Assembly (NCBI RefSeq): GCF_048403405.1
Contig: NZ_CP183131.1
From: Escherichia coli
GTDB lineage: Bacteria; Pseudomonadota; Gammaproteobacteria; Enterobacterales; Enterobacteriaceae
Length of the DNA: 64,000 bases
Strand: one strand, 5' to 3'
Positions 1-64,000 of this stretch are shown here, piece after piece; within the stretch, counting starts at the first letter, position 1; every line of letters begins with the position of its first letter. The translations under genes and the position numbers were made by a program. The notes below the pieces were generated by a model. That model was not told the DNA's origin. It searched no databases and saw only the letters and a program-made list of their open reading frames with translations.

Positions 1-1655
1 TCGCTTCGTTCACAGAGGTCAATCACTGAGCGACATGCCGGGGCGCTTTGAGGCTGCCCGTCAGTCACTACGATCAACATTTTTCGCTCTTCACGGGTCT
101 TGGTGAGTTCAAAAGCTGCATACCACATAGCTTCCGCCATAGGCGTACCGCCAGTTGCTTTGAACCCAAACCGACCGGCCCGATTCTGAACCGTATCTCC
201 ATGCTTCACGACACTGAACACTGGCTGGTTCCGGTTGCCACCAAAAAAGGTGACTGCCGGGTTTACGCCGGGTATTGCTTCCAGAGCCATCGAAATAGCC
301 AAGGACGCTTCCCGCGCAATGTCTTGACGCTCCTTTCCATTGGCGGCCTTGTAGGCCATCGAGGAGCTCATATCAACCAGGATGTGAACCGCCGTATTAG
401 GGCGTTTCTTGGCTTCCGGCTTGAGGAATACGCGGGTATCACCCGTCACTACACGATGTAGTTTCCGAGCATCCACACGCTTCCCTGATCGTTGGTTACG
501 GTGAGCAACTCGCTGGCTGGCCTGGACCAATCCGTAGAGCTGCGTTCTTATCTTTGAAGTGGTGCTCTTCACATCCCCTACCAGGCTTTTGCCAACAGCA
601 GGGTTGTCCTGGGTGTTCACAGCAGAGCGAACAGTCATATAGCTACTGTCCCCCTTATCTTGAGCCACCCGGTTGAGCTCGGCTTTAAGTGCATCATGCG
701 CGTCACCACGCAAATCACCGGCACCGGCATTCAGAACCTGCTGGAGCATTTTGGCCGCGTCTTGTTTCGCCGCGTCAGAATTGCCACCAGCCTGGCTTTG
801 TCCTGCCTTGCTGCCACCATCAGTATCCGACTTGCCTTGGTCGCCCTGTCCTTTCGGATCAGATTTCCCGTTAGCATCGTCTTGCTTCTGGTCTTTACCT
901 TGCTGATCACCACCATTGGCATCAGGCCCTTGGTTTTGATCGTTACCACTTCCGCCCTGACTGTTCTGAGGTTGGTTGCCACCAGCATTCTGCTGGTTGT
1001 TACCATCCTGACCATTCAGGGGCTTTTGCTCTTCTTTCTCCTTTTCCTCCTCGATCATCTTGATGATTTGGTCGGCCAAGGATGTCACCTCTGCGGTTGA
1101 CTTAGTGTTCACAGCCTTACGCAGTAAAGCGTTCAGCCGAACAACAACACCCTGAGGGAACACGCGCTCGAATACGGGGGTAGCCGAATCGAGATAGGGT
1201 TGAAGGACGGATTGCCCTACAGCCTTGGTTTGCAACCAGTACAAACAAAACCCTGTCAGAATGGAGGCAGGGGCCTCTTTGTCTGTGACGTGCTCGTAAT
1301 GACCAGCTTGAGCCATATAGCGAGCAACCTCATTCAGGGTCTGCGACGTACCGGGGAAGAGTTCCATCATGGCCCGTTCTATGCGGCAGTCCTCCAAAAC
1401 GTTGGACAACTCAGCATGAAGACCTCTGCGGCGCTCAACACCAAAGTCCGTAAACCGGACATGGGCTGCTTCATGGGCCAAATACCCCCAGACAGCATCC
1501 ATGTGAGGATAGTCGTCGGGGATATTCGGAACCACGATGGTCTTACCATCGGTGTATGCGTCATCGTTACCGATGGCGACTTTGACACCGAGTTTTTCAC
1601 CATAGGCTGCGGCCACGATTGGTAGAGCGCTGTAAATGGTGCGTTTTTTGGACAT
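1..1655 (-). CDS. vWA-domain protein (CobT-like partner of the CobS-like ATPase); 3' end runs off the window start
   Basis: Open minus-strand frame from ATG ~1655 (AGGAG 7 nt upstream) to position 1; absent from ORF track because no stop lies in the window. Hand translation of several stretches gives a Q/G/N/D-rich linker, then MIDAS-like VHILVDMSSS and VVTDGQPD. Confidence 0.7.
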   Translation of the reverse strand, partial: MSKKRTIYSALPIVAAAYGEKLGVKVAIGNDDAYTDGKTIVVPNIPDDYPHMDAVWGYLAHEAAHVRFTDFGVERRRGLHAELSNVLEDCRIERAMMELFPGTSQTLNEVARYMAQAGHYEHVTDKEAPASILTGFCLYWLQTKAVGQSVLQPYLDSATPVFERVFPQGVVVRLNALLRKAVNTKSTAEVTSLADQIIKMIEEEKEKEEQKPLNGQDGNNQQNAGGNQPQNSQGGSGNDQNQGPDANGGDQQGKDQKQDDANGKSDPKGQGDQGKSDTDGGSKAGQSQAGGNSDAAKQDAAKMLQQVLNAGAGDLRGDAHDALKAELNRVAQDKGDSSYMTVRSAVNTQDNPAVGKSLVGDVKSTTSKIRTQLYGLVQASQRVAHRNQRSGKRVDARKLHRVVTGDTRVFLKPEAKKRPNTAVHILVDMSSSMAYKAANGKERQDIAREASLAISMALEAIPGVNPAVTFFGGNRNQPVFSVVKHGDTVQNRAGRFGFKATGGTPMAEAMWYAAFELTKTREERKMLIVVTDGQPQSAPACRSVIDLCERS

Positions 1656-1739
1656 ATCTTTTCTCCTGGTAGGGAAGGAGATAGTCCACCCCTGGAGGGA
1701 ATGGCTATCCCCTCCGGGTCGGTTTAGTTGAAGTGACTA

Positions 1740-3017
1740 TTAGAAGAAATAGTCGCCATCGTCGTCAGTTTTAGGCAGCTCCTGGTTGAGAGGCTCCTCT
1801 GTCGGCTCCTCTTGGACAGGCTCTTGCTCTACCGGAGTTTCCTCAGGCAAAACCGGCTCATCCTCAACATCAACGCGCTCTTCTCGAACCACATCACCGG
1901 CATTGGATTCATCTTCCGATTCACCCTCGCCTCGTTCTGCAAAACTCTTGAAGAAGTTGTCGATGTCTTCATCCAGGTCAACAGCGTTACCACCGCTGTT
2001 AGTCTGTTCTGATTGAACAGATTCAGTACCACCTACCTGTTGCTGCTTGGTTTCGCCACCCTCTGTTGCAGGGATAAGCTCACCGGCTTTATCGCTTTTC
2101 TGTTCGGCCTTTTCATCTTTAGAACGGTCCCCCATCTGGGCTCCCGAACCGCCAATGTCATTAGCCATGCCCTCTACAGTAATCGAGCCATTGGCATACT
2201 GCTCGATGCGGTCCCTCTCGCTCATGATCAGCACTGCGGCCACGACCTGATAAAAGAAAGGCGCAACGATGTTTCGGCCATCGGCATGTTGCTCGTATCC
2301 CCGGAGGGTTTGGTCGAGCAGCTTGACCAGAGGGTTAAAAGCGCTGTTCAGGAAGCTAAGCCCATCCACCTTGTCGCGGATGTTACGGAGTGTCTGCCGA
2401 GTAGTGACCGCACATTGGTCTCGACCGGCCAAACGTTCCATATAGAACTTATTCGCTTCCTGAACCACTTCGGAGATGAGATCGTCACCCAAGCGCTCAA
2501 CCTTGCGGTTAAGGCGTTTGGCGTTGGCCTCATCTTCGTTCACAGGCTGGATCATGAACACCTGGTACTCAAAGCCAATCCGCTCCTCGACCGTTTCCTT
2601 TGGAAGGGCTCCGGCACGGATAGCTCGTTCATACTCAGGGTTCTCCTGACACCATTCATCCACGGCTTTGTTGTAACCTTTGATGAAATCCTGTTTCAGT
2701 TGGTTAAACTGAAAGTTTATGTCATTCAGCTTGTTACAGATTTCATCGGTCTTGCTGACGGGTACGGCAAATCCGTTCATGAACGGCATACCGAATTTCA
2801 GCAGGAGGCGACGAGTTTCTGTTTTCAGGCGATGAAAGCCTTTCAGCTTAGCCGGATCACAGATCTTCTTACTTCCCAGTTGAGCTACTTTCTCAGGTGG
2901 AATTTCACCACCCTCGCCCAGCTTGAGATCAGATGCAGACAAACGGGTTTGTCCACTCCAGATGTCAAAGTCTACGTGGATAACACAGAGGCTTTGTAGA
3001 TGGTTCACTTTAGTCAT
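1740..3017 (-). CDS. hypothetical protein with acidic C-terminal region ending DDDGDYFF
   Basis: ORF-track frame 1740..3029 uses a TTG; first ATG at ~3017 has GGAG 7-8 nt upstream. No recognisable catalytic motif. Confidence 0.6.
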   Translation of the reverse strand: MTKVNHLQSLCVIHVDFDIWSGQTRLSASDLKLGEGGEIPPEKVAQLGSKKICDPAKLKGFHRLKTETRRLLLKFGMPFMNGFAVPVSKTDEICNKLNDINFQFNQLKQDFIKGYNKAVDEWCQENPEYERAIRAGALPKETVEERIGFEYQVFMIQPVNEDEANAKRLNRKVERLGDDLISEVVQEANKFYMERLAGRDQCAVTTRQTLRNIRDKVDGLSFLNSAFNPLVKLLDQTLRGYEQHADGRNIVAPFFYQVVAAVLIMSERDRIEQYANGSITVEGMANDIGGSGAQMGDRSKDEKAEQKSDKAGELIPATEGGETKQQQVGGTESVQSEQTNSGGNAVDLDEDIDNFFKSFAERGEGESEDESNAGDVVREERVDVEDEPVLPEETPVEQEPVQEEPTEEPLNQELPKTDDDGDYFF

Positions 3018-3039
3018 GATGCACTCCAAAAAGTTGGGG

Positions 3040-3159
3040 GCGCACCACGTCCCGAACCGGGCGGATGCGCCCGGTTGGGCTAGTAAATTAACGTTAATTT
3101 GCTGTTTGTTTTTGGCGACCAGCTATCGCACTTTTCGCTCTCCGAAGAGAACAAAATCT
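3040..3159. repeat. 120-bp direct repeat copy A (hairpin AACCGGGCG-N4-CGCCCGGTT plus palindrome AATTAACGTTAATT), ~25-35 nt upstream of the 1740..3017 gene start
   Basis: Matches 7875..7994 over the full 120 bp by eye. Confidence 0.85.
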
Positions 3160-3216
3160 TGCTTTCCGTTGGAGACTCCCAGAATCCCCAAGGGAAAGCG
3201 GGGGAAAATCCCCCAC

Positions 3217-4227
3217 TCACCAGTAGAACGTCTCTACTTCTTCCGGCAAATCATCAAGAGGAGCAAGCACGTCCTCATCAACAATGTACCGTGGCTTCAC
3301 AGAGCCAGTAACCGTTACACGGCACCGCTCTGATGACTTCTCTCTGTACTGGTCAACATCCTCAGGCTTCACGCCTGACGCCTTATCAGCCAACAGCTTT
3401 TTGTAGTCTACCCGGCCAGCCGCTTTGTATCTCGTTACCATCACACCGCAGTAGTCGGCATGGAAGTATTCCCCCATGAGGGACTTCATGGTGTCGAGAT
3501 GAGGCTTTTGCCTTTCTTGAAGCTCAGACAGTCGCTGTTTCAGCTCCTGAATCTCAGCATCATAGAGGCGGTATTCCTCAGCAGCAGCAATCCAACGGTT
3601 GACCTCTTCACCTTGCGGTATGTACAGGTCTCTCTCTGGATCTTTGTCGGGCTCCTTCTTGTCTACTACCTGTTGCCAGAACTTTTTAGCCTCGGCCAAG
3701 ATTTCTTGAATCATGGCTTCGTCTCGGAGTATTGGAAACTCCTGAATCTGACCTTCAAAGTAGAAGACTAACCAGCCTTGCTTGGCCCCCGTTACCAGGA
3801 GCTGGTGTTGCACCTGCGGGTAATAAAGCTGGTATGCCTTGCTGTTTGCTTTCTCAGCACAAACATCTTCCCAGACAGTCGCACTCGGGCTTTTCAGCTC
3901 GACGGGCTCCCCGTTATCTCTCAGGCCATCCAGGGAGGCCCTCATGAGCGGGTATTGAACCGATTCGACACAGGCGGGGAGCAGCATGTCATCATACTTC
4001 TCCTCGAAAGCGCGTCTTGCAGCATCTTCGTTTTCTATCCCCCGGCGAACCAGCGGATTAAGACTCAGATCGACTTCACGCGCATACCCAGTCTTCTCGG
4101 CCCACAGTCTCCATCGTGTTTTGTACGGAGACCGATTGAGCAGGATAGCGGCGTCAGTGGCTGTTACACCTTGACGCCGCCAATCAAGCCAATCTTCCTC
4201 TCGTTGCGATAGGTTGACTATTTTCAT
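3217..4227 (-). CDS. exo: lambda Exo / YqaJ-like 5'-3' exonuclease
   Basis: 336-aa product resembles lambda exonuclease family; GGAGAGAGG before ATG; sits directly downstream of bet. Confidence 0.8.
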   Translation of the reverse strand: MKIVNLSQREEDWLDWRRQGVTATDAAILLNRSPYKTRWRLWAEKTGYAREVDLSLNPLVRRGIENEDAARRAFEEKYDDMLLPACVESVQYPLMRASLDGLRDNGEPVELKSPSATVWEDVCAEKANSKAYQLYYPQVQHQLLVTGAKQGWLVFYFEGQIQEFPILRDEAMIQEILAEAKKFWQQVVDKKEPDKDPERDLYIPQGEEVNRWIAAAEEYRLYDAEIQELKQRLSELQERQKPHLDTMKSLMGEYFHADYCGVMVTRYKAAGRVDYKKLLADKASGVKPEDVDQYREKSSERCRVTVTGSVKPRYIVDEDVLAPLDDLPEEVETFYW

Positions 4228-4289
4228 GGACCTCTCTCCAATGGTTAGGAGGGAGATCTCCCCCAGCGGGGGAGTCCCCCCCGTTGGGG

Positions 4290-5279
4290 TTAGTAGTAAC
4301 TGCCTTCCGCGCCCTCCTCTTCTGTAACAGGGATCATGTCCTCGTCACTCAAAGGCGGCATTTCTTCGGCACCAGGTTCAGCATTTGCAGAACCACCAGC
4401 GGCGGACTCTTGCTCGTGCGCTTCCTGGTAGTCAGGTTTCGGAGGCTCCATTTGATCCATCTCCTTGTCACGAAGGAATTGAGTCGCATATTGCAGTTCC
4501 GAACCTTCATACCGTCCCTTCACATACTCATGCGCCGCAGACCATGCGTTTTCAGCAATGGCGCGATTTGCGAGTTTGGTTAGGATCGGGTCAAGCTCTT
4601 TGTGCTCAATAGCCAAAGGCTCTTGGCTTTGAACTTGAGATGGTGAAGGGAGATTGGCAATAGCCGGGTTAATGGCCGATGCCTGCTCCATTTCACGGAT
4701 GCGTTCAGCTTCATCCTGGTCATAAATACCAGAGAAACCAAATGCGACACGAGAACACTGGATCAGCGACTTGTGCCGGAGTTGACGCTTGGTGTGCGTT
4801 TGCCAGGGGCCATCAACAGTGTAAGCACCATTGCGACCTTGACCCTGAAACGGTTCACGGTACACCTCATCAATGAACTCCTTGATGCGGATAGGGCGAG
4901 ATCTGTCCTTACGGTAAATCACGCATTCAATCCACTCAGGGCAGTCAACTTTCGCCCCCTGCATTCTGACCATCTTGTCCGAATACACGAACTCGACGCC
5001 ATCATACTGGGGATGCTCGTTGATGATGCGGCTCCAACCATCAACACCTACTACCGGAATGATCCCATTTTGCTTGTCAGGAAACGCATAGATTTCCCGA
5101 GTGAAAGGGTTCAAACCGTACTGTTCAGCCACGATCAGGAGCGTCATCATCTGCTCATCGGTCGGGGCACTTCCATCTCGCTGCTTGAATGCGGTCGCCT
5201 TCAAAGTTTCATAGAACTTTCGGGTGTCCACGCCAAACCGGCTTGCGATACGGGTTACAAGAGATTTGTTATCAGACAT
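4290..5279 (-). CDS. bet: Bet / RecT-family single-strand annealing protein
   Basis: Strong similarity to lambda Bet (LIVAEQYGLNP, EIYAFPDKQNGIIPVVGVDGWSRIINE, RQLRHKSLIQCSRVAFGF). Start moved to internal ATG with GGAG RBS. Confidence 0.9.
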   Translation of the reverse strand: MSDNKSLVTRIASRFGVDTRKFYETLKATAFKQRDGSAPTDEQMMTLLIVAEQYGLNPFTREIYAFPDKQNGIIPVVGVDGWSRIINEHPQYDGVEFVYSDKMVRMQGAKVDCPEWIECVIYRKDRSRPIRIKEFIDEVYREPFQGQGRNGAYTVDGPWQTHTKRQLRHKSLIQCSRVAFGFSGIYDQDEAERIREMEQASAINPAIANLPSPSQVQSQEPLAIEHKELDPILTKLANRAIAENAWSAAHEYVKGRYEGSELQYATQFLRDKEMDQMEPPKPDYQEAHEQESAAGGSANAEPGAEEMPPLSDEDMIPVTEEEGAEGSYY

Positions 5280-5373
5280 GGTGTTTCTCCAATTCACGAA
5301 TGAACGGTTTGAGGACACCATGACCCCCTCGGGGCATGAGTGCCCCCGTGGGGTTTAGTAAGAGTTGGCGGTG

Positions 5374-5901
5374 TTACCCGCCAGCCAAGTGGTGCAGCCG
5401 CATGAACGGGATGTCATCATCCCAGCCATCAGGAGCGGGACCATAGCCTCCGCCCATACCACCTTGCGGTGCTGATTGCTGCACAGGAGCAGATTGCGTA
5501 CCGGCTCCTGTACGTTGCCCTTTTTGGGGCGCTGCACGTTGAGAGTTGTCCTGAGGTGCATTTCCACGACCACCAAGCATCTGCATTTCAACGCAGTGTA
5601 CTTCGGTGGTGTAGCGCTCGATTTGTTGGCTGTCAGTCCACTTCCGGGTGCGGTTGCTCCCTTCGAGATAGACTTGGGAGCCCTTTTTCAGGTACTCACC
5701 AGCGACTTCTGCCAAACGACCTTTAAGCACAATACGGTGCCACTCAGTATGCTCTCTTTGCTCGCCAGACTGCTTATCGCGCCACGTATCCGTTGTTGCA
5801 ACGTTGAAGTTGGCAACGGCAGTTCCGCTTGGCATGTAGCGAATTTCCGGGTCAGAACCGAGATTACCGACCAGAATTACTTTGTTGACGCCTTTAGACA
5901 T
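5374..5901 (-). CDS. ssb: single-stranded DNA-binding protein
   Basis: OB-fold N-terminus ([22 protein letters not shown]), glycine-rich linker, canonical C-terminal tip DDDIPF. Confidence 0.9.
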
Positions 5902-5964
5902 CATGACCTCCAAGTTATTTGGAGAGGGCCAACGCCCCTTTCGGGGAGCAAGCCCCCGTAAGGG

Positions 5965-6873
5965 TTAAAAAAAGTGATCCTCTTGTTCGGCGTCGATCTC
6001 TGCCAGGCGAATCAGCTCAGATACAAGGCCAAGCCTTTCTGCATCTGCTCTTACTTCGTCGTAGCTGAAACCAAACCGTTCAATGAGGGGTTTTAGTGAA
6101 TCAAAACGCTCGTAGTCGAAGGTATCACCCTGTTCATCACAGAATGCCACCAGCGGCTTCTCTACGTTTGAAAAGTCATCCGCGAAACGCTGTTGCAGGT
6201 AAACCAACATCAGCAGGGGTTTGTGACCATGTTCCGGGCGGAGTTCACCAGCGCCTTCCAGCGTAGCTGGATGGATAGTGTTTTCGCCTAGTCCAGTGCT
6301 AACCCCAAGCTCATAACCGCTGTCAGTACGCATCAGCACACTGGGTAGCAAGTCATTTGAGCCTTCGCTCCGAGCAACCTCAAAGCCGATTAAACCGGCT
6401 CCTTTGGCAAAAACCCCAGCAACAAAACCTTTGAAGAGGTTTATGTCACCTGGAGGTAACTCAGAGGGCGGAGATAACAGCCAGTTGAGAGATCCCAAGC
6501 TGGCTGTTTGTCCGGCTGAAACATTCCCCCCTTCCAGCACCGTCTGTGTCTCTGCGTTTACCAGCACCTCATCCAGAAAGGTGTACCCCTGGCTGAGAAA
6601 CTGTGACACATACTGGCTTTCTTTGTCCTTGTAGGACATTGGGATCGTGTCTGGGCCGTTAGCTTCAAAAGGTCCTTCGAGCTTTGTCTCAGACCAATTT
6701 TCAGCTTTCCCATCAGTGACGGTTCGGCGTAGCTCGACCATCGTGAATTGGCCTGGCTCCGAGGAGCTGGGCTCCCGGAGCAACTTGTAGCCAATGAAGA
6801 CTTCTATTGTGGTTTCGTCATTGCCCCACTCTTTAGCAGTGTAACGACGGCACAAACAGTCATTTTTCTTCAT
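5965..6873 (-). CDS. hypothetical protein, C-terminus EQEDHFF
   Basis: 302-aa ORF packed between cobS-like gene and ssb on the same strand. Confidence 0.55.
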   Translation of the reverse strand: MKKNDCLCRRYTAKEWGNDETTIEVFIGYKLLREPSSSEPGQFTMVELRRTVTDGKAENWSETKLEGPFEANGPDTIPMSYKDKESQYVSQFLSQGYTFLDEVLVNAETQTVLEGGNVSAGQTASLGSLNWLLSPPSELPPGDINLFKGFVAGVFAKGAGLIGFEVARSEGSNDLLPSVLMRTDSGYELGVSTGLGENTIHPATLEGAGELRPEHGHKPLLMLVYLQQRFADDFSNVEKPLVAFCDEQGDTFDYERFDSLKPLIERFGFSYDEVRADAERLGLVSELIRLAEIDAEQEDHFF

Positions 6874-6883
6874 GCGTCACCCC

Positions 6884-7852
6884 TTAGCGCCATTGGTCCC
6901 CGAACACATCCTTCGCAACACGCAGGATGGCTTCACGCTCCTCTTTGGCCGCACGGATAAGCAGAGCTTGATCCAGGGCGTATTCAAGAGCATTTGGGGC
7001 ACCACGGAACGCTAGAGACAGTTTCGCCCAACGCACCAACGTCCGAGTGGACATGGTGACGCTGATCTGACCATCTTCACCGTTTTCGCCAAGAAACAGT
7101 TTGCGGACCTGATTAGCAATCCGAACCATTCCCTTCCGCACATTTTCCGGAAGTTTCGGAGTAACACGGCCAAGAATGCTGAGTTCAGCTTCCTCATCCG
7201 CATACCCTACTTTGGTGAAACGATAGCGATCCATAGCTGCGAGGTTCTGCATCATCACCCCCTGGTACAAACCAGAAGCATCACCGGACCCCGTAGAGTT
7301 ACCAGTAACGACCACACGAAACATCGGGTGCGGCTTGATGATTTCCCCGCCATTCTGAGCGATCACAAGGGGACGCCCTTCAAGGACATCGTTGAGACCA
7401 GCCAGCTCGGCAGGGTCGGCCAAATCCACCTCGTTGATGAGGAGCAGATGACCTTCACGCATAGCGACTGCCAGAGGTCCATACATGAACTTCATGACAG
7501 GTGGTTGACCAGGCTTTTCCGCGACCAGAGCGTGATGTCCAATCAGATCTGTCAGCTCCATCCGCCCGTGGGCAGTGATTTGCTGAACAGGCCAGTTGAG
7601 ACGACCAGCGATCTCGGTGATACCTGAGGTTTTGCCAGACCCGGTAGGGCCGGTTACGAACAATGCGTCACCGCCAGGCTCTTTGAGATAGGCCAAGACC
7701 TCTCGCAGAAACTCTTTGCGGAAAACGTAGTTGGTATCAGTGGCAGGGATGAAAGGGTTTGAACCGTCAGCGTAGCCGATGGCCGTTACCTTCTCCGGAA
7801 TGCTGGGCATACCGAAAACCTTGCTTACTGAGAATTGAGAGTATTGAGACAT
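6884..7852 (-). CDS. CobS-like / MoxR-type AAA+ ATPase
   Basis: Walker A GPTGSGKTS; Walker B-like LLLINEVD; AGGAG 7 nt before ATG. Confidence 0.8.
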   Translation of the reverse strand: MSQYSQFSVSKVFGMPSIPEKVTAIGYADGSNPFIPATDTNYVFRKEFLREVLAYLKEPGGDALFVTGPTGSGKTSGITEIAGRLNWPVQQITAHGRMELTDLIGHHALVAEKPGQPPVMKFMYGPLAVAMREGHLLLINEVDLADPAELAGLNDVLEGRPLVIAQNGGEIIKPHPMFRVVVTGNSTGSGDASGLYQGVMMQNLAAMDRYRFTKVGYADEEAELSILGRVTPKLPENVRKGMVRIANQVRKLFLGENGEDGQISVTMSTRTLVRWAKLSLAFRGAPNALEYALDQALLIRAAKEEREAILRVAKDVFGDQWR

Positions 7853-7874
7853 AGGTGCGCTCCTATTGTGACAG

Positions 7875-7994
7875 GCGCACCACGTCCCGAACCGGGCGGA
7901 TGCGCCCGGTTGGGCTAGTAAATTAACGTTAATTTGCTGTTTGTTTTTGGCGACCAGCTATCGCACTTTTCGCTCTCCGAAGAGAACAAAATCT
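7875..7994. repeat. 120-bp direct repeat copy B, immediately upstream of the cobS-like gene start
   Basis: Identical by eye to 3040..3159. Confidence 0.85.
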
Positions 7995-8071
7995 GCTTAC
8001 TGATGGTATTCACCATGAGTAAGAAGACTTTTAAGGAGCGAGGAGAGTAGCCTCTCCTGGAGGCCACTCCC

Positions 8072-8323
8072 TCAATGGACGAACATCACCACATCGTCGT
8101 TTTGACCAATGACCCCGGTTTCTTTGGCCCACTTCACTGCTTCACTGTGCGCCTGGTAGGAGCTGGAATACAGTTTCGGATCAAATTTCACCTCGCGTCC
8201 ATCAGCCAGATAGATGATGCCTGCGTGATCGTCGTAAACATGAAGATTCTGTTGCATTCGACATTCCCCCTGTAGCTTGTCGTCAAAGCCAACTGACACC
8301 AGAAGACTTTGAGGACAAGCCAC
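8072..8323 (-). CDS. hypothetical small protein (83 aa)
   Basis: ORF only; position between repeat copy B and upstream small genes. Confidence 0.4.
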   Translation of the reverse strand: MACPQSLLVSVGFDDKLQGECRMQQNLHVYDDHAGIIYLADGREVKFDPKLYSSSYQAHSEAVKWAKETGVIGQNDDVVMFVH

Positions 8324-8370
8324 AGAGGCTTGACCAGAAAGAGAGGGGTTGCCCCCTCCCTTTGCGTTGA

Positions 8371-8466
8371 CTATCAGCAGTAACCGAACGATTCAGCGAT
8401 TCTCACGAAAGGACGAGAGATTGCCCAACCAGTAGGGATACACAAAGCGATGATAGCGATTTCCAT
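8371..8466 (-). CDS. possible small hydrophobic peptide (31 aa, MEIAIIALCIPTGW...)
   Basis: ATG preceded by AGGAGCAACATC, nearly identical to the initiation region of the 8561..8881 gene, and placed right after a terminator hairpin; below ORF-track size cutoff. Confidence 0.3.
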
Positions 8467-8487
8467 GATGTTGCTCCTAAGCAAAAA

Positions 8488-8520
8488 GGGGCAACATCCC
8501 CGTCGGGGTATGGTTGCCCC
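8488..8520 (-). terminator. rho-independent terminator-like hairpin (GGGGCAAC...GTTGCCCC + U-run on minus strand)
   Basis: Inverted repeat followed by T-run on the coding (minus) strand, just downstream of the 8561 stop. Confidence 0.5.
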
Positions 8521-8560
8521 GATGGGTTTGAAAGTGTCGAAGATTACTCAGCGACAGTTA

Positions 8561-8881
8561 TTACCAAACAAGTTCCTTGCCCTTACGAAGGTAAGTCGGG
8601 ATTTCGAGATAATCCCAGTCAGGTTCTTGTTTAGCGACTTCTTGAACTTGAGTTACCTCAGGTTCAACGACTGCTTTGGCTTGTTCAGCCTTGGCAGCAC
8701 GTTCTTTGATGACGGCCTGTACAGACCGCATTGCAGGAACTGCGAATTTGTTCCAAAGGAACAAACCGATACGCTGGAACACTTTAGCGAGAACGATGAA
8801 GGAAAAAGCAAATGCCTTCGCGCCTACGTACAGTGCGCCCAGAGATGCAAGCAGAACTACAATGAAAGTGATGATGTGCAT
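8561..8881 (-). CDS. small membrane protein whose C-terminus (EPDWDYLEIPTYLRKGKELVW) mimics the conserved FtsZ C-terminal peptide
   Basis: N-terminal hydrophobic segment IITFIVVLLASLGALYVGAKAFAFSFIVLA; AGGAG 7 nt before ATG; tail matches E. coli FtsZ ...EPDYLDIPAFLRKQAD. Confidence 0.65.
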   Translation of the reverse strand: MHIITFIVVLLASLGALYVGAKAFAFSFIVLAKVFQRIGLFLWNKFAVPAMRSVQAVIKERAAKAEQAKAVVEPEVTQVQEVAKQEPDWDYLEIPTYLRKGKELVW

Positions 8882-9078
8882 GGTGTTGCTCCTATGTAAA
8901 AAAACAGGGGCAACACCCGAAAACCGGGAGAAGCCCCCGGCTTGGGGTTAAGTAATGCCATACGGCATAAGACTAGATGCTGTTTGTTTTCGGAGACCAG
9001 CTATCTCACCTATAGCCGCAGAGCGACTAAGATGATTCAAATATAGCTCACCTTTGCTAAACAGAAAACGCTGTAACT

Positions 9079-9093
9079 GTCCATTTTGGGCAC
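9079..9093. promoter_or_regulatory. GCCCAWTTTGGRCA-type box (candidate AcaCD/SetCD-like activator site)
   Basis: GTCCATTTTGGGCAC preceded by CTGT; one of five similar boxes. Confidence 0.45.
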
Positions 9094-9174
9094 TTCGAGA
9101 GGTCAGGTTACAGATTGACCGCATTTATCCTTTCCAGTGCGTTTATCTGTACCTCAAATTTAGGAGTATCTCTA

Positions 9175-9816
9175 ATGGCAGAAGCACAAGTAGCACTGGA
9201 CACAAACAACGACCGCAGCAACCACTACTCTCGCCCTGTTTTCAAGCAAGTTCTGAAAGTAAACAGCCTCCAAGCTCAGCGCGTCATGGAACGCAGCTTT
9301 GAGCGAGTTTCCAACTCCCTGTTCTCCATCGACGTGATCCTTCGCATCATCGGTGAGCAGGACGAAATCGACCAGGTTGAAACCGTCATCCTGGAACACA
9401 TTTCCAAGGTCTCCGAAGACCTGGACAAAGCTACCGCCCAGCTCAACAAGCTGATGGAAGACAACGGCATCGACATGATGCCCGGCTACACCAACCCGAA
9501 TGAATACACCATCGAGATCAACTCTCCTCAGGTTGCTCAGTTTGCACACCTGATCCGCAAACTGGATACCCTGATGGGGATCGTTGACACTCTCTGGCTG
9601 AACACCGTACTGACCAGCAAGCAGCGCACCGACGCCACTTACCAATGGCAGCAACGCCTCATCAAGCTGGCCGGTCGAATCATCGGCATCGAGAAACGGG
9701 CTCGCATTTCCGCCCACAGCAAAGGCAAAGAAGGTGAAGTGGCCGAAGCCGCTCCGGAATCTGCAACCGGCGACAAGGAAATCGCAGACGAAGCCGAGAA
9801 AACAAAAGCAGCATAA
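9175..9816 (+). CDS. hypothetical protein (213 aa)
   Basis: AGGAG 8 nt before ATG at 9175 (ORF-track frame 9115..9816); followed by a terminator. Confidence 0.6.
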   Translation: MAEAQVALDTNNDRSNHYSRPVFKQVLKVNSLQAQRVMERSFERVSNSLFSIDVILRIIGEQDEIDQVETVILEHISKVSEDLDKATAQLNKLMEDNGIDMMPGYTNPNEYTIEINSPQVAQFAHLIRKLDTLMGIVDTLWLNTVLTSKQRTDATYQWQQRLIKLAGRIIGIEKRARISAHSKGKEGEVAEAAPESATGDKEIADEAEKTKAA

Positions 9817-9832
9817 CCCAGCCCAAACCTTT

Positions 9833-9858
9833 GCCCCTCGCCCGAGGGGCTTTTTTTT
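9833..9858 (+). terminator. rho-independent terminator (GCCCCTCG/CGAGGGGC + T8)
   Basis: GC hairpin followed by TTTTTTTT. Confidence 0.75.
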
Positions 9859-9938
9859 GTCTTTTATGGTTGCATTTTTTGATGCTGTGATATTATCGAA
9901 GTAAATCAGATTCAACTCAGGTAAGAACGGAGAACAAC

Positions 9939-10799
9939 ATGAAAAAGGCTTTAATCACCACCGTGGCTCTGGCTGTAGCAGCTCTATCTGGCTGTGCATC
10001 CACCAGCAGTTACGAACCCACAGCGTACAAAACCAATCACAGTCGCGCTTACAACATCGCGGAGGCCGGTGGCCTGGTAACAGGCATCCAAGACGCTTCT
10101 GTTCCGCGTGACAAGCTGGAGCGTCTGACCGACACCAAAACGTTTGGGGCAGCCTACGTGCTGTCTGGCTACATGTCCCCTCAGCTCGGAATGACCGACT
10201 GGCAAGGTGGCTTGGTCAACCTTGCGAACTGGGCTATCGGCCCCAAACAGCATGGCGCTCGCAATAGCTTGATCGCTTGGATGCCTGCTAACGAAGCAGT
10301 TTCACCGGCAGACGCTCAGGCCAAATTTCTTTCACATGTGAAAGTTTCCATTGAGTCAGCGCTGACTGATTTGGGTGCCAATTTCACGCTTCTGTATGAC
10401 AAAGATGGTCGCCTAACCTATCAGTTCTACAAGAATGAATGGGGTTGCCCGACGTGGGTGAACGGACAAAGTAAGGTAGCTGACATGTGTTCCGTTAAGG
10501 TGAAAATCGTGGAGCCTCGCCTAGGGTCAGCTCCTAATTTTGTCTCTGGCGTTCAAGGTACAGCGTATGCCTTCACATCAGGCCATGAGACCGCATACAA
10601 CTTTGTGAATGTCGGTAATGGGGCAGCAAGCCATGCTCCTCAGCAAGCGATCTACGCAGCTATTAGCAAACAGCTACCAGCTTGGGCCTACCTCTACCTT
10701 GCTCCAAAATCGGTTGAGCTGGATAATGGCGAAAAAGTTGCTTTCCCTTACCTTCTTGATCAGGGAAAAGCAGAGTTATTTGTTTACCCAGAAGCGTAA
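9939..10799 (+). CDS. lipoprotein (lipobox LSGC), function unknown
   Basis: MKKALITTVALAVAALSGCAS signal peptide. Confidence 0.65.
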   Translation: MKKALITTVALAVAALSGCASTSSYEPTAYKTNHSRAYNIAEAGGLVTGIQDASVPRDKLERLTDTKTFGAAYVLSGYMSPQLGMTDWQGGLVNLANWAIGPKQHGARNSLIAWMPANEAVSPADAQAKFLSHVKVSIESALTDLGANFTLLYDKDGRLTYQFYKNEWGCPTWVNGQSKVADMCSVKVKIVEPRLGSAPNFVSGVQGTAYAFTSGHETAYNFVNVGNGAASHAPQQAIYAAISKQLPAWAYLYLAPKSVELDNGEKVAFPYLLDQGKAELFVYPEA

Positions 10800-10811
10800 T
10801 CAATCTACATG

Positions 10812-10838
10812 AGAAAGGGGCCGAAAGGCCCCTTTTTT
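10812..10838. terminator. bidirectional terminator hairpin (GGGGCCGAAAGGCCCC) between lipoprotein gene and traN
   Basis: A-run / hairpin / T-run shared by convergent genes. Confidence 0.7.
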
Positions 10839-13648
10839 TATCCACCACCACCAGTTGGCGCGCCTGTTTGAGGGTCTATGCTGTTTGTCGCCTCTTTTCG
10901 CTTCGCGTCAATATCAATCCCTTCCAACCGCTCCAACGCCCTTTCCTGAGCATTCTTCCGCGTCCCGTCAATATTGAAGTCATTCCCTGCTCCAGTCAGC
11001 GAGTCGAGATTTATTGAGGCCGGATCAGGGAATTTACCGTTCTGCTGTAATATCCCAAGCCACTCATCCAAATTAATTTTGCTCCAATCAATTTCGGCAA
11101 TTTTATCTAGTGGAATCCCTTCACACTGAGGATTTTTGGGGTCTCCAAAGTTCTGCCCCAATTGAGGGCGAACCTGTTCTTGTATAATACGAGAGAGCGG
11201 AGAATTGAAGCAGCAATACGCTTCTCTTTTTTCAATACAAGCGCCCAACACCTTAGATTTACAATAAGAGCCTACATAGGTGCAATTCTTGAGCGCTCTT
11301 TTGGCGTTCATAGTGAACTCTTCTTCCTCGCACTTATAAATCATCTGGATCATCACCATCGCAACGACATAGACGGTATATATCGTCATGGCAGTGCTAA
11401 GCCATGTTGTCGCAGTCTCCATCATTGCTTCGGCAGCTTGTTCAGATGCTGCGGCAGCCGCCTGCTCTGTTGCTGCATCTTGGCCTGCTGATTTCATGAC
11501 ATCCATCATCACTTCTTTGACTTGCTCTTTGAGCTGGTCAATGAGTTGATCAACAAACTGCTCTACAGGCTGGAAGAACGAATCAACAGCACCTGAAACG
11601 TTCTCTATATAACTTGTGAACGGTTTTGTGACTTCTGTCCACCCTTGAAGGGCAGGTTCCCTAAGTACCTGATAAGCACCTTTAAGCGCATTACCATCAG
11701 TCAGCCCCATCACTGCGCCATCGAGCTTTGGAACGGCCATTATTAGGTTCAGATAATCGGCAAGAGATATATTGGTTGGCTTTTCACAGCAATCAGAAAC
11801 TCCCCCAACAGCTATCTTGCATTCGCCAGCTTCCCCTGCAAAAGCAGAGCAAATAACGTTTTCATCCCCGGTAGGATTGTCATCCCCATCTTGGCCTGTG
11901 CAGCTCATATCCTGCGTCATGAATTGGGCTGCATTGAGCAACGCAGTAGCGCGAGCAAAATCAGTGCTTTGTGTTTTGGTCAAATCAAGGCAGTCATCTC
12001 CCATGCAGCGTATAGGCCCACCGCACTGGTACTCAGTTTCCTTTTCCAAGGTCGGAACAGAAACATCTGTACCACAGTCATAAGTATCCTCGTGGACGTA
12101 GCACGTACCAGAACTTCCCTGAGCACCATCAACACATTTGGAACTGATGAAGCCGCACTGAGGGTTTTCTTCATATTTCTGACAGCTATCGAGATTCCCG
12201 CCCGTGTTTACCGGACAGTGCGTTTCACCTTGAGGGTCTGTCCAGCAGTCCATTTGCCCCTTATAAAAGTCATAGTCAGCTTTAACTCGAACCTTTTTGC
12301 ATAGTTTTGGAATACCAGGCAAAGGTGACGGCTTGAGTTGAGATTCGCAAACTTTGATCCCATTGATGACTGTGCAGCCCGTAGCATCAGTCGGGTCATC
12401 TATACATGTGATCTCGCCTTCCGCAAAACCATCTACAACCCCTTTGGCTGAATCCATGCAGCTCTGTGGAGCCCACTCATCCTTGGTAATGGCTTTTGAT
12501 GGGTCATAGCGTAGCTTTATGCGGCCAAAACCCTCACCTGCGCCAGTTACTGAAACGCGGATCTTAAACGTAACAACATCACCATCTTTCACATTCTTGA
12601 AATAGGGAGTGACATCAATATTAGGGTTTCGCTCCCAACTTGTTGACAATTCACATCGGCCAGCCGTTTCTGGAGGGAAATTGCCGTCAGGGCCGGACCA
12701 TACTTTAGTTTCCTGACCTGATTTACCAACCCAAACTTGCATGTAGTCATCCCACTTGGCGTACTCAAGAGTTGCAGACACTATGGCGTCTGGATTACTG
12801 ACTTGGACCCGCGTGTATTCCTCATAAATCGAACAGTTGCCACTCCAGTAGTCGTTACCAACTCGGCCAATCCACAACTCAGTACAGCCTTCTCCACAAG
12901 ATTTGAGGTTATATGGACCATCATAGTGCTTCACCACAGAGGCATCGTAGTCATGGACAACCTCACAGTCCGCGCTTTGATCTACAACACGCTGACACCG
13001 TTCATACTCTGGAATGTGGGCGTTGATAGTATTCTGATTGATGGTTGTTTCGGCAGAACAATCCCCAAAGCCACCTGCGATGAGGTCCATATCCTCATAG
13101 GTCTTTTTGCTTAGATTTAGTACAGGGTCATTACTGAAATCAGGGCGTGATCGATTAGAGGCATCGAGAAGAACCTTGTATGCCGCACCAGAGATTGATG
13201 GATTAGCACTATTGGCATCACTCCACAGCGACCCTTTTGCATTATTCCCCACGCTGTCCATGTCATCGCCAGAGTCGTAAATGCCTTGCAGACCGCCCAC
13301 ATCAGGTTTATTGGCATCAGGGAAGTAATAACTATCAGGTTTATTGTTGGTCCCGCTCGTTCCGGGGAATAGATCATTGACATTAATCTGACTCCCCCCG
13401 TTCATTTGGAATTGACCGTCTTTCAACGTCGGCATAGAGATTGTGCCATCTTGCACAGTCCCCGAGCTCGACTTGAATGAGTTTGAGAGGTTTTGTCCGA
13501 AAGCCTGGGCCTCTTTACCCACCGCTGTGATGTCCTGGTCTTGGCTACCGTTAGCGTAGGAATGTATCGGCAGCGCAGACATGGTTACTGTCAACAGCGA
13601 GGCCACAGCTTTCATAAAGTAATTATGACTTCGCATTGTGTTCTCCAT
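10838..13648 (-). CDS. traN: TraN-like mating-pair stabilisation outer-membrane protein
   Basis: 936 aa, signal peptide, very cysteine-rich C-terminal half; order traW-traU-traN. Confidence 0.8.
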   Translation of the reverse strand: MENTMRSHNYFMKAVASLLTVTMSALPIHSYANGSQDQDITAVGKEAQAFGQNLSNSFKSSSGTVQDGTISMPTLKDGQFQMNGGSQINVNDLFPGTSGTNNKPDSYYFPDANKPDVGGLQGIYDSGDDMDSVGNNAKGSLWSDANSANPSISGAAYKVLLDASNRSRPDFSNDPVLNLSKKTYEDMDLIAGGFGDCSAETTINQNTINAHIPEYERCQRVVDQSADCEVVHDYDASVVKHYDGPYNLKSCGEGCTELWIGRVGNDYWSGNCSIYEEYTRVQVSNPDAIVSATLEYAKWDDYMQVWVGKSGQETKVWSGPDGNFPPETAGRCELSTSWERNPNIDVTPYFKNVKDGDVVTFKIRVSVTGAGEGFGRIKLRYDPSKAITKDEWAPQSCMDSAKGVVDGFAEGEITCIDDPTDATGCTVINGIKVCESQLKPSPLPGIPKLCKKVRVKADYDFYKGQMDCWTDPQGETHCPVNTGGNLDSCQKYEENPQCGFISSKCVDGAQGSSGTCYVHEDTYDCGTDVSVPTLEKETEYQCGGPIRCMGDDCLDLTKTQSTDFARATALLNAAQFMTQDMSCTGQDGDDNPTGDENVICSAFAGEAGECKIAVGGVSDCCEKPTNISLADYLNLIMAVPKLDGAVMGLTDGNALKGAYQVLREPALQGWTEVTKPFTSYIENVSGAVDSFFQPVEQFVDQLIDQLKEQVKEVMMDVMKSAGQDAATEQAAAAASEQAAEAMMETATTWLSTAMTIYTVYVVAMVMIQMIYKCEEEEFTMNAKRALKNCTYVGSYCKSKVLGACIEKREAYCCFNSPLSRIIQEQVRPQLGQNFGDPKNPQCEGIPLDKIAEIDWSKINLDEWLGILQQNGKFPDPASINLDSLTGAGNDFNIDGTRKNAQERALERLEGIDIDAKRKEATNSIDPQTGAPTGGGG

Positions 13649-13751
13649 TTCAACCTTCCCATGCTATCTGAGAAGACAAGGGCCACCTGTACGTGTAGTG
13701 GCCCTTTTGGGGCATAATCTAAAATGCCCGTGCAAATTCGTTAGGGTCTGC

Positions 13752-14759
13752 TCAATTGTTACAGCAATCATTCCATCGCCAGATGGTGTAAATAGGGTCT
13801 TGCCCAATTGCCGGTATAGTTCGCGCCAGACCCCACGTAAGAGTGGATTCGCCAATTACGTGAGATGAGTTTGTCTCTGGAACCGGATGCAATAGCGTGA
13901 ATTTGTACTGCGTTTTGGGTAGTGTTGGGCTAATAACACCTCTACACATAGCCTCAGAACCCATTGTCTTCCACGCTAACCCCCGGCGATGCAAAGCAGC
14001 CAGAACCCTTGTGCTAAGAAGACTGCTATCGCGGATAACACCTTTTCCACCATTCTGGTTGCCACTAAATGGATACAGGGTGCCCCATGAACCAGCACAC
14101 CAGAAAAGCTGTTTTAAAGGTTTTCCAGCGGTTGATGAGACAGCATCAGCAGTACACGCAGCCGCCGCAATTGGGTTTGCTACTGCCGCCGCCTCTGGAT
14201 TGGTAAAAAAAGCGAGCTCATCATTGTTCCAGGTCGGGTCGAGCTCCGACATGTACATGATGTCGAGATCCATATACCCATCAGCATTACAGGTCTGCTT
14301 AATAAATAAATCGAGCATCACCAACAGAGGAAACGCATAGTAGTGATAGTGCATAAAAGAACCATCACCACCATCCATGTCTCCCATGCCATGATGCCCT
14401 TGGTTAGTCCTATCAAACGGGAACCTGACACCATTCAAGACAGATGAGCAGCCAGGCACTCTCTGAAATTCAACAAGCCGTGCTGGCTCCCACATAGAAG
14501 TGGTGACTCCAGGCCGAGGGACCCCTAGATTATCCTCGCACATACACAGAGGGTTGCTTACGGCTTCACTCGGGAATGATCCGCCTCCACCACTTATAGG
14601 AACCCCTGCTACTTTGATGGGAAAAATACAGCTCCAGCAGATGTCAGTAATCAGTTTTCCGCCGATTACTTCCGCATTCTGGCACCCAGGGTCAGCCGAT
14701 ACCGAACGAACCCAAAAGACCGCGCTAACGGCAATGACCCGTAGAATTTTTTGCATCAT
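13752..14759 (-). CDS. traU: TraU-like T4SS pilus assembly protein
   Basis: Start set at ATG overlapping the upstream TGA (ATGA); signal peptide MMQKILRVIAVSAVFWVRSVSA; order in tra operon. Confidence 0.8.
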   Translation of the reverse strand: MMQKILRVIAVSAVFWVRSVSADPGCQNAEVIGGKLITDICWSCIFPIKVAGVPISGGGGSFPSEAVSNPLCMCEDNLGVPRPGVTTSMWEPARLVEFQRVPGCSSVLNGVRFPFDRTNQGHHGMGDMDGGDGSFMHYHYYAFPLLVMLDLFIKQTCNADGYMDLDIMYMSELDPTWNNDELAFFTNPEAAAVANPIAAAACTADAVSSTAGKPLKQLFWCAGSWGTLYPFSGNQNGGKGVIRDSSLLSTRVLAALHRRGLAWKTMGSEAMCRGVISPTLPKTQYKFTLLHPVPETNSSHVIGESTLTWGLARTIPAIGQDPIYTIWRWNDCCNN

Positions 14760-15427
14760 GGTAAGGCCTTTACGTAATTCAAGTGTTTCTCCATGACAGC
14801 AGGCTTCCCGTGATAGAAACCTTGTTGCCATGACAGTCCAAGTAATTTGGCGCTCTCCCCCAATGGGAAGCTCTCCACCTGCTCAGCAATGAGCTGTATG
14901 CCTTTTCGGCGGCAGTGGAGGATGGCCGAGTAGTCTTCAAGCGACCGCAGTCTTCTCGCGTCAAACTTGCAATAGTGCCAGTCATAACGACTCAGGCGCT
15001 CCAGCGAAGAGTTTTTGTCTCCATAGTCATCCAGCGCCAGCTCAACCCCTATTTCGGTAAGAGCCTCCCATCTCAATGCGAGAGAGGCATCCTGAATGCC
15101 CTCGGTAATCTCGATGACAAGCCGTGATGAGTGATTCTTAGCAATGTCGCGGACAACCCTCCACCACGCTTTGAAAATGACGTCTGATTGCAAAGTATGT
15201 TCAGAGACATTCAGAAAAAGAGCTGGGTACAGATCCAAGCAATAATGAAGGTTGTCCTGAATGAACCGTGCCATCTCCATATCCACCAGCCCCCAATAAG
15301 GAGGTGATGACAGAGAGGATGGTGTAAGAACCCGGCCTTCGTCGTACCAACGAGCCAGTACCTCAGCAGCGACAAACGAACCTGTGCCGACGTCTTTAAT
15401 TGGTTGGAAAGCCGGGGCAAAAATCAT
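14756..15427 (-). CDS. stand-alone EAL-domain protein (putative c-di-GMP phosphodiesterase or binder)
   Basis: EAL-type motifs AAEVLARW, LVIEITE, LALDDYG, HYCKFD, QQGFYHGKP; start overlaps traW stop and stop overlaps traU start. Confidence 0.75.
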   Translation of the reverse strand: MIFAPAFQPIKDVGTGSFVAAEVLARWYDEGRVLTPSSLSSPPYWGLVDMEMARFIQDNLHYCLDLYPALFLNVSEHTLQSDVIFKAWWRVVRDIAKNHSSRLVIEITEGIQDASLALRWEALTEIGVELALDDYGDKNSSLERLSRYDWHYCKFDARRLRSLEDYSAILHCRRKGIQLIAEQVESFPLGESAKLLGLSWQQGFYHGKPAVMEKHLNYVKALP

Positions 15428-16689
15428 TCACCGCCCTCCTCAGCAAGTTCGCGGACAACAAACTTCTTGCCTCTGGCAGTAATGACGCTCGGTGTGTGCT
15501 CCAGCTCGAACCGGGTAATCAGATCTGGCGTCAGCAGATATACCGGCGCGTCAAAGTTGTCGGTGACACTCTTGTAGGAATCCCAGCCTTTGTCTTTGTC
15601 GAACTCTGTGGCGATATAGGTAATCCGTTGTACGCCAGGTTCCTGCTTAATTTCAGGCAGCTTCTTGGCGAGCAGCTCCATTTGCTTTTTGTCCAGCGGG
15701 TCGAAAACTACGACCGCTTGGGTAAATGGCCGCGTTCCAGGCTTGCAAACTTCCTTCGGATCGCACAATGGGTTGATCACGTCACCCGCGTGAGCGAACA
15801 CAGTGCCATCCGGAGTGCTGATGTCACTGGTGATCATGACGCTAGGGTCAATTTCTCGTGTTCGAGATTTTGGCGCTCTGGGCAGCTCATTGAAATTCTG
15901 CTTGGTCCAGAAGCGCTCTATAGCCTGTTTCTTCTTCTCTTCCCAGTCGATATTGGCAAGGCGTTTCTTGGCAACATCAATAAGGTCTGGCTCACTGATT
16001 TTCTCCACCGGCCCCTTAACGCCGAGATCGCCTTTTTCTCCGTTATCCACTTCCCGAGCCAACCATACCGGGTCGGACAACCCGGAGACCTGGGCGACGA
16101 CGTTTGGTTGTTCGCCAGGCAGCGGCTCATCCTCCAGCATCACAATCGTGGGAACGGCTGTGATGTTGTACGTTTTGAACAACGTAGGGTTGATGATGAT
16201 GTTCGGCACTGGGTCTTTTTTGGCCGCGAGCGCCTGAATAGCTTTAACTCCCTGCCCCAAGTTCATTCCTTCCGGGATGCCACGGAACACAATTACAGAA
16301 TCAGGCTGGCCTGACACCGCCGTTAGGACGTCATCTAACCCCTGTTCGCCAAGAGACAACGAGGCGAAAACCAGTATCCGATGGTCAGAGTAGATACCCT
16401 TTTCAGCCTGTTTCCGGTGCATCTCCTTGAGCGTTGGGTTAGTAGTTTGGAGCTGCTTGAAAAATGCCTTGGCTTCGGCCTGAGCCTCGTCCATGTGTTG
16501 GTTTTGCAACAGAGATGGCATTTCCATCTTCTGGGCCTTTTGGGCAATTTGCTTTCCTTTCTCAATAAGCGCCTTATCCTGCTCTGTGAGCGGAGACTCT
16601 TGAGCGTATGCCCCGCCAGCCACAGAGAATATCAACGCCACCAGAACGCTCTTAGAACAGGGGATATGCGCGGCCAATGATCTGATCAT
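15424..16689 (-). CDS. traW: TraW-like T4SS protein (421 aa, signal peptide)
   Basis: Position between trhF and traU; N-terminal signal peptide; assignment by synteny. Confidence 0.65.
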   Translation of the reverse strand: MIRSLAAHIPCSKSVLVALIFSVAGGAYAQESPLTEQDKALIEKGKQIAQKAQKMEMPSLLQNQHMDEAQAEAKAFFKQLQTTNPTLKEMHRKQAEKGIYSDHRILVFASLSLGEQGLDDVLTAVSGQPDSVIVFRGIPEGMNLGQGVKAIQALAAKKDPVPNIIINPTLFKTYNITAVPTIVMLEDEPLPGEQPNVVAQVSGLSDPVWLAREVDNGEKGDLGVKGPVEKISEPDLIDVAKKRLANIDWEEKKKQAIERFWTKQNFNELPRAPKSRTREIDPSVMITSDISTPDGTVFAHAGDVINPLCDPKEVCKPGTRPFTQAVVVFDPLDKKQMELLAKKLPEIKQEPGVQRITYIATEFDKDKGWDSYKSVTDNFDAPVYLLTPDLITRFELEHTPSVITARGKKFVVRELAEEGGE

Positions 16690-17182
16690 TTTTCACAGTC
16701 CCCCAGTAACGTGAGTCGAAGCTGAATGGGCTTTTGCCCATAAACCAGTAGTTATTCTCTTTCAGCGTGGTCTTGCCGTAAAAGTGGCTCTCTGGCAGAT
16801 GTAGTTTCCCTGCGAGCTGGAGCCCCTCTCCGACGACATCACCATTGACGGTGATCTTCCACTTATCGTTGATCTCGACTTTATCCCCCGGCATACCGGT
16901 GAGGATTTTGACCATGCGAGTCCCGTCCTTGTAGAAAGGCTGCATGTTCTTGGCTTGGAAGGCGTAAACAGCTCCCCTCTCCAGAGTTTGGTCGTTCAGA
17001 TCAATGAGGAAGAAGGTGTAACCCGGCAGGCACTTCTCCTGTTGTGGATCAATGCCAATACGGTAGCGGCTGGCAAAGGCCGCACCAGCAGCCCAAAGAA
17101 CCAGTAGTGTCACACCGGCCTTAACCCCGAAGCGCTTCCAGGATTCCTTTTTGACGAAATACTTCTTGAGTGGAAAATTCAT
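16652..17182 (-). CDS. trhF: TraF/TrhF signal-peptidase-like (S26 family) T4SS protein
   Basis: 176 aa with N-terminal membrane anchor; synteny downstream of traC. Confidence 0.65.
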   Translation of the reverse strand: MNFPLKKYFVKKESWKRFGVKAGVTLLVLWAAGAAFASRYRIGIDPQQEKCLPGYTFFLIDLNDQTLERGAVYAFQAKNMQPFYKDGTRMVKILTGMPGDKVEINDKWKITVNGDVVGEGLQLAGKLHLPESHFYGKTTLKENNYWFMGKSPFSFDSRYWGTVKNDQIIGRAYPLF

Positions 17183-17496
17183 TTCAGCACCTCATCAGGG
17201 AGGTACACGTCACTTGGAGCACCGACGACAGCACTTGCGTCAAGGACCAAATAACCTGCGTCTTTCAACTTCAAAATTGCGTCATTGGTCTTGACCATCA
17301 GTCTTTCAACTTCCTCCTGAGAGGCACCAGCGGGATACGCCGACGCCACTTTAGCGAAGTCAACCACGACCACTGGCGGGGTTTGATTCAAACGCTGATG
17401 GATGCTTGCCGTTTGTTCGCTCATCACGTAGTAGCTACCGCCGAAGCCACCAGCGGCACCGAGAATGGCGGCGATTGCGATTGATTTAATGTCCAT
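17179..17496 (-). CDS. hypothetical exported protein (105 aa)
   Basis: AGGGAG RBS; hydrophobic N-terminus; ATGA overlap with trhF start. Confidence 0.55.
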   Translation of the reverse strand: MDIKSIAIAAILGAAGGFGGSYYVMSEQTASIHQRLNQTPPVVVVDFAKVASAYPAGASQEEVERLMVKTNDAILKLKDAGYLVLDASAVVGAPSDVYLPDEVLK

Positions 17497-17510
17497 TACT
17501 GTCTCCCTGG

Positions 17511-19958
17511 TTATGCAGCCTGCTGACGGCTTCGCATCACGGCCTTGATTGCCTCAGGAATGCTCATGCCTTGTTTCACAAACTGGTCGATGGCGTTAAC
17601 GTCCACCGGATCGGTCGAATAAAGCAGCTTCTGGAAGTCGCCCACTATCAAGCGTCCGACGCCCATGCCGCTCTTCGATTTGATAAAGATTTCTGAGTAC
17701 ACGCCCTGGATGGTGTGTACCGTCTTGAGGGTGTGGAACCCGCCCTCTGAAAGGGTCAGACGACCGCTACGTTTAACAGATTCCACGGTTTCTTCGGTTT
17801 GGCCGAGCAAGTACATGCTGGCCGAGTTCTCCGCGATGGCGCGGCCCACTGCGTTCTCATAGAGGTCGTTGATGGACTGCGTTGCAATGACAACGGAGCC
17901 ACCGTACTTACGGAATTTGCGGTAGGCATGTTCCATGAAGACCGAGACCTCGCCCTCTTTGAGCAGGTCCCAGGCCTCATCCACGATGACGACTTTCTTG
18001 CGGTTACGTTCACCCAGGAATACTTCTTGCTGGATCTGGTAAATAAGCTGGAGCAGTACAACCTGACGCAAGTGCTTACGCCCTTGCAGTTCATCGAGCT
18101 CCAGTACAGTGAACTGGTTCTGGAAGCTGACGTTGTTCTTGCGAGAGAAGTATTTCCCGTAGCTACCTTTCGACGTAAAGGCGTAGAGCTGCTGACCAAT
18201 ATCCTTGAGGCGCTGGTCGTTTTCTTCTTCCAGACAGCGCTCAGCGATGTCGTCAACCTTCATCTCTTTACCTTTCTCTTCCCACAGGCGAGAAAGGACC
18301 TGTTTCAGCGCAGAGATTTGCCATTCATCCAGCAAGCCTTTGGCCGACGCCATTGCACAAACGAGGCTGACAATCGCGTCTTCTTCGTCCTCGTAGTTCT
18401 GTATGAGCTCGAACGGGTTGAGGCAGACGTGCGTTCCTTCTTCAAAGTGAACGAAGTCGCCATTGAGCATTTCCGACAGCTTCTGGTAGGACTTACCGGC
18501 ATCAATAACCCAGACCTGAGCACCCTCGGACAAGTAGGAAAAAATCAGTTCGTTGGTAAGGAACGATTTACCCGAGCCGGATTCGGCTGCGATCACCAGG
18601 TTTTTGTTGGTATTACTGTCGTGAAGAGACAGACTCATGAGCTGGCCGTTGCGGGAAATCAGCGCTGCATGATAGGTCCCGGTCCCCTTCCATTCCCCAA
18701 ACACCGGCAGGACCACAGCCGCCTGCTCGGTTGTCATGGTCTTGTAGCGGAATAGGTCTCGCACTGCATCCCGGTCTGTACAGAATGGCAGGCAGTTGAG
18801 GAACATCGGCAGAGCAACGAACTTATCCTCCATCAGCTCGAACCGAGATTCACGCCAGATGTTTCGTGCGGCCATCGCCGCCGCTTCAACACGTTCTTTG
18901 GTTGGAGCAAATAAAACCACCGAGTAGGTGATCTTGACTGGCTTAGCCCCCTCTTTCATGGACTCATAGAGAGTGTCGAAGCTCTCCTTTTTGTCCGCCA
19001 GCACCGGCACGAATTTGAGCATCGGCCCGTAGGCTTGGTTTACAGTGAACTGGCGTTTGCGCTCCAGAGTGTTTTTCGTGCTTTCTGCCTCAGGGAAAAA
19101 CACATTGGTCACAACCATGTAGTTTTCTTTGATGCTGGAGTTGCCGCCGCTGAGATCCCCGGCATAGGTCAACGCATCACCAAAGTAGAAAACGTCAGGC
19201 AGCTTTTTCGCTGACATGACTTTCGCGTGGTAGTCCCCCAGCCTGATGCCGTTCTTGCTGACTTCCACATCAGTGCCGTAATCGAAGATTTGCTCGCAGA
19301 TGGGCTTATCCATCTCCCAATCCACAGAGTCATGTCGCCATGAAGCATCCGGCCCCCAATTCAGGATGGTGCTCATGATCCGGATGTAGTTCACCGCCGT
19401 CATTGTGCGGGGACGCAGACCAACGGTTTGAAGCGATGATTCGACCTTCGTGCGAAGCTGTGCGAGCTGCTGGAGTTCGCTTTCAGTCGGGTTATTGTTC
19501 TTGATGGGGACTTTGCACGTAACGAACAGCTTGAGGTCTTGGATCAAGCCATTGTCGTAGATACCTTTGTTGGTCTTGGCAAATATGCGTTCTGTCGTGT
19601 GGTGCTGGAGGAAGTTAATCCGTTCCTTGATGACAGATGTCAGCAGCTCGTGACGGAAGCCATCACGCAACCCCATCATCCGGTACATCTCCTGATTGAT
19701 GTCCGGGGAGCGGAACAGAACAAACTGGAGCGTAGTCTTCGACGGGAACTCCTGATTCAGGAAACCGTTCATTCGCTCCTGAACTTTTTCATCGGCACCA
19801 CACAGGGGCTCACACATGAAACCAAAGCCTGCACTGTGGTCATCCATAAGGAAGACATGATCGTCTTCGTCATAGGCCAGGACAGGAATAATCCCGGCAG
19901 CTCGCAAGTGCTCCGGGATCAACGTTTCTTCGAGTTTCTTTTTGATGGTTACGATCAT
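17511..19958 (-). CDS. traC: TraC/VirB4-family T4SS ATPase
   Basis: 815 aa, Walker A AAESGSGKSF, Walker B-like VVIVDEAWD. Confidence 0.9.
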   Translation of the reverse strand: MIVTIKKKLEETLIPEHLRAAGIIPVLAYDEDDHVFLMDDHSAGFGFMCEPLCGADEKVQERMNGFLNQEFPSKTTLQFVLFRSPDINQEMYRMMGLRDGFRHELLTSVIKERINFLQHHTTERIFAKTNKGIYDNGLIQDLKLFVTCKVPIKNNNPTESELQQLAQLRTKVESSLQTVGLRPRTMTAVNYIRIMSTILNWGPDASWRHDSVDWEMDKPICEQIFDYGTDVEVSKNGIRLGDYHAKVMSAKKLPDVFYFGDALTYAGDLSGGNSSIKENYMVVTNVFFPEAESTKNTLERKRQFTVNQAYGPMLKFVPVLADKKESFDTLYESMKEGAKPVKITYSVVLFAPTKERVEAAAMAARNIWRESRFELMEDKFVALPMFLNCLPFCTDRDAVRDLFRYKTMTTEQAAVVLPVFGEWKGTGTYHAALISRNGQLMSLSLHDSNTNKNLVIAAESGSGKSFLTNELIFSYLSEGAQVWVIDAGKSYQKLSEMLNGDFVHFEEGTHVCLNPFELIQNYEDEEDAIVSLVCAMASAKGLLDEWQISALKQVLSRLWEEKGKEMKVDDIAERCLEEENDQRLKDIGQQLYAFTSKGSYGKYFSRKNNVSFQNQFTVLELDELQGRKHLRQVVLLQLIYQIQQEVFLGERNRKKVVIVDEAWDLLKEGEVSVFMEHAYRKFRKYGGSVVIATQSINDLYENAVGRAIAENSASMYLLGQTEETVESVKRSGRLTLSEGGFHTLKTVHTIQGVYSEIFIKSKSGMGVGRLIVGDFQKLLYSTDPVDVNAIDQFVKQGMSIPEAIKAVMRSRQQAA

Positions 19959-20662
19959 TCAACACTCTCCAACCATGATTTCAGGTTCTTCGGACGTCCT
20001 TTGCTGACACGACCATCCGGAGCAACCACGAACGGAACGCCCTCAATCCCAATGAAATGAGCTGTCAGCAGCGTTTGATCGTATTGGCCGGGGTCGCAGG
20101 TTTCTTTTGAAGGAAGGGAACCCAAGGTGTTGTTCATCAGCGCATCGAGCGCGTGGGTTTTGTCTTTCGCGCAGTACAAGTTCTTTGCCAAGCGGTTGGA
20201 CTCAGCACCCAGAGCAGGAATCACGATAAATTTAAAGGTGTAATCATCCACCAGCGATTTGGCATCACCCATGAGCTGATGGCAAACCGCGCATCTAGGA
20301 TCGACAAAGACCACCACCTCTTTGTCACCACGCCCCATCGAAACGGTGTTCAGCGTGTCCACATCCATGCCCATGCTCTTGAAGTGGATACGCTCCGCTA
20401 CATCCCTCATTTGGGACATCGTGTTGAGGGGCTTCTTGCTCCACAGGTCGTAGATTTGTCCTGAAATAACAAATCGCCCGTTTTCAGAGAGGAACATGAT
20501 CTGCCCATCACTTTGGACGGCTCGAACCCCTTTGATGGGTAGCTCTACGATGTCCTCTATCTTCGCCGCTCTGGGATCGGTGATTTCCAATTTCGATGAC
20601 GCATGAGCCGTGCCGGTAATAATCCCGAACACCATCAGCGCCCCGAGTAATTTTGTCCGCAT
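19955..20662 (-). CDS. dsbC: DsbC-like thiol:disulfide interchange protein
   Basis: Signal peptide; thioredoxin CxxC (DPRCAVCHQL); stop overlaps traC start. Confidence 0.8.
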   Translation of the reverse strand: MRTKLLGALMVFGIITGTAHASSKLEITDPRAAKIEDIVELPIKGVRAVQSDGQIMFLSENGRFVISGQIYDLWSKKPLNTMSQMRDVAERIHFKSMGMDVDTLNTVSMGRGDKEVVVFVDPRCAVCHQLMGDAKSLVDDYTFKFIVIPALGAESNRLAKNLYCAKDKTHALDALMNNTLGSLPSKETCDPGQYDQTLLTAHFIGIEGVPFVVAPDGRVSKGRPKNLKSWLESVE

Positions 20663-20738
20663 GTCTATCCCCTAAGATTGGATTACTGGATGCTGGGCAG
20701 TGTATCCGGGGGAGGGAAATAGACTCGCCTCTGTAATA

Positions 20739-20754
20739 GCCCAATTTGGACAAT
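20739..20754. promoter_or_regulatory. GCCCAWTTTGGRCA-type box ~77 bp upstream of dsbC start
   Basis: GCCCAATTTGGACAA preceded by CTGT. Confidence 0.45.
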
Positions 20755-20766
20755 TCCAGCGCGATA

Positions 20767-20796
20767 CAAAAAAAAGCCCGGTCTGAACCGGGCTTT
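20767..20796 (-). terminator. rho-independent terminator after the giant gene
   Basis: AAAGCCCGG...CCGGGCTTTTTTTT on minus strand. Confidence 0.7.
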
Positions 20797-20810
20797 GAGA
20801 GGAATGAACC

Positions 20811-23800
20811 TTAGTTCATGGTAACAGCTTCGGATTTGCCACCAGAGTCATCGACCCCAACCAGAGAGATGGTCGGCATCGTTTCATAGGTGCCCTTGCT
20901 GATAGTCACTCGATCAGAGCTGATGCTCTGCAACTCACCGGCAATGGTCCATTCGTAGGACTTCATGCGGCCATCGGTATCTTCGCAGTTCGCATAAACG
21001 ATCCACGACCCAACGGTCTCTCGTGAGCTCAGGCTACATGCAGGCAACTTGTTCTCTGCCACATTGATGTTCACCTCGCCCTCAGCTTCATGCCCCATTT
21101 CTGAGGTTATTTTCAGCTTGATGCTGTGCTCACCAGCGCCCAGAGTTGCTCTGCCGTAGTAACCGCTGCTTTCCAACGGCGTACCATCTACCGAGTAGAC
21201 GCGAGTCGAAATACGGTCGCGTGGGTGGCCGCCAGAAATGTACGGTCGCAACAGCACATCCAGAGGCTCACGCTCGTATTTGTTCGAGCCAGAGTATTGC
21301 AGGTCGATAGCATAGGGCTCTGCCTGGCCGATCTTGAGCGGTTGCTCGATCACGGTTTCATGGCCGCGAGCATCACGGACAGTCACCTTGATGTTGTAAT
21401 CGCCCGGCTCATTGATCACAAAGGACCGGACAATATCCTGCCGCTGATCCTGAATCACTGCGTCTTCCGGCAACTCCCACTCGTAGGTCGGTTCTTCCAG
21501 CTTGCCGTTGAAGGCAATTGGCCGCACTGACGCGGTGATCGTCGCAGGAGCCACGTCAGCGTTCTTCCTGACCTGCATTCCGAAGCTCGGCCATACATAC
21601 TGCCACACGCGGGAGCGTAGGCTATGCGAGGCTTCTGCACCCTGATCTCGGTATCCTTCGATCCAGGTGGTGTACTTCGTTTCTACAGTAGCCTGGTTGA
21701 GGTCAGTGTCCGAAGGCACGTACTCAGCAGTATCACCCTGCACAATTGAGCCATCAGGCAGCGTGAAGAACCCGTTCAGCTTCACGTCCATCCCACGGTA
21801 AGGCAGGCTGGTTTCGGCTTTGAACACATACTTCTTACCGGTCTCAATGACTCGCGGCCCTGTCACGTAAGGACGGGGGGCCTTCACTGCTCGGAAGTCA
21901 ACTGCCGTTTTCGCAACTTCATAGGCATAGCCGTCATCAGCCGGTGCAGTGGCAGAGCGCACACGAGCCCACAGGCGGTATCGGGTTTCTTCATCGCTCG
22001 AAAGCGTGATGCTATCCCCTGTCTGCGCGTAGGTTTTGCCACCGTCAGTAGACCACTCAACAATGGCATTGCCACCGGAGATTGGCTCATCGTTCAACGT
22101 CAGGTTCGCTGTGTACTTGCCTTCACTTCCGACAAACAACGTGGTCGGGCCGATAACAGCAATATCAGGTTTGTCGTAAGCGACAACACTGACCGCTTCG
22201 GTGTACTTTTCCGCACCTGAGTTGACGTTCACCACCTTGGCCCGAACCTGGTACTCCCCCTTGTCGAAGGTCTTCACAAGCTGATACTTGTATCGATCTT
22301 CTGGGATGAACTGCTCCCAGGTTTTACCGTCGTCCTTACTGGTTTCCCACACAACCTGGCCGGTAGCCCGGAGATCCTGACGGTCGTCCAAAGATAGCTT
22401 GAACACAGCAGTGAACGGAGCTTCACCAGACAACTTGCGAGCCTCCACGCCAGCACCGATGGCACCACCACGAAGCACTGTCAAGAAGGCAGGTCTGATA
22501 GACAACTCTGTGCGGTTGTAACCCTCAACAGGGCTTTCCAGAACAGCCTCAGCAGCGATACGGACGGAGGAAGTATCCACACCAGACAGGTCTACTGAGA
22601 ACTGAGCTTCACCGTTCGATGCTTCCGCATAATCAGTGAGCGCAACCGTCTCGTTGTAGGCCTTTTGCTGGATCAGGCGTACTTTCCACACCCCCATCGT
22701 GTTAGCGTCATAGTCACCATCAGGTTTGTACTGATCACGGATGAGAACCCTAACCGGCAATGCCTGGGTGTCAATCGCGGTATCACCTTTAACTTCAACG
22801 ATAGGACGGATACTGTCAGAAGGTGCAGAGATAGCCCGGTAGACAACCTCAGTCTTCACATCAGGCACCTTGTTGTAGGCCGCGTTCACCTTGTAGGTGG
22901 TCTCCTCCCACAACGCTCGCTCATCGGTATTGATGCGGCGATACACCTTATTGGTGGCACCCCATCCCGGAGTGAAGGTCTCAGACTCAAGAACATCAGA
23001 GTTGCGCGATATGGCAATATCCAGATCAGCTCGTTCAGAGTTGATAATGGCATCACCCAGGTAGTTACCTGTCATCGGCACCAAGTAGATGTTGTCTTTG
23101 AAGTTGTAGTCGGAGGCTAGTTCAACGGTCGGAGCTGGTGGGTCAACCGCTTCGACATTGAAAGTCTCGTCGTTCAACGTCACCCGAGTGCCGTTACGGG
23201 TGAAAATACTTACCCGCCACCCCAGAGGGTGATCACCGTTCTCGGCCAGGGAACCTGACAACGAAGGAGATTCCGATAACGGGTCTTGGACCAGTCCATC
23301 GGGGATCTGCTGCCACTCGAACAGACAGGTGCGGCTTGCACTGCCAACAGCTTTGTTCGCGGCCTCGTTTTTCGCACGGTCAGCACTGAGAGTGATTGAA
23401 CAATCAGGACCTTTGCTCTGCTTGAAGTTCACATCAAAGTCTTCAATGACGCGATTCACCTGAGCAATGTCATCAATCGGGGTGTAACCAACAGAGCCAT
23501 AGGCAGTAGTTACCGTCAGGTTCTGAGAGCCAGACCCAACTTTTACCTTGGAACCGTCACCACTGAACAGGTACAGGCTGTATTCGACAGGTTGTTCACC
23601 AATGCTCACAGCCTGCCCCACCAGCCCGGCAACTTTCATCCCGTTGTTGTCCTGCGTAGTTTGTTCAGCCTCATCCGGAGTTCTGTCCCATTGGAGCAAA
23701 CACACCGGGTCACGAATTGGGTCTGCGGCCATAGCCACATCCTCTTTCGTGGTGAACCGGCAAGGCACACCCGACTCTGGCAGGGCATAGATTTTCACCG

Positions 23801-26342
23801 GGTCAATAACCTGGCGAATTGTCCATGATTCAGCCGAGAGCTTGGCCGTCCCTTTCCAGGTATTGATGTCCACAACCAAGATGGGTGAGTTCGGCGCGGA
23901 GGTCATGACAAGAAGACTGGAAGAGCCGACCACATCAGGAACAGCCGGTTTAACCGGAATGCTCAAACGACCACCTGACGCACCGAAATCATGTTGGCTC
24001 ATGATCCCCATTGTCTGGCCCGGCTCGATACGCACCCCATTCACCACCAGCGGCACTTTCGCATCAGAACGGAGGGTCGCAAACACGTCGTATGAACCTG
24101 TCACGACAGCACCATCACTGAGCGTCAGCGGCTTGGTCTCGATGATCCGCTTGCCATCTGCATGAACAAATTCATGAGTGACAGCGGGGACCATAACCTT
24201 GCCATCCATCCCATCCGCCAGCATCACCTGACGCGGTTTGTACTCGAAGCCAACCGCCTTTTGAACCGCGTTGCCTTGTGCGTCCTCACCGGAAACAGTC
24301 AGCGTGTAAGATTCCCCTTCCTTCAAAGACGGGAACATTACCGGGTACTCAAGGCGGAATCGACCTTTCGACTCCTCACGCCAAGACAACTGCACCTTGT
24401 CATCGGCTGGGCCTCCGACGAGGGCAATAGAGGTCAGCTTAGGACTCGGGTCGGCAGTATCAGTCAAGGTGATTACAACATCATCCAAAGACTGGATTGG
24501 TGCTCCATCACTGATCGATACGGTTAGTGTCGGCGCTGAATTATCTATGCTCATAGCATATTGGGAGCCAGTGAATACCTGCTTAACCTCATTACCGAAA
24601 GCATCTTTAGCTACGAGAGATATGCCGGTATATGTGCCCTCTGACAGATTCTCAGCAGAAAATGTGAAAAACCAATCATTTGTGCTACTACGAAGAACTT
24701 CAGTACGAGACAACGGACGTTCTTCGCCAGTCGAGGTTATCGCAGACGCACTTGAGTTGTTAGAAATAACCCACTGGTTAACACCCCAACCGTCAAATGA
24801 ATCAGGCTCACGGAAATGAGCTTTAAAAATCCGCCCATTTCGTTCTAACCCAGCAATTTCAGGAGGGTTAAGGTCATAGCAGAACGTTGCCCCAATCCGA
24901 TCAGACGGAAGTTCAGGCTTCCCTTCCGGTCGAGACCAATATCCAGGCCATGAACATGAGCGCCCACTGAACGATATATCCGTATCCACTTCTGCATAAG
25001 AAGCATTTGCCGGAATTTTAGTAGTAGGCAACCAAGATCCCCATAACTCCTGAGCGTAAGGTCTCGGCTCAACATGAAATCTCAGTTTTTTATAATGGTT
25101 AACTGAGCTCATATTAATGGTTTCACCGCGGACCCACTGACCATCATCCCTAAGATATTCAACATACTTACCGATGGGAGCCAAGCTAACCGATGGATCA
25201 GCTTTCACACTGACGGATGTATTACCAAGAGAGTTCATAACCCAGTCGTAAATAATAAACGACTTAGTTTTTGTCCCATGTTGCTGGAATACATCAGCTT
25301 GCGTCTGCCGATAATCATATGTACCGTCTTCGGCAATGATATTGCCTTCAATACAGTTTTTATAATCACACCAGTTACCGCTTTGAGCACCGTAAGGTGA
25401 AGAAGGATAGGAGTTTGTTTTGGGTATCCGGTAGAGCACCCTGTAGGTATCGGAATAAATGGTCATTCCGTTCTGATAAGGCGCAAAACCTGATAGGGCC
25501 TGACCATTAACCTTAAAAGTTGAGGCCTGCGGGTTCTTAGGGTCATACACTGCTACTGGCTCAGGATTCTCTCCAGACTTTGCACCTACTGAATCCCAAG
25601 CAATAGGATAGGCTATTGACCCTTTGTTCCCTGCTTTATCCAGGGCCTCGAAATGAAGCGTATATAGATCCTCCCCATTAGGGAACACAGTGCTCCAGTT
25701 CAACAACTGGCCTTGGCCGTTGGCGTAATTAACCGAGACAACAGGACTCCTCTTGCCTTTGCTATCTACAGCATACGCCTGTATAGAGGAAACCGAAGAA
25801 CCGGCATCAGATGCAGACACATCTATACCTGAAAATCGGTTAGGACCTCGCAGTAGCGTTCCATCAGAAAGCGCCCGGTTCCATTCCCCTTTTACTGTCA
25901 CGTTTGCCAAACTTGGCGCTGTCGTATCGACTTGAAGCGGGTATTCATCAGTCTGAACGGAACTTCCGTCTGACGCCAGTATTTCGGCCCTTAGTTTGTA
26001 GACTCCCTCGGAAGGAGCCGGTAGTTGAAGTTCCGCACCATAGTAGGATTTTCCACCCACTGTGATGCGATCAGTAGCCCCAAGAAGGTGGCTGGTCGCT
26101 GTCGAAACCACTGTTCCATCCGACCGAATCACCGAAATCTTTACCTTTCGGTCGATACCGGCACTCAAGGCAAACGAGATATTGCCCGTTGGGTTGGCAT
26201 AGTTGGCATTCGGAGTCAGAGACCGTTGCGTACCATCTGGAGCCTTAAAGGTGTATTCCAGCAGCTCTGCATGAGCAGCACCAGCGGTAAGAACCGCCAG
26301 AGCCCCAAGCATCGCCGGAATTTTAGGCTTGAAATTGATCAT
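20811..26342 (-). CDS. giant secreted protein (~1,840 aa), probably built of repeated beta-rich / Ig-like modules; putative surface adhesin
   Basis: Single uninterrupted ORF; start set at ATG with GGAGA RBS giving signal peptide MINFKPKIPAMLGALAVLTAGAAHA; T/S/G/V/D-rich repetitive composition; own terminators on both sides. Confidence 0.7.
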   Translation of the reverse strand: MINFKPKIPAMLGALAVLTAGAAHAELLEYTFKAPDGTQRSLTPNANYANPTGNISFALSAGIDRKVKISVIRSDGTVVSTATSHLLGATDRITVGGKSYYGAELQLPAPSEGVYKLRAEILASDGSSVQTDEYPLQVDTTAPSLANVTVKGEWNRALSDGTLLRGPNRFSGIDVSASDAGSSVSSIQAYAVDSKGKRSPVVSVNYANGQGQLLNWSTVFPNGEDLYTLHFEALDKAGNKGSIAYPIAWDSVGAKSGENPEPVAVYDPKNPQASTFKVNGQALSGFAPYQNGMTIYSDTYRVLYRIPKTNSYPSSPYGAQSGNWCDYKNCIEGNIIAEDGTYDYRQTQADVFQQHGTKTKSFIIYDWVMNSLGNTSVSVKADPSVSLAPIGKYVEYLRDDGQWVRGETINMSSVNHYKKLRFHVEPRPYAQELWGSWLPTTKIPANASYAEVDTDISFSGRSCSWPGYWSRPEGKPELPSDRIGATFCYDLNPPEIAGLERNGRIFKAHFREPDSFDGWGVNQWVISNNSSASAITSTGEERPLSRTEVLRSSTNDWFFTFSAENLSEGTYTGISLVAKDAFGNEVKQVFTGSQYAMSIDNSAPTLTVSISDGAPIQSLDDVVITLTDTADPSPKLTSIALVGGPADDKVQLSWREESKGRFRLEYPVMFPSLKEGESYTLTVSGEDAQGNAVQKAVGFEYKPRQVMLADGMDGKVMVPAVTHEFVHADGKRIIETKPLTLSDGAVVTGSYDVFATLRSDAKVPLVVNGVRIEPGQTMGIMSQHDFGASGGRLSIPVKPAVPDVVGSSSLLVMTSAPNSPILVVDINTWKGTAKLSAESWTIRQVIDPVKIYALPESGVPCRFTTKEDVAMAADPIRDPVCLLQWDRTPDEAEQTTQDNNGMKVAGLVGQAVSIGEQPVEYSLYLFSGDGSKVKVGSGSQNLTVTTAYGSVGYTPIDDIAQVNRVIEDFDVNFKQSKGPDCSITLSADRAKNEAANKAVGSASRTCLFEWQQIPDGLVQDPLSESPSLSGSLAENGDHPLGWRVSIFTRNGTRVTLNDETFNVEAVDPPAPTVELASDYNFKDNIYLVPMTGNYLGDAIINSERADLDIAISRNSDVLESETFTPGWGATNKVYRRINTDERALWEETTYKVNAAYNKVPDVKTEVVYRAISAPSDSIRPIVEVKGDTAIDTQALPVRVLIRDQYKPDGDYDANTMGVWKVRLIQQKAYNETVALTDYAEASNGEAQFSVDLSGVDTSSVRIAAEAVLESPVEGYNRTELSIRPAFLTVLRGGAIGAGVEARKLSGEAPFTAVFKLSLDDRQDLRATGQVVWETSKDDGKTWEQFIPEDRYKYQLVKTFDKGEYQVRAKVVNVNSGAEKYTEAVSVVAYDKPDIAVIGPTTLFVGSEGKYTANLTLNDEPISGGNAIVEWSTDGGKTYAQTGDSITLSSDEETRYRLWARVRSATAPADDGYAYEVAKTAVDFRAVKAPRPYVTGPRVIETGKKYVFKAETSLPYRGMDVKLNGFFTLPDGSIVQGDTAEYVPSDTDLNQATVETKYTTWIEGYRDQGAEASHSLRSRVWQYVWPSFGMQVRKNADVAPATITASVRPIAFNGKLEEPTYEWELPEDAVIQDQRQDIVRSFVINEPGDYNIKVTVRDARGHETVIEQPLKIGQAEPYAIDLQYSGSNKYEREPLDVLLRPYISGGHPRDRISTRVYSVDGTPLESSGYYGRATLGAGEHSIKLKITSEMGHEAEGEVNINVAENKLPACSLSSRETVGSWIVYANCEDTDGRMKSYEWTIAGELQSISSDRVTISKGTYETMPTISLVGVDDSGGKSEAVTMN

Positions 26343-26481
26343 CGCATTCTCCATTCGTTTTGAGTTACAAGAACCCAATGCTGGAGGTTACGGGAGGGAG
26401 TGCATAAACATGGGCTGTGGAAGTGCCCTTTTTGAGCAAATAAGGAAATAGTTGGAATTTGTTATGACTGGACTTTTTGCC

Positions 26482-26510
26482 AAAAAATAAGGGCAGCTTT
26501 TAGGCTGCCC
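26482..26510 (-). terminator. rho-independent terminator after traA
   Basis: GGGCAGCC...GGCTGCCC hairpin + T-run on minus strand. Confidence 0.7.
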
Positions 26511-26542
26511 CTATCACCCGTTGATTAACGGCAAGGTGTCTT

Positions 26543-26926
26543 TTACACCCCCAGGCCATTGCTGAGTTGCACAACAGCCGGGATGACCTTCTCTGCATGT
26601 TCCAGAGTAGCAGACATGATGGATTCCACTACGGTCGGGGAGTTGTACAGGCCCATACCGCCACCGATACCCATAGCGAAAGCCATGAGGCTCTGGCGAG
26701 CGATACCACCAACAACACCGACCAGGATCATCGCACCCGCAACGATTCGACCCAAAGTACCTTGGGTCCAATCCTTGAGAGTTACCCATACGTCGTCAAA
26801 CGCTGTACCACCAGTACCAGCGTGGGCCTGATCCGGCACGAGCAGGAAGGCTACCACCATCAACCCCAGGAAGAGGAAGAGTGCGTTGTTTTTACTTGAG
26901 GCATTCGCCAACTGATTTGCGTTCAT
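26543..26926 (-). CDS. traA: TraA-like pilin precursor
   Basis: Small, very hydrophobic, glycine-rich; last gene of traLEKBVA block; start set at ATG with AGGAG 9 nt upstream. Confidence 0.7.
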   Translation of the reverse strand: MNANQLANASSKNNALFLFLGLMVVAFLLVPDQAHAGTGGTAFDDVWVTLKDWTQGTLGRIVAGAMILVGVVGGIARQSLMAFAMGIGGGMGLYNSPTVVESIMSATLEHAEKVIPAVVQLSNGLGV

Positions 26927-26938
26927 CAAGAACATCTC

Positions 26939-27517
26939 CTATTTGGTTGTTTCAGACTTCGGTTCGTGTTGTACCGTTTGCAGCGGTCTCAAAACTGGCT
27001 CACTTTGCGGTGTGCCATCCCCAATCACCCACCTGCGCGGTTCGATTTCGGTATAGACATACCCTGTCACGATGAGATCACCATTGGTGTCCTCCCAGGG
27101 AGCTACCCAAATCCGCATAACCTGTGCTGGTGTACGAATTGGAATCGGGCGATCCGGAAGACGCGGTGCGACATAGTTGTCAATCACCGGGTCTCCGGAG
27201 CTAGATGAGTTCGCTGAAACGTTTGAGGAACCTTCGCCATCCGCTTCCGCTTTGGCCTCGACTTCCTCTGGTTTCATTGGGCGCGGGACATTTCCGTCAT
27301 TGGTTGCGGCGTAAACGTCTCGCGCTGACATACACTGAACACCATTCGGCATTCCCGGACAGCTATACTCATCCTTGCCGATGTTGAACGTCGAACAGCC
27401 CGACAAAATAAGTAGCGCTGCACCCACCCCCAACATCTTTGCGGATCTTACTGCCTGTTCCTTTTGAGCCTCGCCTCTGGAACTGCCCTTTCTGGTCAAA
27501 ATGTTCAAATTTTTCAT
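26939..27517 (-). CDS. traV: TraV-like T4SS lipoprotein
   Basis: Lipobox LILSGCS; conserved cysteines; true start may be an internal ATG. Confidence 0.7.
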   Translation of the reverse strand: MKNLNILTRKGSSRGEAQKEQAVRSAKMLGVGAALLILSGCSTFNIGKDEYSCPGMPNGVQCMSARDVYAATNDGNVPRPMKPEEVEAKAEADGEGSSNVSANSSSSGDPVIDNYVAPRLPDRPIPIRTPAQVMRIWVAPWEDTNGDLIVTGYVYTEIEPRRWVIGDGTPQSEPVLRPLQTVQHEPKSETTK

Positions 27518-28830
27518 TTCTTGGTTCCCCCGGTGGAACGAATTTGTAGCTTGGTTCCTTTGGTCACGATGATGTCTACCTGACGGCCAGCATCGACCTC
27601 GATAACGGGGAAGATGCCTTCGGCCATGTCGATATAGAACTGAGCGATGCGATCTAGCGCCTTACTGGCCCCCTTCACTGCTGCTCCCTGCAACATCTGG
27701 TCGGAGAACACAGACTGGTACTGGGTATTTGAGCCAGGGTTAGTGCTGACGACCGGCACAGGATTGACGTCAAAGGCTTCGGAAACGCCACCAAGGAAGC
27801 CTGCCATCAAGCTCTTGGCGATGATTTGCCCCTGCTTCGATACGACGCGACCACGGACACCGGCCTTACCGTCTTCACCCACTGCATAGGAATCCAGCTT
27901 CGCTTCTATGACCCCCCCATCATCCCGAACGCACGAGAAGGTCTCGCCACGCAGGTACGCTCGCTCTGAACTGAGATCTCCATAGCCTGAAACAATCAGG
28001 AAGCACTCACGAACATCCGCACGGAAGCGGTTAGGCAAAATAGCCTCTTTCTGAATCCTGAGGGTCGAAGGGAACGGATCTCGACGAGCACCTTGAGATG
28101 TTGGTGCGTCCATACCGTTGATGAGCACCCCTGTCAGGATGGAGCCAGAAGGTAGGTAGATAGACTCATCATCCTTGTTGTCCTTCTCTTCAACTTCTGG
28201 CGCTTTCTGCGAGTAGCTCACTATTTGGATGCCTGGTTTAGTTGCATCACGACCGTCTCCCTTGCCAGTTGCAGGAGCCCCACCCTTCGAGTCAGGAAGC
28301 GGTGCGTCCCGAAAAAAGGATGCTGGATCTTTGTAGTCGAGCTTTTTCTCCATGAACTGACCATCACCACCAGATGCACCATTAACATCGGCTCTGGCAT
28401 CCTCTGATGAAGAGGATGTTTTTCCACCAGCAGCGCCGGTTTCGACTTTCTTAGCCAATTCCATGTTCTTCTGGGTCAGGCGGTCCAAATCTTGACGAAG
28501 GCGGGTCATCTCACGGCCAACATCACTGGATTTCCCGGCAGTGGTTTTGGTTTCCTCCAGCTCTTTCTTGACTCGTTCCAGCTCCTTTTTCAGGTCGGAG
28601 TTTTCACGAGACACCATCTTCACATCGGCAGACAACGAATCTATCCCGATCTCACGGGTGTTTTTGTCTGTGAGAACGTGCTTGATGGTTTCTTGGCGAC
28701 CGCGCTTCTCTTCTTTCTTGGGTTCACCAGAGAACATTGTCACGACCGCAAAAAGAACGAAGACGCCGCCAGCGATAGACACCCAACGCTTCTTGTTGGG
28801 GTCTAACTGTGTCCAAAATCGCTTAATCAT
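27514..28830 (-). CDS. traB: TraB-like T4SS inner-membrane protein
   Basis: 438 aa, N-terminal TM helix, coiled-coil, synteny. Confidence 0.7.
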   Translation of the reverse strand: MIKRFWTQLDPNKKRWVSIAGGVFVLFAVVTMFSGEPKKEEKRGRQETIKHVLTDKNTREIGIDSLSADVKMVSRENSDLKKELERVKKELEETKTTAGKSSDVGREMTRLRQDLDRLTQKNMELAKKVETGAAGGKTSSSSEDARADVNGASGGDGQFMEKKLDYKDPASFFRDAPLPDSKGGAPATGKGDGRDATKPGIQIVSYSQKAPEVEEKDNKDDESIYLPSGSILTGVLINGMDAPTSQGARRDPFPSTLRIQKEAILPNRFRADVRECFLIVSGYGDLSSERAYLRGETFSCVRDDGGVIEAKLDSYAVGEDGKAGVRGRVVSKQGQIIAKSLMAGFLGGVSEAFDVNPVPVVSTNPGSNTQYQSVFSDQMLQGAAVKGASKALDRIAQFYIDMAEGIFPVIEVDAGRQVDIIVTKGTKLQIRSTGGTKK

Positions 28831-29744
28831 TGGGCACCTCCCAGCAGCGATGGACGCTTAGACGTTGGTGCGAGACCACGCTTCTGCTTCTTCGCCACAT
28901 AGATCTCCGTCTTCTGGCCGGGCTCAAGCACGTTAAGCGGCCACGTAGTCACCGCAGCCACATCCCAGCTCCCACACAACGCCTCTTTGAACTCAATAGG
29001 CTGATCAGAGACGTTCAGGGCGACACCGATGAACACGTTAAGGTGGTGGCCCATCATGTATTGCCCCTTGCTAAAATCCACCTTTACCCCAGGATGAGCG
29101 CAGCTCGGCACCGCAGCACCAGCAGGGATGCGGTTCAACGTGTAACCTTGAGGGACTTCACCAAGAGCAATCTTTCGGAATACTGACCGGATGGTTTCGA
29201 CATAAGGCTGGCTCTGTTCCCAGGTCTCAGCCTTGGTATTGGCAAAAGCACCAGTGATACCTACACCACCATCGAGCTTGAGAAAGACTTCTCTGGGCGG
29301 AATACGACGGGGAACCATCGTCAGGCTGAGAGCTTGGGCTTCCGAGCCTTTTTCAGTAATGAACATAGTCACCGGATACTGCTTATCCGTGGCGACATAG
29401 ACCACATTCTCTTTGATGCAGACCTCACCACACTGGCCGTTATCCGTCGCCCCGGTCAGAGATGTTGAAACGATCTCAGGATTGCTGAAAGGCGTGACGA
29501 TTCGGTTCGGATGACCAACGGCTATCGGGATGATCTGGTTAACCCCCGGCTTCATCGTCAGTAAGGGGTTTTCATTCATGCTGCCCACAACCTCATGGGA
29601 GCTTTGTCCTGACGTCACAGGGGCAGGAACATCCTTTTTCATAACACTGGCCGGGACAACAGGAATGTCATCCGAGGCATAGGCCATTGAAGTTCCAAGC
29701 GCCAAGGACAGCGCCAGGAGCGAAAGTTTAGCGTTGTTCTTCAT
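28827..29744 (-). CDS. traK: TraK-like T4SS secretin-like protein
   Basis: Signal peptide; synteny traE-traK-traB; overlapping stops and starts. Confidence 0.65.
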   Translation of the reverse strand: MKNNAKLSLLALSLALGTSMAYASDDIPVVPASVMKKDVPAPVTSGQSSHEVVGSMNENPLLTMKPGVNQIIPIAVGHPNRIVTPFSNPEIVSTSLTGATDNGQCGEVCIKENVVYVATDKQYPVTMFITEKGSEAQALSLTMVPRRIPPREVFLKLDGGVGITGAFANTKAETWEQSQPYVETIRSVFRKIALGEVPQGYTLNRIPAGAAVPSCAHPGVKVDFSKGQYMMGHHLNVFIGVALNVSDQPIEFKEALCGSWDVAAVTTWPLNVLEPGQKTEIYVAKKQKRGLAPTSKRPSLLGGAQ

Positions 29745-30354
29745 GCTTTCTCCGGTTTTCTTCTTTGCGCTGGAGTTGCTCCAAAACAGTTTTGGTGCGT
29801 GGCTTTCCTACATAGGTGTCGATGTAGTCCAGCACGGGCGCGTAGTTTGAAATCTTGATGGCGAACTCGTAGGAGCGTTCGCTACGCTCTTCGTTAGAAG
29901 AAGCCCCTTTGACGTAGGAATATCCGTAGACAAACACCTTGTCGCTCTTGGGCTCGTACTCAACAAAACGCGGCTCAAACCGCATGGTTACGCGGTCGTT
30001 CTTGATCTGTTGAGCTTGAATTTCGATGGCATCAATCACGTCCTGATAGATGCTCGGGGAGAGAAGCGGGGTGATCCGTTCTTTCACAAAGTCAACGGTT
30101 CCTGGCGTCACATTGCCAAGGAGCTGAGCAAAAGCGAAACCCCAAGCCTCTTTATAGGACTGAGAGGCGTTATTTTTCGTCACCCAGGCTTCTTCCGTGA
30201 GCGTGAAAGGCTGGATAGTGACGATGGTTTCCTTGCTGAATACTTGGACCACCAGCAGGAAAACGATAGCAATAAGACCACCCTGGAAGATTCGTCCCCA
30301 CTTATTTTCTGTTTGGGTCCCTTCCCAGGTCTTGAGATACTTTTTCAGGTTCAA
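29728..30354 (-). CDS. traE: TraE-like T4SS protein
   Basis: N-terminal TM helix; synteny. Confidence 0.65.
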   Translation of the reverse strand: MNLKKYLKTWEGTQTENKWGRIFQGGLIAIVFLLVVQVFSKETIVTIQPFTLTEEAWVTKNNASQSYKEAWGFAFAQLLGNVTPGTVDFVKERITPLLSPSIYQDVIDAIEIQAQQIKNDRVTMRFEPRFVEYEPKSDKVFVYGYSYVKGASSNEERSERSYEFAIKISNYAPVLDYIDTYVGKPRTKTVLEQLQRKEENRRKHEEQR

Positions 30355-30632
30355 GGCAAATACCTCCGGACAAACGGATTCTTGAGAGATTTGGCCTTGG
30401 TCATGATGAACCCGGCCCAGTAGATCATGTGGAGCAGGTATCCATCCGGATGGTTATCCCTGAATCGGCGATAAAGGTTGGTTACAAGTAACCCCCCCAG
30501 AAAGCAGATCAGGGCCTTACCGATGATGACCCCTATCGTTAGCCCCAAAAGCATCGGGGCCAACTCATCTGCGCTCCACAACAGCAGATGCGGGGGCTCA
30601 TCGACCCGGCGCGGTATCTTTACAGGCTTCAT
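30351..30632 (-). CDS. traL: TraL-like T4SS protein
   Basis: 93-aa membrane protein at head of traLEKBVA block. Confidence 0.65.
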   Translation of the reverse strand: MKPVKIPRRVDEPPHLLLWSADELAPMLLGLTIGVIIGKALICFLGGLLVTNLYRRFRDNHPDGYLLHMIYWAGFIMTKAKSLKNPFVRRYLP

Positions 30633-30776
30633 AGCAACCCTCTTCTTTTCCTAGTGGCCTGTATTCTCATTCAGGGTCACTGATTTTCTGCCACGGCTTC
30701 GCGCCCTTTTCGGGCACTTCCAGCGACAAATAAAAAAAGGCGGCCTAAGCCGCCTTTTTTGCGTTTACTGGATCGG

Positions 30777-31142
30777 TTATTGATTTTGAGGAACCGCTTC
30801 CGAATGTTTTTCCGAAGCCGCAACGCTAACTTCATTGGCTGGTCGGGCCACCCCCAGAGTTTTCACTTCCTTGTTAGCATTGGCTTTAAACTTGAACATC
30901 AGACTGTACGCCGCCAGCAGGAAGAAGCTGAGAATGCCCCAGTAGGTCTGAACCGTGCCCAGAGCCTTGGCCGGGTCACTTGCAGCTCTGTTGGCCGTAT
31001 CAGCAGCCAACTTAACCCACTGACTCCAGTCAAAACCTGCCGCAAAAGCAGACAGCCAAAACGCGACGGCCACTGGAACGATGAAGATGCACATCAGCAC
31101 CGCGTTCATCAAAAACCAGAAAAATTGTTTATTAAGGTTCAC
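30777..31142 (-). CDS. hypothetical membrane protein
   Basis: Two predicted TM helices; probable GTG start after GGAGGA; first sizeable gene downstream of the 31371 box. Confidence 0.5.
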   Translation of the reverse strand: MNLNKQFFWFLMNAVLMCIFIVPVAVAFWLSAFAAGFDWSQWVKLAADTANRAASDPAKALGTVQTYWGILSFFLLAAYSLMFKFKANANKEVKTLGVARPANEVSVAASEKHSEAVPQNQ

Positions 31143-31150
31143 ACTTCCTC

Positions 31151-31297
31151 CCATTAACCTAGAAAATTGAATGCGTGTTCCAGGTTCATCCCTGCAACAA
31201 CACCTATAACGAACATCACCTGCCAGACAAGGAACTGCCAGGAGATGAATGAACCAGATGAGCTTTCGCTTTCTCTGACGTGAGCTTGTGCGGACAT
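31151..31297 (-). CDS. possible small membrane protein (48 aa)
   Basis: ATG preceded by GGAGGG; hydrophobic segment FLVWQVMFVIGVVAG; below ORF-track cutoff. Confidence 0.3.
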
Positions 31298-31370
31298 AGA
31301 CCCTCCAAATAACTTGTCGTCATCACGGAGTAATCGTCTCTTAATTGATCAATCTAGGAACAGTGCTGTT

Positions 31371-31385
31371 ACGGCCCATTTTGGG
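31371..31385. promoter_or_regulatory. GCCCAWTTTGGRCA-type box ~74 bp upstream of the small-ORF/traL operon start
   Basis: GCCCATTTTGGGCAC preceded by CTGT. Confidence 0.5.
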
Positions 31386-31433
31386 CACTTTATGGAGGTT
31401 TATTCGAGGAGATGATAAGAGCGGGAGGCGAAA

Positions 31434-31453
31434 AACTTTCACATGTGAAAGTT
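31434..31453. promoter_or_regulatory. perfect 20-bp palindrome AACTTTCACATGTGAAAGTT (parS-like)
   Basis: Same 16-bp core as at ~49316 and ~52721. Confidence 0.6.
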
Positions 31454-31477
31454 CAAAGCGGCCAATGGCCGCTTGTT

Positions 31478-32140
31478 TCACACTGTTCTATTGTAACGGA
31501 GTTCTCGATAAGCATCCCATGCTTGCTCTGATGAGACACCTCGACAACCAACATCTGTGGCGCACTCAAGGTCCATCTTGTACTGCTTAACCTTCTGGTC
31601 TGCTGTATCGCCCCAGCTCATGGCTGATGGGTACTTGGAAACACTAAACACATTTTCAAGTTCAGCCTGATAGTCGTCGTTTTGTAACAGAGGTTCGGTT
31701 TCACCATCATCCCAGCGAATGTAAGCCTTACCCTGGAGAGCCTTCAAATGCAAAGGCACCAGTAAGGTGGAAATCACTTCGTCAGCCCTGATGTCTTTGT
31801 AAGCACACCAGTGAGGTTTAACGGTGATCACACCATTTACCAAAACGATGTCACACGCCAGTGTCGCTTCAACATTATCGTTAACATCCTGCCGAGCGTA
31901 GATCTCCACGAAACCAACCTGCTCTGGAACAACCTTGTCGATGAAGCTCCAAAAGCTGGGGTACGACGTTCCATCGCTGAGCGTCAACTGACCGTCATGC
32001 TCTTTCAGCATACGGTTCAGTTGTGCAGTGAAGAACTCTGCCGACACTTTTCTTGCCAATGGTTCCATATCACTCAGTCGTAGAGTGGCTCCTGCACCCC
32101 CCTCATACACCTCTCCAAAAAAGAAATCTCTCTTACGCAT
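31478..32140 (-). CDS. hypothetical protein (220 aa)
   Basis: ORF in the traD-to-traL interval; terminator-like hairpin downstream. Confidence 0.55.
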   Translation of the reverse strand: MRKRDFFFGEVYEGGAGATLRLSDMEPLARKVSAEFFTAQLNRMLKEHDGQLTLSDGTSYPSFWSFIDKVVPEQVGFVEIYARQDVNDNVEATLACDIVLVNGVITVKPHWCAYKDIRADEVISTLLVPLHLKALQGKAYIRWDDGETEPLLQNDDYQAELENVFSVSKYPSAMSWGDTADQKVKQYKMDLECATDVGCRGVSSEQAWDAYRELRYNRTV

Positions 32141-32517
32141 TAGACTTTGCCTCCTTTAATCGCTTGCTGGGTCAGCTTGATCCAGTTCAACGGGTTTTCA
32201 CAGTCAACATGGTTGCCAGCGGCACCAACTACCGTTTTGTATGCCTCCGAGCCTGCCGCTGTGTGTACTGCCAGCATAAACGAAAACATAGGGTCATTTT
32301 GCATGGTGCCAATCATCATTGCACTGGAAGTGTCTTTGAGCTGGCAGTTTTCAACCCGCAGATTGAGTACATCTTTTGCCACCATCTTACAGTCGGGACA
32401 CACCTTCTCAAGGTTCTTGAGCTTTGCGTCGTCATTGAGCACATCAGGAGCCGCGATGGCAGTACCGGCCATACACAGCCCCAGTGCCAGCAGTTTGAGT
32501 TTATTGGTTACTTTCAT
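32140..32517 (-). CDS. exported protein with CPDC motif (possible thiol-disulfide oxidoreductase-like)
   Basis: Signal peptide MKVTNKLKLLALGLCMAGTAIA; CxxC motif. Confidence 0.5.
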   Translation of the reverse strand: MKVTNKLKLLALGLCMAGTAIAAPDVLNDDAKLKNLEKVCPDCKMVAKDVLNLRVENCQLKDTSSAMMIGTMQNDPMFSFMLAVHTAAGSEAYKTVVGAAGNHVDCENPLNWIKLTQQAIKGGKV

Positions 32518-32526
32518 GGTTCCTCT

Positions 32527-32973
32527 CTATATCGTTCCAATTTCGTTTCGGTAAAAGAACAGTGGCCCAGTGACTGTTCTGAGTTCCGGCGTTACTTGCT
32601 TTACTCTTGAGCAAATATGCTGCTTGAAAAAGTTGTGGTATCCGTACAAAGCTGGGCGTGTAAAAACGGAATAGATAATGAGGGTGATGGCCGCACCAGC
32701 GGCCCACCCGATCACGTCCGGAGAGATAAGTCCTGGCACGTCTGAGATACGTTCTGGTTCAACCAAGCGGCACACCACCAGCACCCAGAACCACATTACC
32801 GGCATCACAAAGATCATCTTTCCGACGCAAGCAATGAGCACCTTCACCAAATTCAAGCTCTGCGCCCAGTAAAGCCACAACGCAGACAAGGATTGGCGAC
32901 GTATCACCTGGTAGACGTTCAATGGGATGTCGCACAGATGCACCCCATCTTGATTTATAACGGAGTAGCTCAT
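32527..32973 (-). CDS. hypothetical inner-membrane protein
   Basis: Multiple hydrophobic segments. Confidence 0.5.
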   Translation of the reverse strand: MSYSVINQDGVHLCDIPLNVYQVIRRQSLSALWLYWAQSLNLVKVLIACVGKMIFVMPVMWFWVLVVCRLVEPERISDVPGLISPDVIGWAAGAAITLIIYSVFTRPALYGYHNFFKQHICSRVKQVTPELRTVTGPLFFYRNEIGTI

Positions 32974-32982
32974 CCTCCCTCC

Positions 32983-33612
32983 CTATACCCGTTTCTGGAG
33001 GTTGCCGAACGTCAGGCCAACCAGGACACAGCACGTCATCATTGTCATCGGGATGACAACCGGATCGAGCGCTATGGGGATGAAGAACGCGATGAACAAT
33101 CCGGCCATCAGGTACATCGTTCCGCGAACGCTATAACGATGGAGAACCGGACTCGCATAATCGAAGTTGGTCCGCTTAATTCGCCATGTCATCATCCCGT
33201 CATATACCGCAGGTACGAACAGGATCAGCATATAGGGAGCCCACGCGGCTAACAGCGCCAACCGTGTGTAGAACTGGTAAATGACGTTGACAAAGGCTTC
33301 CATGCGGCCTTTGACCCACACAAACCAGCCCTTGCCCATATCCTGCATCCCCTTGGACTTCTGGCGCTCCTCTTCTGATGGGATCAGCGTTTGGTACATC
33401 CCCTCATAGAAGCCTGAATCAATAACGCTCGACCTGAACCAGGTAGATGCTTTGTTCTGTATCCAGTCTCTTGCTTCGACACCAAGACTCTGTTCCACCA
33501 GCACGGATTCCCTTTTGATGGCTCTGTCTGTCCAGTCGCCAGGGATCAGCAGCAATATTGCCAGCAACTCAATAACCAGCAGCCATGCGACCAGCAACCA
33601 CGGCTTCTTCAT
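32983..33612 (-). CDS. hypothetical inner-membrane protein
   Basis: N- and C-terminal TM helices; located downstream of traD. Confidence 0.5.
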   Translation of the reverse strand: MKKPWLLVAWLLVIELLAILLLIPGDWTDRAIKRESVLVEQSLGVEARDWIQNKASTWFRSSVIDSGFYEGMYQTLIPSEEERQKSKGMQDMGKGWFVWVKGRMEAFVNVIYQFYTRLALLAAWAPYMLILFVPAVYDGMMTWRIKRTNFDYASPVLHRYSVRGTMYLMAGLFIAFFIPIALDPVVIPMTMMTCCVLVGLTFGNLQKRV

Positions 33613-34153
33613 AGTCGGTTCTCCTTAAAACAGTTTTCACGCTCTCACAGGTGATGAGCTCATACAGCAAGCCACGCAAAGAGGTCTCATCCTCATGGGG
33701 CTGCGGGTTAATGGATAGTTCTCCTGGATGGGAAGAAAGCCACAGTGAGAACGACTCTCCTGAATCGACAGACCATGAATCACCGCCACTATCGACAATT
33801 TGCACTTCCAACGCCCGGCAGGTTTCGGTGATCAGGGTTTCCAGAAATGCCCCAATTCTGGCCGGGTCTTCATATTTCTCTCTCTGCTCATGAAACACGA
33901 GCTGGCTGTAGCGATGCAGAGCTTCTTCAATGATCGGGTAAATCACAGGCTCCTGATTAGCCTTAATCCCGTCTGTGATGTAGCAGCTCAGCTTCTCGAT
34001 GATGGCCTCCGATGCAGGCCAGTCGAATTGGAGGATGCTCAGGATGTGAGCGTTCTTGCGGCCACGACTTTTCAATTCATTCATAACCCTGTCGAAAGGG
34101 TTCACATCGACCATGATGGCTACCTCGTAATCTCTATACTTCTTGTCACACAT
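33569..34153 (-). CDS. hypothetical protein (194 aa)
   Basis: ORF immediately downstream of traD; start uncertain. Confidence 0.5.
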   Translation of the reverse strand: MCDKKYRDYEVAIMVDVNPFDRVMNELKSRGRKNAHILSILQFDWPASEAIIEKLSCYITDGIKANQEPVIYPIIEEALHRYSQLVFHEQREKYEDPARIGAFLETLITETCRALEVQIVDSGGDSWSVDSGESFSLWLSSHPGELSINPQPHEDETSLRGLLYELITCESVKTVLRRTDYEEAVVAGRMAAGY

Positions 34154-34163
34154 AGCTCTGCTC

Positions 34164-36029
34164 TTACTGGGTCAATATGGGCAGACGGCCTTTTACGATT
34201 GTTCCGCCTGAAATTTTGGCTATGTATTCCAGGTTCGGAAGCATTCCCAATAACTGGGCTGGGAACAGATCAGCTTCCTCCTCCATCAAACGCTCGCCTT
34301 GGTTGCCTCCGTGCATAATGGGCTCCTTGCCATCCGAGTTCTGGCCTTGAGTCCGCATGACGTACTTGAGCCGGGTCTTCGGCAGGTTATCCGCGATATA
34401 CTCCTGGGTTTCACCATCGACGATACGCAGAGCAAACGTGTTGTTGATGTTCCCCAACACCTGGAGCGCTTTGTCTTTGCTACCCAGTCGAGCTGCGAAG
34501 TCAGCAAAAGTCTGAGTTGCAACGAAAAGACGAAGTTTCGCACCGCGACCTTTGTTCAGGAGCTGGATGAACGGGTCGTTGATCACCTCGGCAGCCTCAT
34601 CAACAAAGATATTTACGGGTCTGTTGTTGACGCCGTAGTTGTATCTGTCACCGGCAACCGCTGTCAGGTCTGACAGGAAGATGGACCCCATAGCACTACC
34701 AACCATGTTGTCGGTCAGGGAGTCGAGCCCCAGATAAGCAACTTGAGCGTTGTTGATGATTTTTGCGGAATCGGTGATCTGGCGTTCGTCGCTCAGATCA
34801 GATGAGTCTGGAGACAGCAGAGGGCCTAGCTCCCCGGACGTCAGCATATTCATGATCGGCAGGAGGTTCGCCACCATCTTGGAGAAGTGGGTTTGGTCGT
34901 GCTGGAACATCGACAGCAAGCCTTCCAGGTCAGAGTTCGGGTGCTCAGGTTGGATGATGTCGTAGTAGAACTTCATCAACGCGAAAGCGATCTTCTCACG
35001 CGAACCGTTTTTGGCTTTTTCCAAGTAAGCCGCTGCTTCTGCCTCCCAGTCGGGCATAACTCGCTCTGAGTAAGCCTGAACGGCCTTGATGACCAAGCCA
35101 GCAGCGCCACCTTCAAGGAATCGGCGGAGCTTTGTCAGGTTGGGACGATCATGAGTGATGACCAAGCCCTGAGCGATGTTGTTCAGTGCCTGCCATCCAA
35201 ATGATTTGAACGGGTCGGCCCCTGCTTCGGACGGGATCAACGCTGCCAAACGACTTGCGATTTCAGTCACGCGGGTGAAGTTACGCAGAGGGTCGATACG
35301 CACCGACTCTTCCGGGAATGCTGGATGAAATGAGACGAATCTTTCCGGCTGCCCCATAGCTTCACAGGCACGTCGGGCATTGTCCCGCATCTCCTTATCC
35401 CCTTTCGGGTCTATGATGATCACGGCTTCCCCACGCAGAATGGCCTGTGAAATCAGGATGTCGAACATACGGGTCTTGCCCGAGCCGGTGGTCCCAACGA
35501 TCAGCGAATGCCCCTCAGTGTGCTTGAGTGGCTGCATCAGCTTCTCTTCTTTGGGCTCTACCCCGTGAATCCAGGGCTGGCCGATTGGCAGCTCCTTTTT
35601 CTTACCCTGTATCTTCCGGACAACCTTTTTGACCGTGGACTCTCTCCCTACGATGGAAGTCCAGTCGCGTTTCAGGATCTCAAACACGCGCTGGGCATGG
35701 CGGTTTTCCCACAGGAACCCACTACCAAGCCACATATCGTCCGGCGTGTCCTTGATGTACTTTTGGAGCTCCGCAATGGAAATAAACTCCAGATCACGCC
35801 CCTTCAAATGCTTTTGGAGCAGGTGAAGTTTGATAGCCTTGGGCAAACGAGCCATCGCCATCACGCCACAGATCCCCGTCATCCAATAGAATGGCTCCGG
35901 CGGCATCGTGCTGACTTGCTCTACGGCCAAAGCCGCGCCGGAGGCGGCAAGCCAGCCTGCTACAGCATTTTTTTCATAGTTGGGCCGCCACGGCATCTCG
36001 TAGGCGAGCGGGTCATAACTCATTGTCAT
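34164..36029 (-). CDS. traD: TraD/VirD4-family type IV coupling protein
   Basis: Walker A VGTTGSGKT; N-terminal TM helices; overlaps traI stop. Confidence 0.9.
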   Translation of the reverse strand: MTMSYDPLAYEMPWRPNYEKNAVAGWLAASGAALAVEQVSTMPPEPFYWMTGICGVMAMARLPKAIKLHLLQKHLKGRDLEFISIAELQKYIKDTPDDMWLGSGFLWENRHAQRVFEILKRDWTSIVGRESTVKKVVRKIQGKKKELPIGQPWIHGVEPKEEKLMQPLKHTEGHSLIVGTTGSGKTRMFDILISQAILRGEAVIIIDPKGDKEMRDNARRACEAMGQPERFVSFHPAFPEESVRIDPLRNFTRVTEIASRLAALIPSEAGADPFKSFGWQALNNIAQGLVITHDRPNLTKLRRFLEGGAAGLVIKAVQAYSERVMPDWEAEAAAYLEKAKNGSREKIAFALMKFYYDIIQPEHPNSDLEGLLSMFQHDQTHFSKMVANLLPIMNMLTSGELGPLLSPDSSDLSDERQITDSAKIINNAQVAYLGLDSLTDNMVGSAMGSIFLSDLTAVAGDRYNYGVNNRPVNIFVDEAAEVINDPFIQLLNKGRGAKLRLFVATQTFADFAARLGSKDKALQVLGNINNTFALRIVDGETQEYIADNLPKTRLKYVMRTQGQNSDGKEPIMHGGNQGERLMEEEADLFPAQLLGMLPNLEYIAKISGGTIVKGRLPILTQ

Positions 36030-39004
36030 GTTTCATTTACCTCTAAATACAATTTTCCCTGACGTTTCTTGAGCAAAGGGCGTCTCTGTGCCCGGCTCAG
36101 CATCCCGCAGAGGATGTGTTTGCTGATGCCGATGTTTTCACCGGCAATCATGTCGAAGGCTTTGTCACTGGTTACTAAGCAGCCATCCTCTTCCAGGACA
36201 GGTGTCACGAGCCATCGGCCCGAGCGTTTTTGGATCATGTCCTTGAGCATCTGGAGTGCTTTCTGAGGCGTAACACCAGACGGCAAGAAATCTTCCGCGT
36301 TGATGTCTTTCGGGTTTGTTTTCGCCTTAGGCGGCTCAAACTCCCTAACCTCTGGATCTTCCCTTTCTCGCACCTCGACGTGTCCCAATTCCTTCTCACG
36401 CTCAACTTTGGGCTCAGGAGCCACCGGTTGAGCCTCCCGCTTAGGAAGGCGAGCCACGTTCTGTTTTTCTTGGACCGGCTTGCGCTGTTGCTCTTCAACC
36501 GGAGAAGTAACATCGACCTTCTTCTCCTTCGGCTGTGGCTGGGAGTCCTTACCTTTCGCCTTTTGTTCAGGCGAGGCTTTACCGGCATTAACCTCAGGCT
36601 TCTGCTGCTGCGCCTTTTTTCGGCTTTGTTGTTTCGGTGCAGACTTATTTTTGCTTGCATCCAAGCCAGGGGGAGAGACGAGCTCAAAGGCATCCTGGTA
36701 TCCACCCATTGACGCCTCGGCATCCTTAATGGCCGCCACGACTGCATCTGAAAGCTGCTCCGCCAGTACAATTGCCTTCACTCCGCTGAAATCACGAACT
36801 TTGCGACCTGGCATAATCGGGTCCGGAACAATCGCGTTGGCGTGGGACAGCTTCGAGAGAACCTCTGACGGCGCACCCAGCGACCGAGCGCCATCCGGGT
36901 ACAAAATGACGGCTTGCCCCTTCATCAGGCATAGGACTTCGCCCAGCGTCGTTTTACCTTCCAAAACAGGCATGATCGCTTGTTCAAGCAACGCCGATGC
37001 TTCCCCGTATCCAGACAACATCTCAACGAGCAAGGTCTTTGCGTCCTTCTCATGCTGATTAACGTTGTCCGTATGCGGCATTTCTGGCGTGTGCGTTGGT
37101 TGTTCTGGTGCGTCAGTCAGCATAGGGAGCGGCTCAATCGCCCATGATGGCGGTTCATCAGAACCACCGAACATTGGAAAGTCATCGCCCTGCAGGGAGT
37201 TTTGTTCTTGTGGAACGAAGTCCTGTTTTGGCTGCTCCTCTTGCTTTCCGGGCATTGCCACATCTGGGATTTCTGAGTTTGTTGCGTCAGTGCTGGTTGT
37301 CTCTGCCGATGCGTTGAATGCGTCAAACGGGAAGTCGATGTCCCCCAGTCCACCCCCAACATCCTTGAGTGCTTGTAACGGATTGTCGTTTGCCAAAGGT
37401 GGTGCGTTTTTGGCAATGTCCTGAGGGGACAGATCCTCTTTTGCCTCTGGTTTATGGGGTTGTTTCTCCGTATCACTCTTCGGTTTTGCTTTGCCCGGTT
37501 TGCTCTGCGGCTTACCCTTCTTGCCAGCGTCAGGCTTAGATGATTCCGTTGGTCCCGCATCTTTTTGCTCTGGCTTCTCCTCGACAGCATCGGAGGTGCT
37601 TTTCAGCATCTCCATCGCATCACCAAAGCCAAGGCCAGCTAGAGCTTTCTCTGCTTCCTGCTCTGCGGCCAACATGTCATCGTTCAGAGCTGCTTCACCT
37701 TCCTCTTGGTCGTCACCGTCATCGGCTTCCTCAGGATCAACGAACTCAATCTCAGCGTCCTCAACATCACCAACAACTTCCGCAGCAACAGCCGCAGGAG
37801 GCTCAGTCGTAAACACCAGGTCGTTTGATTCGAGTCGGAGCATCAAGATCTTCACCGAACCCGCCGCCTCCTGGAGCATCTCAGGCAAAACTTCCCAGTA
37901 GCGGTAGTACGCACGTTCACCCTTCTCCTGCACCGTGTTTGGTACAGCAAAACCACGTTCGATGAGAATGTCGGCCAGTGTGTCAGGGTCTCGTGGGATA
38001 CCGGGGATCTTGTCGTGGCTGATCAAGTCATAAAGGTCCCCAAGCTGTTTCCAGGCAATGAATACACCTTGGTTGAGGTGCCAGACTTTCGCGCCTGGCT
38101 CATTGACCTTCCATTTTCCGGTTTTAACCAGGCGGCGGATGGCATCGAACACGTAACGCTCGACGGGCACACCATAGGAGAACTCGTCCACATCGAGACG
38201 ACTCTGGCGAAGGTCCCGTGAGACGCTCTCTTGGTCAGCGCGAAGCATCAGCTTGGTCACAGGCTGATTGACGCTGGTTCCTGAGATAGCTTCCAGCATC
38301 GCTTCCATGATGGACGGGCCAGACTTGGACAGAAACTCCCGAGTCTCAGCCGGAATAATTCGATCCACCGCCAGCAGCGAGAATTGCTCATGTCTTTTGT
38401 GTCGCTTGTCGCGCCACCGGATAAAGTAACGGTCGATTTCGTGACGGTGTGCCCAGTCATGAAGTGACTCCGAATACGGGTTCCATGTGATTGACCCGTC
38501 TTTGTCCGTAATGGACACATCCGAGAGCGGTTTACCCACATCATGCAGCAGCCCAGAGAAACAGCTCGCCAGTCTCCAACGCGGCTCATTGTCACGGCGT
38601 TCCCGAGGCGTCCCCTCGATGGAAAAGATAACTGACTCAGATGCCTGAGCTGCCCAGAAGGCCACTTCAAGCCCATGTCGGAACAGACCACCAGCGCCAC
38701 GGTGGTGGTGTGATTCGGAAGCTGGCAACAGGTGAACAAACGCGGCATACCGCTGGATCACCGGCAAAACAAGCCGGTTGAAGTCGTCCACAGTGAAACC
38801 GAGAGAGTTCCGCACTTTCTCAATCAGTTCAGCTTGGGTTGCCAGTATCTTGTCTAGTGGGGCCACTGGCAGGCCCTTGGCAAAAGGTGGGTATCGAGGG
38901 ATTTCTTCATCTTCCACGTCTTTAAGCGGCAACACTCTGGCGCTCGGCGCGGTCTCGATCACTCCACTTCGCCCACCAAATAACTTGTTAAGGGCTTTCA
39001 GCAT
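36026..39004 (-). CDS. traI: MOBH-family relaxase TraI (HD-domain)
   Basis: 992 aa; HD motifs HHHRGAGGLFRHGLEV and GLLHDVGKP; low-complexity K/P/E/Q-rich C-terminal region; followed by traD. Confidence 0.85.
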   Translation of the reverse strand: MLKALNKLFGGRSGVIETAPSARVLPLKDVEDEEIPRYPPFAKGLPVAPLDKILATQAELIEKVRNSLGFTVDDFNRLVLPVIQRYAAFVHLLPASESHHHRGAGGLFRHGLEVAFWAAQASESVIFSIEGTPRERRDNEPRWRLASCFSGLLHDVGKPLSDVSITDKDGSITWNPYSESLHDWAHRHEIDRYFIRWRDKRHKRHEQFSLLAVDRIIPAETREFLSKSGPSIMEAMLEAISGTSVNQPVTKLMLRADQESVSRDLRQSRLDVDEFSYGVPVERYVFDAIRRLVKTGKWKVNEPGAKVWHLNQGVFIAWKQLGDLYDLISHDKIPGIPRDPDTLADILIERGFAVPNTVQEKGERAYYRYWEVLPEMLQEAAGSVKILMLRLESNDLVFTTEPPAAVAAEVVGDVEDAEIEFVDPEEADDGDDQEEGEAALNDDMLAAEQEAEKALAGLGFGDAMEMLKSTSDAVEEKPEQKDAGPTESSKPDAGKKGKPQSKPGKAKPKSDTEKQPHKPEAKEDLSPQDIAKNAPPLANDNPLQALKDVGGGLGDIDFPFDAFNASAETTSTDATNSEIPDVAMPGKQEEQPKQDFVPQEQNSLQGDDFPMFGGSDEPPSWAIEPLPMLTDAPEQPTHTPEMPHTDNVNQHEKDAKTLLVEMLSGYGEASALLEQAIMPVLEGKTTLGEVLCLMKGQAVILYPDGARSLGAPSEVLSKLSHANAIVPDPIMPGRKVRDFSGVKAIVLAEQLSDAVVAAIKDAEASMGGYQDAFELVSPPGLDASKNKSAPKQQSRKKAQQQKPEVNAGKASPEQKAKGKDSQPQPKEKKVDVTSPVEEQQRKPVQEKQNVARLPKREAQPVAPEPKVEREKELGHVEVREREDPEVREFEPPKAKTNPKDINAEDFLPSGVTPQKALQMLKDMIQKRSGRWLVTPVLEEDGCLVTSDKAFDMIAGENIGISKHILCGMLSRAQRRPLLKKRQGKLYLEVNET

Positions 39005-39084
39005 GTAGGTTGACCATATTCCTATCGTATTTCTCGTCGCTACATGCTCTCAAAACACCTTTAGATCGCACACACGCCTATCTG

Positions 39085-39099
39085 TCCAATTTGGGCAGT
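39085..39099. promoter_or_regulatory. GCCCAWTTTGGRCA-type box ~81 bp upstream of traI, in divergent intergenic region
   Basis: GTCCAATTTGGGCAG preceded by CTGT. Confidence 0.5.
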
Positions 39100-39171
39100 T
39101 TGAGAAACCAGCTTTCCATCCCCCCCCTTTTAGAATGGGCTCATCGACAATTTTTGATGAGGAACGACACG

Positions 39172-39789
39172 ATGAGACAACTGATAGCAATTCTGGGAGT
39201 GGCAATTCTGGCCGGGTGTGCCTCTAACGCCCCCGAGCAAAAGCCTCAGCCCCAGACTGCCCCTGCCGAAAATGACAAACCTGCCCGAGTTAGCCGGGAA
39301 CTGTCGATGGCATGGGACAACATGGGGCGCGGTGGTGCTGCATTACGTCAACCTGGTTATATCCATGTGCTGGGCGACGGTAATGTCAGCGCAACGATGA
39401 ACAAGGTCAAAGATGACTCCGCTGGTTCAGATAAAACTCCAGCAGGGATCAAGCAGCACGGGGATGTGAACGAAGCCATCAATACCTTCAAGTCCATGAA
39501 TAAAGGCAAAGGCTACTCGCTGTACGAGTTGTCACGCTGGGAACGCTATTGCGATGGCGGCAAAGGTATGGACGAGCACGATTGGCGCTTTGTGGAAGCC
39601 GAGGGGACTACAAACATCCCCAAGGATGTTGTAACCGGCTGCATACCACCTACCCACACCTATCAAGATTATCTGAATGCCTGGACGCACTTTTGCACCA
39701 GCCAGGCTGTAACTGACGCAGATCGCCGCATTGTGCGCGAGTCCGTGCGTCCCTATTCAGTGGTGAACCCATGCAAAGCTCTGAAATAA
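39172..39789 (+). CDS. lipoprotein (lipobox LAGCAS), function unknown
   Basis: ATG at ~39172 gives MRQLIAILGVAILAGCASN; ORF-track frame extends upstream. Confidence 0.65.
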   Translation: MRQLIAILGVAILAGCASNAPEQKPQPQTAPAENDKPARVSRELSMAWDNMGRGGAALRQPGYIHVLGDGNVSATMNKVKDDSAGSDKTPAGIKQHGDVNEAINTFKSMNKGKGYSLYELSRWERYCDGGKGMDEHDWRFVEAEGTTNIPKDVVTGCIPPTHTYQDYLNAWTHFCTSQAVTDADRRIVRESVRPYSVVNPCKALK

Positions 39790-40004
39790 GAAACCAGACA
39801 GAGCCAAGCCGTAAGGCTGAGCTCTTCGACGCTTTATCAATCATGCTCCAGGAGGCCGGTTCGAGGGGTAATTCCCGCGAAGCGGCCTATGTCATTTCTG
39901 GAGTCCTCGAAAACCTCTCCAGAGACTACCCCGAAGTCAAAGGTCTGGCCCAAAGCTGGGCTGAGCTGGCGAATCTGGAATCAAAGATGAGAGGAGCTGC
40001 TTAA
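39771..40004 (+). CDS. hypothetical small protein (77 aa), stop overlaps topB start
   Basis: TAATG junction with topB. Confidence 0.45.
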   Translation: MQSSEIRNQTEPSRKAELFDALSIMLQEAGSRGNSREAAYVISGVLENLSRDYPEVKGLAQSWAELANLESKMRGAA

Positions 40005-42196
40005 TGGACCTTTATATCTGCGAGAAGCCTTCTCAGGCCAAAGATTTGGCTGGCGTAATGAAGGCCTCCCAACGAGGTGATGGATTTCTCCATGATGGAG
40101 GAAACCGCGTTATTACGTGGGCGTTCGGCCACCTGCTGGAATTGTATATGCCAGACGATTATGACGAACGCTACAAGTCATGGTCACTGGAGACCCTCCC
40201 TATTGCACCAGAGTCATGGCGGTACAACGTTCGCAAGAGTGCGTTCAAACAGTACAAAATTGTTGAGGGACTGGTCAAAAAGGCGAGCACCATCTACATC
40301 TCAACGGACTACGACCGAGAAGGTGAGGCTATCGCCCGTTCGCTTCTGGATCGATTCCGCTACTCTGGCCCTATTCGCCGGGTTTGTTTGACGGCTCTCG
40401 ATGAGTCAAGCATCAAGAAAGCGCTGAACAACGTAAAGGATGGCAAGGATACGGTCTCACTCTACTACGCCGCATTGGCACGGCAACGCGCTGACTGGTT
40501 GGTAGGCATGAACGTGAGCCGCCTCTACACAGTGCTGGCCCGAGATGTCGGCTTCAACCACACTCTTCACGTTGGCAGGGTTATCACCCCAACCGTCGCT
40601 CTTGTTTGTCAACGGGACCGAGAGATCGCCGGTTTCACCCCCTCACCATACTGGACTCTGGGTGTGAACGTGTCCGTACAGAATGGACAGTTTGCCGCCC
40701 AATGGATACCACCAGAAGAGTGCAGTGACGAGCAAGGCCGGTGCGTCAATAAGGCCTATGCCGAGCAGGTAGCCTCCCAGGTCAATGGTGCCAATGCTGT
40801 TATCAGCAAAGCAGAAACCAAACCAGGTAAAGAGTCAGCCCCCCTCCCCTTCGATCTAACGTCGCTGCAACAATACGCAAGCAAACGATGGGGATACACC
40901 GCTCAGCAGGTACTGGATGCAGCTCAAGCTCTGTACGAGACGCACAAAGCGACCACCTACCCTCGTACTGATAGTCGTTATCTACCCGAGAGCCAAAAGG
41001 AAGACATTCCGGACATTCTCCAGGCGCTCATTTTGTCCGATCAGAACGTCTCTGGGCTGGTGGCTGGCGCAGATCCTCATCGCAAGGCCAGGGTATTCAA
41101 TGACGCCAAAGTGACCGCGCACCACGCGATCATTCCAACACCGGCCAGAACAGACATCAGTGCCATGTCTGAGATCGAGTTCAATCTTTACGACGCCATC
41201 CGTCGTTTCTACATCGCGCAGTTCTACAGCGAGTTCGAGTTCACCAAAACCTCCATCGAGGTGCAGTGTGGGCGTCACCTCTTTGCGGCCTCTGGTAAGA
41301 CACCTGCCAAACAAGGCTGGAAGGTTTTGTTTGCTTCTGATAGTGAAAGCAGTCCCAAGGACGAGGGGGAAGACACCGACGCGCCGGTTGAACAAGAGAA
41401 GCTCCCCAGGGTTAGCCAGGGCGAACCCGCTTTGCTTAATGGTGCCGAGCTGGCAAACAAAATGACGCGGCCAGCACCGCACTTCACCGAAGCCACATTG
41501 CTTGCCGCGATGGAGAACATTGCCCGGTTCGTGACTGAGGAGAAGTTCAAGCAAATTCTCAAAGACACAGCCGGTTTAGGCACTCCAGCAACACGCGCAA
41601 GCATCATCCAGGGCGCTGTTGATAAAGGCTACTTCAAACGTCAGAAAAAGGTACTGCTTGCAACTGATAAGGCTCATGCGCTTATCGCAGTGCTTCCACC
41701 AGCCATCAAATCACCCGGCATGACTGCGGCTTGGGAGCAGGAGCTTGAGAAAGTCGCCTCCGGCTCCGGGAATATGTCTGTCTTCATGAAGCAGATTTCC
41801 ACCTGGATCTGCCAAATGGTTGAGCAGCTCAAAGTGCCCGCACCGGTTCTGACCAAAGAAGGTGGCGCGATGGCTAAAGCCTTCGAGGGCGCTAAGCCGC
41901 CTTCACACGAATGCTTCAACTGCGGTGGAGAGATGCACCGGATCAAAGGGAAGAACGGATTTTTCTGGGGCTGCCAGAACGAGGCTTGCAAGAAGACGTT
42001 CCCAGACAACCGAGGGAAACCCGAGAAGCGTATCGCGGCTGAGGATTGTCCAGACTGCCCAGATTGCGGTAGCCCGATGCGTCTCAGGAAAGGAAAAGCG
42101 CCCGGCAAGAAGCGAGCTTCTAAGTTCTGGGGCTGCACCGCCTATCCCGATTGCAAAGGCACTATGCCCTTCAAAAAGTCGGACTTTATGGATTGA
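40004..42196 (+). CDS. topB: DNA topoisomerase III (type IA) with C-terminal zinc ribbons
   Basis: TOPRIM N-terminus MDLYICEKPSQAKDLAGV; C-terminal CxxC...CxxC ribbons. Confidence 0.9.
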   Translation: MDLYICEKPSQAKDLAGVMKASQRGDGFLHDGGNRVITWAFGHLLELYMPDDYDERYKSWSLETLPIAPESWRYNVRKSAFKQYKIVEGLVKKASTIYISTDYDREGEAIARSLLDRFRYSGPIRRVCLTALDESSIKKALNNVKDGKDTVSLYYAALARQRADWLVGMNVSRLYTVLARDVGFNHTLHVGRVITPTVALVCQRDREIAGFTPSPYWTLGVNVSVQNGQFAAQWIPPEECSDEQGRCVNKAYAEQVASQVNGANAVISKAETKPGKESAPLPFDLTSLQQYASKRWGYTAQQVLDAAQALYETHKATTYPRTDSRYLPESQKEDIPDILQALILSDQNVSGLVAGADPHRKARVFNDAKVTAHHAIIPTPARTDISAMSEIEFNLYDAIRRFYIAQFYSEFEFTKTSIEVQCGRHLFAASGKTPAKQGWKVLFASDSESSPKDEGEDTDAPVEQEKLPRVSQGEPALLNGAELANKMTRPAPHFTEATLLAAMENIARFVTEEKFKQILKDTAGLGTPATRASIIQGAVDKGYFKRQKKVLLATDKAHALIAVLPPAIKSPGMTAAWEQELEKVASGSGNMSVFMKQISTWICQMVEQLKVPAPVLTKEGGAMAKAFEGAKPPSHECFNCGGEMHRIKGKNGFFWGCQNEACKKTFPDNRGKPEKRIAAEDCPDCPDCGSPMRLRKGKAPGKKRASKFWGCTAYPDCKGTMPFKKSDFMD

Positions 42197-42210
42197 TAGA
42201 GGAATTAAGT

Positions 42211-42699
42211 ATGTTTGGAACAATCATTTTAACTGCGATGCTCACCACCAGCTCAGCCACTGCCGAAGATGCAGGGAAGAACATCGCCTCAGGCTTGGCG
42301 GCGGCATCCGCCAGCCAAATGGGGCAGGCCGTAATGCCAACTTTAGCTACCAGCTCGGCCATTGCAAAAAGCGCAGGTAAAGGCATGGTGTCAGGTTTGG
42401 CTGCGGCGACTGCCAGCTACATTCCCCAAGACGAGCTGAGCTTTACTCGAAGCTATAAGAACTCTGAGGCTGTGGATATGGCAAAGGGCCTGGGGACATT
42501 GAAAGAAGCGCCTGAGTTTCTCTACGTTGTTACAGACGTAAATGCCAACATGGCGGTCAAATGCAAGCGCGTCTGGGAGCCTCAATCTCTGGCTTTAAGT
42601 CCAGTGATTGTTGAGCTGGTGGAACTACGTAAGACGAACAACAAAGACAGCTACGAACAAGCACTATCCCACCTCGATTGTTCAATGTTCACAGACTAA
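42211..42699 (+). CDS. hypothetical secreted protein with Ala/Ser-rich repeats
   Basis: GAGGAA RBS; signal peptide MFGTIILTAMLTTSSATA. Confidence 0.55.
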   Translation: MFGTIILTAMLTTSSATAEDAGKNIASGLAAASASQMGQAVMPTLATSSAIAKSAGKGMVSGLAAATASYIPQDELSFTRSYKNSEAVDMAKGLGTLKEAPEFLYVVTDVNANMAVKCKRVWEPQSLALSPVIVELVELRKTNNKDSYEQALSHLDCSMFTD

Positions 42700-42708
42700 A
42701 ACAATTAA

Positions 42709-42730
42709 GGGGCCGATGGCCCCTAATTTT
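42709..42730. terminator. terminator hairpin (GGGGCCGATGGCCCC + T-run) between convergent operons
   Basis: GC hairpin followed by TAATTTTT. Confidence 0.7.
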
Positions 42731-42790
42731 TAATAACCCAATTTCTTTTGATACCTGATTTTCCTACCAAGCACAGTTGTCATACACCAT

Positions 42791-43069
42791 TCAATTCACA
42801 TGGATAGCGAATACTTCAACCGGACAATCTCCAAAGTGCGGGTGCGTTATAACACTCCTTGAGAAGCCACGCCAAGGGCGAATCTCTATCCTGGACATAT
42901 CTCCAGCCTTTGGGTAGCCACACTTAACATGGACTTCATCATACTCGCGCCCCTCTAGTCTTTTTATCCAGTAGTCTGTAACGAGGCGATATTCATCTGG
43001 TTTTTCTCCAGATTTGATCTGATCGAAGTAAATCTTTTTTACGGGCAGATGAAGTATTCTCTTTTTCAT
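42791..43069 (-). CDS. ASCH-like (PUA-fold) domain protein
   Basis: GxKxxExR-type motif IKSGEKPDEYR; ~92 aa. Confidence 0.5.
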   Translation of the reverse strand: MKKRILHLPVKKIYFDQIKSGEKPDEYRLVTDYWIKRLEGREYDEVHVKCGYPKAGDMSRIEIRPWRGFSRSVITHPHFGDCPVEVFAIHVN

Positions 43070-43094
43070 AATCACCACCTGATAGCCCATCAGA

Positions 43095-43301
43095 CTATCT
43101 AACTATTCGACAAAACATCCCTTTTTCAATTTCTGTCTCTCTCGCCTCATGGGCCAATACAATATCCGCGATAACACGAATATTCCCTTCATAGTTGCGA
43201 ATGGCCGCATCCCTCATCGTGTCTAAAGTGTCCTGACACTTCGCTCGCCTGAATTTAACGAGCCAACTTTGCCGATCTATCTTGTCCACACCAAATCCCA
43301 T
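43095..43301 (-). CDS. hypothetical small protein (68 aa)
   Basis: ORF contiguous with neighbours. Confidence 0.45.
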   Translation of the reverse strand: MGFGVDKIDRQSWLVKFRRAKCQDTLDTMRDAAIRNYEGNIRVIADIVLAHEARETEIEKGMFCRIVR

Positions 43302-43919
43302 TTAGCGAACCATGTATCCAGCTTTTTTGGCCGCAGCATCAAGCTCGGAGGAGAAGTTAACGTCGGACTTTTCTGCCGCGTTATAGAGGGCTCCACACTT
43401 GGGCCATGAGCGTCCTACCAGTTTCATCGCCAACGCATCCGCCAGCATTTCTCGGATCTGTGTTTCAGCCTCACCAAAATCGGCCAGAGTTTCGTCTATG
43501 CCCGACTCTTCCATCAGCTCGATGAGCTGTGGTTGTTTGAGCCAGACGCCTGTTTGCATTTCCAACTGATCTCTTGCATCGGCCACCAATTGGCGTTCAA
43601 GGGTTACGCCATTCACGGTCTTAACAAATTGCTTTGGCTGACGCTTTACCTTTTTTGGCCTGGACACATCAGAGATAACCGTCACCGGCTTCCCACGCAG
43701 TTCACGCGGCAACGGTCCACTTAGCCCCAGAACTAAGCGACGAGCGTACTCATGCTCGTATGGTTTCAACCCTCGACCTTCACGGTACATTTCAGTATCC
43801 ACCAGCAGATCACCGCGCAGCCTCGCATTTTTCCGCACTTGTTCGGACAAGACCGATTTACCCTTCCCGCTGGCTCCCATTACGAGCGAGTGAGATTCTA
43901 CTTTGTTATCAAAAAACAT
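43302..43919 (-). CDS. P-loop NTPase, dNMP-kinase-like
   Basis: Walker A LVMGASGKGKSV near N-terminus; 205 aa. Confidence 0.55.
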   Translation of the reverse strand: MFFDNKVESHSLVMGASGKGKSVLSEQVRKNARLRGDLLVDTEMYREGRGLKPYEHEYARRLVLGLSGPLPRELRGKPVTVISDVSRPKKVKRQPKQFVKTVNGVTLERQLVADARDQLEMQTGVWLKQPQLIELMEESGIDETLADFGEAETQIREMLADALAMKLVGRSWPKCGALYNAAEKSDVNFSSELDAAAKKAGYMVR

Positions 43920-44012
43920 AATTCCGCCCCCAAGGAGGTGTTGCTATAAAACATGGTTTGAACATCCGTATTTTCACGGCAATAACCGCCGGATAATGCA
44001 AGACTCCCAAAC

Positions 44013-44231
44013 CTAAATAGGTCTCCAGGTGATGACATCGAAGTCATAGCTGACTTCCGAGTTGTCGTCCGCCGTTCGCCACGAACAATCATCTTCCTGA
44101 ACATGGATCAAGTCGTACTCAACAATTTTGCCCGACCAACATCCTTTAAGCTGGCAATGAACAGGCACACCGACGACCGGCATCTTGTCGTTGACGCTGA
44201 TCCACGGTTCTTGCTTTTGATCCAGATCCAC
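44013..44231 (-). CDS. DUF551-like small protein
   Basis: WISVNDKMP motif typical of phage DUF551 proteins (recalled). Confidence 0.45.
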   Translation of the reverse strand: MDLDQKQEPWISVNDKMPVVGVPVHCQLKGCWSGKIVEYDLIHVQEDDCSWRTADDNSEVSYDFDVITWRPI

Positions 44232-44234
44232 CGG

Positions 44235-44516
44235 TTAGTCCTCTATGAACGATTTAATGGATCGCCCATCAAAAAACAGTTTCCCAGTTCCTGATACCGA
44301 ATGTACTTCTGGAGCTGCCTTCCCTTTCAGGAGTTTCTGATAGCGCACCGCGTCTTTGAGCTCAGAGATCCTGACGCCAATGAGTGTGGCCGTCTCCTCA
44401 ACTGTTAAAATACGGTCCCAAAAGCTGGTGGCGCTGTTATTGCGCCCACCGATACTCTGGGCAACGCACTCTGTTCTGGCCGCTTTTCCCTTTGCCATTG
44501 GCAATGTCCTCTTCAT
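44235..44516 (-). CDS. hypothetical protein, possible HTH
   Basis: ORF; start uncertain because of overlap with upstream gene. Confidence 0.4.
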   Translation of the reverse strand: MKRTLPMAKGKAARTECVAQSIGGRNNSATSFWDRILTVEETATLIGVRISELKDAVRYQKLLKGKAAPEVHSVSGTGKLFFDGRSIKSFIED

Positions 44517-45093
44517 TCTTCTCAGCCCCCAGCTTACTCAGTATTTCAGCTTTTGTAGCGCGATGGCCGCGCATTAAAAGAGCATTCAGCAGGTATCCAG
44601 TGAACACCTCTGTACTCGGCATACGGTCAAGCAACTCAACATACTGCTCATCCGTCAAATCATGGATCTCACAATATTTTTCCACCGCCTTTTCGTAGGC
44701 TTCTGCGTAGCCATGAGTGGAAATCCTGAAAGCAATATCCCCATTGCCGTAGCCTGGCTTTGTGACGAGAAAACAAGGCGCGAAGTAGGTTCTCTTCACC
44801 CCCATCCGGCTCCGGTTCTCAATGCTGATATAAGCCCTCAGCCCCTCAGCAATGATGTTTGGCCCGGAGTTGCGTCGCCGCTTACAAGTCTTATTCTGAC
44901 GCTTCACCTCTTCTGCCTCAGCTTCCCACTTTCGGTCCAAGCTGTAGGCCAGCCGGTGAGCTGTTGCGTAGGAATACTCTCTCAAGGAGAAGTATTCCTG
45001 CCGGTAATCATCCGCCACCCCAACTGTTCGTGCGACACGGAACCCGACGAAACCGGCGTCATGGGTTCCCTCGCCGTAGTAAATGACTGCCAT
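44437..45093 (-). CDS. hypothetical protein (218 aa)
   Basis: ORF directly downstream of Dcm-like gene; stop-start junction. Confidence 0.5.
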   Translation of the reverse strand: MAVIYYGEGTHDAGFVGFRVARTVGVADDYRQEYFSLREYSYATAHRLAYSLDRKWEAEAEEVKRQNKTCKRRRNSGPNIIAEGLRAYISIENRSRMGVKRTYFAPCFLVTKPGYGNGDIAFRISTHGYAEAYEKAVEKYCEIHDLTDEQYVELLDRMPSTEVFTGYLLNALLMRGHRATKAEILSKLGAEKNEEDIANGKGKSGQNRVRCPEYRWAQ

Positions 45094-46520
45094 TATCTAC
45101 CTTCCTTACTTCTGATACCGTGCTGCACCACGGTATGGCGACCGCAATTCACATTCAGGTGATCCCGAACTGCGGCCATGACCGCTGAATGCAATCTGTA
45201 ATCCACACTCTGCCCAAGCGTTTCTGTCGCTTGTTCTTTTGCCATCCACGAAACATCAAAGCTATCAGGTATCGACATCAACTCCTGAACCAGATCGACC
45301 GATGGCTTGTAAATGCGGCCACCGTCTTGGATGTACACTGCATCCTTTACCCCACGATCCTGAGACTTGAGGATGGTCGGGCAACTGGTGCTTTCTCTCG
45401 TCAAGAACGCAGGCATCCTGCGAGAAGTTGACTCTCTGGCCTGAATTGACTTCAACACTGTGACGTCAGCACAATCCCCGAGGTGCTTCTCGATCACCGG
45501 CCACAATCGTCCACCAGCTCTCTGCTCAGGTTTCGGTGGAACGAACCCAGGGAAGACCGACGCCACCATGTAATAGCGTTCTCGCCCCTGGTAAGCGCCG
45601 AAATCCAGACCGTTCAAGACCATCTCAGTGAGGAAGTACCCCATCCGCCGCAGTGTCGTTCCCATCATCGCCCCGGCTCCGGATGCTTTGAAGTTCGGGA
45701 CGTTTTCCACCAGCACGACGGCAGGGTTCACGACCTCGATCTGTTTTAGTGCCGGGTAAACCATGTCGAGCATGGTGGAGAGATCCTCAAGAGAACGCTC
45801 TTTGTCCCTTGGACTTTTGGCGTTTGAGTGGTCATCACACCCCAACGAGTAATGGGCCAAACCAATTGGTGGGCACTCCGCCAGCAAGGCTCCAAGGCGA
45901 TCCAGCTCCAGGTGATGAATGTCTTCATTCAGCAGGATACGCGGGGAGCTGTTCACCAGCGTATTGAGCGCATGTACTTCACTCAGGTTCCGCCCGGATG
46001 CTCTGTCTCTGGCTTCAACTGGACGATGCTCCAAAACAATCTCAGCCTTCCAGCCAAGCGCTTCCATAACATGAATGTCTACCCCGCCAGTCAATGCCAC
46101 AAAGGCACGGAAAGGGCTGGTTTTTCTGAACCGATCCGCAATGGCAAAGGCTCTGTTTGCGACAGGAGTGAAGACTACTCGGCCTTTTCGCATTTCGACG
46201 TGGAAACGCTCTGTATAGCGAGGGAAGCACTTATCTATGAGCCCTTGTCCAGAAAACTCAATAACGGTTTCCAGCGGGTTGTTGGAGCGACTCTTTGGTT
46301 GATACCGGCGCTGATAAACCTGGTGTGTCTGTAGTTCATCGGTCGCTGGGATCACCGAAAAACCGCCCATCCCCTCCCCTGGCTCAACGGCGATGCCCAT
46401 ACCTGGCTTGAACCCCATAACATCCAAAAAGTTGGACGAAACCCTAACCTTGCGTTTATCGCCTACTCGATTGAACGCAAGTTGTTTGGTTACTACGGAG
46501 GGGGAGACGATCGGTAACAT
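45093..46520 (-). CDS. C5-cytosine DNA methyltransferase (Dcm-like), no adjacent endonuclease recognised
   Basis: ENVPNF motif and QGRERYYMVA (QxRxR) motif; 475 aa. Confidence 0.7.
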   Translation of the reverse strand: MLPIVSPSVVTKQLAFNRVGDKRKVRVSSNFLDVMGFKPGMGIAVEPGEGMGGFSVIPATDELQTHQVYQRRYQPKSRSNNPLETVIEFSGQGLIDKCFPRYTERFHVEMRKGRVVFTPVANRAFAIADRFRKTSPFRAFVALTGGVDIHVMEALGWKAEIVLEHRPVEARDRASGRNLSEVHALNTLVNSSPRILLNEDIHHLELDRLGALLAECPPIGLAHYSLGCDDHSNAKSPRDKERSLEDLSTMLDMVYPALKQIEVVNPAVVLVENVPNFKASGAGAMMGTTLRRMGYFLTEMVLNGLDFGAYQGRERYYMVASVFPGFVPPKPEQRAGGRLWPVIEKHLGDCADVTVLKSIQARESTSRRMPAFLTRESTSCPTILKSQDRGVKDAVYIQDGGRIYKPSVDLVQELMSIPDSFDVSWMAKEQATETLGQSVDYRLHSAVMAAVRDHLNVNCGRHTVVQHGIRSKEGR

Positions 46521-46523
46521 TGG

Positions 46524-47024
46524 TCAACCTCTTTTCTTCTTGTTTTGCTCGCGCTTCACCATTGCTCCAGCAGCTTTCAGAAGTCTCTGGTTCTCCGCCA
46601 GCTCCTCTTGGAGTTCCTGAGTATCCTCTTCTGTCTGAGGCTTTTTCAGCTCGGCCTCGCAATATTGGACCTCTTCCTGCAAGCTGACTTTCGCAAACTT
46701 GAGAGCGGCCAGTCGCGTCGTATAAACGCCAAAAGGCAATTCGCCACCTTCCCGGAACTGCTTCAAACACCAGCTCGGTATAGATGGCAACCAACCAAAG
46801 TCCCCATTCTTCCGTGACCTTTTCCCCCACGTAATCCCATCTAACTTTTGGGCAAGATTGACATAGCGTTGATCGCTGGTTGAGTTGCGTCGTTTCTGAA
46901 TAGAGCGAACTATCCACTCTGTAACCTCGACCTTTGCTTTATCATCATCAGAGATGTAATAAAGGGCTGCGTACAACACAGCGCCTTTACGAATGACTGA
47001 TGGTGGGTATGCCTGGGCTTTCAT
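46524..47024 (-). CDS. hypothetical protein (166 aa)
   Basis: ORF in operon. Confidence 0.5.
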   Translation of the reverse strand: MKAQAYPPSVIRKGAVLYAALYYISDDDKAKVEVTEWIVRSIQKRRNSTSDQRYVNLAQKLDGITWGKRSRKNGDFGWLPSIPSWCLKQFREGGELPFGVYTTRLAALKFAKVSLQEEVQYCEAELKKPQTEEDTQELQEELAENQRLLKAAGAMVKREQNKKKRG

Positions 47025-47032
47025 CTATCCCC

Positions 47033-47365
47033 CTATCGCTTTTTCTGTCCGACAAGACGGAGATGATCGGCGGCCAAGTCATACTGCTCGTTTTTGTCGC
47101 GGCGGCGGAATCTGTCAAAAAACTTCCCTCGTGGCAGGGTTTCTTCCATAGCGATCAGGCGGTTCAGCCACACTTCTTGAGGTAGCATCCCTGCTGGAGT
47201 CGGCCCGAGCTTACGTCCTTCCTTGACGTGCTCCATTGTTTGCGTGGCAGTAAAAATCGCACCACCAAACTTTCTCCACTTGAATTGCAGGGGCATATCT
47301 GGAGACTCATCCAGCATCAATTTCTTATTGGTTTGTTCTGTCACGACAATTACTCCACCATCCAT
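47033..47365 (-). CDS. hypothetical protein (110 aa)
   Basis: ORF in operon. Confidence 0.45.
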   Translation of the reverse strand: MDGGVIVVTEQTNKKLMLDESPDMPLQFKWRKFGGAIFTATQTMEHVKEGRKLGPTPAGMLPQEVWLNRLIAMEETLPRGKFFDRFRRRDKNEQYDLAADHLRLVGQKKR

Positions 47366-47874
47366 TCTTCACTAAGCAGGAACGCCCAGCGCTCTTCTGC
47401 TTTTTCTGGGTTGTCTTTGGCCTGTTTGATCATGATCTCGGCGGCGTTAAAGCCTACCTCTCCACTGAACCGGCCCCATGAATGGCTATGCCACTCGCGC
47501 ATCACACTTCGGCCAAGCGATGCAAGTTCTGGACTTACACCCTCATGGAGGGCATAGAGCTCCCAAGCATCCCACCCGTATCGTAATAGGTTGTGCCCTG
47601 GGGCGTTAAAGGCCTGAGCAGCCTTGAACCGCTCTCCAGGCTCCTTCCCTCTAACATCCACACCCTGGAGCACCAACCCCATTACCACTTCAATGACCGG
47701 CTCGCGTTGCTTCTTTGCCAGCTCGATGGCAGCCACCAGCATTGCTTTGGCGTCAGCAAATTTCCCATGCCCTTGGCACATACCGCAGGTTTCTTTGGAA
47801 GGGGAAAAGTCATAAACACCGGAACCAGCACAGAGGCGGCATGTCATGTCAATCATGGGCTCTTCTCTCCTCAT
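47350..47874 (-). CDS. protein with DnaJ-type zinc-finger repeats (CRLCAGSG, CGMCQGHG)
   Basis: Two CxxCxGxG motifs near N-terminus. Confidence 0.55.
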   Translation of the reverse strand: MRREEPMIDMTCRLCAGSGVYDFSPSKETCGMCQGHGKFADAKAMLVAAIELAKKQREPVIEVVMGLVLQGVDVRGKEPGERFKAAQAFNAPGHNLLRYGWDAWELYALHEGVSPELASLGRSVMREWHSHSWGRFSGEVGFNAAEIMIKQAKDNPEKAEERWAFLLSEEWMVE

Positions 47875-48556
47875 ACTCTTCGATGCGCTCTTTCAGACGC
47901 TGAACCACTGGTGCGAGCTCAGGGATAGCTTCCGCTTCCTCAAGCGTGTATCGCTTGTCTTCCTGGTAATCGACTATTTGAGGAGGCCTTGGCTGTTTAG
48001 GGAACTCAGCAAAGTCATTCAGCGACATCGAGGTAGGAAGTCCTCCTTCAATCTCACCTTTTTCGTTGAGTGACTGGGTGACGATAAGCTGTGTTCCGCC
48101 CACCTCGGTATCAAAGCGGTCATCAAAGCGCTCACCGATAGTCCAGCCGCCACGGCCAAGAACACAGGTCGTACTCATACGTAGGCGATTGAATGCTTTA
48201 GCGTCATCCCAGTTCAAAGGATTTTCATCCATGAGGAAAAAAGGCGCTTCGTCCCGAACGAACACCTTGGACTTGGCGTTATCGAAGATCGGCCCAAACA
48301 CCCCCTGCTGGAGGTATGGTTCGACCTTCTCTGCAAGATCCTGGTGCCCTTGAGAACGCAGCGCCTCATAGAGCTGGGTGATTGTTTGTTTGCCGGTGCC
48401 CGGAAGGCAGGACAATACTGTCTGCTTTTCCTCGTCACTCAGGCTTACCATTCTGGACAAAAAGCTGACTACCAGCTCGTTGTGCCCATCGACCGTTTCA
48501 ATGTTGAGCTTGTTCTCGTCCATCTTCTTCCTCAGTAATCGGTTCGATAAATTCAA
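47849..48556 (-). CDS. hypothetical protein (235 aa)
   Basis: ORF in operon. Confidence 0.5.
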   Translation of the reverse strand: MNLSNRLLRKKMDENKLNIETVDGHNELVVSFLSRMVSLSDEEKQTVLSCLPGTGKQTITQLYEALRSQGHQDLAEKVEPYLQQGVFGPIFDNAKSKVFVRDEAPFFLMDENPLNWDDAKAFNRLRMSTTCVLGRGGWTIGERFDDRFDTEVGGTQLIVTQSLNEKGEIEGGLPTSMSLNDFAEFPKQPRPPQIVDYQEDKRYTLEEAEAIPELAPVVQRLKERIEEYEERRAHD

Positions 48557-48866
48557 TGGAGTCCATGCTTACATGACTGATAATGGCTTTCAGGCCGCAG
48601 CAGTCGCATGGTTCAAAGGTCAGTTCTGATCCCTTGGGAGACTGATGCGTGACCGTTGCCACAGCCCCTAGAGGGATCACCCCCCAGCCGTTTTTTAGTA
48701 CCCGAGTAGTTCTGACCAGCCGACCTTTGTACTCTCGTTTCAGTTTCGGATGCGGCACTACCGCATATCGCTTACTCATTTCGGTCCCCTTGTACCAAAG
48801 GCTCGACAACCAGCTCTTGAGCTTCGTCCCAGTCGGACACCTTTGCATCACCAAACGCAAAGGCAA
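48498..48866 (-). CDS. hypothetical protein (start probably internal ATG ~48779)
   Basis: ORF; overlap with upstream gene suggests later start. Confidence 0.4.
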   Translation of the reverse strand: MPLRLVMQRCPTGTKLKSWLSSLWYKGTEMSKRYAVVPHPKLKREYKGRLVRTTRVLKNGWGVIPLGAVATVTHQSPKGSELTFEPCDCCGLKAIISHVSMDSIEFIEPITEEEDGREQAQH

Positions 48867-49158
48867 TTCGCATAGCCACTGTCGGCCTGCCTATTTTCAT
48901 CAAGTAAGCCGCAGCACCGGCACACATCGACTCTTGTCCCGAAGGTGCATAGTTACCCTCTTCATCCCATTCACCACCTGACTTTGAATGCACGGTCTTG
49001 TGGCAATGAAACGTCGTCATGTCGTTTTCAACGATGTCGTTGATGATGCCTTCTAATCGCCCAGGGACCAGCTCGATAGCGCCCTCCTTCCGGAATGGAC
49101 AGTTGGCGCAAGGTTTCTTCAAACGGAGATGATTTGCTTGCTTTGGCATACATATCAC
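48772..49158 (-). CDS. cysteine-rich small protein (CANCPFR...HCHKTV), first gene of the operon
   Basis: ORF ~89 bp downstream of a box. Confidence 0.5.
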   Translation of the reverse strand: MICMPKQANHLRLKKPCANCPFRKEGAIELVPGRLEGIINDIVENDMTTFHCHKTVHSKSGGEWDEEGNYAPSGQESMCAGAAAYLMKIGRPTVAMRIAFAFGDAKVSDWDEAQELVVEPLVQGDRNE

Positions 49159-49246
49159 TTTTACAGTATCATTTTATGATTCTATGATATAGCCATATTC
49201 CGTGTAGTCAATATCTCACTAACAATTACTTTCTATCGGACGCTTA

Positions 49247-49261
49247 CGCGCCCATTTTGGG
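49247..49261. promoter_or_regulatory. GCCCAWTTTGGRCA-type box ~89 bp upstream of the 49158 operon start
   Basis: GCCCATTTTGGGCAG. Confidence 0.5.
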
Positions 49262-49314
49262 CAGATAGACAAGTTATTTGGGCGTTTGGAGTGTGCGAGG
49301 TGGACAGCGGGGAG

Positions 49315-49332
49315 ACTTTCACATGTGAAAGT
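49315..49332. promoter_or_regulatory. perfect palindrome ACTTTCACATGTGAAAGT (parS-like)
   Basis: Same core as 31436 and 52721. Confidence 0.6.
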
Positions 49333-49467
49333 TTTGTTTCTTGGTATCGTTTTATTGTCCCTTGATATTATTTTATGATGCTGTAATAATCATAAATAAG
49401 GGCCGCATCGCTCTTCGACCTTCGTTGCAGCCCTTACAACACAATCAAGCAATTAAGGAGCTTTGTT

Positions 49468-49611
49468 ATGCTGCAAGGCAATACTAACACGAATAAGCGC
49501 ATCCCGCTCGCGGCGTTCATGAAATGGCCGCTGGCGAAACGTCAGGACTTCATCGACCGGGAAATGTCCGGTTGCCCCGACTTTATCAAGACGTCTTTGC
49601 TTCGGCATTAA
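49468..49611 (+). CDS. possible small protein (47 aa)
   Basis: AAGGAG 8 nt before ATG; followed by hairpin; below ORF-track cutoff. Confidence 0.35.
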   Translation: MLQGNTNTNKRIPLAAFMKWPLAKRQDFIDREMSGCPDFIKTSLLRH

Positions 49612-49702
49612 GGCGATCAGGCAGGAAAGCAAAGAACCTCGCTTCGGCGGGGTTCTTCGTTTCTACCTCTTGAATGTTTCGTCAGAACAAACTGGAGCGC
49701 TT

Positions 49703-50338
49703 ATGTCACCAGAAACACAGCAACTTACATCCAAGGCTTTATCTCTCATCGAGCAGTCCCGATACAGAATGGGCACATCTCGGTTTGTTGAGGCCTTTAT
49801 TGACCAGTGGGCATACTTGCAGACTGGCCTATACCCAGCCAAGGAGGAGATCCCGGAAGAACTTCAGCCGGTCGCCTTCGAGCTCTCTCACGTCCTGTCT
49901 GCCGCCATTAAGCGCGACCCCACCAGCGATGTTTTGGGTTACGTCCTAAGCATGTCTGGCTTCCACAAGAAGGGCACCAATTACTTCCCCACTCCTCCAG
50001 AGATTGGCCGCTTGATGTCACTCATTGTTGGCTCACAGTCTTCGGCAGACTTTTATGAGCCCTGCTGTGGTTCTGGCATCAACGCCATTCACTGGATGGA
50101 AAACCTGATCGAGAACCACGGTCCCGAAGCATTGAGAGAAGCCTCAATCTACCTGGAAGACATCGATCCGTTGATGGTGAAGTGCTGCATGATCCAGCTA
50201 TTCCATTATTTCGAGTCCCGCAATACCACTCCCAAAACGCTGAGTATCGTCGGCATAGACACCCTTAGCAGACGAACCAAGAACATCGCCTACTACGCCG
50301 AAAAACCTCCAGCAACCGCCGCTACCGTGGCAGCATAA
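49703..50338 (+). CDS. N6-adenine methyltransferase-like SAM-binding domain protein, apparently lacking catalytic (D/N)PP(Y/F) motif
   Basis: FPTPPEIGRLM and FYEPCCGSG motifs; GGAG RBS; only 211 aa. Confidence 0.5.
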   Translation: MSPETQQLTSKALSLIEQSRYRMGTSRFVEAFIDQWAYLQTGLYPAKEEIPEELQPVAFELSHVLSAAIKRDPTSDVLGYVLSMSGFHKKGTNYFPTPPEIGRLMSLIVGSQSSADFYEPCCGSGINAIHWMENLIENHGPEALREASIYLEDIDPLMVKCCMIQLFHYFESRNTTPKTLSIVGIDTLSRRTKNIAYYAEKPPATAATVAA

Positions 50339-50364
50339 AAAAACCCGCCGATTGGCGGGTTTTG
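50337..50364. terminator. bidirectional terminator (CCCGCCGATTGGCGGG hairpin)
   Basis: A-run / hairpin / T-run. Confidence 0.7.
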
Positions 50365-50390
50365 CATTCAATGCGCTGCTCTATGGCACC

Positions 50391-50669
50391 TTACAGTTTT
50401 CCGTACCGGTTCAAGAACGAAGACCTGTCTAAGATCCCCCAGTCTGTCAGCATGTAGTAGCCGGTGGCACCTCGTTCGCCGGTAGACTCCCTGACGAACA
50501 AGATATTCATTCCGAACTCATCACGCAGGGCAGACAACTGTCTCTTGATCGTTGATTCAGGAATATTTGTTGCCTTGTGAAGGTCTTGGAGACTTGGCTT
50601 CTCCGTTTTAGACAGGGCATTCACCAAAGCAAATTTTCTTTTCATGTCCTGTGAGATCTTCATATTCAC
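50391..50669 (-). CDS. small HTH-type protein downstream of parB
   Basis: 92 aa; helix-turn-helix-like segment ESTIKRQLSALRDEFG. Confidence 0.5.
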   Translation of the reverse strand: MNMKISQDMKRKFALVNALSKTEKPSLQDLHKATNIPESTIKRQLSALRDEFGMNILFVRESTGERGATGYYMLTDWGILDRSSFLNRYGKL

Positions 50670-50711
50670 CTGTTCTTGACAGGCCCAACCTCTCTGGCTG
50701 GGCCTCCTTTA

Positions 50712-51893
50712 TTAGCCTTCGACACTCAGGAGTTCAATGTCTGACACAGGCACATGAACATGCTTTTCCTTGCCTTCGCCATCGAGCGTTTTAACCCAGA
50801 CAGTAGACGGAACCAGAGCAACACGGTCGGTCATGATGACTCCACGTTTGGTCTCGCCATCCAGGTTAACGTTGACAGCAAAAATCAAACTGTCAGCCCG
50901 GACGTTCTTCCATTCCTTGTCCTTCGGCAGAGGAGGAAGAGCATCACCGCCTTCTTCATCTTTGTCCTTGCCGCTGTTATCTGGCTGCTTGACAGGATCT
51001 TTGTGCTCACCCTCTTCATCACGCAAAGGGTCTTCGTCATCATCGTCCTGACCATTGGAATTTTTACCCCCTTCCAGTTCCTCCTGGGCAAGGTTCAGGT
51101 CGTCATTCCCGGTTTGTTCCGACGTACCATCCCCACCCGAGTTGAGGGATTGCTCGTCGGTGTTGCCAGCGCCAAGCTCATCATTCTGGTGGGAGCCAGT
51201 CAGTGGGCCTTTTTCCATTTCGTCTTTGATACGTTTGGCATCATTCAGCAGCTCACGGCTTTGTTTACGAGTAATCCCGTCAGACATAGCCACCGCGCAG
51301 ACGGCGCGACATCTTTCTTCATTCAGATCGAACAAGAGACGAAGGTTATTCAAGGTCTCTGTATCAGAACATACTTCATTATCGTATAACTCACGCACAC
51401 AGTCAGGTAGCTTGAGCAACGACAGATGCGTAGATACGAAAGTGATATTCTTACCGAGCCGATCAGCAATATCCTTTTGCTTCCAACCTTCTTCAATAAA
51501 CAGGTTTAACGCCTCGGCAATCTCTACCGGAGTCAAGTCATCCCGCTGGATGTTTTCGATCAGCTCACCAGCAGTCTCGTCCAAGTTGTTCTGGACCTTA
51601 TCATTCACCACCAAGTCAATGGTCTCGATACCAGCGTGTTTACACGCTCTCCAACGCCGCTCCCCTTTTTGGATGACGAACTTGCCTTCTTCGTTCTTCG
51701 GGAACACGATGATCGGAGACTGCTGCCCTTCGGTCAGCAAGGTTGCCGCCAGCTCTTCAATGTTACGGAAGCGCTTACGAACCTGGACCTTGGATACAAC
51801 GTCGTCAACAGGTACGGTAAGAACCTCTTTGCCTTTCTTGCCTTTGGCGGCTTTAGCAAGTTCGGACAGGCCTTTTAAATTGTTCAATGCCAT
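50712..51893 (-). CDS. parB: ParB-family partition / DNA-binding protein with acidic low-complexity linker
   Basis: ParB box GERRWRA; 393 aa; downstream of parA. Confidence 0.85.
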   Translation of the reverse strand: MALNNLKGLSELAKAAKGKKGKEVLTVPVDDVVSKVQVRKRFRNIEELAATLLTEGQQSPIIVFPKNEEGKFVIQKGERRWRACKHAGIETIDLVVNDKVQNNLDETAGELIENIQRDDLTPVEIAEALNLFIEEGWKQKDIADRLGKNITFVSTHLSLLKLPDCVRELYDNEVCSDTETLNNLRLLFDLNEERCRAVCAVAMSDGITRKQSRELLNDAKRIKDEMEKGPLTGSHQNDELGAGNTDEQSLNSGGDGTSEQTGNDDLNLAQEELEGGKNSNGQDDDDEDPLRDEEGEHKDPVKQPDNSGKDKDEEGGDALPPLPKDKEWKNVRADSLIFAVNVNLDGETKRGVIMTDRVALVPSTVWVKTLDGEGKEKHVHVPVSDIELLSVEG

Positions 51894-51896
51894 CGC

Positions 51897-52688
51897 TTAG
51901 CCCACCTTCTCTAATAGTTCTTCCAACACCGCCTCAACTTCTTTGGCCGCGACATGTCCATAGCGAAGCTCCCAGACAGGGATGCCATCAGTCGTCGCCG
52001 TATCGAGCGGAGGCCGGTGCATAATTTTGTTCTCAAACAACAGATCCGGAACTGTGTTCTCCAGCGACTTGAGGGCTTTGTCGTGATTGACAGAGCGGTC
52101 CATGTCGTTGATCACGATGCCCAGGATCTCCAAATCTTGGTTGTACGCCTCGCGCACACCAATAATCGTGTTCAGGAGACCTTCTACGCCGTCCACAGCG
52201 AAGCCAGAGAGCTTTACTGGACATGCCACATGGGTAGACATCACCAACGCTGCCACCAGCTTTCTGCCGAGGCTAGGCGGACAATCAATCAGCACGTAGT
52301 CGTAGTTCTCAAACAGCTCAGCCAAATGGCGAGCCGGATTCATGGCCTGGTCAAGAGGCACAGCCTCCATCTCAAACAGATCCGGGTCGTTTTTCGGCGT
52401 ATGAATGAGGTCTGCACCGCAAGGGCAGTGCATGACCTCAATGCCGTCCAGCTCGTAAGCGAACAGCTCTGCGGTTTTGGTTCCTGTGAGGATGGGCTCG
52501 TAGTCACCATCCTCAAGCTCTCGTCTGGGGGCCAGTCGAGAGGACGTGTTCCCCTGACCATCCATATCCAAGACCAGCACTTTCTTTTTCTTCTGTAACG
52601 CCAGATAAAAGGCCTGCTGGATACAGAGGGTACTCTTACCCACTCCGCCTTTCTGGTTGGCGAAGCTGATTACTTTTGCCATACCCAC
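51897..52688 (-). CDS. parA: ParA-family partition ATPase
   Basis: Deviant Walker A KGGVGKST. Confidence 0.9.
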   Translation of the reverse strand: MGMAKVISFANQKGGVGKSTLCIQQAFYLALQKKKKVLVLDMDGQGNTSSRLAPRRELEDGDYEPILTGTKTAELFAYELDGIEVMHCPCGADLIHTPKNDPDLFEMEAVPLDQAMNPARHLAELFENYDYVLIDCPPSLGRKLVAALVMSTHVACPVKLSGFAVDGVEGLLNTIIGVREAYNQDLEILGIVINDMDRSVNHDKALKSLENTVPDLLFENKIMHRPPLDTATTDGIPVWELRYGHVAAKEVEAVLEELLEKVG

Positions 52689-52718
52689 CTCTATTTTGGT
52701 TTCTCGCAGGTGATCAAG

Positions 52719-52736
52719 ACCACCCCCAAACTTTCA
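52719..52736. promoter_or_regulatory. parS-like palindrome CTTTCACATGTGAAAG ~33 bp upstream of parA start (candidate centromere/operator)
   Basis: Third copy of the palindrome; ATCATAAAATGAT motif 12 bp away. Confidence 0.6.
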
Positions 52737-52855
52737 CATGTGAAAGATTGTAGCGATCATAAAATGATACTGCAATATCTAATTATGGTTCTGTTAAAAC
52801 AAACTTTAAACAAAAAAACGGCCATGAAGGCCGCTTATTGACAAGGTTTGTGCTG

Positions 52856-53167
52856 TCAGCGCAATTGATTTGCTGCTCCAAGCCCATTCGCCAATAACTG
52901 CATCGCATCGTTGAACAGCGCGGAGCCCCGTTCCGGTGTGAGCAATTCCGGCATATCTTCTCGCGGCCAAGTACCGGCTACTTGAATGAGCAAACTGGCA
53001 GCCCAGTGGATCTGCTTTTCTTCACTTTCATCGGCCAGAGTGCATACGACGGGGAAACCGTACTTACGCCCCCAGCGACTCACCTCTTTGAACGATACCA
53101 GCTCAGGCTTTTGCAAATCCCGGCTGTAGGCCTCAGCTATCATGTGGTTCAGTTCTTTAGCGTCCAT
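52856..53167 (-). CDS. hypothetical protein (103 aa)
   Basis: ORF with downstream terminator hairpin; last backbone gene before resistance island. Confidence 0.5.
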   Translation of the reverse strand: MDAKELNHMIAEAYSRDLQKPELVSFKEVSRWGRKYGFPVVCTLADESEEKQIHWAASLLIQVAGTWPREDMPELLTPERGSALFNDAMQLLANGLGAANQLR

Positions 53168-53473
53168 TTATCCCACTCTATTGTAAACAAGACATTTTTA
53201 TCTTTTATATTCAATGGCTTATTTTCCTGCTAATTGGTAATACCATGAAAAATACCATGCTCAGAAAAGGCTTAACAATATTTTGAAAAATTGCCTACTG
53301 AGCGCTGCCGCACAGCTCCATAGGCCGCTTTCCTGGCTTTGCTTCCAGATGTATGCTATTCTGCTCCTGCAGCTAATGGATCACCGCAAACAGGTTACTC
53401 GCCTGGGGATTCCCTTTCGACCCGAGCATCCGTATGAGACTCATGCTCGATTATTATTATTATAGAAGCCCCC

Positions 53474-54289
53474 ATGAATAAATCGCTCATCATTTTCGGC
53501 ATCGTCAACATAACCTCGGACAGTTTCTCCGATGGAGGCCGGTATCTGGCGCCAGACGCAGCCATTGCGCAGGCGCGTAAGCTGATGGCCGAGGGGGCAG
53601 ATGTGATCGACCTCGGTCCGGCATCCAGCAATCCCGACGCCGCGCCTGTTTCGTCCGACACAGAAATCGCGCGTATCGCGCCGGTGCTGGACGCGCTCAA
53701 GGCAGATGGCATTCCCGTCTCGCTCGACAGTTATCAACCCGCGACGCAAGCCTATGCCTTGTCGCGTGGTGTGGCCTATCTCAATGATATTCGCGGTTTT
53801 CCAGACGCTGCGTTCTATCCGCAATTGGCGAAATCATCTGCCAAACTCGTCGTTATGCATTCGGTGCAAGACGGGCAGGCAGATCGGCGCGAGGCACCCG
53901 CTGGCGACATCATGGATCACATTGCGGCGTTCTTTGACGCGCGCATCGCGGCGCTGACGGGTGCCGGTATCAAACGCAACCGCCTTGTCCTTGATCCCGG
54001 CATGGGGTTTTTTCTGGGGGCTGCTCCCGAAACCTCGCTCTCGGTGCTGGCGCGGTTCGATGAATTGCGGCTGCGCTTCGATTTGCCGGTGCTTCTGTCT
54101 GTTTCGCGCAAATCCTTTCTGCGCGCGCTCACAGGCCGTGGTCCGGGGGATGTCGGGGCCGCGACACTCGCTGCAGAGCTTGCCGCCGCCGCAGGTGGAG
54201 CTGACTTCATCCGCACACACGAGCCGCGCCCCTTGCGCGACGGGCTGGCGGTATTGGCGGCGCTGAAAGAAACCGCAAGAATTCGTTAA
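53474..54289 (+). CDS. sul2: sulfonamide-resistant dihydropteroate synthase Sul2
   Basis: Protein matches Sul2 along its length (MNKSLIIFGIVNITSDSFSDGGRYLAPDAAIAQARKLMAEGADVIDLGPASSNPDAAPV...). Confidence 0.95.
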   Translation: MNKSLIIFGIVNITSDSFSDGGRYLAPDAAIAQARKLMAEGADVIDLGPASSNPDAAPVSSDTEIARIAPVLDALKADGIPVSLDSYQPATQAYALSRGVAYLNDIRGFPDAAFYPQLAKSSAKLVVMHSVQDGQADRREAPAGDIMDHIAAFFDARIAALTGAGIKRNRLVLDPGMGFFLGAAPETSLSVLARFDELRLRFDLPVLLSVSRKSFLRALTGRGPGDVGAATLAAELAAAAGGADFIRTHEPRPLRDGLAVLAALKETARIR

Positions 54290-54349
54290 CTGCACATTCG
54301 GGATATTTCTCTATATTCGCGCTTCATCAGAAAACTGAAGGAACCTCCA

Positions 54350-55153
54350 TTGAATCGAACTAATATTTTTTTTGGTGAATCGCATTCTGACTGGTTGCCT
54401 GTCAGAGGCGGAGAATCTGGTGATTTTGTTTTTCGACGTGGTGACGGGCATGCCTTCGCGAAAATCGCACCTGCTTCCCGCCGCGGTGAGCTCGCTGGAG
54501 AGCGTGACCGCCTCATTTGGCTCAAAGGTCGAGGTGTGGCTTGCCCCGAGGTCATCAACTGGCAGGAGGAACAGGAGGGTGCATGCTTGGTGATAACGGC
54601 AATTCCGGGAGTACCGGCGGCTGATCTGTCTGGAGCGGATTTGCTCAAAGCGTGGCCGTCAATGGGGCAGCAACTTGGCGCTGTTCACAGCCTATCGGTT
54701 GATCAATGTCCGTTTGAGCGCAGGCTGTCGCGAATGTTCGGACGCGCCGTTGATGTGGTGTCCCGCAATGCCGTCAATCCCGACTTCTTACCGGACGAGG
54801 ACAAGAGTACGCCGCAGCTCGATCTTTTGGCTCGTGTCGAACGAGAGCTACCGGTGCGGCTCGACCAAGAGCGCACCGATATGGTTGTTTGCCATGGTGA
54901 TCCCTGCATGCCGAACTTCATGGTGGACCCTAAAACTCTTCAATGCACGGGTCTGATCGACCTTGGGCGGCTCGGAACAGCAGATCGCTATGCCGATTTG
55001 GCACTCATGATTGCTAACGCCGAAGAGAACTGGGCAGCGCCAGATGAAGCAGAGCGCGCCTTCGCTGTCCTATTCAATGTATTGGGGATCGAAGCCCCCG
55101 ACCGCGAACGCCTTGCCTTCTATCTGCGATTGGACCCTCTGACTTGGGGTTGA
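54350..55153 (+). CDS. aph(3'')-Ib: aminoglycoside 3''-phosphotransferase APH(3'')-Ib (StrA)
   Basis: Protein recognised as StrA (MNRTNIFFGESHSDWLPVRGGESGDFVFRRGDGHAFAKIAP...). Confidence 0.95.
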   Translation: MNRTNIFFGESHSDWLPVRGGESGDFVFRRGDGHAFAKIAPASRRGELAGERDRLIWLKGRGVACPEVINWQEEQEGACLVITAIPGVPAADLSGADLLKAWPSMGQQLGAVHSLSVDQCPFERRLSRMFGRAVDVVSRNAVNPDFLPDEDKSTPQLDLLARVERELPVRLDQERTDMVVCHGDPCMPNFMVDPKTLQCTGLIDLGRLGTADRYADLALMIANAEENWAAPDEAERAFAVLFNVLGIEAPDRERLAFYLRLDPLTWG

Positions 55154-55989
55154 TGTTCATGCCGCCTGTTTTTCCTGCTCATTGGCACGTTTCGCAACCT
55201 GTTCTCATTGCGGACACCTTTTCCAGCCTCGTTTGGAAAGTTTCATTGCCAGACGGGACTCCTGCAATCGTCAAGGGATTGAAACCTATAGAAGACATTG
55301 CTGATGAACTGCGCGGGGCCGACTATCTGGTATGGCGCAATGGGAGGGGAGCAGTCCGGTTGCTCGGTCGTGAGAACAATCTGATGTTGCTCGAATATGC
55401 CGGGGAGCGAATGCTCTCTCACATCGTTGCCGAGCACGGCGACTACCAGGCGACCGAAATTGCAGCGGAACTAATGGCGAAGCTGTATGCCGCATCTGAG
55501 GAACCCCTGCCTTCTGCCCTTCTCCCGATCCGGGATCGCTTTGCAGCTTTGTTTCAGCGGGCGCGCGATGATCAAAACGCAGGTTGTCAAACTGACTACG
55601 TCCACGCGGCGATTATAGCCGATCAAATGATGAGCAATGCCTCGGAACTGCGTGGGCTACATGGCGATCTGCATCATGAAAACATCATGTTCTCCAGTCG
55701 CGGCTGGCTGGTGATAGATCCCGTCGGTCTGGTCGGTGAAGTGGGCTTTGGCGCCGCCAATATGTTCTACGATCCGGCTGACAGAGACGACCTTTGTCTC
55801 GATCCTAGACGCATTGCACAGATGGCGGACGCATTCTCTCGTGCGCTGGACGTCGATCCGCGTCGCCTGCTCGACCAGGCGTACGCTTATGGGTGCCTTT
55901 CCGCAGCTTGGAACGCGGATGGAGAAGAGGAGCAACGCGATCTAGCTATCGCGGCCGCGATCAAGCAGGTGCGACAGACGTCATACTAG
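55153..55989 (+). CDS. aph(6)-Id: aminoglycoside 6-phosphotransferase APH(6)-Id (StrB)
   Basis: Protein recognised as StrB starting MFMPPVFPAHWHVSQ; start overlaps strA stop. Confidence 0.95.
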   Translation: MFMPPVFPAHWHVSQPVLIADTFSSLVWKVSLPDGTPAIVKGLKPIEDIADELRGADYLVWRNGRGAVRLLGRENNLMLLEYAGERMLSHIVAEHGDYQATEIAAELMAKLYAASEEPLPSALLPIRDRFAALFQRARDDQNAGCQTDYVHAAIIADQMMSNASELRGLHGDLHHENIMFSSRGWLVIDPVGLVGEVGFGAANMFYDPADRDDLCLDPRRIAQMADAFSRALDVDPRRLLDQAYAYGCLSAAWNADGEEEQRDLAIAAAIKQVRQTSY

Positions 55990-56255
55990 ATATCAAGCGA
56001 CTTCTCCTATCCCCTGGGAACACATCAATCTCACCGGAGAATATCGCTGGCCAAAGCCTTAGCGTAGGATTCCGCCCCTTCCCGCAAACGACCCCAAACA
56101 GGAAACGCAGCTGAAACGGGAAGCTCAACACCCACTGACGCATGGGTTGTTCAGGCAGTACTTCATCAACCAGCAAGGCGGCACTTTCGGCCATCCGCCG
56201 CGCCCCACAGCTCGGGCAGAAACCGCGACGCTTACAGCTGAAAGCGACCAGGTGC

Positions 56256-57453
<1,198 letters not shown>

Positions 57454-57919
57454 GCCTGTGGGAGGAAAATAAAGTGTCATCCTAACTACAGGACCCTGCA
57501 ACGTAGCAATTCCTGCAAAAATCCATTTAAAACAATGACTTATTTCAATTCTGCCATCTGCAAGCGTTTTGTGGGGATGGAGGCCGGAATCATTAAAGTA
57601 TCATCCTAATTTTCGCTCAACCTTGGAAAATGCTGAGAATCGTAAAAATAAAGTTTCATCCTTTCCGCTACTAGTTCAAGGCTTTCTTCCGGCCGCCGGC
57701 AACAACGCTGCTTGGCTGAGGCGATCCACTTGCGCTACCGCTCACTGATCAGATCGAACTTGAACTCGACGAGCAGCCAACCATCAGGCCGAGCGTGATC
57801 GCCAAAAAAAACGGATCATGCGAAATCCTTCGTTGAGTTTGGCGCGGGTTTTAGCAAATCAGCTGGCCCGCGATCCGGTTGAGAGTGATCCGAAGCGGTC
57901 CTTGACGACCGGCACAAAT

Positions 57920-59536
57920 CGGCCGATTCTGTTGAAAAAGTAGCTTTAGCGGCAGCCTGCCGATCAGGTGTGCCTGCTGTCGAAGTGGCTGCAAGCCACT
58001 TCAAGTTGCCTTCCGGCGTTTCACTGAGCGTCCTTGCTCAGGTTTAAGGGTTAATTTGAGGGTTTCTGCTCGTAGCAGGCATACCTATCCCGTCAGCGGT
58101 GGCCCTTGAGGCAAAAGCTTGGCCATGCGGCGCAGGTTCTGCACCATCGCAGCCAAGGTGAATTCGTCAGTGGCACCCGTTAGGCCACGCAGTCGTAAAC
58201 GGTCGAGTTTCATGATCCGTTTGAGGTGGGCGAAAAGCATCTCCACCTTCTTTCGTTCGCAGCGAGAGACGAGGTACTCCGGTGTCTTGGCGATGCGTCG
58301 AGCCACGTCGCGGGCAGCCTCATGGATGCTGCGGACGATCTTCCGATTCGGCGTGTTGGGGCAGCATTTCGCTTTCAACGGGCAGGTGGCGCAGTCGGTT
58401 TGGCTGGAGCGGTAAATGACGGTTTTGGCCTTAGTTACCCGCGACCTTTGCTGGGTGAAGGCGCGCCATTCACTGCGTAGCGGTTTGCCGGCTGGGCAGC
58501 GATATTCATTGGCGTCCTGACTCCAGTGAAAGTCGTTACTGGAGAGGCTGTCGTCCTTGCGCTCGGTCTTGTCCCACACCGGCACATGCGGTTCGATGTC
58601 CTTTTCTTCGACCATCCAGGCCAGCATCGGGGCGGTGCCATAAGCGGTATCGCCGATAAGGCGTTCCGGTGTGAGATCGAACTGCGCCTCGACACGCTCG
58701 ACCATCGTCCTAGTCGAATCGACTTCGGCGGTACGGTGCGCCGGGGTAGCTTCCACGTCCATGATCACACCGTGCTCAGTGTCGATCAGGTAATTCGTGG
58801 AGTAGGCAAAAAAGGCCGGGCCACCTGGCGCTGCTGTCCAACGGGACTGAGGATCAGTGAGCGAAATTTTCTTGGGAAGAGCCTCAGCCAGCGCCTCTTC
58901 ATCAAGGGCTTCGAGGTACTCGCGCACTGCGCGGCTGCTGAGCTTTGGATCGTTCCAATCGACCTCATCTCCCGCCACCCCACGTTGCCGGCTGGCATCC
59001 GCCTTAATGATGCTGGCGTCGACGGCGAAACCTTCACCCTTGACTAGGCCGGCTGCCATGCAGCGCCGCAGCACCTCATTGAATAACCAGCGGAATAGAT
59101 CGCTGTCACGAAAACGCCCATGGCGATTCTTCGAGAAGGTCGAGTGATTGGGGACTTCGTCTTCCAGACCCAACCGGCAGAACCAGCGATAGGCCAGGTT
59201 CAGGTGCACCTCTTCGCACAATCGCCGCTCGGAACGAATGCCATAGCAGTAGCCGACGACCAGCATGCGCACCATCAACTCCGGGTCAATCGAGGGACGC
59301 CCGATGGGGCTATAGAAATCTGCCAGGTAGGCACGTAGATCACTGAGATCCAAGCACTGGTCGATGCTGCGCAGGAGATGTTGGGCCGGGACGTGATCTT
59401 CCAGATTGAACGAGTAGAACAGGCGCTGCTGTCCTCCCGGTAACTGTCCCATCATGCTGTTCGCCCCCACGCTCGCTGACAAAGCAATTTTGCCAACGGC
59501 ATGGGGAGGCCGCTACTTTTTCAACAGAATCGGCCG
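57920..59536 (-). mobile_element. insertion sequence with 25-bp perfect terminal inverted repeats (IS1182/IS5-superfamily-like; possibly ISCfr1-related, name from memory)
   Basis: CGGCCGATTCTGTTGAAAAAGTAGC at ~57920 and its reverse complement at ~59512; single transposase ORF. Confidence 0.7.
58085..59482 (-). CDS. tnpA: IS transposase (DDE type)
   Basis: 465-aa ORF filling the TIR-bounded element. Confidence 0.7.
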   Translation of the reverse strand: MSASVGANSMMGQLPGGQQRLFYSFNLEDHVPAQHLLRSIDQCLDLSDLRAYLADFYSPIGRPSIDPELMVRMLVVGYCYGIRSERRLCEEVHLNLAYRWFCRLGLEDEVPNHSTFSKNRHGRFRDSDLFRWLFNEVLRRCMAAGLVKGEGFAVDASIIKADASRQRGVAGDEVDWNDPKLSSRAVREYLEALDEEALAEALPKKISLTDPQSRWTAAPGGPAFFAYSTNYLIDTEHGVIMDVEATPAHRTAEVDSTRTMVERVEAQFDLTPERLIGDTAYGTAPMLAWMVEEKDIEPHVPVWDKTERKDDSLSSNDFHWSQDANEYRCPAGKPLRSEWRAFTQQRSRVTKAKTVIYRSSQTDCATCPLKAKCCPNTPNRKIVRSIHEAARDVARRIAKTPEYLVSRCERKKVEMLFAHLKRIMKLDRLRLRGLTGATDEFTLAAMVQNLRRMAKLLPQGPPLTG

Positions 59537-59569
59537 CACACAGCCATTCGGCTCAACAGAACCCTGCCT

Positions 59570-60727
59570 TTACCCCACCAAACTCCGGAAACTCGCCCGG
59601 TAGTCCGTCGGCTTGAGATGCACATGTTGGCTGAGGTCGCCGGGTAGCGTGAACAGGCGCGGACCGTCCCGAAACTGGAACACGCGATACAGATGGAATT
59701 GATCGCCCGCCTCCTTGGAGAATTCGAGTTCGTTGTGGCTGACCAAGAAAGACGAGCCTACCCCGCCATTGGTGGTTTTCACCTCGATGAAGCGCTCATG
59801 GGCGTCCTCTTCGAACGACAGGATGTCGAACCCCGCACCGTCTCCCTGGGTGTCGGACACCCAATCCAGCCGCTGAAAAAGCTCTGGGTGGCCGAGCTCG
59901 GTCAGGCGTTGCTGTTCGTAGCCAATCACCCACTGCTCCCCTGCCCGGCCCAGCTTGCGGTTGGCTTCATCGCGAGCGGCATAATCGAACTTTCGCGGTA
60001 GGCGTTGCCGTAGAGATGCCGGGGTACGCACAAGCACTTCACGGGCGGGTGGTTCTACCAAAGCCGCTCGGTAGGTTTTGTCACCCGGAAGTTTTACCTC
60101 CTCCAGGGCATCGACAAGAGCGCCGACCGTCTGCTGATGTTCCAGAACGTAGGCGTGTACGGATTTACGCAGCAGCAGTTGGCTGTTGCCGCGTGGCTTG
60201 TAGCCGTTGATATAGGGCAGGCCCAGGGCATCGAGTACGGCGCTAATGTTCTGGTGCTTGAGCTCGACTGAAGACTTGCTGCGACCGTTCAGCAGTTGGC
60301 GCAGTGCCTGGTTGTGCTCGGACTTGTGGTACGGCTCCCCAGCCGCCTCGGCACGCAGCATGTCGAAATAGTCTTCGACCGTGGCCAGGACCTCTTCTTC
60401 GGACCAGTCTTCGCCGATGCGAATGATGCGAAACCCGAGCCGCGTCAGCGCCGGAACGACGGTCGTCTCGCCACCGGAGAAGCTGTCAGCAGTGAGCGGG
60501 CCCTGCTCGGGAAATTGCTTGCCGAAGGCCACACCGGCGATGGCCTTGGAATCGCAATCGGTGCCGGTCTTCGGATCACGTACCAGGAAGTCGCGGGACT
60601 TGCCGTAGCCGTGGCGCGCCAGGAATTTCGTGCGGCCCAGTTGCACGAACTCATCGATGGCAGCCTGCACGGCGGCGGGGCTTCGAAGCTGGGAGAGTTG
60701 AGACACAGGGTCCTTCCTTACTGTCAT
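59570..60727 (-). CDS. DUF3883-like (NOV C-terminal, restriction-endonuclease-fold) domain protein
   Basis: C-terminal region WVIGYEQQRL...GFDILSFEEDAHERFIEVKTT...FHLYRVFQF resembles DUF3883 (recalled); start set at ATG giving MTVRKDP; GC-rich. Confidence 0.5.
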   Translation of the reverse strand: MTVRKDPVSQLSQLRSPAAVQAAIDEFVQLGRTKFLARHGYGKSRDFLVRDPKTGTDCDSKAIAGVAFGKQFPEQGPLTADSFSGGETTVVPALTRLGFRIIRIGEDWSEEEVLATVEDYFDMLRAEAAGEPYHKSEHNQALRQLLNGRSKSSVELKHQNISAVLDALGLPYINGYKPRGNSQLLLRKSVHAYVLEHQQTVGALVDALEEVKLPGDKTYRAALVEPPAREVLVRTPASLRQRLPRKFDYAARDEANRKLGRAGEQWVIGYEQQRLTELGHPELFQRLDWVSDTQGDGAGFDILSFEEDAHERFIEVKTTNGGVGSSFLVSHNELEFSKEAGDQFHLYRVFQFRDGPRLFTLPGDLSQHVHLKPTDYRASFRSLVG

Positions 60728-61288
60728 GGTGTGCCGGGAACCGCCGAGCCACGAGATTATGAGTAGCCCCTGAACAGAAACGTCACGATAAAAGCCGTGA
60801 ACGCCACCAGGCCCATTAAATCCCTTGCGTATTTGCAGCCCGTGCTGTCCAAACCTGTACCAGGTCCGATCAACACGCTCCAACCATTGAGGTACGAAAA
60901 CACCGCCTGACCGAACAAAAAATGCGTGATAGCCGCCGCAGCCATGACGCCGGAATCGTCAGACAGGCTGTAGCTGTTGACCATTGCCCTGTACGCCTGC
61001 ATCTGAAATGGCTATTGCCCTGATGGGAGCCGGCTTTTCAGCCACCGACACCAGCGATGCCGTCAATATTCTTTACCCGATAACCATGACCGTACAAGCT
61101 AACAAGGCCTGGCAAGCCAGCGGACTTAAAAAGTCTTTTTTTCTACCATCCCACAAAAAAGTTCGTGGTGGAGAAAAGATAAGCTATGCAAGGCTTTAGG
61201 AGACGTGGTTTTTCAGGATGACGAAGAACGATTCGGCGCTAGGTGCAACATAGGTGCATCGCACGAGCGCTAGGAACGGCGAAAAAAG

Positions 61289-61587
61289 GCGGACGTGGCG
61301 AAATCGGTAGACGCAGCAGACTTTAAAATTGGAGTGCCCGCGGGGAAATCCGCGGAGTAGAACCGCTCAAAGTCGGGGAACGCTAACGGGCAATACCCTA
61401 AGCCAATCCCGAGCCAAGCCCCTTCGGGGGAAGGTGTAGAGACTGGACGGGCGGCGCCTAAAGCCTTCGGGCAATGGCGAAGGGACAGTCCAGACCACGA
61501 ACGTCATCAGACGGCGGCGAAAGTCGAGGTGGTACGAAAATCTGCTTCTCTGTGAGAGTACGGGTTCGAGTCCCGTCGTCCGCACCA
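61289..61587 (+). tRNA. tRNA-Leu(UAA) gene interrupted in the anticodon loop by a ~213-nt group I intron
   Basis: 5' exon GCGGACGTGGCGAAATCGGTAGACGCAGCAGACTT; 3' exon AAAATCTGC + long variable arm + T-arm ACGGGTTCGAGTCCCGT + CGTCCGCACCA; intron ends in G and carries group I core-like GTGTAGAGACTGGACGG / ACAGTCCAGACC. Confidence 0.7.
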
Positions 61588-61680
61588 CAAAGCCAAACAT
61601 CCCTGCGATGATCGACCTCTGGGCGTTTGGTCGTGAGCCCGCCACCCTCGCGCTACGCTTTGCGCAGGCGTCGAAGGCGA

Positions 61681-62223
61681 TCAGGTGCGCCCATCGATTC
61701 CGTCGAGCACCATCGCTGCGAGTTCATCGCTGGTGTGTGCACCACTATCGAGAACACGGGTTGTGCATGGAAGCCGTTCCCTTGCGGCCAAGCATCGGGC
61801 GACATTCGCTAATCGCCACTCTCGAATCTCCGCATTTCGATTCGGGTCAGGATGCATGGTCTGGTTCGCGATCCGGTGACGCAATAGGTCCTCGTTGAGC
61901 GTCAGAAAGATGTGCAGCAGCTGATCGTCGATCCGCCTTACCCCGTCGAGTATCTCAGTCAGATAGTCCGGGTGCACGAGCGTCATTGGGATGATGATGT
62001 CCTGCGAGTAATTCCTTCGAATCTCCCTGACCGCCGCGATCGTAAGTCCCCTCCACAAGGGGAGATCCTGATAGTCTCCGCTCGCTGGCATGGGGACCGT
62101 TTCTTTCACCACGAACCCGATTTCCTCGGGGTCAAAGATCAGCGATTTGGAACGCCGATCGCGCAGCCGCTTAGCGAGCGTCGTCTTTCCGGCGCCGAAA
62201 GGTCCGTTGATCCAGATTATCAT
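61681..62223 (-). CDS. tmrB: TmrB-like P-loop ATPase (tunicamycin resistance protein family)
   Basis: N-terminus MIIWINGPFGAGKTTLAKRL; adjacent to aac(3)-II. Confidence 0.8.
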   Translation of the reverse strand: MIIWINGPFGAGKTTLAKRLRDRRSKSLIFDPEEIGFVVKETVPMPASGDYQDLPLWRGLTIAAVREIRRNYSQDIIIPMTLVHPDYLTEILDGVRRIDDQLLHIFLTLNEDLLRHRIANQTMHPDPNRNAEIREWRLANVARCLAARERLPCTTRVLDSGAHTSDELAAMVLDGIDGRT

Positions 62224-62235
62224 TGTCGACGGCCT

Positions 62236-63096
62236 CTAACCTGAAGGCTCGCAAGAGCGCTCGACGGCCTCGTGCGGAGGCACGATCGGAGTGGTTCCGA
62301 AATGCTTCTCAAGATAGGTGACGCCGAACGTCACGATGTCCTGCGCGTCGAACAGGTAGCACTGAGCAAAGCCCACGACACCTTCTCGATGGCGACCGAG
62401 CTTCACGTAAGCATTTGCTATAGTTTCAACCGCATCCGGCTTTCCTTCGATAGCAAAGCAATCGAGAATGCCGTTTGAATCGTAATCCGATGCCGTTTTC
62501 CAGGCGACTTCACCGTCTCTTCCAAGCATCGGCATCTCATACGTCACCCACCGTTTGTTGGGGATATCGGCAACCGCCTCGGCGTAGTGCAATGCGGTAA
62601 CGGAGTTTAGCGGCGCACCCAACAGCAGGGCCTTCCCGCCAAGGCGAACGAACCGCTCGACGGGCGATCCTTCCCCCAAGGCGTGACCGAGTTCGTGAGG
62701 CTCCGTCAGCGTTTCAGCCAGCGGACCAACCGCGACCATCGATGCATCGGGGTGCGCGCTGCGCCGCGCGCCGGGGGCTTGAACCAGAAATTGATTCAGC
62801 AGGCCGAACCCACGGTAAGTCCCGGCTGTTGCGGGATCGAACGGCAGCCAGGTACGGCGGGCTTCGTCATCCAGCCGAGCGCCATTCAGAGTCTCCTCGT
62901 AGGGTGATCGGTCCCACGACGCGTATCCCATCACAGTGCCAGTCGGCCCAACCGCGGAGCGTAACGCGGCAACGACCGTCTCCGCTCCTCCTTCGACCGG
63001 ACCAATCGCTTTAAGTGAGGCATGCACCATCAAGAGGTCACCGGTTTGGACTCCGAGTTTTTGAAGCGCCTCCGTTATTGCCTTCCGCGTATGCAT
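62236..63096 (-). CDS. aac(3)-IId: aminoglycoside 3-N-acetyltransferase AAC(3)-II (IIa/IId/IIe group)
   Basis: Protein recognised from MHTRKAITEALQKLGVQTGDLLMVHASLKAIGPVEGGAETVV...; start set at MHTRK. Confidence 0.9.
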   Translation of the reverse strand: MHTRKAITEALQKLGVQTGDLLMVHASLKAIGPVEGGAETVVAALRSAVGPTGTVMGYASWDRSPYEETLNGARLDDEARRTWLPFDPATAGTYRGFGLLNQFLVQAPGARRSAHPDASMVAVGPLAETLTEPHELGHALGEGSPVERFVRLGGKALLLGAPLNSVTALHYAEAVADIPNKRWVTYEMPMLGRDGEVAWKTASDYDSNGILDCFAIEGKPDAVETIANAYVKLGRHREGVVGFAQCYLFDAQDIVTFGVTYLEKHFGTTPIVPPHEAVERSCEPSG

Positions 63097-63120
63097 CGCG
63101 ATATCTCCTCTAAACTGCAA

Positions 63121-63262
63121 AACACTATACGGGGTCTGACGCTCAGTGGAACGAAAACTCACGTTAAGGGATTTTGGTCATGAGATTATCAAAAAGGATC
63201 TTCACCTAGATCCTTTTAAATTAAAAATGAAGTTTTAAATCAATCTAAAGTATATATGAGTA
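63121..63262 (-). mobile_element. second Tn2/Tn3 end fragment (IRR + ~100 bp), direct repeat of 56256..56396, cut by IS26
   Basis: Same IR and adjacent sequence as downstream of blaTEM; diverges into IS26 IRL. Confidence 0.8.
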
Positions 63263-63265
63263 AAC

Positions 63266-64000
63266 GGCACTGTTGCAAATAGTCGGTGGTGATAAACTTA
63301 TCATCCCCTTTTGCTGATGGAGCTGCACATGAACCCATTCAAAGGCCGGCATTTTCAGCGTGACATCATTCTGTGGGCCGTACGCTGGTACTGCAAATAC
63401 GGCATCAGTTACCGTGAGCTGCAGGAGATGCTGGCTGAACGCGGAGTGAATGTCGATCACTCCACGATTTACCGCTGGGTTCAGCGTTATGCGCCTGAAA
63501 TGGAAAAACGGCTGCGCTGGTACTGGCGTAACCCTTCCGATCTTTGCCCGTGGCACATGGATGAAACCTACGTGAAGGTCAATGGCCGCTGGGCGTATCT
63601 GTACCGGGCCGTCGACAGCCGGGGCCGCACTGTCGATTTTTATCTCTCCTCCCGTCGTAACAGCAAAGCTGCATACCGGTTTCTGGGTAAAATCCTCAAC
63701 AACGTGAAGAAGTGGCAGATCCCGCGATTCATCAACACGGATAAAGCGCCCGCCTATGGTCGCGCGCTTGCTCTGCTCAAACGCGAAGGCCGGTGCCCGT
63801 CTGACGTTGAACACCGACAGATTAAGTACCGGAACAACGTGATTGAATGCGATCATGGCAAACTGAAACGGATAATCGGCGCCACGCTGGGATTTAAATC
63901 CATGAAGACGGCTTACGCCACCATCAAAGGTATTGAGGTGATGCGTGCACTACGCAAAGGCCAGGCCTCAGCATTTTATTATGGTGATCCCCTGGGCGAA
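63266..64000 (+). mobile_element. IS26 (left end, continues beyond window)
   Basis: GGCACTGTTGCAAA terminal repeat followed by tnp26 ORF. Confidence 0.9.
63319..64000 (+). CDS. tnpA: IS26 transposase Tnp26 (3' end beyond window)
   Basis: Translation MNPFKGRHFQRDIILWAVRWYCKYGISYRELQEM... matches Tnp26; no stop within window. Confidence 0.9.

Follow-up and report, generated by a model that had tools for sequence, protein, structure and literature searches.

The DNA analyzed here is a stretch of 64,000 nucleotides (the window), which showed 100% identity to IncC plasmids and, judged by its sequence, represents backbone DNA of a conjugative multidrug-resistance plasmid of the IncC (IncA/C2) group. 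As summarized in Table 1, it carries the parAB053 operon with its promoter PparA, which is positioned in accordance with the prediction in PMC10954446, as well as parS palindromes, the AcaCD-binding motifs of two promoters and copies of a second palindrome. The third gene of the operon, orf053, was reported to be essential for plasmid maintenance and dispensable for ParAB-mediated stabilisation (PMC10954446).

Table 1. Positions of the genes, palindromes and promoter elements discussed in the text
Feature	Coordinates	Strand	Details
parS	10326..10347	.	Exact 16-bp palindrome 10329-10344; flanks tttc/gttt; within ORF 9939..10799
parS	31433..31454	.	Palindrome 31436-31451; flanks aaac/gttc; intergenic, downstream of ORF 31478..32140(-)
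parS	49313..49334	.	Palindrome 49316-49331; flanks agac/gttt; intergenic between divergent vcrx036/vcrx035
parS	52728..52749	-	Palindrome 52731-52746; flanks aaac/gatt (aatc/gttt on the minus strand); at PparA; overlaps last 3 nt of -10 hexamer, spans start-site region
PparA core promoter	52747..52775	-	-35 TTGCAG (52775..52770), 17-nt spacer, -10 TACAAT (52752..52747)
parA	51897..52682	-	261 aa, short ParA/CbiA-type ATPase
parB	50712..51893	-	393 aa
orf053	50391..50663	-	90 aa, winged-HTH PF09904, third gene of parAB053 operon
AcaCD-binding motif of P_vcrx068	31364..31392	-	Exact GCCCATTTTGGGCA at 31374-31387; TSS ~31326-31328
AcaCD-binding motif of P_vcrx036	49240..49268	-	Exact GCCCATTTTGGGCA at 49250-49263; TSS ~49203-49205
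vcrx036 CDS	48772..49149	-	
vcrx035	49468..49611	+	
Extended palindrome TTACAGTATCATTTTATGATTCTATGA	49161..49187	.	20/22 positions; between vcrx036 TSS and start codon
Weaker copy of extended palindrome	49360..49386	+	15/22 positions; inner palindrome ATTATTTTATGAT 49367-49379; within predicted vcrx035 promoter
Weak copy of palindromic promoter frame	9864..9890	+	16/22 positions; 49 bp upstream of ORF 9939..10799

The palindrome CTTTCACATGTGAAAG was present in four exact copies in the window, and allowing up to 3 mismatches revealed no further match. Shuffled sequences contained a mean of 0.26 copies and reached four in 0 of 100 shuffles; since these counts are far below the observed four, the palindrome is not a chance repeat. 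The original prediction had listed three copies, overlooking the one at 10329, and had placed the last at about 52721, 33 bp from parA, while this copy in fact starts at 52731 and lies 48 bp from the annotated ATG (52682), or 42 bp from an upstream GTG (52688). The full parS is a 22-bp inverted repeat, AAAC-TTTCACATGTGAAA-GTTT, in which TTTCACATGTGAAA forms the 14-bp core, and the window sites retain the core-adjacent G and T of the AAAC/GTTT flanks on at least one side. The copy at 10329, which matches the published 'R55_91' site (PMC10954446), lies in an ORF coding for a 286-aa hypothetical protein (WP_000709517).

This motif was described earlier as the IncC parS by Murányi, Szabó, Acsai & Kiss (NAR 2024; PMC10954446), who reported 14 dispersed copies in R55. 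In their EMSA with purified ParB, which included specific competition, the protein bound the two IncC sites assayed, namely the PparA site (the 52731 site of the window) and a consensus site, and this upholds the original assignment of the palindromes as ParB-binding parS sites. ParB did not bind the 14-bp core by itself, and its binding therefore depends on the flanking bases, whose sequence differs from site to site; the conserved core-adjacent G and T are required on at least one side (PMC10954446). A chance origin of the palindromes, or their recognition by a CRP-like host factor with no connection to ParB, might be argued from the TCACA and TGTGA pentamers in the core, but this idea is effectively refuted by the published EMSA, and the shuffling result as well as the strict co-occurrence of the core with homologues of ParB as little as 49% identical also speak against it, leaving it a negligible chance of being correct. 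A CRP site was rejected for parS, as the order of the half-sites is wrong and the 6-bp spacer is missing.

The same study reported that ParA and ParB stabilise a parS-bearing replicon, and the parS sites are therefore the centromere; incompatibility data were likewise published for the IncC parS (PMC10954446). PparA was repressed in the presence of the Par proteins or the whole plasmid, with merely partial repression by the parAB053 operon, and published ParB repression is limited to this promoter (PMC10954446); our literature search for later work on ParB repression of further operons found no follow-up study. The parS at 52731 acts as an autorepression operator and a centromere site, and we regard centromere function and autoregulation as almost certain. 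Murányi et al. also described that parS adjoins AcaCD-dependent promoters, and themselves suggested a KorB-like global-regulator role for IncC ParB (PMC10954446). The window sites share with the published IncA/IncC parS the identical core, the AAAC/GTTT flanks, the plasmid family and the positions (the parAB053 promoter, R55_55/vcrx036, the R55_74/vcrx068 region and R55_91), with no essential difference. Both the palindrome observation and the KorB-like hypothesis were already known and restate the 2024 publication. What is added here is a quantification of the intergenic bias and of the box geometry, the invariance of the core down to 49% ParB identity, the tandem array of a relative, the predicted KorB-C-like fold of the ParB C-terminus and a second parS-associated palindromic promoter/operator; of these, only the candidate second operator and the deep core conservation are new leads.

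ParB is KorB-like along its full length and belongs to the KorB clade. It consists of a ParB_N domain with a GERRWR motif (residues 23-116; PF02195, E=1e-12), a KorB DNA-binding domain (134-222; PF08535, E=4.1e-38, full length 1-89/89), a linker (223-322) and a predicted SH3-like C-terminal domain, and the linker is indeed acidic, as had been claimed, with 31 D/E versus 8 K/R and a net charge of -23. Its best PDB sequence match was KorB (8qa8), with 1r71 also among the PDB matches; the GxRRxR and ENxQR motifs are conserved in the alignment to 8qa8, where ParB GERRWR stands opposite KorB GARRYR. A sequence search of the C-terminus against the PDB gave no match, and its AlphaFold model (pLDDT 85.9) had KorB-C (1igq) as the top PDB match (TM 0.77, rmsd 1.9-2.5 Å, probability 1.0). 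From this structural comparison alone, with its weak E value of 0.016, the C-terminus is predicted to be an SH3-like KorB-C-type domain. A KorA homologue was not found. We rejected 053 as such a homologue: there is no sequence relationship, and the only PDB relative of the PF09904 winged HTH is the uncharacterised 3ke2.

Both GCCCATTTTGGGCA boxes coincide with AcaCD motifs identified by ChIP-exo/MAST and with start sites mapped by 5'-RACE (Carraro 2014 Table S3), whose coordinates were transferred to the window through gene positions. The centre of the parS at 31436 lies 63 bp upstream of the P_vcrx068 box and ~116 bp upstream of the mapped start site, and that of the parS at 49316 lies 67 bp upstream of the P_vcrx036 box, at about -120 from the start site, and ~50 bp upstream of the predicted vcrx035 promoter. 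The distances of ~55-70 bp given in the original prediction were about right (gaps of 48/52 bp, 63/67 bp centre to centre); the box that it called traL-side is real but belongs to P_vcrx068, which lies two small ORFs before traL; for traL itself there is a box at 30703. In the RNA-seq data of Carraro 2014, examined for a response of the par operon to AcaCD, parA, parB and 053 shifted in differing directions, and these data, whose replicates differ by orders of magnitude, were left out of our conclusions.

On the complete IncC plasmid pEI-MS-17-156-1, a replicon-wide search of the kind called for by the original prediction yielded 14 exact cores, matching the published total. Ten of them are intergenic, compared with 11.3% of the backbone (P=2e-7), and four lie within ORFs. 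This bias may merely reflect a poor fit of the 22-bp palindrome or of the ParB complex in coding DNA. A parS is found within 90 bp of five of the 12 AcaCD-like boxes; four parS sites are upstream of AcaCD boxes, at 34, 37, 63 and 67 bp, and at pEI box 11859 the parS follows the AcaCD promoter, placed downstream of it like a roadblock. Several others are found 40-100 bp upstream of sigma-70-like promoters with a conserved palindromic spacer. The centromere had also been considered to lie possibly in a different repeat array, and no tandem array that could be an alternative ParB centromere was found in the window or the whole plasmid.

The palindromic spacer belongs to a second over-represented palindromic promoter/operator, TTACAG-n-ATCAT-nnn-ATGAT-n-CTGTAA, which fills the spacer of PparA (palindrome ATCATTTTATGAT at 52756-52768) and frequently follows parS closely on its downstream side. 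Nine copies of the extended palindrome were counted on the plasmid against ~0.4 expected, and in relatives parS was upstream of it in 10/10 cases, at a distance of 41-106 bp. The copy at 49161..49187 is also readable as a plus-strand promoter, TTTACA-17-TATGAT. Murányi et al. inferred an 'additional backbone-encoded co-repressor', thought to be the target of the SGI1 protein Sci (PMC10954446), and the second palindrome is a candidate site for this proposed protein. A LexA box was ruled out for the ACAG...CTGT palindrome by half-site order and spacing, and 053 is not favoured as the binder of the spacer palindrome since it is missing from the relatives L006, L008 and L012, which retain the palindrome. 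Searching the literature for the second palindrome as a text string returned one irrelevant match alone; figures are not searchable by this means, and a description elsewhere is possible.

Among eight relatives with ParB identities of 87-49%, the 14-bp core was invariant, and in 7/8 it is located after the PparA -10; in L010, the PparA promoter is kept and parS is absent from it. In L007, ~9 parS copies form a classic 48-bp tandem array, for which a promoter role is not obvious. Two further parS-AcaCD box pairs were seen in distant relatives (L005 and L007) within the sampled ±10 kb, with parS downstream of the box in both (L005 box 2449), too few to generalise. These data could be read in terms of partition alone, where dispersed sites would provide many ParB loading points, PparA would be autoregulated and promoter proximity would be a by-product. 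Chromosomal ParB spreading usually barely affects transcription (PMC11790492), and the four sites within ORFs, the L007 array and the retention of PparA without parS in L010, because of which promoter placement is not obligatory, are all consistent with such a reading. It is at odds, however, with the recurrent geometry, both at AcaCD boxes (34/37/63/67 bp upstream) and at the palindromic sigma-70 promoters of independent relatives, where parS was always on the upstream side, with the altered replication control of an SGI1 parS mutant, and with the position of ParB nearest to KorB, a proven global regulator. We give it somewhat less than an even chance.

SGI1 is a mobilisable genomic island without parAB, whose parS mimics DR1 and DR2 hijack the partition system of the helper plasmid; they have the same 22-bp inverted repeat and lie 10 and 25 bp upstream of AcaCD/SgaDC boxes, closer to the activator box than the window sites (44-52 bp). 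A 4-bp insertion knocking out the DR1 parS lowers SGI1 copy number to ~1 per cell, like rep mutants (PMC10954446), which is the one functional hint at hand and suggests a positive or permissive role for ParB, and not of KorB-type repression, at the AcaCD/SgaDC promoter. As a co-factor at AcaCD/SgaDC-dependent promoters, ParB might displace the H-NS-like silencer Acr2 or aid activator binding, and transfer-gene induction would thereby be coupled to the partition complex. The drop in copy number implies less S004-rep expression without ParB binding, and the four IncC promoters with parS upstream of the AcaCD box carry it off the core promoter, as is typical of co-activators and anti-silencers. 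However, the insertion could act on the promoter in cis, independently of ParB, PparA is repressed by ParB, and parS occupies the downstream, roadblock position at pEI box 11859 and L005 box 2449. We consider a co-factor role of this kind unlikely.

We propose that the palindromes are four of ~14 dispersed parS sites bound by a KorB-clade ParB, an explanation that, with probable promoter modulation included, we hold to be very likely. By analogy with KorB, ParB, a CTP-switch protein, would load at each parS as a CTP-dependent clamp, and it probably modulates promoters near parS, since most sites are in promoter regions, four of them upstream of AcaCD boxes and others upstream of palindromic sigma-70 promoters. 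Regulation of neighbouring genes by ParB is a plausible possibility; the chances of a wider regulatory role at other promoters are about even, and any effect at AcaCD promoters could be of either sign. A second repressor could bind ATCAT-N3-ATGAT and act with ParB in a KorA/KorB-like two-repressor arrangement. The ATCAT-N3-ATGAT motif would then sit between the -35 and -10 elements of a family of strong backbone promoters, PparA and the vcrx035 promoter among them, the second repressor would be the Murányi co-repressor, presumed target of Sci, and ParB would link partition, maintenance genes and AcaCD-controlled transfer genes as a global regulator. Such an RK2-like circuit, coupling a ParB clamp at parS to a second repressor in IncC/IncA and wider ParB-family relatives, is a tentative and rather doubtful suggestion. 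If ParB does coordinate partition with maintenance and transfer genes, like KorB in RK2, a second plasmid family of clinical importance would be added to those in which a CTP clamp silences promoters over long distances, and the rewiring of the helper by SGI1 via parS mimicry and Sci would be accounted for. IncC plasmids rank among the major vehicles of multidrug resistance, and it is these very parS sites that SGI1-type islands use to displace them.

Compared with the chromosomal ParB/Spo0J-parS system, the resemblance noted originally was confirmed by inspection: the TTTCAC/GTGAAA arms are identical and the ParB_N CTP-binding domain is common to both. Unlike the 16-bp TGTTNCACGTGAAACA, which has no central spacer, the IncC parS has a 2-bp AT insertion at the dyad that alters half-site spacing, so that it falls outside the 16-bp definition; IncC also differs in the KorB-type DNA-binding domain and in having replicon-wide sites versus origin-near clusters. 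With respect to IncP-1 RK2/RP4, the operators differ in both sequence and spacing (TTTCACATGTGAAA with required flanks versus the 13-bp KorB OB, TTTAGCSGCTAAA), IncC ParB has the canonical phosphate motif GERRWR and KorB has GARRYR, IncC is without a KorA homologue and has its published regulation confined to PparA, and many IncC sites flank promoters dependent on an FlhDC-type activator (AcaCD), an arrangement without an RK2 counterpart. Nevertheless, KorB and IncC ParB are alike in the KorB DNA-binding domain, the flexible acidic linker and the SH3-like C-terminal dimerisation domain (predicted in IncC ParB), and both systems have a short ParA partner (261 aa in IncC), about a dozen dispersed palindromic sites, many of them at promoters, a repressed own operon and a co-transcribed small HTH gene. 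The candidate second palindromic operator of IncC is placed within core promoters like OA of RK2/RP4, and with five parS sites beside AcaCD boxes and one overlapping PparA, IncC fits the pattern of dispersed promoter-proximal operators.

Searching the window for the palindrome CTTTCACATGTGAAAG revealed four exact matches, and allowing up to three mismatches added nothing to them, while shuffled sequences contained a mean of 0.26 matches and none of 100 shuffles attained four. The original prediction had recognized a real repeat but counted three copies, overlooking the one at 10329, and it had set the last copy, at 52731, 10 bp too far left at ~52721; for this reason its distance of 33 bp to parA was also wrong, the actual spacing being 48 bp to the annotated ATG (52682) and 42 bp to an upstream GTG. 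On the complete, 135-kb IncC plasmid pEI-MS-17-156-1 (pEI), we found 14 exact cores of the motif plus one single-mismatch copy, and 10 of the 14 were intergenic, versus 11.3% of the backbone (binomial P = 2 × 10−7). Neither the window nor the whole plasmid contained a tandem array capable of acting as an alternative centromere. Chance matches and host-factor sites were excluded as explanations of the palindromes.

Exactly this motif was named the IncC parS by Murányi, Szabó, Acsai and Kiss (NAR 2024, PMC10954446), who described an inverted repeat of 22 bp in which AAAC and GTTT flank an invariant 14-bp core, TTTCACATGTGAAA, with 14 copies spread across the R55 backbone. In that study, purified ParB shifted the parA-promoter site, the consensus (eexC) site, and the copies on the mobilisable island SGI1; binding was absent on the bare 14-bp core and was lost after a 4-bp central insertion, and ParA together with ParB stabilised a mini-replicon bearing parS. 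The parA promoter, PparA, was repressed 8- to 11-fold with a resident IncC plasmid and more weakly with the parAB053 operon alone, from which the authors inferred an extra backbone-encoded co-repressor, one that the SGI1 protein Sci may antagonise. Their Discussion points out that several AcaCD-dependent promoters (those of vcrx012, vcrx036, vcrx068, and traF) have parS beside them, and says of ParB that it has a KorB domain and "often acts as global regulator" (PMC10954446). Since that paper describes the motif and raises the global-regulator role, both the observation and the interpretation examined here are already known; no later study of this proposed role was found in the searchable literature. 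What is new here is a candidate second operator associated with parS and the deep conservation of the parS core, each a modest new lead.

The window carries a typical IncC backbone (traN...traC...traV/B/K/E/L, traD, MobH relaxase, topoisomerase III, and dcm methylase genes), followed by 053-parB-parA and a sul2/strAB/blaTEM resistance island, and in PLSDB thousands of IncC plasmids match the parAB region at 100% identity. The island, which has a higher GC content (0.55 to 0.59), begins ~700 bp upstream of parA, where IncA has backbone genes, and it has truncated a promoter region bearing parS and an AcaCD box that is intact in the related locus L005. Beyond the window, directly upstream of a ParM/StbA-family gene, lies a repeat of 11 bp (AAGCAATCTAA, 2.8 units) that probably acts as centromere or operator for a second partition system of the plasmid, of the ParMRC type.

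Positions of the features in the window and on the pEI record
Feature	Window	pEI record	TSS	Source
parS CTTTCACATGTGAAAG	10329	88435		
parS CTTTCACATGTGAAAG	31436	109542		
parS CTTTCACATGTGAAAG	49316	127422		
parS CTTTCACATGTGAAAG	52731	130837		
GCCCATTTTGGGCA box	31374			
GCCCATTTTGGGCA box	49250			
AcaCD MAST motif of P_vcrx068, encloses GCCCATTTTGGGCA	31364-31392		~31327	Carraro et al. 2014
AcaCD MAST motif of P_vcrx036, encloses GCCCATTTTGGGCA	49240-49268		~49204	Carraro et al. 2014
Extended palindrome sites	52749-52775, 49161-49187, 49360-49386, 9864-9890			
Extended palindrome sites		11889, 12242, 13339, 15056, 26339		
TTACAGAACCATAATTAGATATTGCAG block (minus strand)	52776-52802			
GGTGATC-AA-GACCACC inverted repeat	52710-52725			
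vcrx035	49468-49611			
Resistance island (sul2, aph(3'')-Ib, aph(6)-Id, blaTEM-1, transposase genes)	53400-64000			
AAGCAATCTAA repeat		31380-31410		

Pfam assigned ParB a ParB_N domain (residues 23 to 116) and a KorB domain (134 to 222, E = 4e-38), and its best solved relative by sequence was KorB itself (8qa8, E = 9e-21), the alignment retaining the phosphate motif (GERRWR versus GARRYR in KorB) and the ENxQR box. The acidic linker that had been predicted was borne out, as residues 223 to 322 are of low complexity with 31 D/E against 8 K/R (net charge −23). While the conserved C-terminal domain of ~70 residues had no PDB match by sequence, its AlphaFold model (15 homologues, pLDDT 85.9) shows a barrel of five strands, whose top PDB match was the KorB C-terminal dimerisation domain 1igq (TM 0.77, rmsd 1.9 to 2.5 Å, probability 1.0, E 0.016). 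Thus, the whole length of ParB follows the KorB architecture, the C-terminal part according to the predicted structure. The 053 protein, whose gene is co-transcribed, belongs to the winged-HTH family PF09904 and showed no similarity to KorA. Two ParB homologues, P0035 (from locus L007) and P0101, carry an internal duplication of ~60 residues of KorB-domain helices (LSLLKLP...ILNDAK repeated).

The AcaCD motifs and TSSs of Carraro et al. 2014 (Table S3) were mapped onto the window via gene positions. Both exact GCCCATTTTGGGCA boxes fell within these motifs, and parS lay beyond the boxes much as predicted (~55 to 70 bp), separated from them by 48 bp at 31374 and 52 bp at 49250 (63 and 67 bp between centres), placing the parS centres at about −116 (P_vcrx068) and −120 (P_vcrx036) relative to the TSS. 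The box described as "traL-side" drives small ORFs lying upstream of traL; for traL itself a separate box is present at 30703. On the whole IncC plasmid, 5 of 12 AcaCD-like boxes had a parS within 90 bp, four with parS upstream (34, 37, 63, and 67 bp between centres) and one with parS 87 bp downstream, inside the transcribed region.

The best-supported reading is that the dispersed parS copies are centromere sites for a KorB-clade ParB, with the copy at PparA serving also as an autorepression operator. Regulation by ParB of promoters besides PparA is a proposed, unproven extension, made plausible by the positional enrichment, the recurrent geometry, the KorB architecture, and the phenotype of the SGI1 parS mimic DR1. 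On a rival account, the sites would have a pure centromere role and their intergenic bias would be an effect of tolerance. Knocking out DR1 lowers the SGI1 copy number (PMC10954446), which suggests that ParB assists, instead of repressing, the AcaCD/SgaDC-dependent S004-rep promoter; a second rival accordingly casts ParB as a co-activator or anti-silencer. Overall, the original observation holds apart from small mistakes in the number of copies and their positions, and its interpretation was reasonable.

ParB belongs to a broad family, from which we sampled eight loci (±10 kb, ~21 kb each) with ParB proteins 87, 69, 65, 63, 59, 58, 52, and 49% identical. The exact 14-bp core was present in all eight, at 2 to 13 copies per ~21 kb, and in 7 of 8 a parS copy directly followed the PparA −10. 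The exception was the Marinobacter locus L010 (52% identity), where, at ~9150-9175, the promoter is kept (−35, spacer, and −10) and unrelated sequence replaces parS, exact copies of which occur elsewhere in the locus; parS-based autoregulation may have been lost in this lineage. L007 (E. coli plasmid CP100851, 58% identity) has dispersed copies and also, at 5000-5411, an array in which a 48-bp unit with the exact IncC core is repeated 8.6 times in tandem, indicating that the motif can serve either in a classic centromere array or at dispersed sites.

At PparA, where parS overlaps the −10, the 17-nt spacer between TTGCAG and TACAAT reads T-ATCATTTTATGAT-CGC. This 13-mer also occurs exactly at window 49168 and with one mismatch at 49367, within a predicted promoter facing vcrx035. 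Aligning all occurrences revealed a longer palindrome, TTACAG-n-ATCAT-nnn-ATGAT-n-CTGTAA, for which the IncC plasmid has nine sites at ≥16/22 positions (~0.4 expected) and five versus 0 at ≥18/22. It was found in all sampled relatives except L011, which has only the inner ATCATTAAATGAT. Beyond the PparA spacer, which it fills, the extended palindrome recurs at other promoters of the backbone, commonly 40 to 100 bp downstream of a parS. Half of the inner-palindrome matches lay ≤150 bp from a parS, and in the relatives parS stood 41 to 106 bp upstream of the palindromic promoter in 10 of 10 cases.

Several further elements were noted around these promoters. Directly upstream of the PparA −35 is a block, TTACAGAACCATAATTAGATATTGCAG, that almost every relative retains. 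This block reproduces the palindromic promoter frame in degenerate form and has the hexamer TTGCAG in common with the main promoter, which suggests tandem promoters or operators at PparA. Between parS and the ribosome-binding site, the 5′ untranslated region of parA contains a conserved inverted repeat, kept with variation in several relatives, that may form an RNA hairpin or act as an additional operator. The 47-aa ORF vcrx035, which adjoins the methylase gene and has parS plus the spacer palindrome upstream, is kept in IncA and several distant relatives (47 to 49 aa) and was silent in all three published RNA-seq conditions.

The extended palindrome also reads as a TTTACA-17-TATAAT-like sigma-70 frame and, because its outer arms are promoter-like, part of it may reflect shared promoter ancestry. 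Some of its variants are altered symmetrically in both arms (e.g., ACCAT...ATGGT and TTATAG...CTATAA), a pattern more readily explained by a dimeric protein than by promoter function alone. From these sequence features, we infer that it is a candidate operator for the PparA co-repressor. Such an operator would be analogous to OA, the KorA operator of the KorA/KorB system of IncP-1 plasmids, which is located at core promoters and serves to capture the KorB clamp (PMC11790492).

Follow-up and report, generated by a model that had tools for sequence, protein, structure and literature searches.

The 77-aa ORF and the topoisomerase gene topB that follows it are the two middle genes of a four-gene operon of IncC plasmids, vcrx059-vcrx058-vcrx057(topB)-vcrx056 of pVCR94. 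The IncC topB operon is already known and is largely ordinary, with one uncharacterised small protein family within it. Judged from its conservation at the sequence level, the small ORF is a real conserved gene and is presumably translated. The observations as a whole are probably explained by an AcaCD-controlled operon in which TopB acts on transfer intermediates and the small protein is a general accessory of the operon.

The window, i.e. the whole stretch of 64,000 nucleotides analysed, is IncC plasmid backbone and is 100% identical to many sequenced IncC plasmids; 992 plasmid records matched the query, 961 of them with a query coverage of at least 80%. The operon diverges from traI (Table 1). 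The distance from the start of traI to that of topB is exactly 1,000 bp, and traD lies beyond traI, so that the earlier note correctly placed the topoisomerase gene approximately 1 kb from the relaxase and coupling-protein genes. The probable terminator hairpin begins 9 nt past the stop codon of the fourth gene and closes the operon. The upstream lipoprotein gene, as well as the fourth gene and the hairpin terminator that complete the operon, were absent from the earlier note. In pVCR94, the lengths of vcrx059-vcrx056 (618, 234, 2193, and 489 nt, respectively), their order and orientation, and the 167-nt gap to traI are the same as here; judged from coordinates and lengths, nothing material differs between the two operons, which represent practically the same locus. 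Functions were named for none of these four genes in the description of pVCR94 (Carraro et al. 2014, PMC4207636). The possibility of an RNA element or a repeat in the region was rejected, as matches in an Rfam search were far below the gathering scores and a repeat search returned no meaningful repeats. An oriT near traI is ruled out by the experiments of Hegyi 2017, in which an oriT near traI or topB was excluded.

Table 1. Features of the vcrx059-vcrx056 operon and its divergent neighbours (positions in the window)
Feature	Position	Strand	Basis
traD	34164-36029		next after traI
traI (MOBH relaxase), divergent neighbour	36026-39004	-	992-aa ORF; Pfam TraI_2 1.8e-88; mobH/TraI annotation in plasmid records
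Overlapping divergent AcaCD-binding boxes (predicted), PtraI and operon promoter	39074-39107		coordinates carried over from pVCR94 Table S3
Operon transcription start (putative)	39142-39144	+	coordinate transfer; same offset from ATG 39172 assumed
Lipoprotein gene (vcrx059 homologue, 205 aa)	39172-39789	+	CDS annotation in CP012668
Small ORF (vcrx058 homologue, 77 aa)	39771-40004	+	ATG 39771 to TAA 40002-40004
topB (vcrx057 homologue, 730 aa)	40004-42196	+	ATG 40004 to TGA 42196; Pfam
Fourth gene (vcrx056 homologue, 162 aa)	42211-42699	+	CDS annotation in plasmid record
Probable bidirectional terminator, GC-rich hairpin AGGGGCCGATGGCCCCT, T-runs on both strands	42708-42724		terminator scan

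A ChIP-exo peak, AcaCD motifs, a 5'-RACE start, and a predicted operon vcrx059-vcrx056 have been reported for pVCR94, where the motifs are located at 35010-35038 and 35015-35043 (Table S3 of that study) and the transcription start at 34973-34975, 28-30 nt before the start codon of vcrx059 (Carraro 2014, PMC4207636). The two operons agree in every gene length and in the 167-nt intergenic distance, and these coordinates were transferred to the window. Within the transferred motif coordinates, at 39082-39098, the predicted AcaCD boxes have the palindromic core CTGTCCAATTTGGGCAG, which is similar to published boxes, e.g. AAACTGTCCTGATTGGGCATTTT; the box pattern occurs three times in the window, compared with 0.21 occurrences expected by chance. 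A predicted AcaCD-binding box is thus present at the published distance 5' of the first gene of the operon. The expression values of vcrx059, vcrx058, vcrx057, and vcrx056 were 12, 24, 131, and 14 in wild-type pVCR94, zero for all four genes upon deletion of acaCD, and 297, 484, 854, and 180, respectively, upon complementation (Carraro 2014, PMC4207636). In later work, a lacZ fusion was constructed with the promoter P_vcrx059. The AcaCD-dependent promoter of the operon appears to have activator boxes that overlap those of the divergent relaxase promoter PtraI, so the operon would remain off before activation of the transfer regulon and would then be expressed together with the relaxase, coupling-protein, and pilus genes. 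Such co-induction with the transfer genes has been demonstrated in pVCR94, which has the identical gene arrangement (Carraro 2014, PMC4207636).

The first gene encodes a protein with the N-terminus MRQLIAILGVAILAGC, which contains a Sec/SPII-type signal with the lipobox LAGC. The lipobox is followed by a low-confidence linker and a Cys-containing helical C-terminal domain; only residues ~112-202 (the C-terminal ~90) are modelled by AF2 with pLDDT values of 75-92. Residues W123, E124, R125, C127, C157, and C175 are invariant in 11 relatives, and the protein has no Pfam match and its model no PDB match. A 259-aa ORF starting from TTG 39010 was rejected as an over-extension, as this start precedes the mapped transcription start. 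The product of the fourth gene contains an N-terminal signal-like sequence, is predicted to be secreted, and has no match in Pfam, NCBIfam, or PADLOC. This gene is fast evolving, accounting for 58 of the 102 differences in the operon between two IncC lineages, and its slot is occupied by unrelated genes in pVPH1 and in a Pseudoalteromonas plasmid, indicating that it is replaceable.

The small ORF overlaps the 3' end of the lipoprotein gene by 19 nt, its ATG falling in ...AACCCATGCAAAGC..., which corresponds to the NPCKA codons of the latter. As the earlier note stated, the stop codon of the 77-aa ORF overlaps the topoisomerase start: the two share one base (TAATG) at the junction GCTTAATGGAC, and the topB Shine-Dalgarno sequence, AGGAG, is located inside the last codons of the small ORF. 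With the small ORF starting in the end of the lipoprotein gene and stopping on the start of topB, the four frames appear to be packed for coupled translation. A programmed frameshift that would join the small ORF and TopB into one protein was rejected, as the sequence lacks a slippery site, the N-terminus of TopB aligns with E. coli TopB from residue 1, and elsewhere the junction takes other forms (TAAATG in pVPH1, a gap of 38 nt in a further relative, L017).

TopB consists of a type IA topoisomerase core (residues 1-615) and two C4 zinc ribbons (about 640-730). The description of its gene as encoding a full-length type IA topoisomerase with zinc ribbons is confirmed by matches to Pfam Toprim (2.7e-13), Topoisom_bac (PF01131, 1.3e-108), and two stretches of Zn_ribbon_Top1 (7.3e-13), and by scores above the cut-offs of the NCBIfam models TIGR01056 (topB; 680.4 bits, cut-off 515.75) and NF005829 (768.8, cut-off 597); its score against the topA_bact model (227.5) is below the cut-off of 456.4. 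It aligns with E. coli Topo III structures with E=1e-128 and 39% identity over 602 aligned residues. The Toprim residues E7, D102, D104, and E106 align with E. coli E7, D103, D105, and E107, respectively, and the catalytic Y319, in the motif TYPR, and R321 align with Y328 and R330. The stretch ARFVTEEKFKQILKDTAGLGT aligns without gaps to the region of the Topo III-specific decatenation loop of the E. coli enzyme (residues about 502-519). On sequence grounds, the plasmid topB product is thus a bona fide Topo III-type enzyme. A PADLOC match of TopB to DpdF covers only the common topoisomerase core of the 1499-position model and was not taken as a defence-system assignment.

The 77-aa protein has a pI of 5.05 and no signal sequence, and its AF2 model is a three-helix bundle with a mean pLDDT of 83.7. 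Conservation in relatives, proposed in the earlier note as the check on this ORF, was found: a profile search of the vcrx058-like family yielded 44 clusters at E<=1e-3 (22 at E<=1e-10), with homologues of 62-123 aa down to 25-40% identity, and the gene order recurs in distant plasmids. A tblastn search detected the ORF in 1018 plasmid records, including versions with 59, 43, and 37% identity at the same position. E28 and A29 are invariant in the alignments, L26, R32, V41, and L46 are at least 90% conserved, and the 77-aa protein carries the family signature h-x-ML-x-EA-x-x-R ... VI-x-G-x-L ... W/F-x-x-L (60-120 aa). Conserved residues 15-24 rule out a 53-aa annotation of the ORF. In comparison with the distant plasmid pAsmA, for which synonymous sites are saturated, dN/dS is 0.14-0.15 and the split of non-synonymous and synonymous changes departs from neutrality (p=2e-5). 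Among close relatives, the non-synonymous:synonymous counts (5:1 and 11:5) do not differ from neutral, and no claim of positive selection is made. The earlier suggestion that the ORF is simply upstream read-through is therefore contradicted by conservation at the protein level, by long-range purifying selection, and by the existing annotation of the gene in GenBank records and its name vcrx058 in pVCR94. No domain was identified in Pfam, NCBIfam, PHROGs, or PADLOC, a member-by-member Pfam scan of 38 vcrx058-like members at E<=5 returned nothing, and the family has no relative in PDB. Based on these predictions, the product would be a real protein of the cytoplasm, mildly acidic and folded into three helices, that most likely acts by binding another protein.

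The gene neighbourhoods bear on what it would bind. The small gene lies between lipoprotein and DNA enzyme genes divergent from a TraI_2 relaxase gene, with one exception in the upstream gene (L012, see below). In most sampled contexts TopB is directly downstream, and in PLSDB the small ORF is present in 1018 records and this TopB clade (at least 60% identity) in 1023, i.e. almost 1:1; the approximately 4000 further TopB relatives listed from plasmids came without a detectable homologue of the small ORF, and no such homologue was detected outside the IncC-like clade by tblastn of the plasmid database or by profile search. This co-occurrence, together with the stop/start overlap and internal topB Shine-Dalgarno sequence, which a comparison of junctions found to be kept in six plasmids, would favour a dedicated partner of this TopB clade, which could form part of the enzyme as a stoichiometric subunit, assist it as a chaperone, or act as an inhibitor to restrain or target this DNA-cleaving enzyme; the TAATG overlap may then ensure matched synthesis of the two proteins. 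However, in three independent metagenomic or genomic relatives (L010, L015/16, and L024/25) the gene that follows the lipoprotein-small pair encodes not TopB but a predicted nuclease with DUF1173; in L010 and L015, the pair is also divergent from a TraI_2 relaxase gene. The small proteins intermix by sequence across the two contexts, one TopB-context member being 45-49% identical to two DUF1173-context members. Moreover, two TonB_2 genes separate the small gene from topB in L012, the gap of 38 nt intervenes in L017, and the rate of evolution is far higher for the small protein than for TopB (Fisher p=0.002 and 3e-6). A dedicated partner is accordingly unlikely. Because DUF1173 replaces TopB behind the same pair in the three relatives, the small protein is probably not TopB-specific, which weakens the idea, raised by the accessory factor of the earlier note, that it assists Topo III in particular; as far as these sequence comparisons indicate, it is more likely a general accessory of the relaxase-divergent operon than a dedicated topoisomerase subunit, and the lipoprotein-small pair would front a DNA-processing enzyme, which is TopB or, in some relatives, the DUF1173 predicted nuclease.

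As a Topo III-type enzyme, TopB would pass strands via single-strand breaks. Its most likely role, by analogy with the homologous E. coli Topo III and in view of the co-regulation, is decatenation: it would unlink or unknot nicked, gapped, and single-stranded plasmid forms arising from conjugative processing and also from replacement or complementary-strand synthesis, and would be helpful but not essential. Natural disruptions of topB in some plasmids, by ISKpn18 in a K. pneumoniae IncC plasmid (three records) and by a split of the gene in an Edwardsiella plasmid, show that plasmid maintenance does not require it, which partly answers the question of whether its deletion is neutral, raised in the earlier note as a refuting observation. 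To our knowledge, the SXT/R391 elements, which have a related transfer system, contain no topB, and the enzyme is therefore not required by such transfer machinery. In the paper library searched, no literature on the function of vcrx057 or vcrx058 in IncC plasmids was found. The earlier proposal had left open whether a plasmid-borne Topo III helps to resolve replication or transfer intermediates; the link to transfer gains support from the published AcaCD dependence, the operon being silent without AcaCD. A role in vegetative replication and segregation instead, i.e. daughter-plasmid decatenation and stability, is rather improbable. Decatenation of replication products is an established activity of E. 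coli Topo III, type IA topoisomerases are found in at least 5000 PLSDB records of many kinds (4360 predicted conjugative and 319 non-mobilizable), and a decayed chromosomal element in Xenorhabdus retains an intact lipoprotein-small-TopB trio despite its broken traI and traD; yet the acaCD deletion plasmid still replicates at zero expression of the operon, induction accompanies the transfer genes, and topB-disrupted plasmids persist in clinical isolates.

Still less probable is a partnership of the small protein with the upstream lipoprotein, e.g. in lipoprotein biogenesis or in a donor envelope or mating function, TopB being a mere passenger on the transcript. A lipoprotein-like gene is located directly 5' of the small gene in all relatives examined except L012, and overlaps its start in every case, whichever enzyme follows. 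However, the lipoprotein is presumably exported, given its signal and lipobox, while no such signal is present in the small protein; the upstream gene in L012 encodes a different, TonB_2-domain protein, and overlaps between adjacent genes are common and need not imply interaction.

More speculative, and to be given little weight, is the idea that the vcrx058 family represents a new adaptor class of MOBH elements that passes the enzyme encoded directly downstream to the relaxase/coupling-protein machinery, with Topo III and a PD-(D/E)XK-like nuclease of the DUF1173 type being interchangeable in this place. If so, the conserved lipoprotein-small pair would serve as a 'dock' for exchangeable enzyme cargoes, and export of the enzyme to the recipient might occur in the manner of VirE1/VirE2. 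No sequence or fold similarity of the small protein to VirE1 or to known chaperone or immunity (Im-like) proteins was found, and a secretion chaperone or immunity-type partner was not adopted. That the small ORF is a non-functional by-product, untranslated or a meaningless frame between real genes, is effectively refuted, since the lack of a known domain and the near-neutral substitutions among close IncC/IncA lineages are outweighed by protein conservation across the 44 clusters, a dN/dS of about 0.15, the conserved signature, and a confident fold prediction.

IncC plasmids rank among the main vehicles of multidrug resistance, and any gene of the AcaCD transfer regulon might offer a handle on how they spread. 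As the locus has already been mapped and annotated and plasmid Topo III genes are very common, the finding adds little alone; the exchange of TopB and the nuclease behind one gene pair hints at a slot for an auxiliary DNA-processing enzyme of conjugation.

In Agrobacterium, the gene for VirE1, a small acidic helical chaperone, is directly upstream of that for its DNA-binding client VirE2 in a type IV secretion system. The arrangement of vcrx058 before topB resembles it by analogy only, in that a small acidic helical protein is encoded upstream of a DNA-acting protein. Other plasmid type IA topoisomerases (RP4 TraE, IncX topB, and others) are likewise Topo III homologues on conjugative plasmids, but they are only 30-40% identical to IncC TopB and differ in neighbours and regulation; RP4 TraE is an active Topo III that is not known to be required for transfer. 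E. coli Topo III (TopB; PDB 1D6M and 1I7D) shares the acidic, Tyr, and decatenation-loop positions with the plasmid TopB. In contrast to the short C-terminal tail of the E. coli enzyme, the plasmid TopB has ~115 residues with two Topo I-type C4 zinc ribbons and, unlike its E. coli counterpart, is plasmid-borne and controlled by a transfer activator.

A 3.7-kb query around the small ORF and topB matched 992 plasmid records; in 961 the match spans 80% or more of the query length, and hundreds of records are 100% identical. The records inspected were typed as IncC with a MOBH relaxase and MPF_F mating-pair formation, nearly all matching plasmids are predicted to be conjugative, and they come from hosts such as Klebsiella, Salmonella, Escherichia, and Vibrio. 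The window is thus an IncC (IncA/C2) plasmid backbone. In the GenBank annotation of an identical plasmid, four consecutive plus-strand genes run divergently from traI (see the table). The 77-codon ORF described in the earlier note, with its stop codon overlapping the topB start (TAATG), was exact to the base in both the ORF table and the sequence, and the spacing of about 1 kb between the topoisomerase and the relaxase and coupling-protein genes could be sharpened: the traI and topB starts lie exactly 1,000 bp apart, with traI and traD on the other strand. The first gene of the operon was absent from that note. Its product has a lipoprotein-type N-terminus (MRQLIAILGVAILAGC), and its true start is ATG 39172, just preceded by GAGGAA; a 259-aa ORF from TTG 39010 (extension 39010-39171) is over-extended, as transcription, according to the published start site, begins only downstream of this TTG.

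The fourth gene encodes a product with a signal-peptide-like N-terminus and is hypervariable. Between the window and the IncC plasmid pSH696_135, 58 of the 102 nucleotide differences in the operon fall inside its 489 nt, the majority being amino-acid-changing, and in pVPH1 and a Pseudoalteromonas plasmid its slot is held by unrelated genes. Diversifying pressure on an exported protein could account for this hypervariability.

Features of the topB operon region in the window and of the related loci compared
Feature	Location	Strand	Source or remark
traD, coupling-protein gene	34164-36029	minus	upstream of small ORF, beside traI
traI, relaxase (TraI_2 family)	36026-39004	minus	Pfam/ORF table; upstream of small ORF
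AcaCD boxes	39074-39107		transferred coordinates
Operon transcription start	~39142-39144		transferred coordinates
Lipoprotein gene, 205 aa (annotated hypothetical protein)	39172-39789	plus	GenBank annotation
Small ORF, 77 aa	39771-40004	plus	ATG 39771, TAA 40002-40004; ORF table and raw sequence
topB, DNA topoisomerase III, 730 codons	40004-42196	plus	ATG 40004; ORF table and raw sequence
Fourth gene, 162 aa (annotated hypothetical protein)	42211-42699	plus	GenBank annotation
GC-rich hairpin with T-runs on both strands, closing the operon	42708-42724		terminator scan
Lipoprotein-small-DUF1173 loci	L010 6001-7535; L015 1688-2801; L024 736-1617		
Split topB	L019 5183-7375		NZ_CP035669.1
ISKpn18-disrupted topB	L021 2505-6003		NZ_CP024522.1

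The small ORF is a real, conserved gene. It was found by tblastn in 1018 plasmid records, and more diverged versions (59% identical in an Aeromonas plasmid, 43% in pVPH1 of V. parahaemolyticus, and 37% in a Pseudoalteromonas plasmid) likewise lie between a lipoprotein gene and topB, divergent from mobH. Searching 1.84 billion representatives with a profile yielded 44 clusters at E<=1e-3 (22 at E<=1e-10), with lengths of 62-123 aa among the matches listed; E28 and A29 are invariant in the family alignment, with conservation of 90% or more at L26, R32, V41, and L46. Conservation thus extends to the relatives in which the earlier note had proposed to look for it, and its suggestion of upstream read-through is not supported, in view of this protein-level conservation and of a dN/dS of 0.14-0.15 against the Aeromonas plasmid, a comparison in which synonymous sites are saturated and 32 of the 62 changes are non-synonymous, off the neutral expectation (p=2e-5). 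Over shorter distances the pattern looks neutral (non-synonymous to synonymous changes of 5:1 between two IncC lineages and 11:5 between IncC and IncA), no positive selection is claimed, and topB is under much stronger constraint than the small ORF (Fisher p=0.002 and 3e-6). Residues 15-24 are conserved, and the gene therefore starts at ATG 39771, which rules out the 53-aa short form given by some annotators. With a pI of 5.05 the protein is slightly acidic, it carries no signal sequence, and AlphaFold2 predicts with confidence (mean pLDDT 83.7) that it folds as a three-helix bundle; no relatives were found in Pfam, NCBIfam, PHROG, PADLOC, or PDB by sequence, profile, or fold.

The ATG of the small ORF lies 19 nt inside the 3' end of the lipoprotein gene. 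In six plasmids it falls within the lipoprotein NPCKA codons (ccATGCAAAGC, giving a conserved MQS start) after GGTGA, and an AGGAG-type Shine-Dalgarno sequence for topB occupies the last small-ORF codons, followed by TAATG (TAAATG in pVPH1). Such junctions are classical for operon genes that overlap, and would permit coupled translation. A frameshift fusion of the small ORF with TopB is excluded, because the alignment of TopB to its E. coli counterpart begins at residue 1 and because the junction is variable.

The 730-aa product belongs to the topoisomerase III (TopB) family. It is full-length, as the earlier note had it, with Pfam Toprim and Topoisom_bac domains and two Topo I-type C4 zinc ribbons. 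Residues 1-615 match E. coli Topo III structures (E=1e-128, 39% identity), the Toprim residues E7, D102, D104, and E106 and the catalytic Y319 (TYPR) are conserved, the region matching the decatenation loop is conserved in a gap-free alignment, and the protein scores over the NCBIfam topB thresholds and under those of topA.

In pVCR94 these four genes are known as vcrx059, vcrx058, vcrx057, and vcrx056; neither their lengths nor the 167 nt that separate the first of them from traI differ. In that plasmid, Carraro et al. 2014 (PMC4207636) predicted vcrx059-vcrx056 as an operon, located a ChIP-exo peak for AcaCD, the activator of the transfer genes, between vcrx059 and traI with two overlapping motifs in opposite orientation, and mapped start sites for both genes by 5'-RACE. 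Their RNA-seq values for the four genes, in the above order, were all 0 in an acaCD deletion, 297/484/854/180 after complementation, and 12/24/131/14 in the wild type. The literature thus establishes, for an arrangement identical to that of the window, AcaCD-dependent co-expression with transfer genes, the activator boxes being common to the operon promoter and PtraI, the divergent relaxase promoter. The boxes and start site were placed in the window by coordinate transfer from pVCR94; the transferred region contains a palindromic core, CTGTCCAATTTGGGCAG, which resembles the boxes printed in PMC4207636 and has 3 matches in the window against 0.21 expected. A second box-like sequence, CTGTCCATTTTGGGCAC, is found at 9077-9093 and departs from the traI/vcrx059 core at two positions. 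Downstream of it, on the plus strand, are two ORFs (9115-9816 and 9939-10799), the second of which encodes 286 aa, the length reported for the surface-exclusion lipoprotein Sfx. In the RNA-seq data (Dataset S1), topB exceeds the two genes upstream of it both in the wild type and upon induction, for which an internal promoter or differential mRNA stability could be responsible. The vcrx059 promoter was cloned as a lacZ fusion in a later study, and Hegyi et al. 2017 ruled out an oriT in an 11.6-kb stretch that surrounds traI and takes in the topoisomerase gene; our literature search found no functional account of vcrx057 or vcrx058.

A homologous lipoprotein gene stands directly upstream of the small ORF in all relatives but one, and in three independent relatives (loci L010/L011, L015/L016, and L024/L025) the lipoprotein-small pair is followed by a gene for a DUF1173 protein, a predicted PD-(D/E)XK nuclease (PMC3045609), not TopB; a divergent TraI_2 relaxase gene is visible in L010 and L015. 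The enzyme downstream of the small ORF has been swapped within a subclade, since P0057, a small protein encoded beside TopB, shares 45-49% identity with two DUF1173-context members and is nearer to them than to any other TopB-context member. Given the DUF1173 contexts, the kinship of P0057, and the near-constant upstream gene, we rank a putative role of the small protein as a protein-binding accessory that serves the relaxase-divergent operon in general above that of a dedicated Topo III subunit. The latter role is favoured by the near one-to-one co-occurrence in the plasmid database (1018 records for the small ORF and 1023 for TopB at 60% identity or higher), by the position of TopB next to the small ORF in most sampled metagenomic contexts, and by the lack of a detectable small ORF for about 4000 more distant plasmid TopBs among the matches listed. 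In the exceptional metagenomic locus L012 (1184-5675), a 492-aa TonB_2-domain protein takes the upstream place of the lipoprotein gene, and the small ORF is followed by two more TonB_2-domain genes and only then by TopB; this atypical arrangement hints at an envelope connection.

Natural disruptions of topB are found in one 221.6-kb K. pneumoniae IncC plasmid, carrying ISKpn18 inside the gene in three records (rectal, CSF, and blood isolates), and in Edwardsiella piscicida pEP-MS-18-199, where the gene is broken into two ORFs of 471 and 253 aa. These disruptions, together with the zero expression in the replicating acaCD mutant, argue that TopB is dispensable for plasmid maintenance. A decayed, integrated IncA/C-like element (L022) is present in the Xenorhabdus nematophila ATCC 19061 chromosome (FN667742.1, 2307396-2327629), with traI in several ORFs and traD truncated beside an IS, but with the lipoprotein (205 aa), small ORF (77 aa), and TopB (728 aa) all intact, which slightly favours a transfer-independent benefit, unless the decay is simply recent.

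TopB probably acts as an auxiliary, rather than essential, enzyme that resolves links or knots in the nicked, gapped, or single-stranded plasmid DNA arising from conjugative processing and strand synthesis, and the small protein would bind, in the cytoplasm, one of the components of the conjugative operon system. The remaining value lies in this uncharacterised small-protein family and in the exchange of TopB and DUF1173, which suggest that MOBH-type conjugative elements have a slot for an auxiliary DNA-processing enzyme. The operon itself is already known, having been annotated, named, and mapped as AcaCD-regulated, and plasmid Topo III genes are commonplace: plasmid-borne type IA topoisomerases occur in at least 5000 records by tblastn, with 4360 predicted conjugative among the matches listed. 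The IncC TopB differs from the chromosomal E. coli enzyme in its C-terminus, the plasmid enzyme carrying its two zinc ribbons.

Follow-up and report, generated by a model that had tools for sequence, protein, structure and literature searches.

The vcrx036-dcm2 block of IncC plasmids: AcaCD-controlled small genes around an orphan, putative C5-cytosine methyltransferase

What role might be played by a long run of small, mostly uncharacterised genes that a conjugative plasmid places under the control of its transfer activator? The question is raised by a block of minus-strand genes at 42791-49158 of a 64,000-nt stretch of Escherichia coli DNA (contig NZ_CP183131.1; hereafter the window), which the original prediction read as a candidate establishment or anti-defence module. 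The prediction was right about the outline: the block is under box control, its genes are mostly small, uncharacterised and phage-like, and one of them encodes an orphan C5-methyltransferase. The block has been described before as the vcrx036-dcm2 operon, carried by IncC (IncA/C2) multidrug-resistance plasmids. We consider it probable that this is an AcaCD-controlled IncC accessory operon in which Dcm2 aids restriction escape and the other products serve non-essential, phage-like accessory functions. An anti-defence role for the block as a whole is hypothetical.

Locus identity and the AcaCD promoter

The window is IncC conjugative-plasmid backbone. More than 1,000 PLSDB plasmids carry the block at 95-100% identity; of 1069 matching records, typed IncC, MOBH and MPF_F, 458 reach 99% identity or above. 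Gene sizes and order are those of pVCR94 vcrx036-043 plus vcrx050-055. Flanks are also common to pVCR94 and the window: parAB and an N6-methylase border one side and the topB operon the other, the traI operon being a further neighbour. The block itself is known: earlier papers report the operon, its box, its transcription start and dcm2. Apart from the orphan cytosine methyltransferase, its small proteins are uncharacterised. New in this analysis are a structural model suggesting that vcrx036 is a DUF6283-like zinc protein, for which no analogue was found in the PDB, and the assignment of Dcm2, by sequence comparison, to a putative divergent C5-methyltransferase subfamily.

The published AcaCD-binding motif has as its core the box upstream of the first gene, GCCCATTTTGGGCA (49250-49263). 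The 29-nt motif bound in pVCR94 by AcaCD, an FlhDC-like activator, has the core TGCCCAAAATGGGC and overlaps the -35 region, as with a class II activator. Eight matches with at most two mismatches occur in the window where 0.82 would be expected, and none of 100 shuffles gave as many. All eight are intergenic and upstream of minus-strand genes, and with the exact match at this site they bear out the predicted operon box. Their order is as published: vcrx036, vcrx059/traI, vcrx068, traL, then the dsbC, traN and vcrx086/087 sites. The IncA plasmid pEc09 carries an identical box at the same place although its flanks are just 87.7% identical. The box-to-gene distance, first given as about 89 bp, measures 91 nt to the GTG at 49158 and 100 nt to the ATG at 49149, the start backed by RefSeq, pVCR94 and homologue N-termini. 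As the box is the AcaCD operator, the block is part of the conjugation regulon and represents one of its ~17 promoters; this membership fits expression around transfer and establishment.

Published pVCR94 data place a ChIP-exo/MAST site at 20382-20410 upstream of vcrx036 (p=5.3e-10) and a 5'-RACE start at 20445-20447, 54-56 nt upstream of the vcrx036 ATG (Carraro 2014, PMC4207636). The corresponding start in the window (Table 1) would lie just downstream of a -10-like GATATT at 49215-49210. On AcaCD induction, RNA-seq values in pVCR94 rise from 0 to 320 for vcrx036 (Carraro 2014, PMC4207636) and from 0-70 to 117-988 for vcrx037-040, and vcrx036-040 are silent without AcaCD. Values for vcrx041 and vcrx042 are noisy, with AcaCD dependence not significant, and expression of the 205-aa gene, vcrx053, does not require AcaCD. 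The predicted single box-driven operon thus holds for vcrx036-040 in pVCR94, but given this activator-independent transcription of vcrx053 the box does not strictly drive the distal part.

The predicted tight packing is likewise confined to the first eight genes, which overlap or nearly abut (gaps of -26 to +8 nt) and are therefore read as one message; they are followed by a 205-nt stretch, which holds an 87-aa open reading frame, and a 93-nt gap. Twelve of the thirteen predicted genes are consistently annotated by RefSeq and a second gene caller, while the thirteenth is a plausible helix-turn-helix (HTH) gene only. A terminator-like hairpin separates the operon from the convergent topB operon. 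The operon is uninterrupted in the window, whereas in pVCR94 an insertion (vcrx044-049) sits inside the 218-aa gene; the published operon ends at vcrx044 because this insertion uncouples the distal genes.

Table 1. Features of the vcrx036-dcm2 block and its borders (window coordinates)
Feature	Position	Strand	Remarks
Bidirectional intrinsic-terminator-like hairpin	42708..42724	.	7-bp stem, 6 G-C pairs, T runs on both strands
99-aa protein (pVCR94 vcrx055)	42791..43090	-	Named ASCH or RNA-binding in source databases
68-aa gene	43095..43301	-	RefSeq CDS; no family match
205-aa DUF8308 protein (pVCR94 vcrx053)	43302..43919	-	Conserved Walker-A motif; not a recognisable kinase
462-bp segment spanning the 72-aa gene and the larger part of the 87-aa ORF	43967..44428	.	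Missing from the other IncC lineage and from IncA by blastn
72-aa acidic DUF551-like protein	44013..44231	-	UniRef name DUF551
87-aa HTH DNA-binding protein, plausible	44235..44498	-	Thirteenth predicted gene; not annotated by RefSeq
218-aa gene	44437..45093	-	Absent from IncA, interrupted in pVCR94; a relative is named 'AP2 domain' by one source
dcm2 (vcrx042, WP_000936896.1), 475 aa	45093..46520	-	Orphan, divergent, putative C5-cytosine methyltransferase
vcrx041-like, 166 aa	46524..47024	-	Phage-borne family member; phrog_18599 at 6.6e-31
vcrx040-like, 103 aa	47033..47344	-	GTG start, basic; RefSeq CDS; no family match
vcrx039-like, 168 aa	47350..47856	-	N-terminal DnaJ-type zinc finger (two CxxCxGxG repeats), then uncharacterised C-terminal domain
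vcrx038-like, 224 aa	47849..48523	-	Acidic, pI 4.6, net charge -17
vcrx037-like, 93 aa	48498..48779	-	RefSeq; no family match; largely absent from IncA
vcrx036-like, 125 aa	48772..49149	-	DUF6283-like, zinc-binding (predicted)
AcaCD-dependent transcription start	49203..49205	-	Putative; transferred from pVCR94 5'-RACE, assuming box-ATG spacing without indel
AcaCD-binding motif core	49250..49263	-	Exact match, minus strand TGCCCAAAATGGGC; within published 29-nt MAST motif ~49240-49268

Products of the block

The first product, vcrx036, had been labelled Cys-rich. It has just four cysteines in 125 residues, but C14, C17, C49/H50 and C76 are invariant among homologues and therefore look like zinc ligands. 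Identity of 50-77% to homologues across distant proteobacteria implies strong purifying selection, and on other plasmids these homologues lie in long arrays of small unannotated genes. Neither vcrx036 nor any close homologue has a recorded Pfam match. The second gene, vcrx037, is largely absent from IncA, where blastn finds 48570-48739 missing. The RefSeq name 'thymidylate kinase' for vcrx038, a member of a narrow family of 23 proteins, has neither NCBIfam nor Pfam support. The DnaJ-type zinc finger predicted in vcrx039 can be read directly from its two repeats, and the DnaJ HMM matches weakly (E=0.003, residues 4-45); a homologue occurs at the equivalent site in pAsa4b. A PDB search with vcrx041 returned no match.

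Among the distal genes, the AP2 name attached to a relative of the 218-aa protein goes with a non-significant Pfam AP2 match (E=4.9). The 87-aa form of ORF 44235-44516 begins at the ATG at 44498, preceded by an AGAGGA Shine-Dalgarno sequence, and overlaps the 218-aa gene by 62 nt. At least 1000 contigs carry its exact sequence as a called gene, for which UniRef gives the name 'DNA-binding protein', and it matches an excisionase PHROG weakly (E=0.14). Labels predicted for the remaining products fared unevenly. DUF551-like is weak for the 72-aa protein (Pfam E=0.1, model positions 2-62 of 68), though UniRef uses that name; dNMP-kinase-like is unsupported; and ASCH-like is weak for the last product, which as a single sequence has no Pfam match but hits phrog_625 at 4e-31 and bears that name in source databases.

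The predicted C5-methyltransferase is upheld by a PF00145 match (6.7e-8, residues 228-320) and by a Dcm2 family profile that matches DNMT2 and M.HhaI, the latter at 1.9e-17. Across 28 relatives of 25-50% identity, the catalytic Cys and the ENV, RxR and GQS motifs show little or no variation (C228, E272, R313, R315 and G436 invariant, Q437 nearly so), and an N-terminal domain of ~140 aa is also conserved. No motif I (FxGxG) can be recognised and the usual Pro-Cys is missing from motif IV; methyltransferase activity is therefore only putative. No restriction-enzyme-like gene was found in or next to the block. The gene carries the published name dcm2. Its single knockout was reported with no plasmid loss during construction, and pVC211 no longer transferred once dcm1, dcm2 and dcm3 had all been knocked out (Wang et al. 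2019). Knockout of the N6-methylase next to the block had no effect. An IncC dcm at 80-82 kb of pKAZ3, a different gene from dcm2, gives 2700-fold protection against EcoRII (Dimitriu et al. 2024, PMC11602122).

Conservation and competing explanations

Box, promoter and gene order are shared by the window, IncA and more than 1,000 plasmids. Proximal genes are kept in 1004 records versus 961 for traI, and the six proximal genes are at least 99% identical in 994 of 1068. Some 549 records represent a variant at 98.3% identity and 93% coverage. The 462-bp segment is present in the IncC lineage of the window and missing from the other IncC lineage and from IncA; the distal end was built through single-gene insertion and loss. 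IS and resistance-island insertions are common, involving IS1, IS5, IS26, IS30, IS630, ISKpn18 and ISVsa5; ~15% of records have a truncated block, including many plasmids typed conjugative by MOB-suite. At the equivalent site, pAsa4b holds other cargo (a methyltransferase, a helicase and a GIY-YIG nuclease), and block genes occur singly in IncP-7, pAsa4 and pAQU-type plasmids.

Under the accessory-operon reading, the operon would be expressed in donors along with the transfer genes and, by analogy with the AcaCD-dependent hde operon, anew in the fresh transconjugant during an AcaCD burst. Dcm2, the sole product with an assignable activity, would mark the DNA of host and plasmid alike and may contribute, with dcm1 and dcm3 as redundant partners, to escape from cytosine-sensitive restriction in new hosts. 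The remaining products, namely the DUF6283-like zinc, acidic 224-aa, DnaJ-type zinc-finger, small DNA-binding, Walker-A and ASCH-like proteins, would supply non-essential, phage-like accessory functions.

A dedicated establishment or anti-defence island, whose small proteins would include several new host-defence inhibitors that act in the recipient right after entry, is possible, although we think it rather unlikely. The block shares its activator with the proven hde operon of the same plasmid, its genes are small, fast-evolving, phage-related and uncharacterised (phrog_5443, phrog_18599, phrog_625), and the small-gene arrays around vcrx036 homologues recall leading regions, in which orphan methyltransferases are an enriched class (Samuel et al. 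2024, PMC11541004). The acidic vcrx038 also has the highest RNA level of the operon in pVCR94. Against this, NCBIfam, PHROG and Pfam searches matched no block protein to a known anti-defence or anti-restriction family, including ArdA, ArdB/KlcA, ArdC, PsiB and SSB. A TnSeq screen with V. cholerae O395 as recipient, a strain with type I restriction-modification and CRISPR, flagged only vcrx089-093 and no dcm (Roy et al. 2020, PMC7498323), leaving the genes of the block unflagged. Insertions are tolerated, and pVCR94 transfers well with its operon split. The predicted resemblance to a leading region cannot be claimed: oriT lies outside the window, ~20 kb off in pVCR94, and the literature to 2017 gives no determined nick site or transfer direction. 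The promoter is not a single-strand promoter on the incoming strand; because it depends on plasmid-encoded AcaCD, we infer that the block would not fire from incoming single-stranded DNA.

Also tentative, and held with low confidence, is the idea of a moron-like accretion zone between the par and topB modules, whose phage-derived genes share the AcaCD promoter without a common function and are useful in some cases only, for instance Dcm2. Variation in content among IncA, the two IncC lineages and pVCR94 (the 218-aa gene, the 462-bp segment, vcrx037), the alternative cargo of pAsa4b, the seven IS types within the block and the scatter of single genes over other plasmids all speak for it. Yet the near-identical proximal genes are kept as often as the relaxase gene, vcrx036 is under strong purifying selection, and box and promoter are conserved in IncA.

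A direct role in conjugation or its regulation, through DNA processing or tra control by DNA-binding and zinc-finger proteins with methylation as a regulatory mark, is improbable. AcaCD co-regulation with tra genes, the adjacent topB and traI operons, the putative DNA-binding proteins (87-aa HTH, AP2-like, Dcm2 N-terminal domain) and effects of methylation on transfer of other plasmids point that way, but pVCR94 transfers efficiently with the operon interrupted, block genes are not among the transfer-essential IncC genes of the published accounts consulted, and truncated blocks abound in plasmids typed conjugative. That plasmid methylases form a 'mobile restriction-modification barrier' against other foreign DNA (the interpretation of Wang et al. 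2019) is very improbable, since entry of mini-Tn5 from SM10 following triple dcm deletion is indirect evidence, not dcm2-specific, and no restriction endonuclease is encoded in or beside the block.

Comparison with known systems

The accessory-operon reading is best placed beside five known systems. Pvcrx036 of pVCR94 (Carraro 2014, PMC4207636) is the same locus, alike in box, first-gene distance, gene sizes and order. The hde operon (vcrx087-093, ~3217-9092 of the window; Roy et al. 2020, PMC7498323) is likewise AcaCD-box-driven, conserved backbone and expressed around transfer. It is the proven IncC anti-restriction and anti-CRISPR locus, with expression needed in the recipient (Roy et al. 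2020, PMC7498323). What sets hde apart from the block is proven activity in anti-restriction (vcrx089-090) and in CRISPR-break repair (ssb, bet, exo), along with a TnSeq phenotype; its AAA ATPase, SSB, RecT and lambda-exonuclease domains have no counterpart in the block. Leading-region anti-defence islands (Samuel et al. 2024, PMC11541004) resemble it in same-strand small unannotated genes, an orphan methyltransferase and a presumed establishment role, but the block has no ardA, klcA, psiB or ssb homologue, and in pVCR94 it lies ~20 kb from oriT.

For vcrx036, the nearest likeness is to a DUF6283 protein, on which its model superposes (Foldseek E=5e-6, TM 0.70) and with which it shares an N-terminal CxxCPF motif, although sequence identity is just ~25% and DUF6283 is itself uncharacterised. 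Dcm2 compares with plasmid and phage orphan C5-methyltransferases of the E. coli Dcm / M.EcoRII type and the pKAZ3 dcm (PMC11602122). It differs from the Dcm / M.EcoRII type in motif IV (S-L-Q/G-C-D-D, not G-F-P-C-Q) and motif I, and forms a separate subfamily with an additional conserved N-terminal domain. It shares with such enzymes the catalytic core from motif IV to X and, like other orphans, lacks a cognate endonuclease and is carried on a broad-host-range conjugative plasmid.

AcaCD control and extent of the operon

The window is IncC (IncA/C2) plasmid backbone, as judged from the PLSDB matches of the gene block, the typing of the matched plasmids and the flanking genes. A megablast search with the 6.7-kb block matched 1069 PLSDB plasmid records, 458 at ≥99% identity and 548 at 95-99%. 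In pKAZ3 (KR827392.1), an IncC plasmid with the operon intact, the block is 100% identical. The plasmids bearing it are typed IncC, MOBH and MPF_F, and their main hosts are Klebsiella, Salmonella, Escherichia, Citrobacter, Providencia and Vibrio. On the map, a convergent operon with topoisomerase III and then the MobH relaxase gene traI lie to the left of the block, while a small divergent ORF, an N6-DNA methylase, an HTH gene and parB/parA lie to its right. Beyond parA, a resistance island (53400-64000) carries sul2, strAB (aph(3'')-Ib, aph(6)-Id), blaTEM-1, ISCfr1, a DUF3883 gene, aac(3)-IId and IS26. No oriT, mobI or repA is found within the 64-kb window. The original prediction of a box-driven gene block is essentially correct, but the block had already been published as the AcaCD-activated operon vcrx036-dcm2, whose gene names come from plasmid pVCR94.

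AcaCD is the FlhDC-like master activator of IncA/C conjugation, and 17 AcaCD ChIP-exo peaks have been mapped in pVCR94 (Carraro et al. 2014, PMC4207636). The box upstream of the block is an exact, intergenic match to GCCCATTTTGGGCA; this 14-mer falls within the published 29-nt MAST motif and is the core of the AcaCD binding motif. With at most two mismatches allowed, the window contains eight box sites where chance predicts 0.82, and none of the shuffles gave as many as eight. Read on the minus strand, all eight take the form TGCCCAAAATGGGC, and all are intergenic and upstream of minus-strand genes. The other boxes follow the published order of vcrx059/traI, vcrx068 and traL, then sites upstream of dsbC, traN and vcrx086/087. 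In pVCR94, the motif upstream of vcrx036 lies at 20382-20410 (p=5.3e-10) with a ChIP-exo peak at 20410, 5'-RACE places the transcription start at 20445-20447, ~36 nt downstream of the motif end, and vcrx036 begins at 20501 (PMC4207636); its expression rises from 0 to 320 upon acaDC induction (Carraro et al. 2014, PMC4207636). Carrying the pVCR94 coordinates to the window through gene sizes and distances predicts an AcaCD-dependent start at ~49203-49205, and relative to this start a -10-like GATATT lies at 49215-49210. In an IncA plasmid the box is identical though the surrounding DNA is only 87.7% identical, and a 13-bp deletion in that plasmid recreates a -10 sequence, GATAAT. Just downstream of the AcaCD-dependent start there is a sigma-70-like promoter (TTGACT, 16-nt spacer, TATCAT); it might provide basal, AcaCD-independent expression in IncC, and its TTGACT -35 hexamer is lost in IncA through the 13-bp deletion.

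RefSeq and an independent gene caller place 12 minus-strand genes between 49149 and 42791, with sizes that agree with those of pVCR94 vcrx036-043 and vcrx050-055 and with intergenic gaps of -26 to +8 nt among the first eight. A thirteenth ORF overlaps the 218-aa gene and extends into a variable 462-bp segment, features that first made it seem spurious. In its 87-aa, HTH-like form it is plausibly a real gene, because its ribosome-binding site is good, at least 1000 contigs have it among their called genes and UniRef names it 'DNA-binding protein'. The operon predicted for pVCR94 spans vcrx036-vcrx044 (Carraro et al. 2014, PMC4207636) and stops there because the pVCR94 insertion vcrx044-049 interrupts the 218-aa gene. 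By RNA-seq of pVCR94, deletion of acaCD silences vcrx036-040 and complementation induces them; the counts for vcrx041 and vcrx042 are noisy (PMC4207636). The 205-aa gene, vcrx053, is strongly expressed (1758) in the acaCD deletion mutant, though the distal genes of pVCR94 are cut off from the AcaCD-dependent promoter Pvcrx036 (PMC4207636), which implies that the distal part of the operon has its own AcaCD-independent promoter; in a simple scan, the 93-nt gap ahead of the 205-aa gene yielded no promoter. Where the operon is uninterrupted, as in the window, transcription from Pvcrx036 probably continues as far as the terminator. The proposal of one box-driven operon of 13 packed genes thus stands for the box, the 12 annotated genes with a plausible thirteenth and the tight packing of the first eight, and falls short at the 205-aa gene, which is AcaCD-independent in pVCR94.

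Coordinates of the operon, its control elements and related features in the window
Feature	Position	Strand	Remarks
47-aa ORF	49344-49487	+	vcrx035; divergent from operon
N6-DNA methylase, short	49670-50338	+	pVCR94 vcrx034, 'dam1' of pKAZ3; divergent from operon
AcaCD box	49250-49263		exact match
Sigma-70-like promoter	49184-49211	-	
vcrx038	47849-48523	-	
dcm2 (vcrx042, WP_000936896.1)	45093-46520	-	named in literature
Thirteenth ORF	44235-44516		
462-bp segment	43967-44428		
205-aa gene (vcrx053)	43302-43919	-	Walker-A/DUF8308
Hairpin terminator	42708-42724	both	bidirectional; closes block
hde operon	3217-9092	-	vcrx089-093 genes downstream of AcaCD box 9079-9092 (1 mismatch)
vcrx089	6884-7852	-	CobS-like AAA ATPase; hde
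vcrx090	5965-6873	-	hde
ssb	5374-5913	-	hde
bet	4290-5321	-	hde
exo	3217-4227	-	hde

Dcm2 and the other products of the operon

Of the operon's products, Dcm2 alone can be placed in a well-defined family: PF00145 matches its residues 228-320, and it also matches phrog_116. A profile of 28 Dcm2 relatives finds M.HhaI at 1.9e-17 over residues 62-190 and DNMT2 over residues 61-325, through motif X. Among these relatives, which share 25-50% identity, C228, E272, R313, R315 and G436 are invariant and Q437 is nearly so. C228 is the motif IV catalytic cysteine of C5-methyltransferases; its context reads S-L-Q/G-C-D-D without the usual Pro-Cys-Gln. Motifs VI (ENV, replaced by EQV in some relatives), VIII (RxR) and X (GNS/GQS) are present. 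Motif I (FxGxG), the AdoMet-binding loop, is not recognisable, and its expected place is occupied by (S/T)-(S/G)-G-(V/I)-D, outside all profile and PDB alignments. The ~140 N-terminal residues form a domain conserved across the family (R-K-V-x-I-S-S-N-x-L), whose resemblance to AbrB/SpoVT was seen by eye only and found no support from any tool. The subfamily comprises ~94 representatives at E ≤1e-30. Dcm2 is a predicted orphan methyltransferase, as first proposed, because no endonuclease is annotated in the block or its flanks and because, among the ten proteins scanned (all but three distal ones), Dcm2 alone gives methyltransferase or restriction-modification matches in PADLOC. Plasmid-induced methylome changes have been seen, without a motif tied to dcm2 (Wang 2019). 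It is doubtful, even with both options counted jointly, that Dcm2, which has an additional N-terminal domain and an atypical motif IV, works as a transfer-coupled methyltransferase of unusual substrate or specificity or that a new anti-defence factor lies among the other products.

For the remaining products, single-sequence searches of Pfam, NCBIfam, PHROGs, PADLOC and PDB sequences, with the libraries varying between proteins, yielded weak DnaJ zinc-finger matches and three unannotated PHROGs besides Dcm2. Eleven or twelve of the thirteen products are without an assigned function, in keeping with the original description of most members as uncharacterised. The DnaJ-type zinc finger is borne out in vcrx039, where CRLCAGSG and CGMCQGHG within residues 6-31 form two CxxCxGxG repeats and DnaJ models match the cysteine-rich region at E=0.003; the protein lacks a J domain. 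The labels DUF551 and ASCH agree with the names in the source databases, and their profile support is weak or absent. The 72-aa protein, labelled DUF551 in UniRef, matches that family (PF04448) at E=0.1 (score 13.9, model positions 2-62 of 68). The 99-aa protein, vcrx055, is named ASCH or RNA-binding in RefSeq and UniRef, gives no Pfam match even at E up to 10 and no NCBIfam match, and matches phrog_625, a PHROG without annotation, at 4e-31. The label 'dNMP-kinase-like' for the 205-aa protein has to be dropped, as a kinase fold with P-loop, LID and NMP-binding regions was not found. Likewise, 'thymidylate kinase' for vcrx038 is a legacy label of RefSeq and UniRef without any family support. 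With a pI of 4.6 and a net charge of -17 this protein is acidic; its family is very narrow, counting 23 proteins, and its gene is the most highly expressed of the operon in pVCR94 RNA-seq (PMC4207636).

The first gene product, vcrx036, is strongly conserved and has no PDB analogue. Its predicted structure matches a DUF6283 protein in a Foldseek search of AFDB50 (E=5.2e-6, TM 0.70). The CxxCPF at its N-terminus is invariant in the sequence alignment, so that both the fold and the CxxCP motif of DUF6283 are present, and no sequence-profile match to DUF6283 is on record. Homologues elsewhere lie within long arrays of small unannotated genes. In IncC, vcrx036 adjoins the N6-methylase, and in the IncP-7 plasmid pCAR1.3 its homologue directly precedes one; three other genomic contexts have no methylase, and a role as methyltransferase partner was rejected.

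Conservation and mosaicism of the block

The block is a stable part of the backbone, since its retention is comparable to that of the relaxase gene. At ≥80% coverage, the six proximal genes and the promoter are present in 1004 records, dcm2 in 1000 and the three distal genes in 940, against 961 for the relaxase gene. Truncated versions account for about 15% of records, and copies of IS1, IS5, IS26, IS30, IS630, ISKpn18 and ISVsa5 lie inside the block of individual plasmids. The distal end is mosaic: IncA is without the 218-aa gene, the 462-bp segment and most of vcrx037. The segment holds the 72-aa DUF551-like gene and most of the 87-aa HTH-like ORF, which are gained and lost together. The window's IncC lineage has this segment, the other lineage (~549 PLSDB records) and IncA do not, and it may be the small 'i1' insertion described for type 2 IncC plasmids.

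Single genes of the block are also found in IncP-7 and pAQU-type plasmids. In plasmid pAsa4b, positions 1631-7671, between topB and the vcrx039 homologue, are instead occupied by a large DNA methyltransferase, a helicase-related protein and a GIY-YIG nuclease. This cargo looks like a defence system, which suggests that in MOBH plasmids the operon site is a hotspot for variable cargo. A 4.98-Mb contig (L003, GCA_040565085.1) carries at 1-13349 the whole block, from a vcrx059-like gene via topB and the operon as far as the N6-methylase; its neighbours there, in place of parAB, are CagX, TrbI and DUF2274 genes belonging to a P-type transfer system. Two further contigs (L002 and L004) are likewise Mb-sized, which suggests that IncC segments have integrated into chromosomes or recombined.

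Possible roles in transfer and host defence

The original prediction saw in the block a candidate establishment or anti-defence module resembling plasmid leading regions. Leading-region status cannot be claimed, because oriT, which adjoins mobI, lies outside the window and in pVCR94 ~20 kb from vcrx036, and the IncC nick site and direction of transfer were unmapped by 2017. Three lines of evidence favour a role in crossing host barriers. Firstly, pVC211 no longer transferred after all three IncC dcm genes had been deleted (Wang 2019). Secondly, one IncC dcm shields pKAZ3 2700-fold from EcoRII (Dimitriu et al. 2024, PMC11602122). Finally, the same window carries the AcaCD-dependent hde, a proven IncC anti-restriction and CRISPR-repair locus whose expression is needed in the recipient (Roy et al. 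2020, PMC7498323). Several observations count against such a role. Primers place the EcoRII-protective gene of pKAZ3 at 80-82 kb, hence it is other than dcm2. Knockout of 'dam1' in pKAZ3 left restriction sensitivity unchanged (Dimitriu et al. 2024, PMC11602122), and the 'dam1' primers match the N6-methylase adjoining the operon. TnSeq flagged vcrx089-093 alone and none of the dcm genes (Roy et al. 2020, PMC7498323), and pVCR94 transfers well despite its split operon (PMC4207636). Searches of NCBIfam, PHROGs and Pfam gave no match for any of the 13 proteins to ardA, klcA/ardB, ardC, psiB, ssb or anti-CRISPR families.

That the block is an anti-defence island is a plausible hypothesis. We consider it rather unlikely that a new anti-restriction or anti-defence factor, made in the AcaCD burst of new transconjugants, exists among the uncharacterised products, or that Dcm2 acts as an unusual transfer-coupled enzyme. 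The leading candidates for such a factor are the DUF6283-like zinc protein vcrx036 and the acidic, highly expressed vcrx038. In the best-supported mechanism, AcaCD activates the operon with its tightly packed genes as a class II activator does, which the literature shows. Expression would coincide with that of the transfer genes and would probably recur in new transconjugants, and the operon's one assignable activity, orphan cytosine methylation, might contribute redundantly to restriction escape.

The locus, its control and its methyltransferase are already published. Modest additions to this are the fold of vcrx036 and its conservation, an atypical subfamily for Dcm2, the mobile two-gene segment of 462 bp and the corrected annotation labels. 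IncC plasmids are major carriers of carbapenemase and multidrug resistance with an unusually broad host range, and the operon, switched on with conjugation, is retained in about 1,000 sequenced plasmids with the same fidelity as the relaxase gene. Should it aid establishment in defence-proficient hosts, the operon would join hde as a second host-range determinant and offer a source of new anti-defence proteins.
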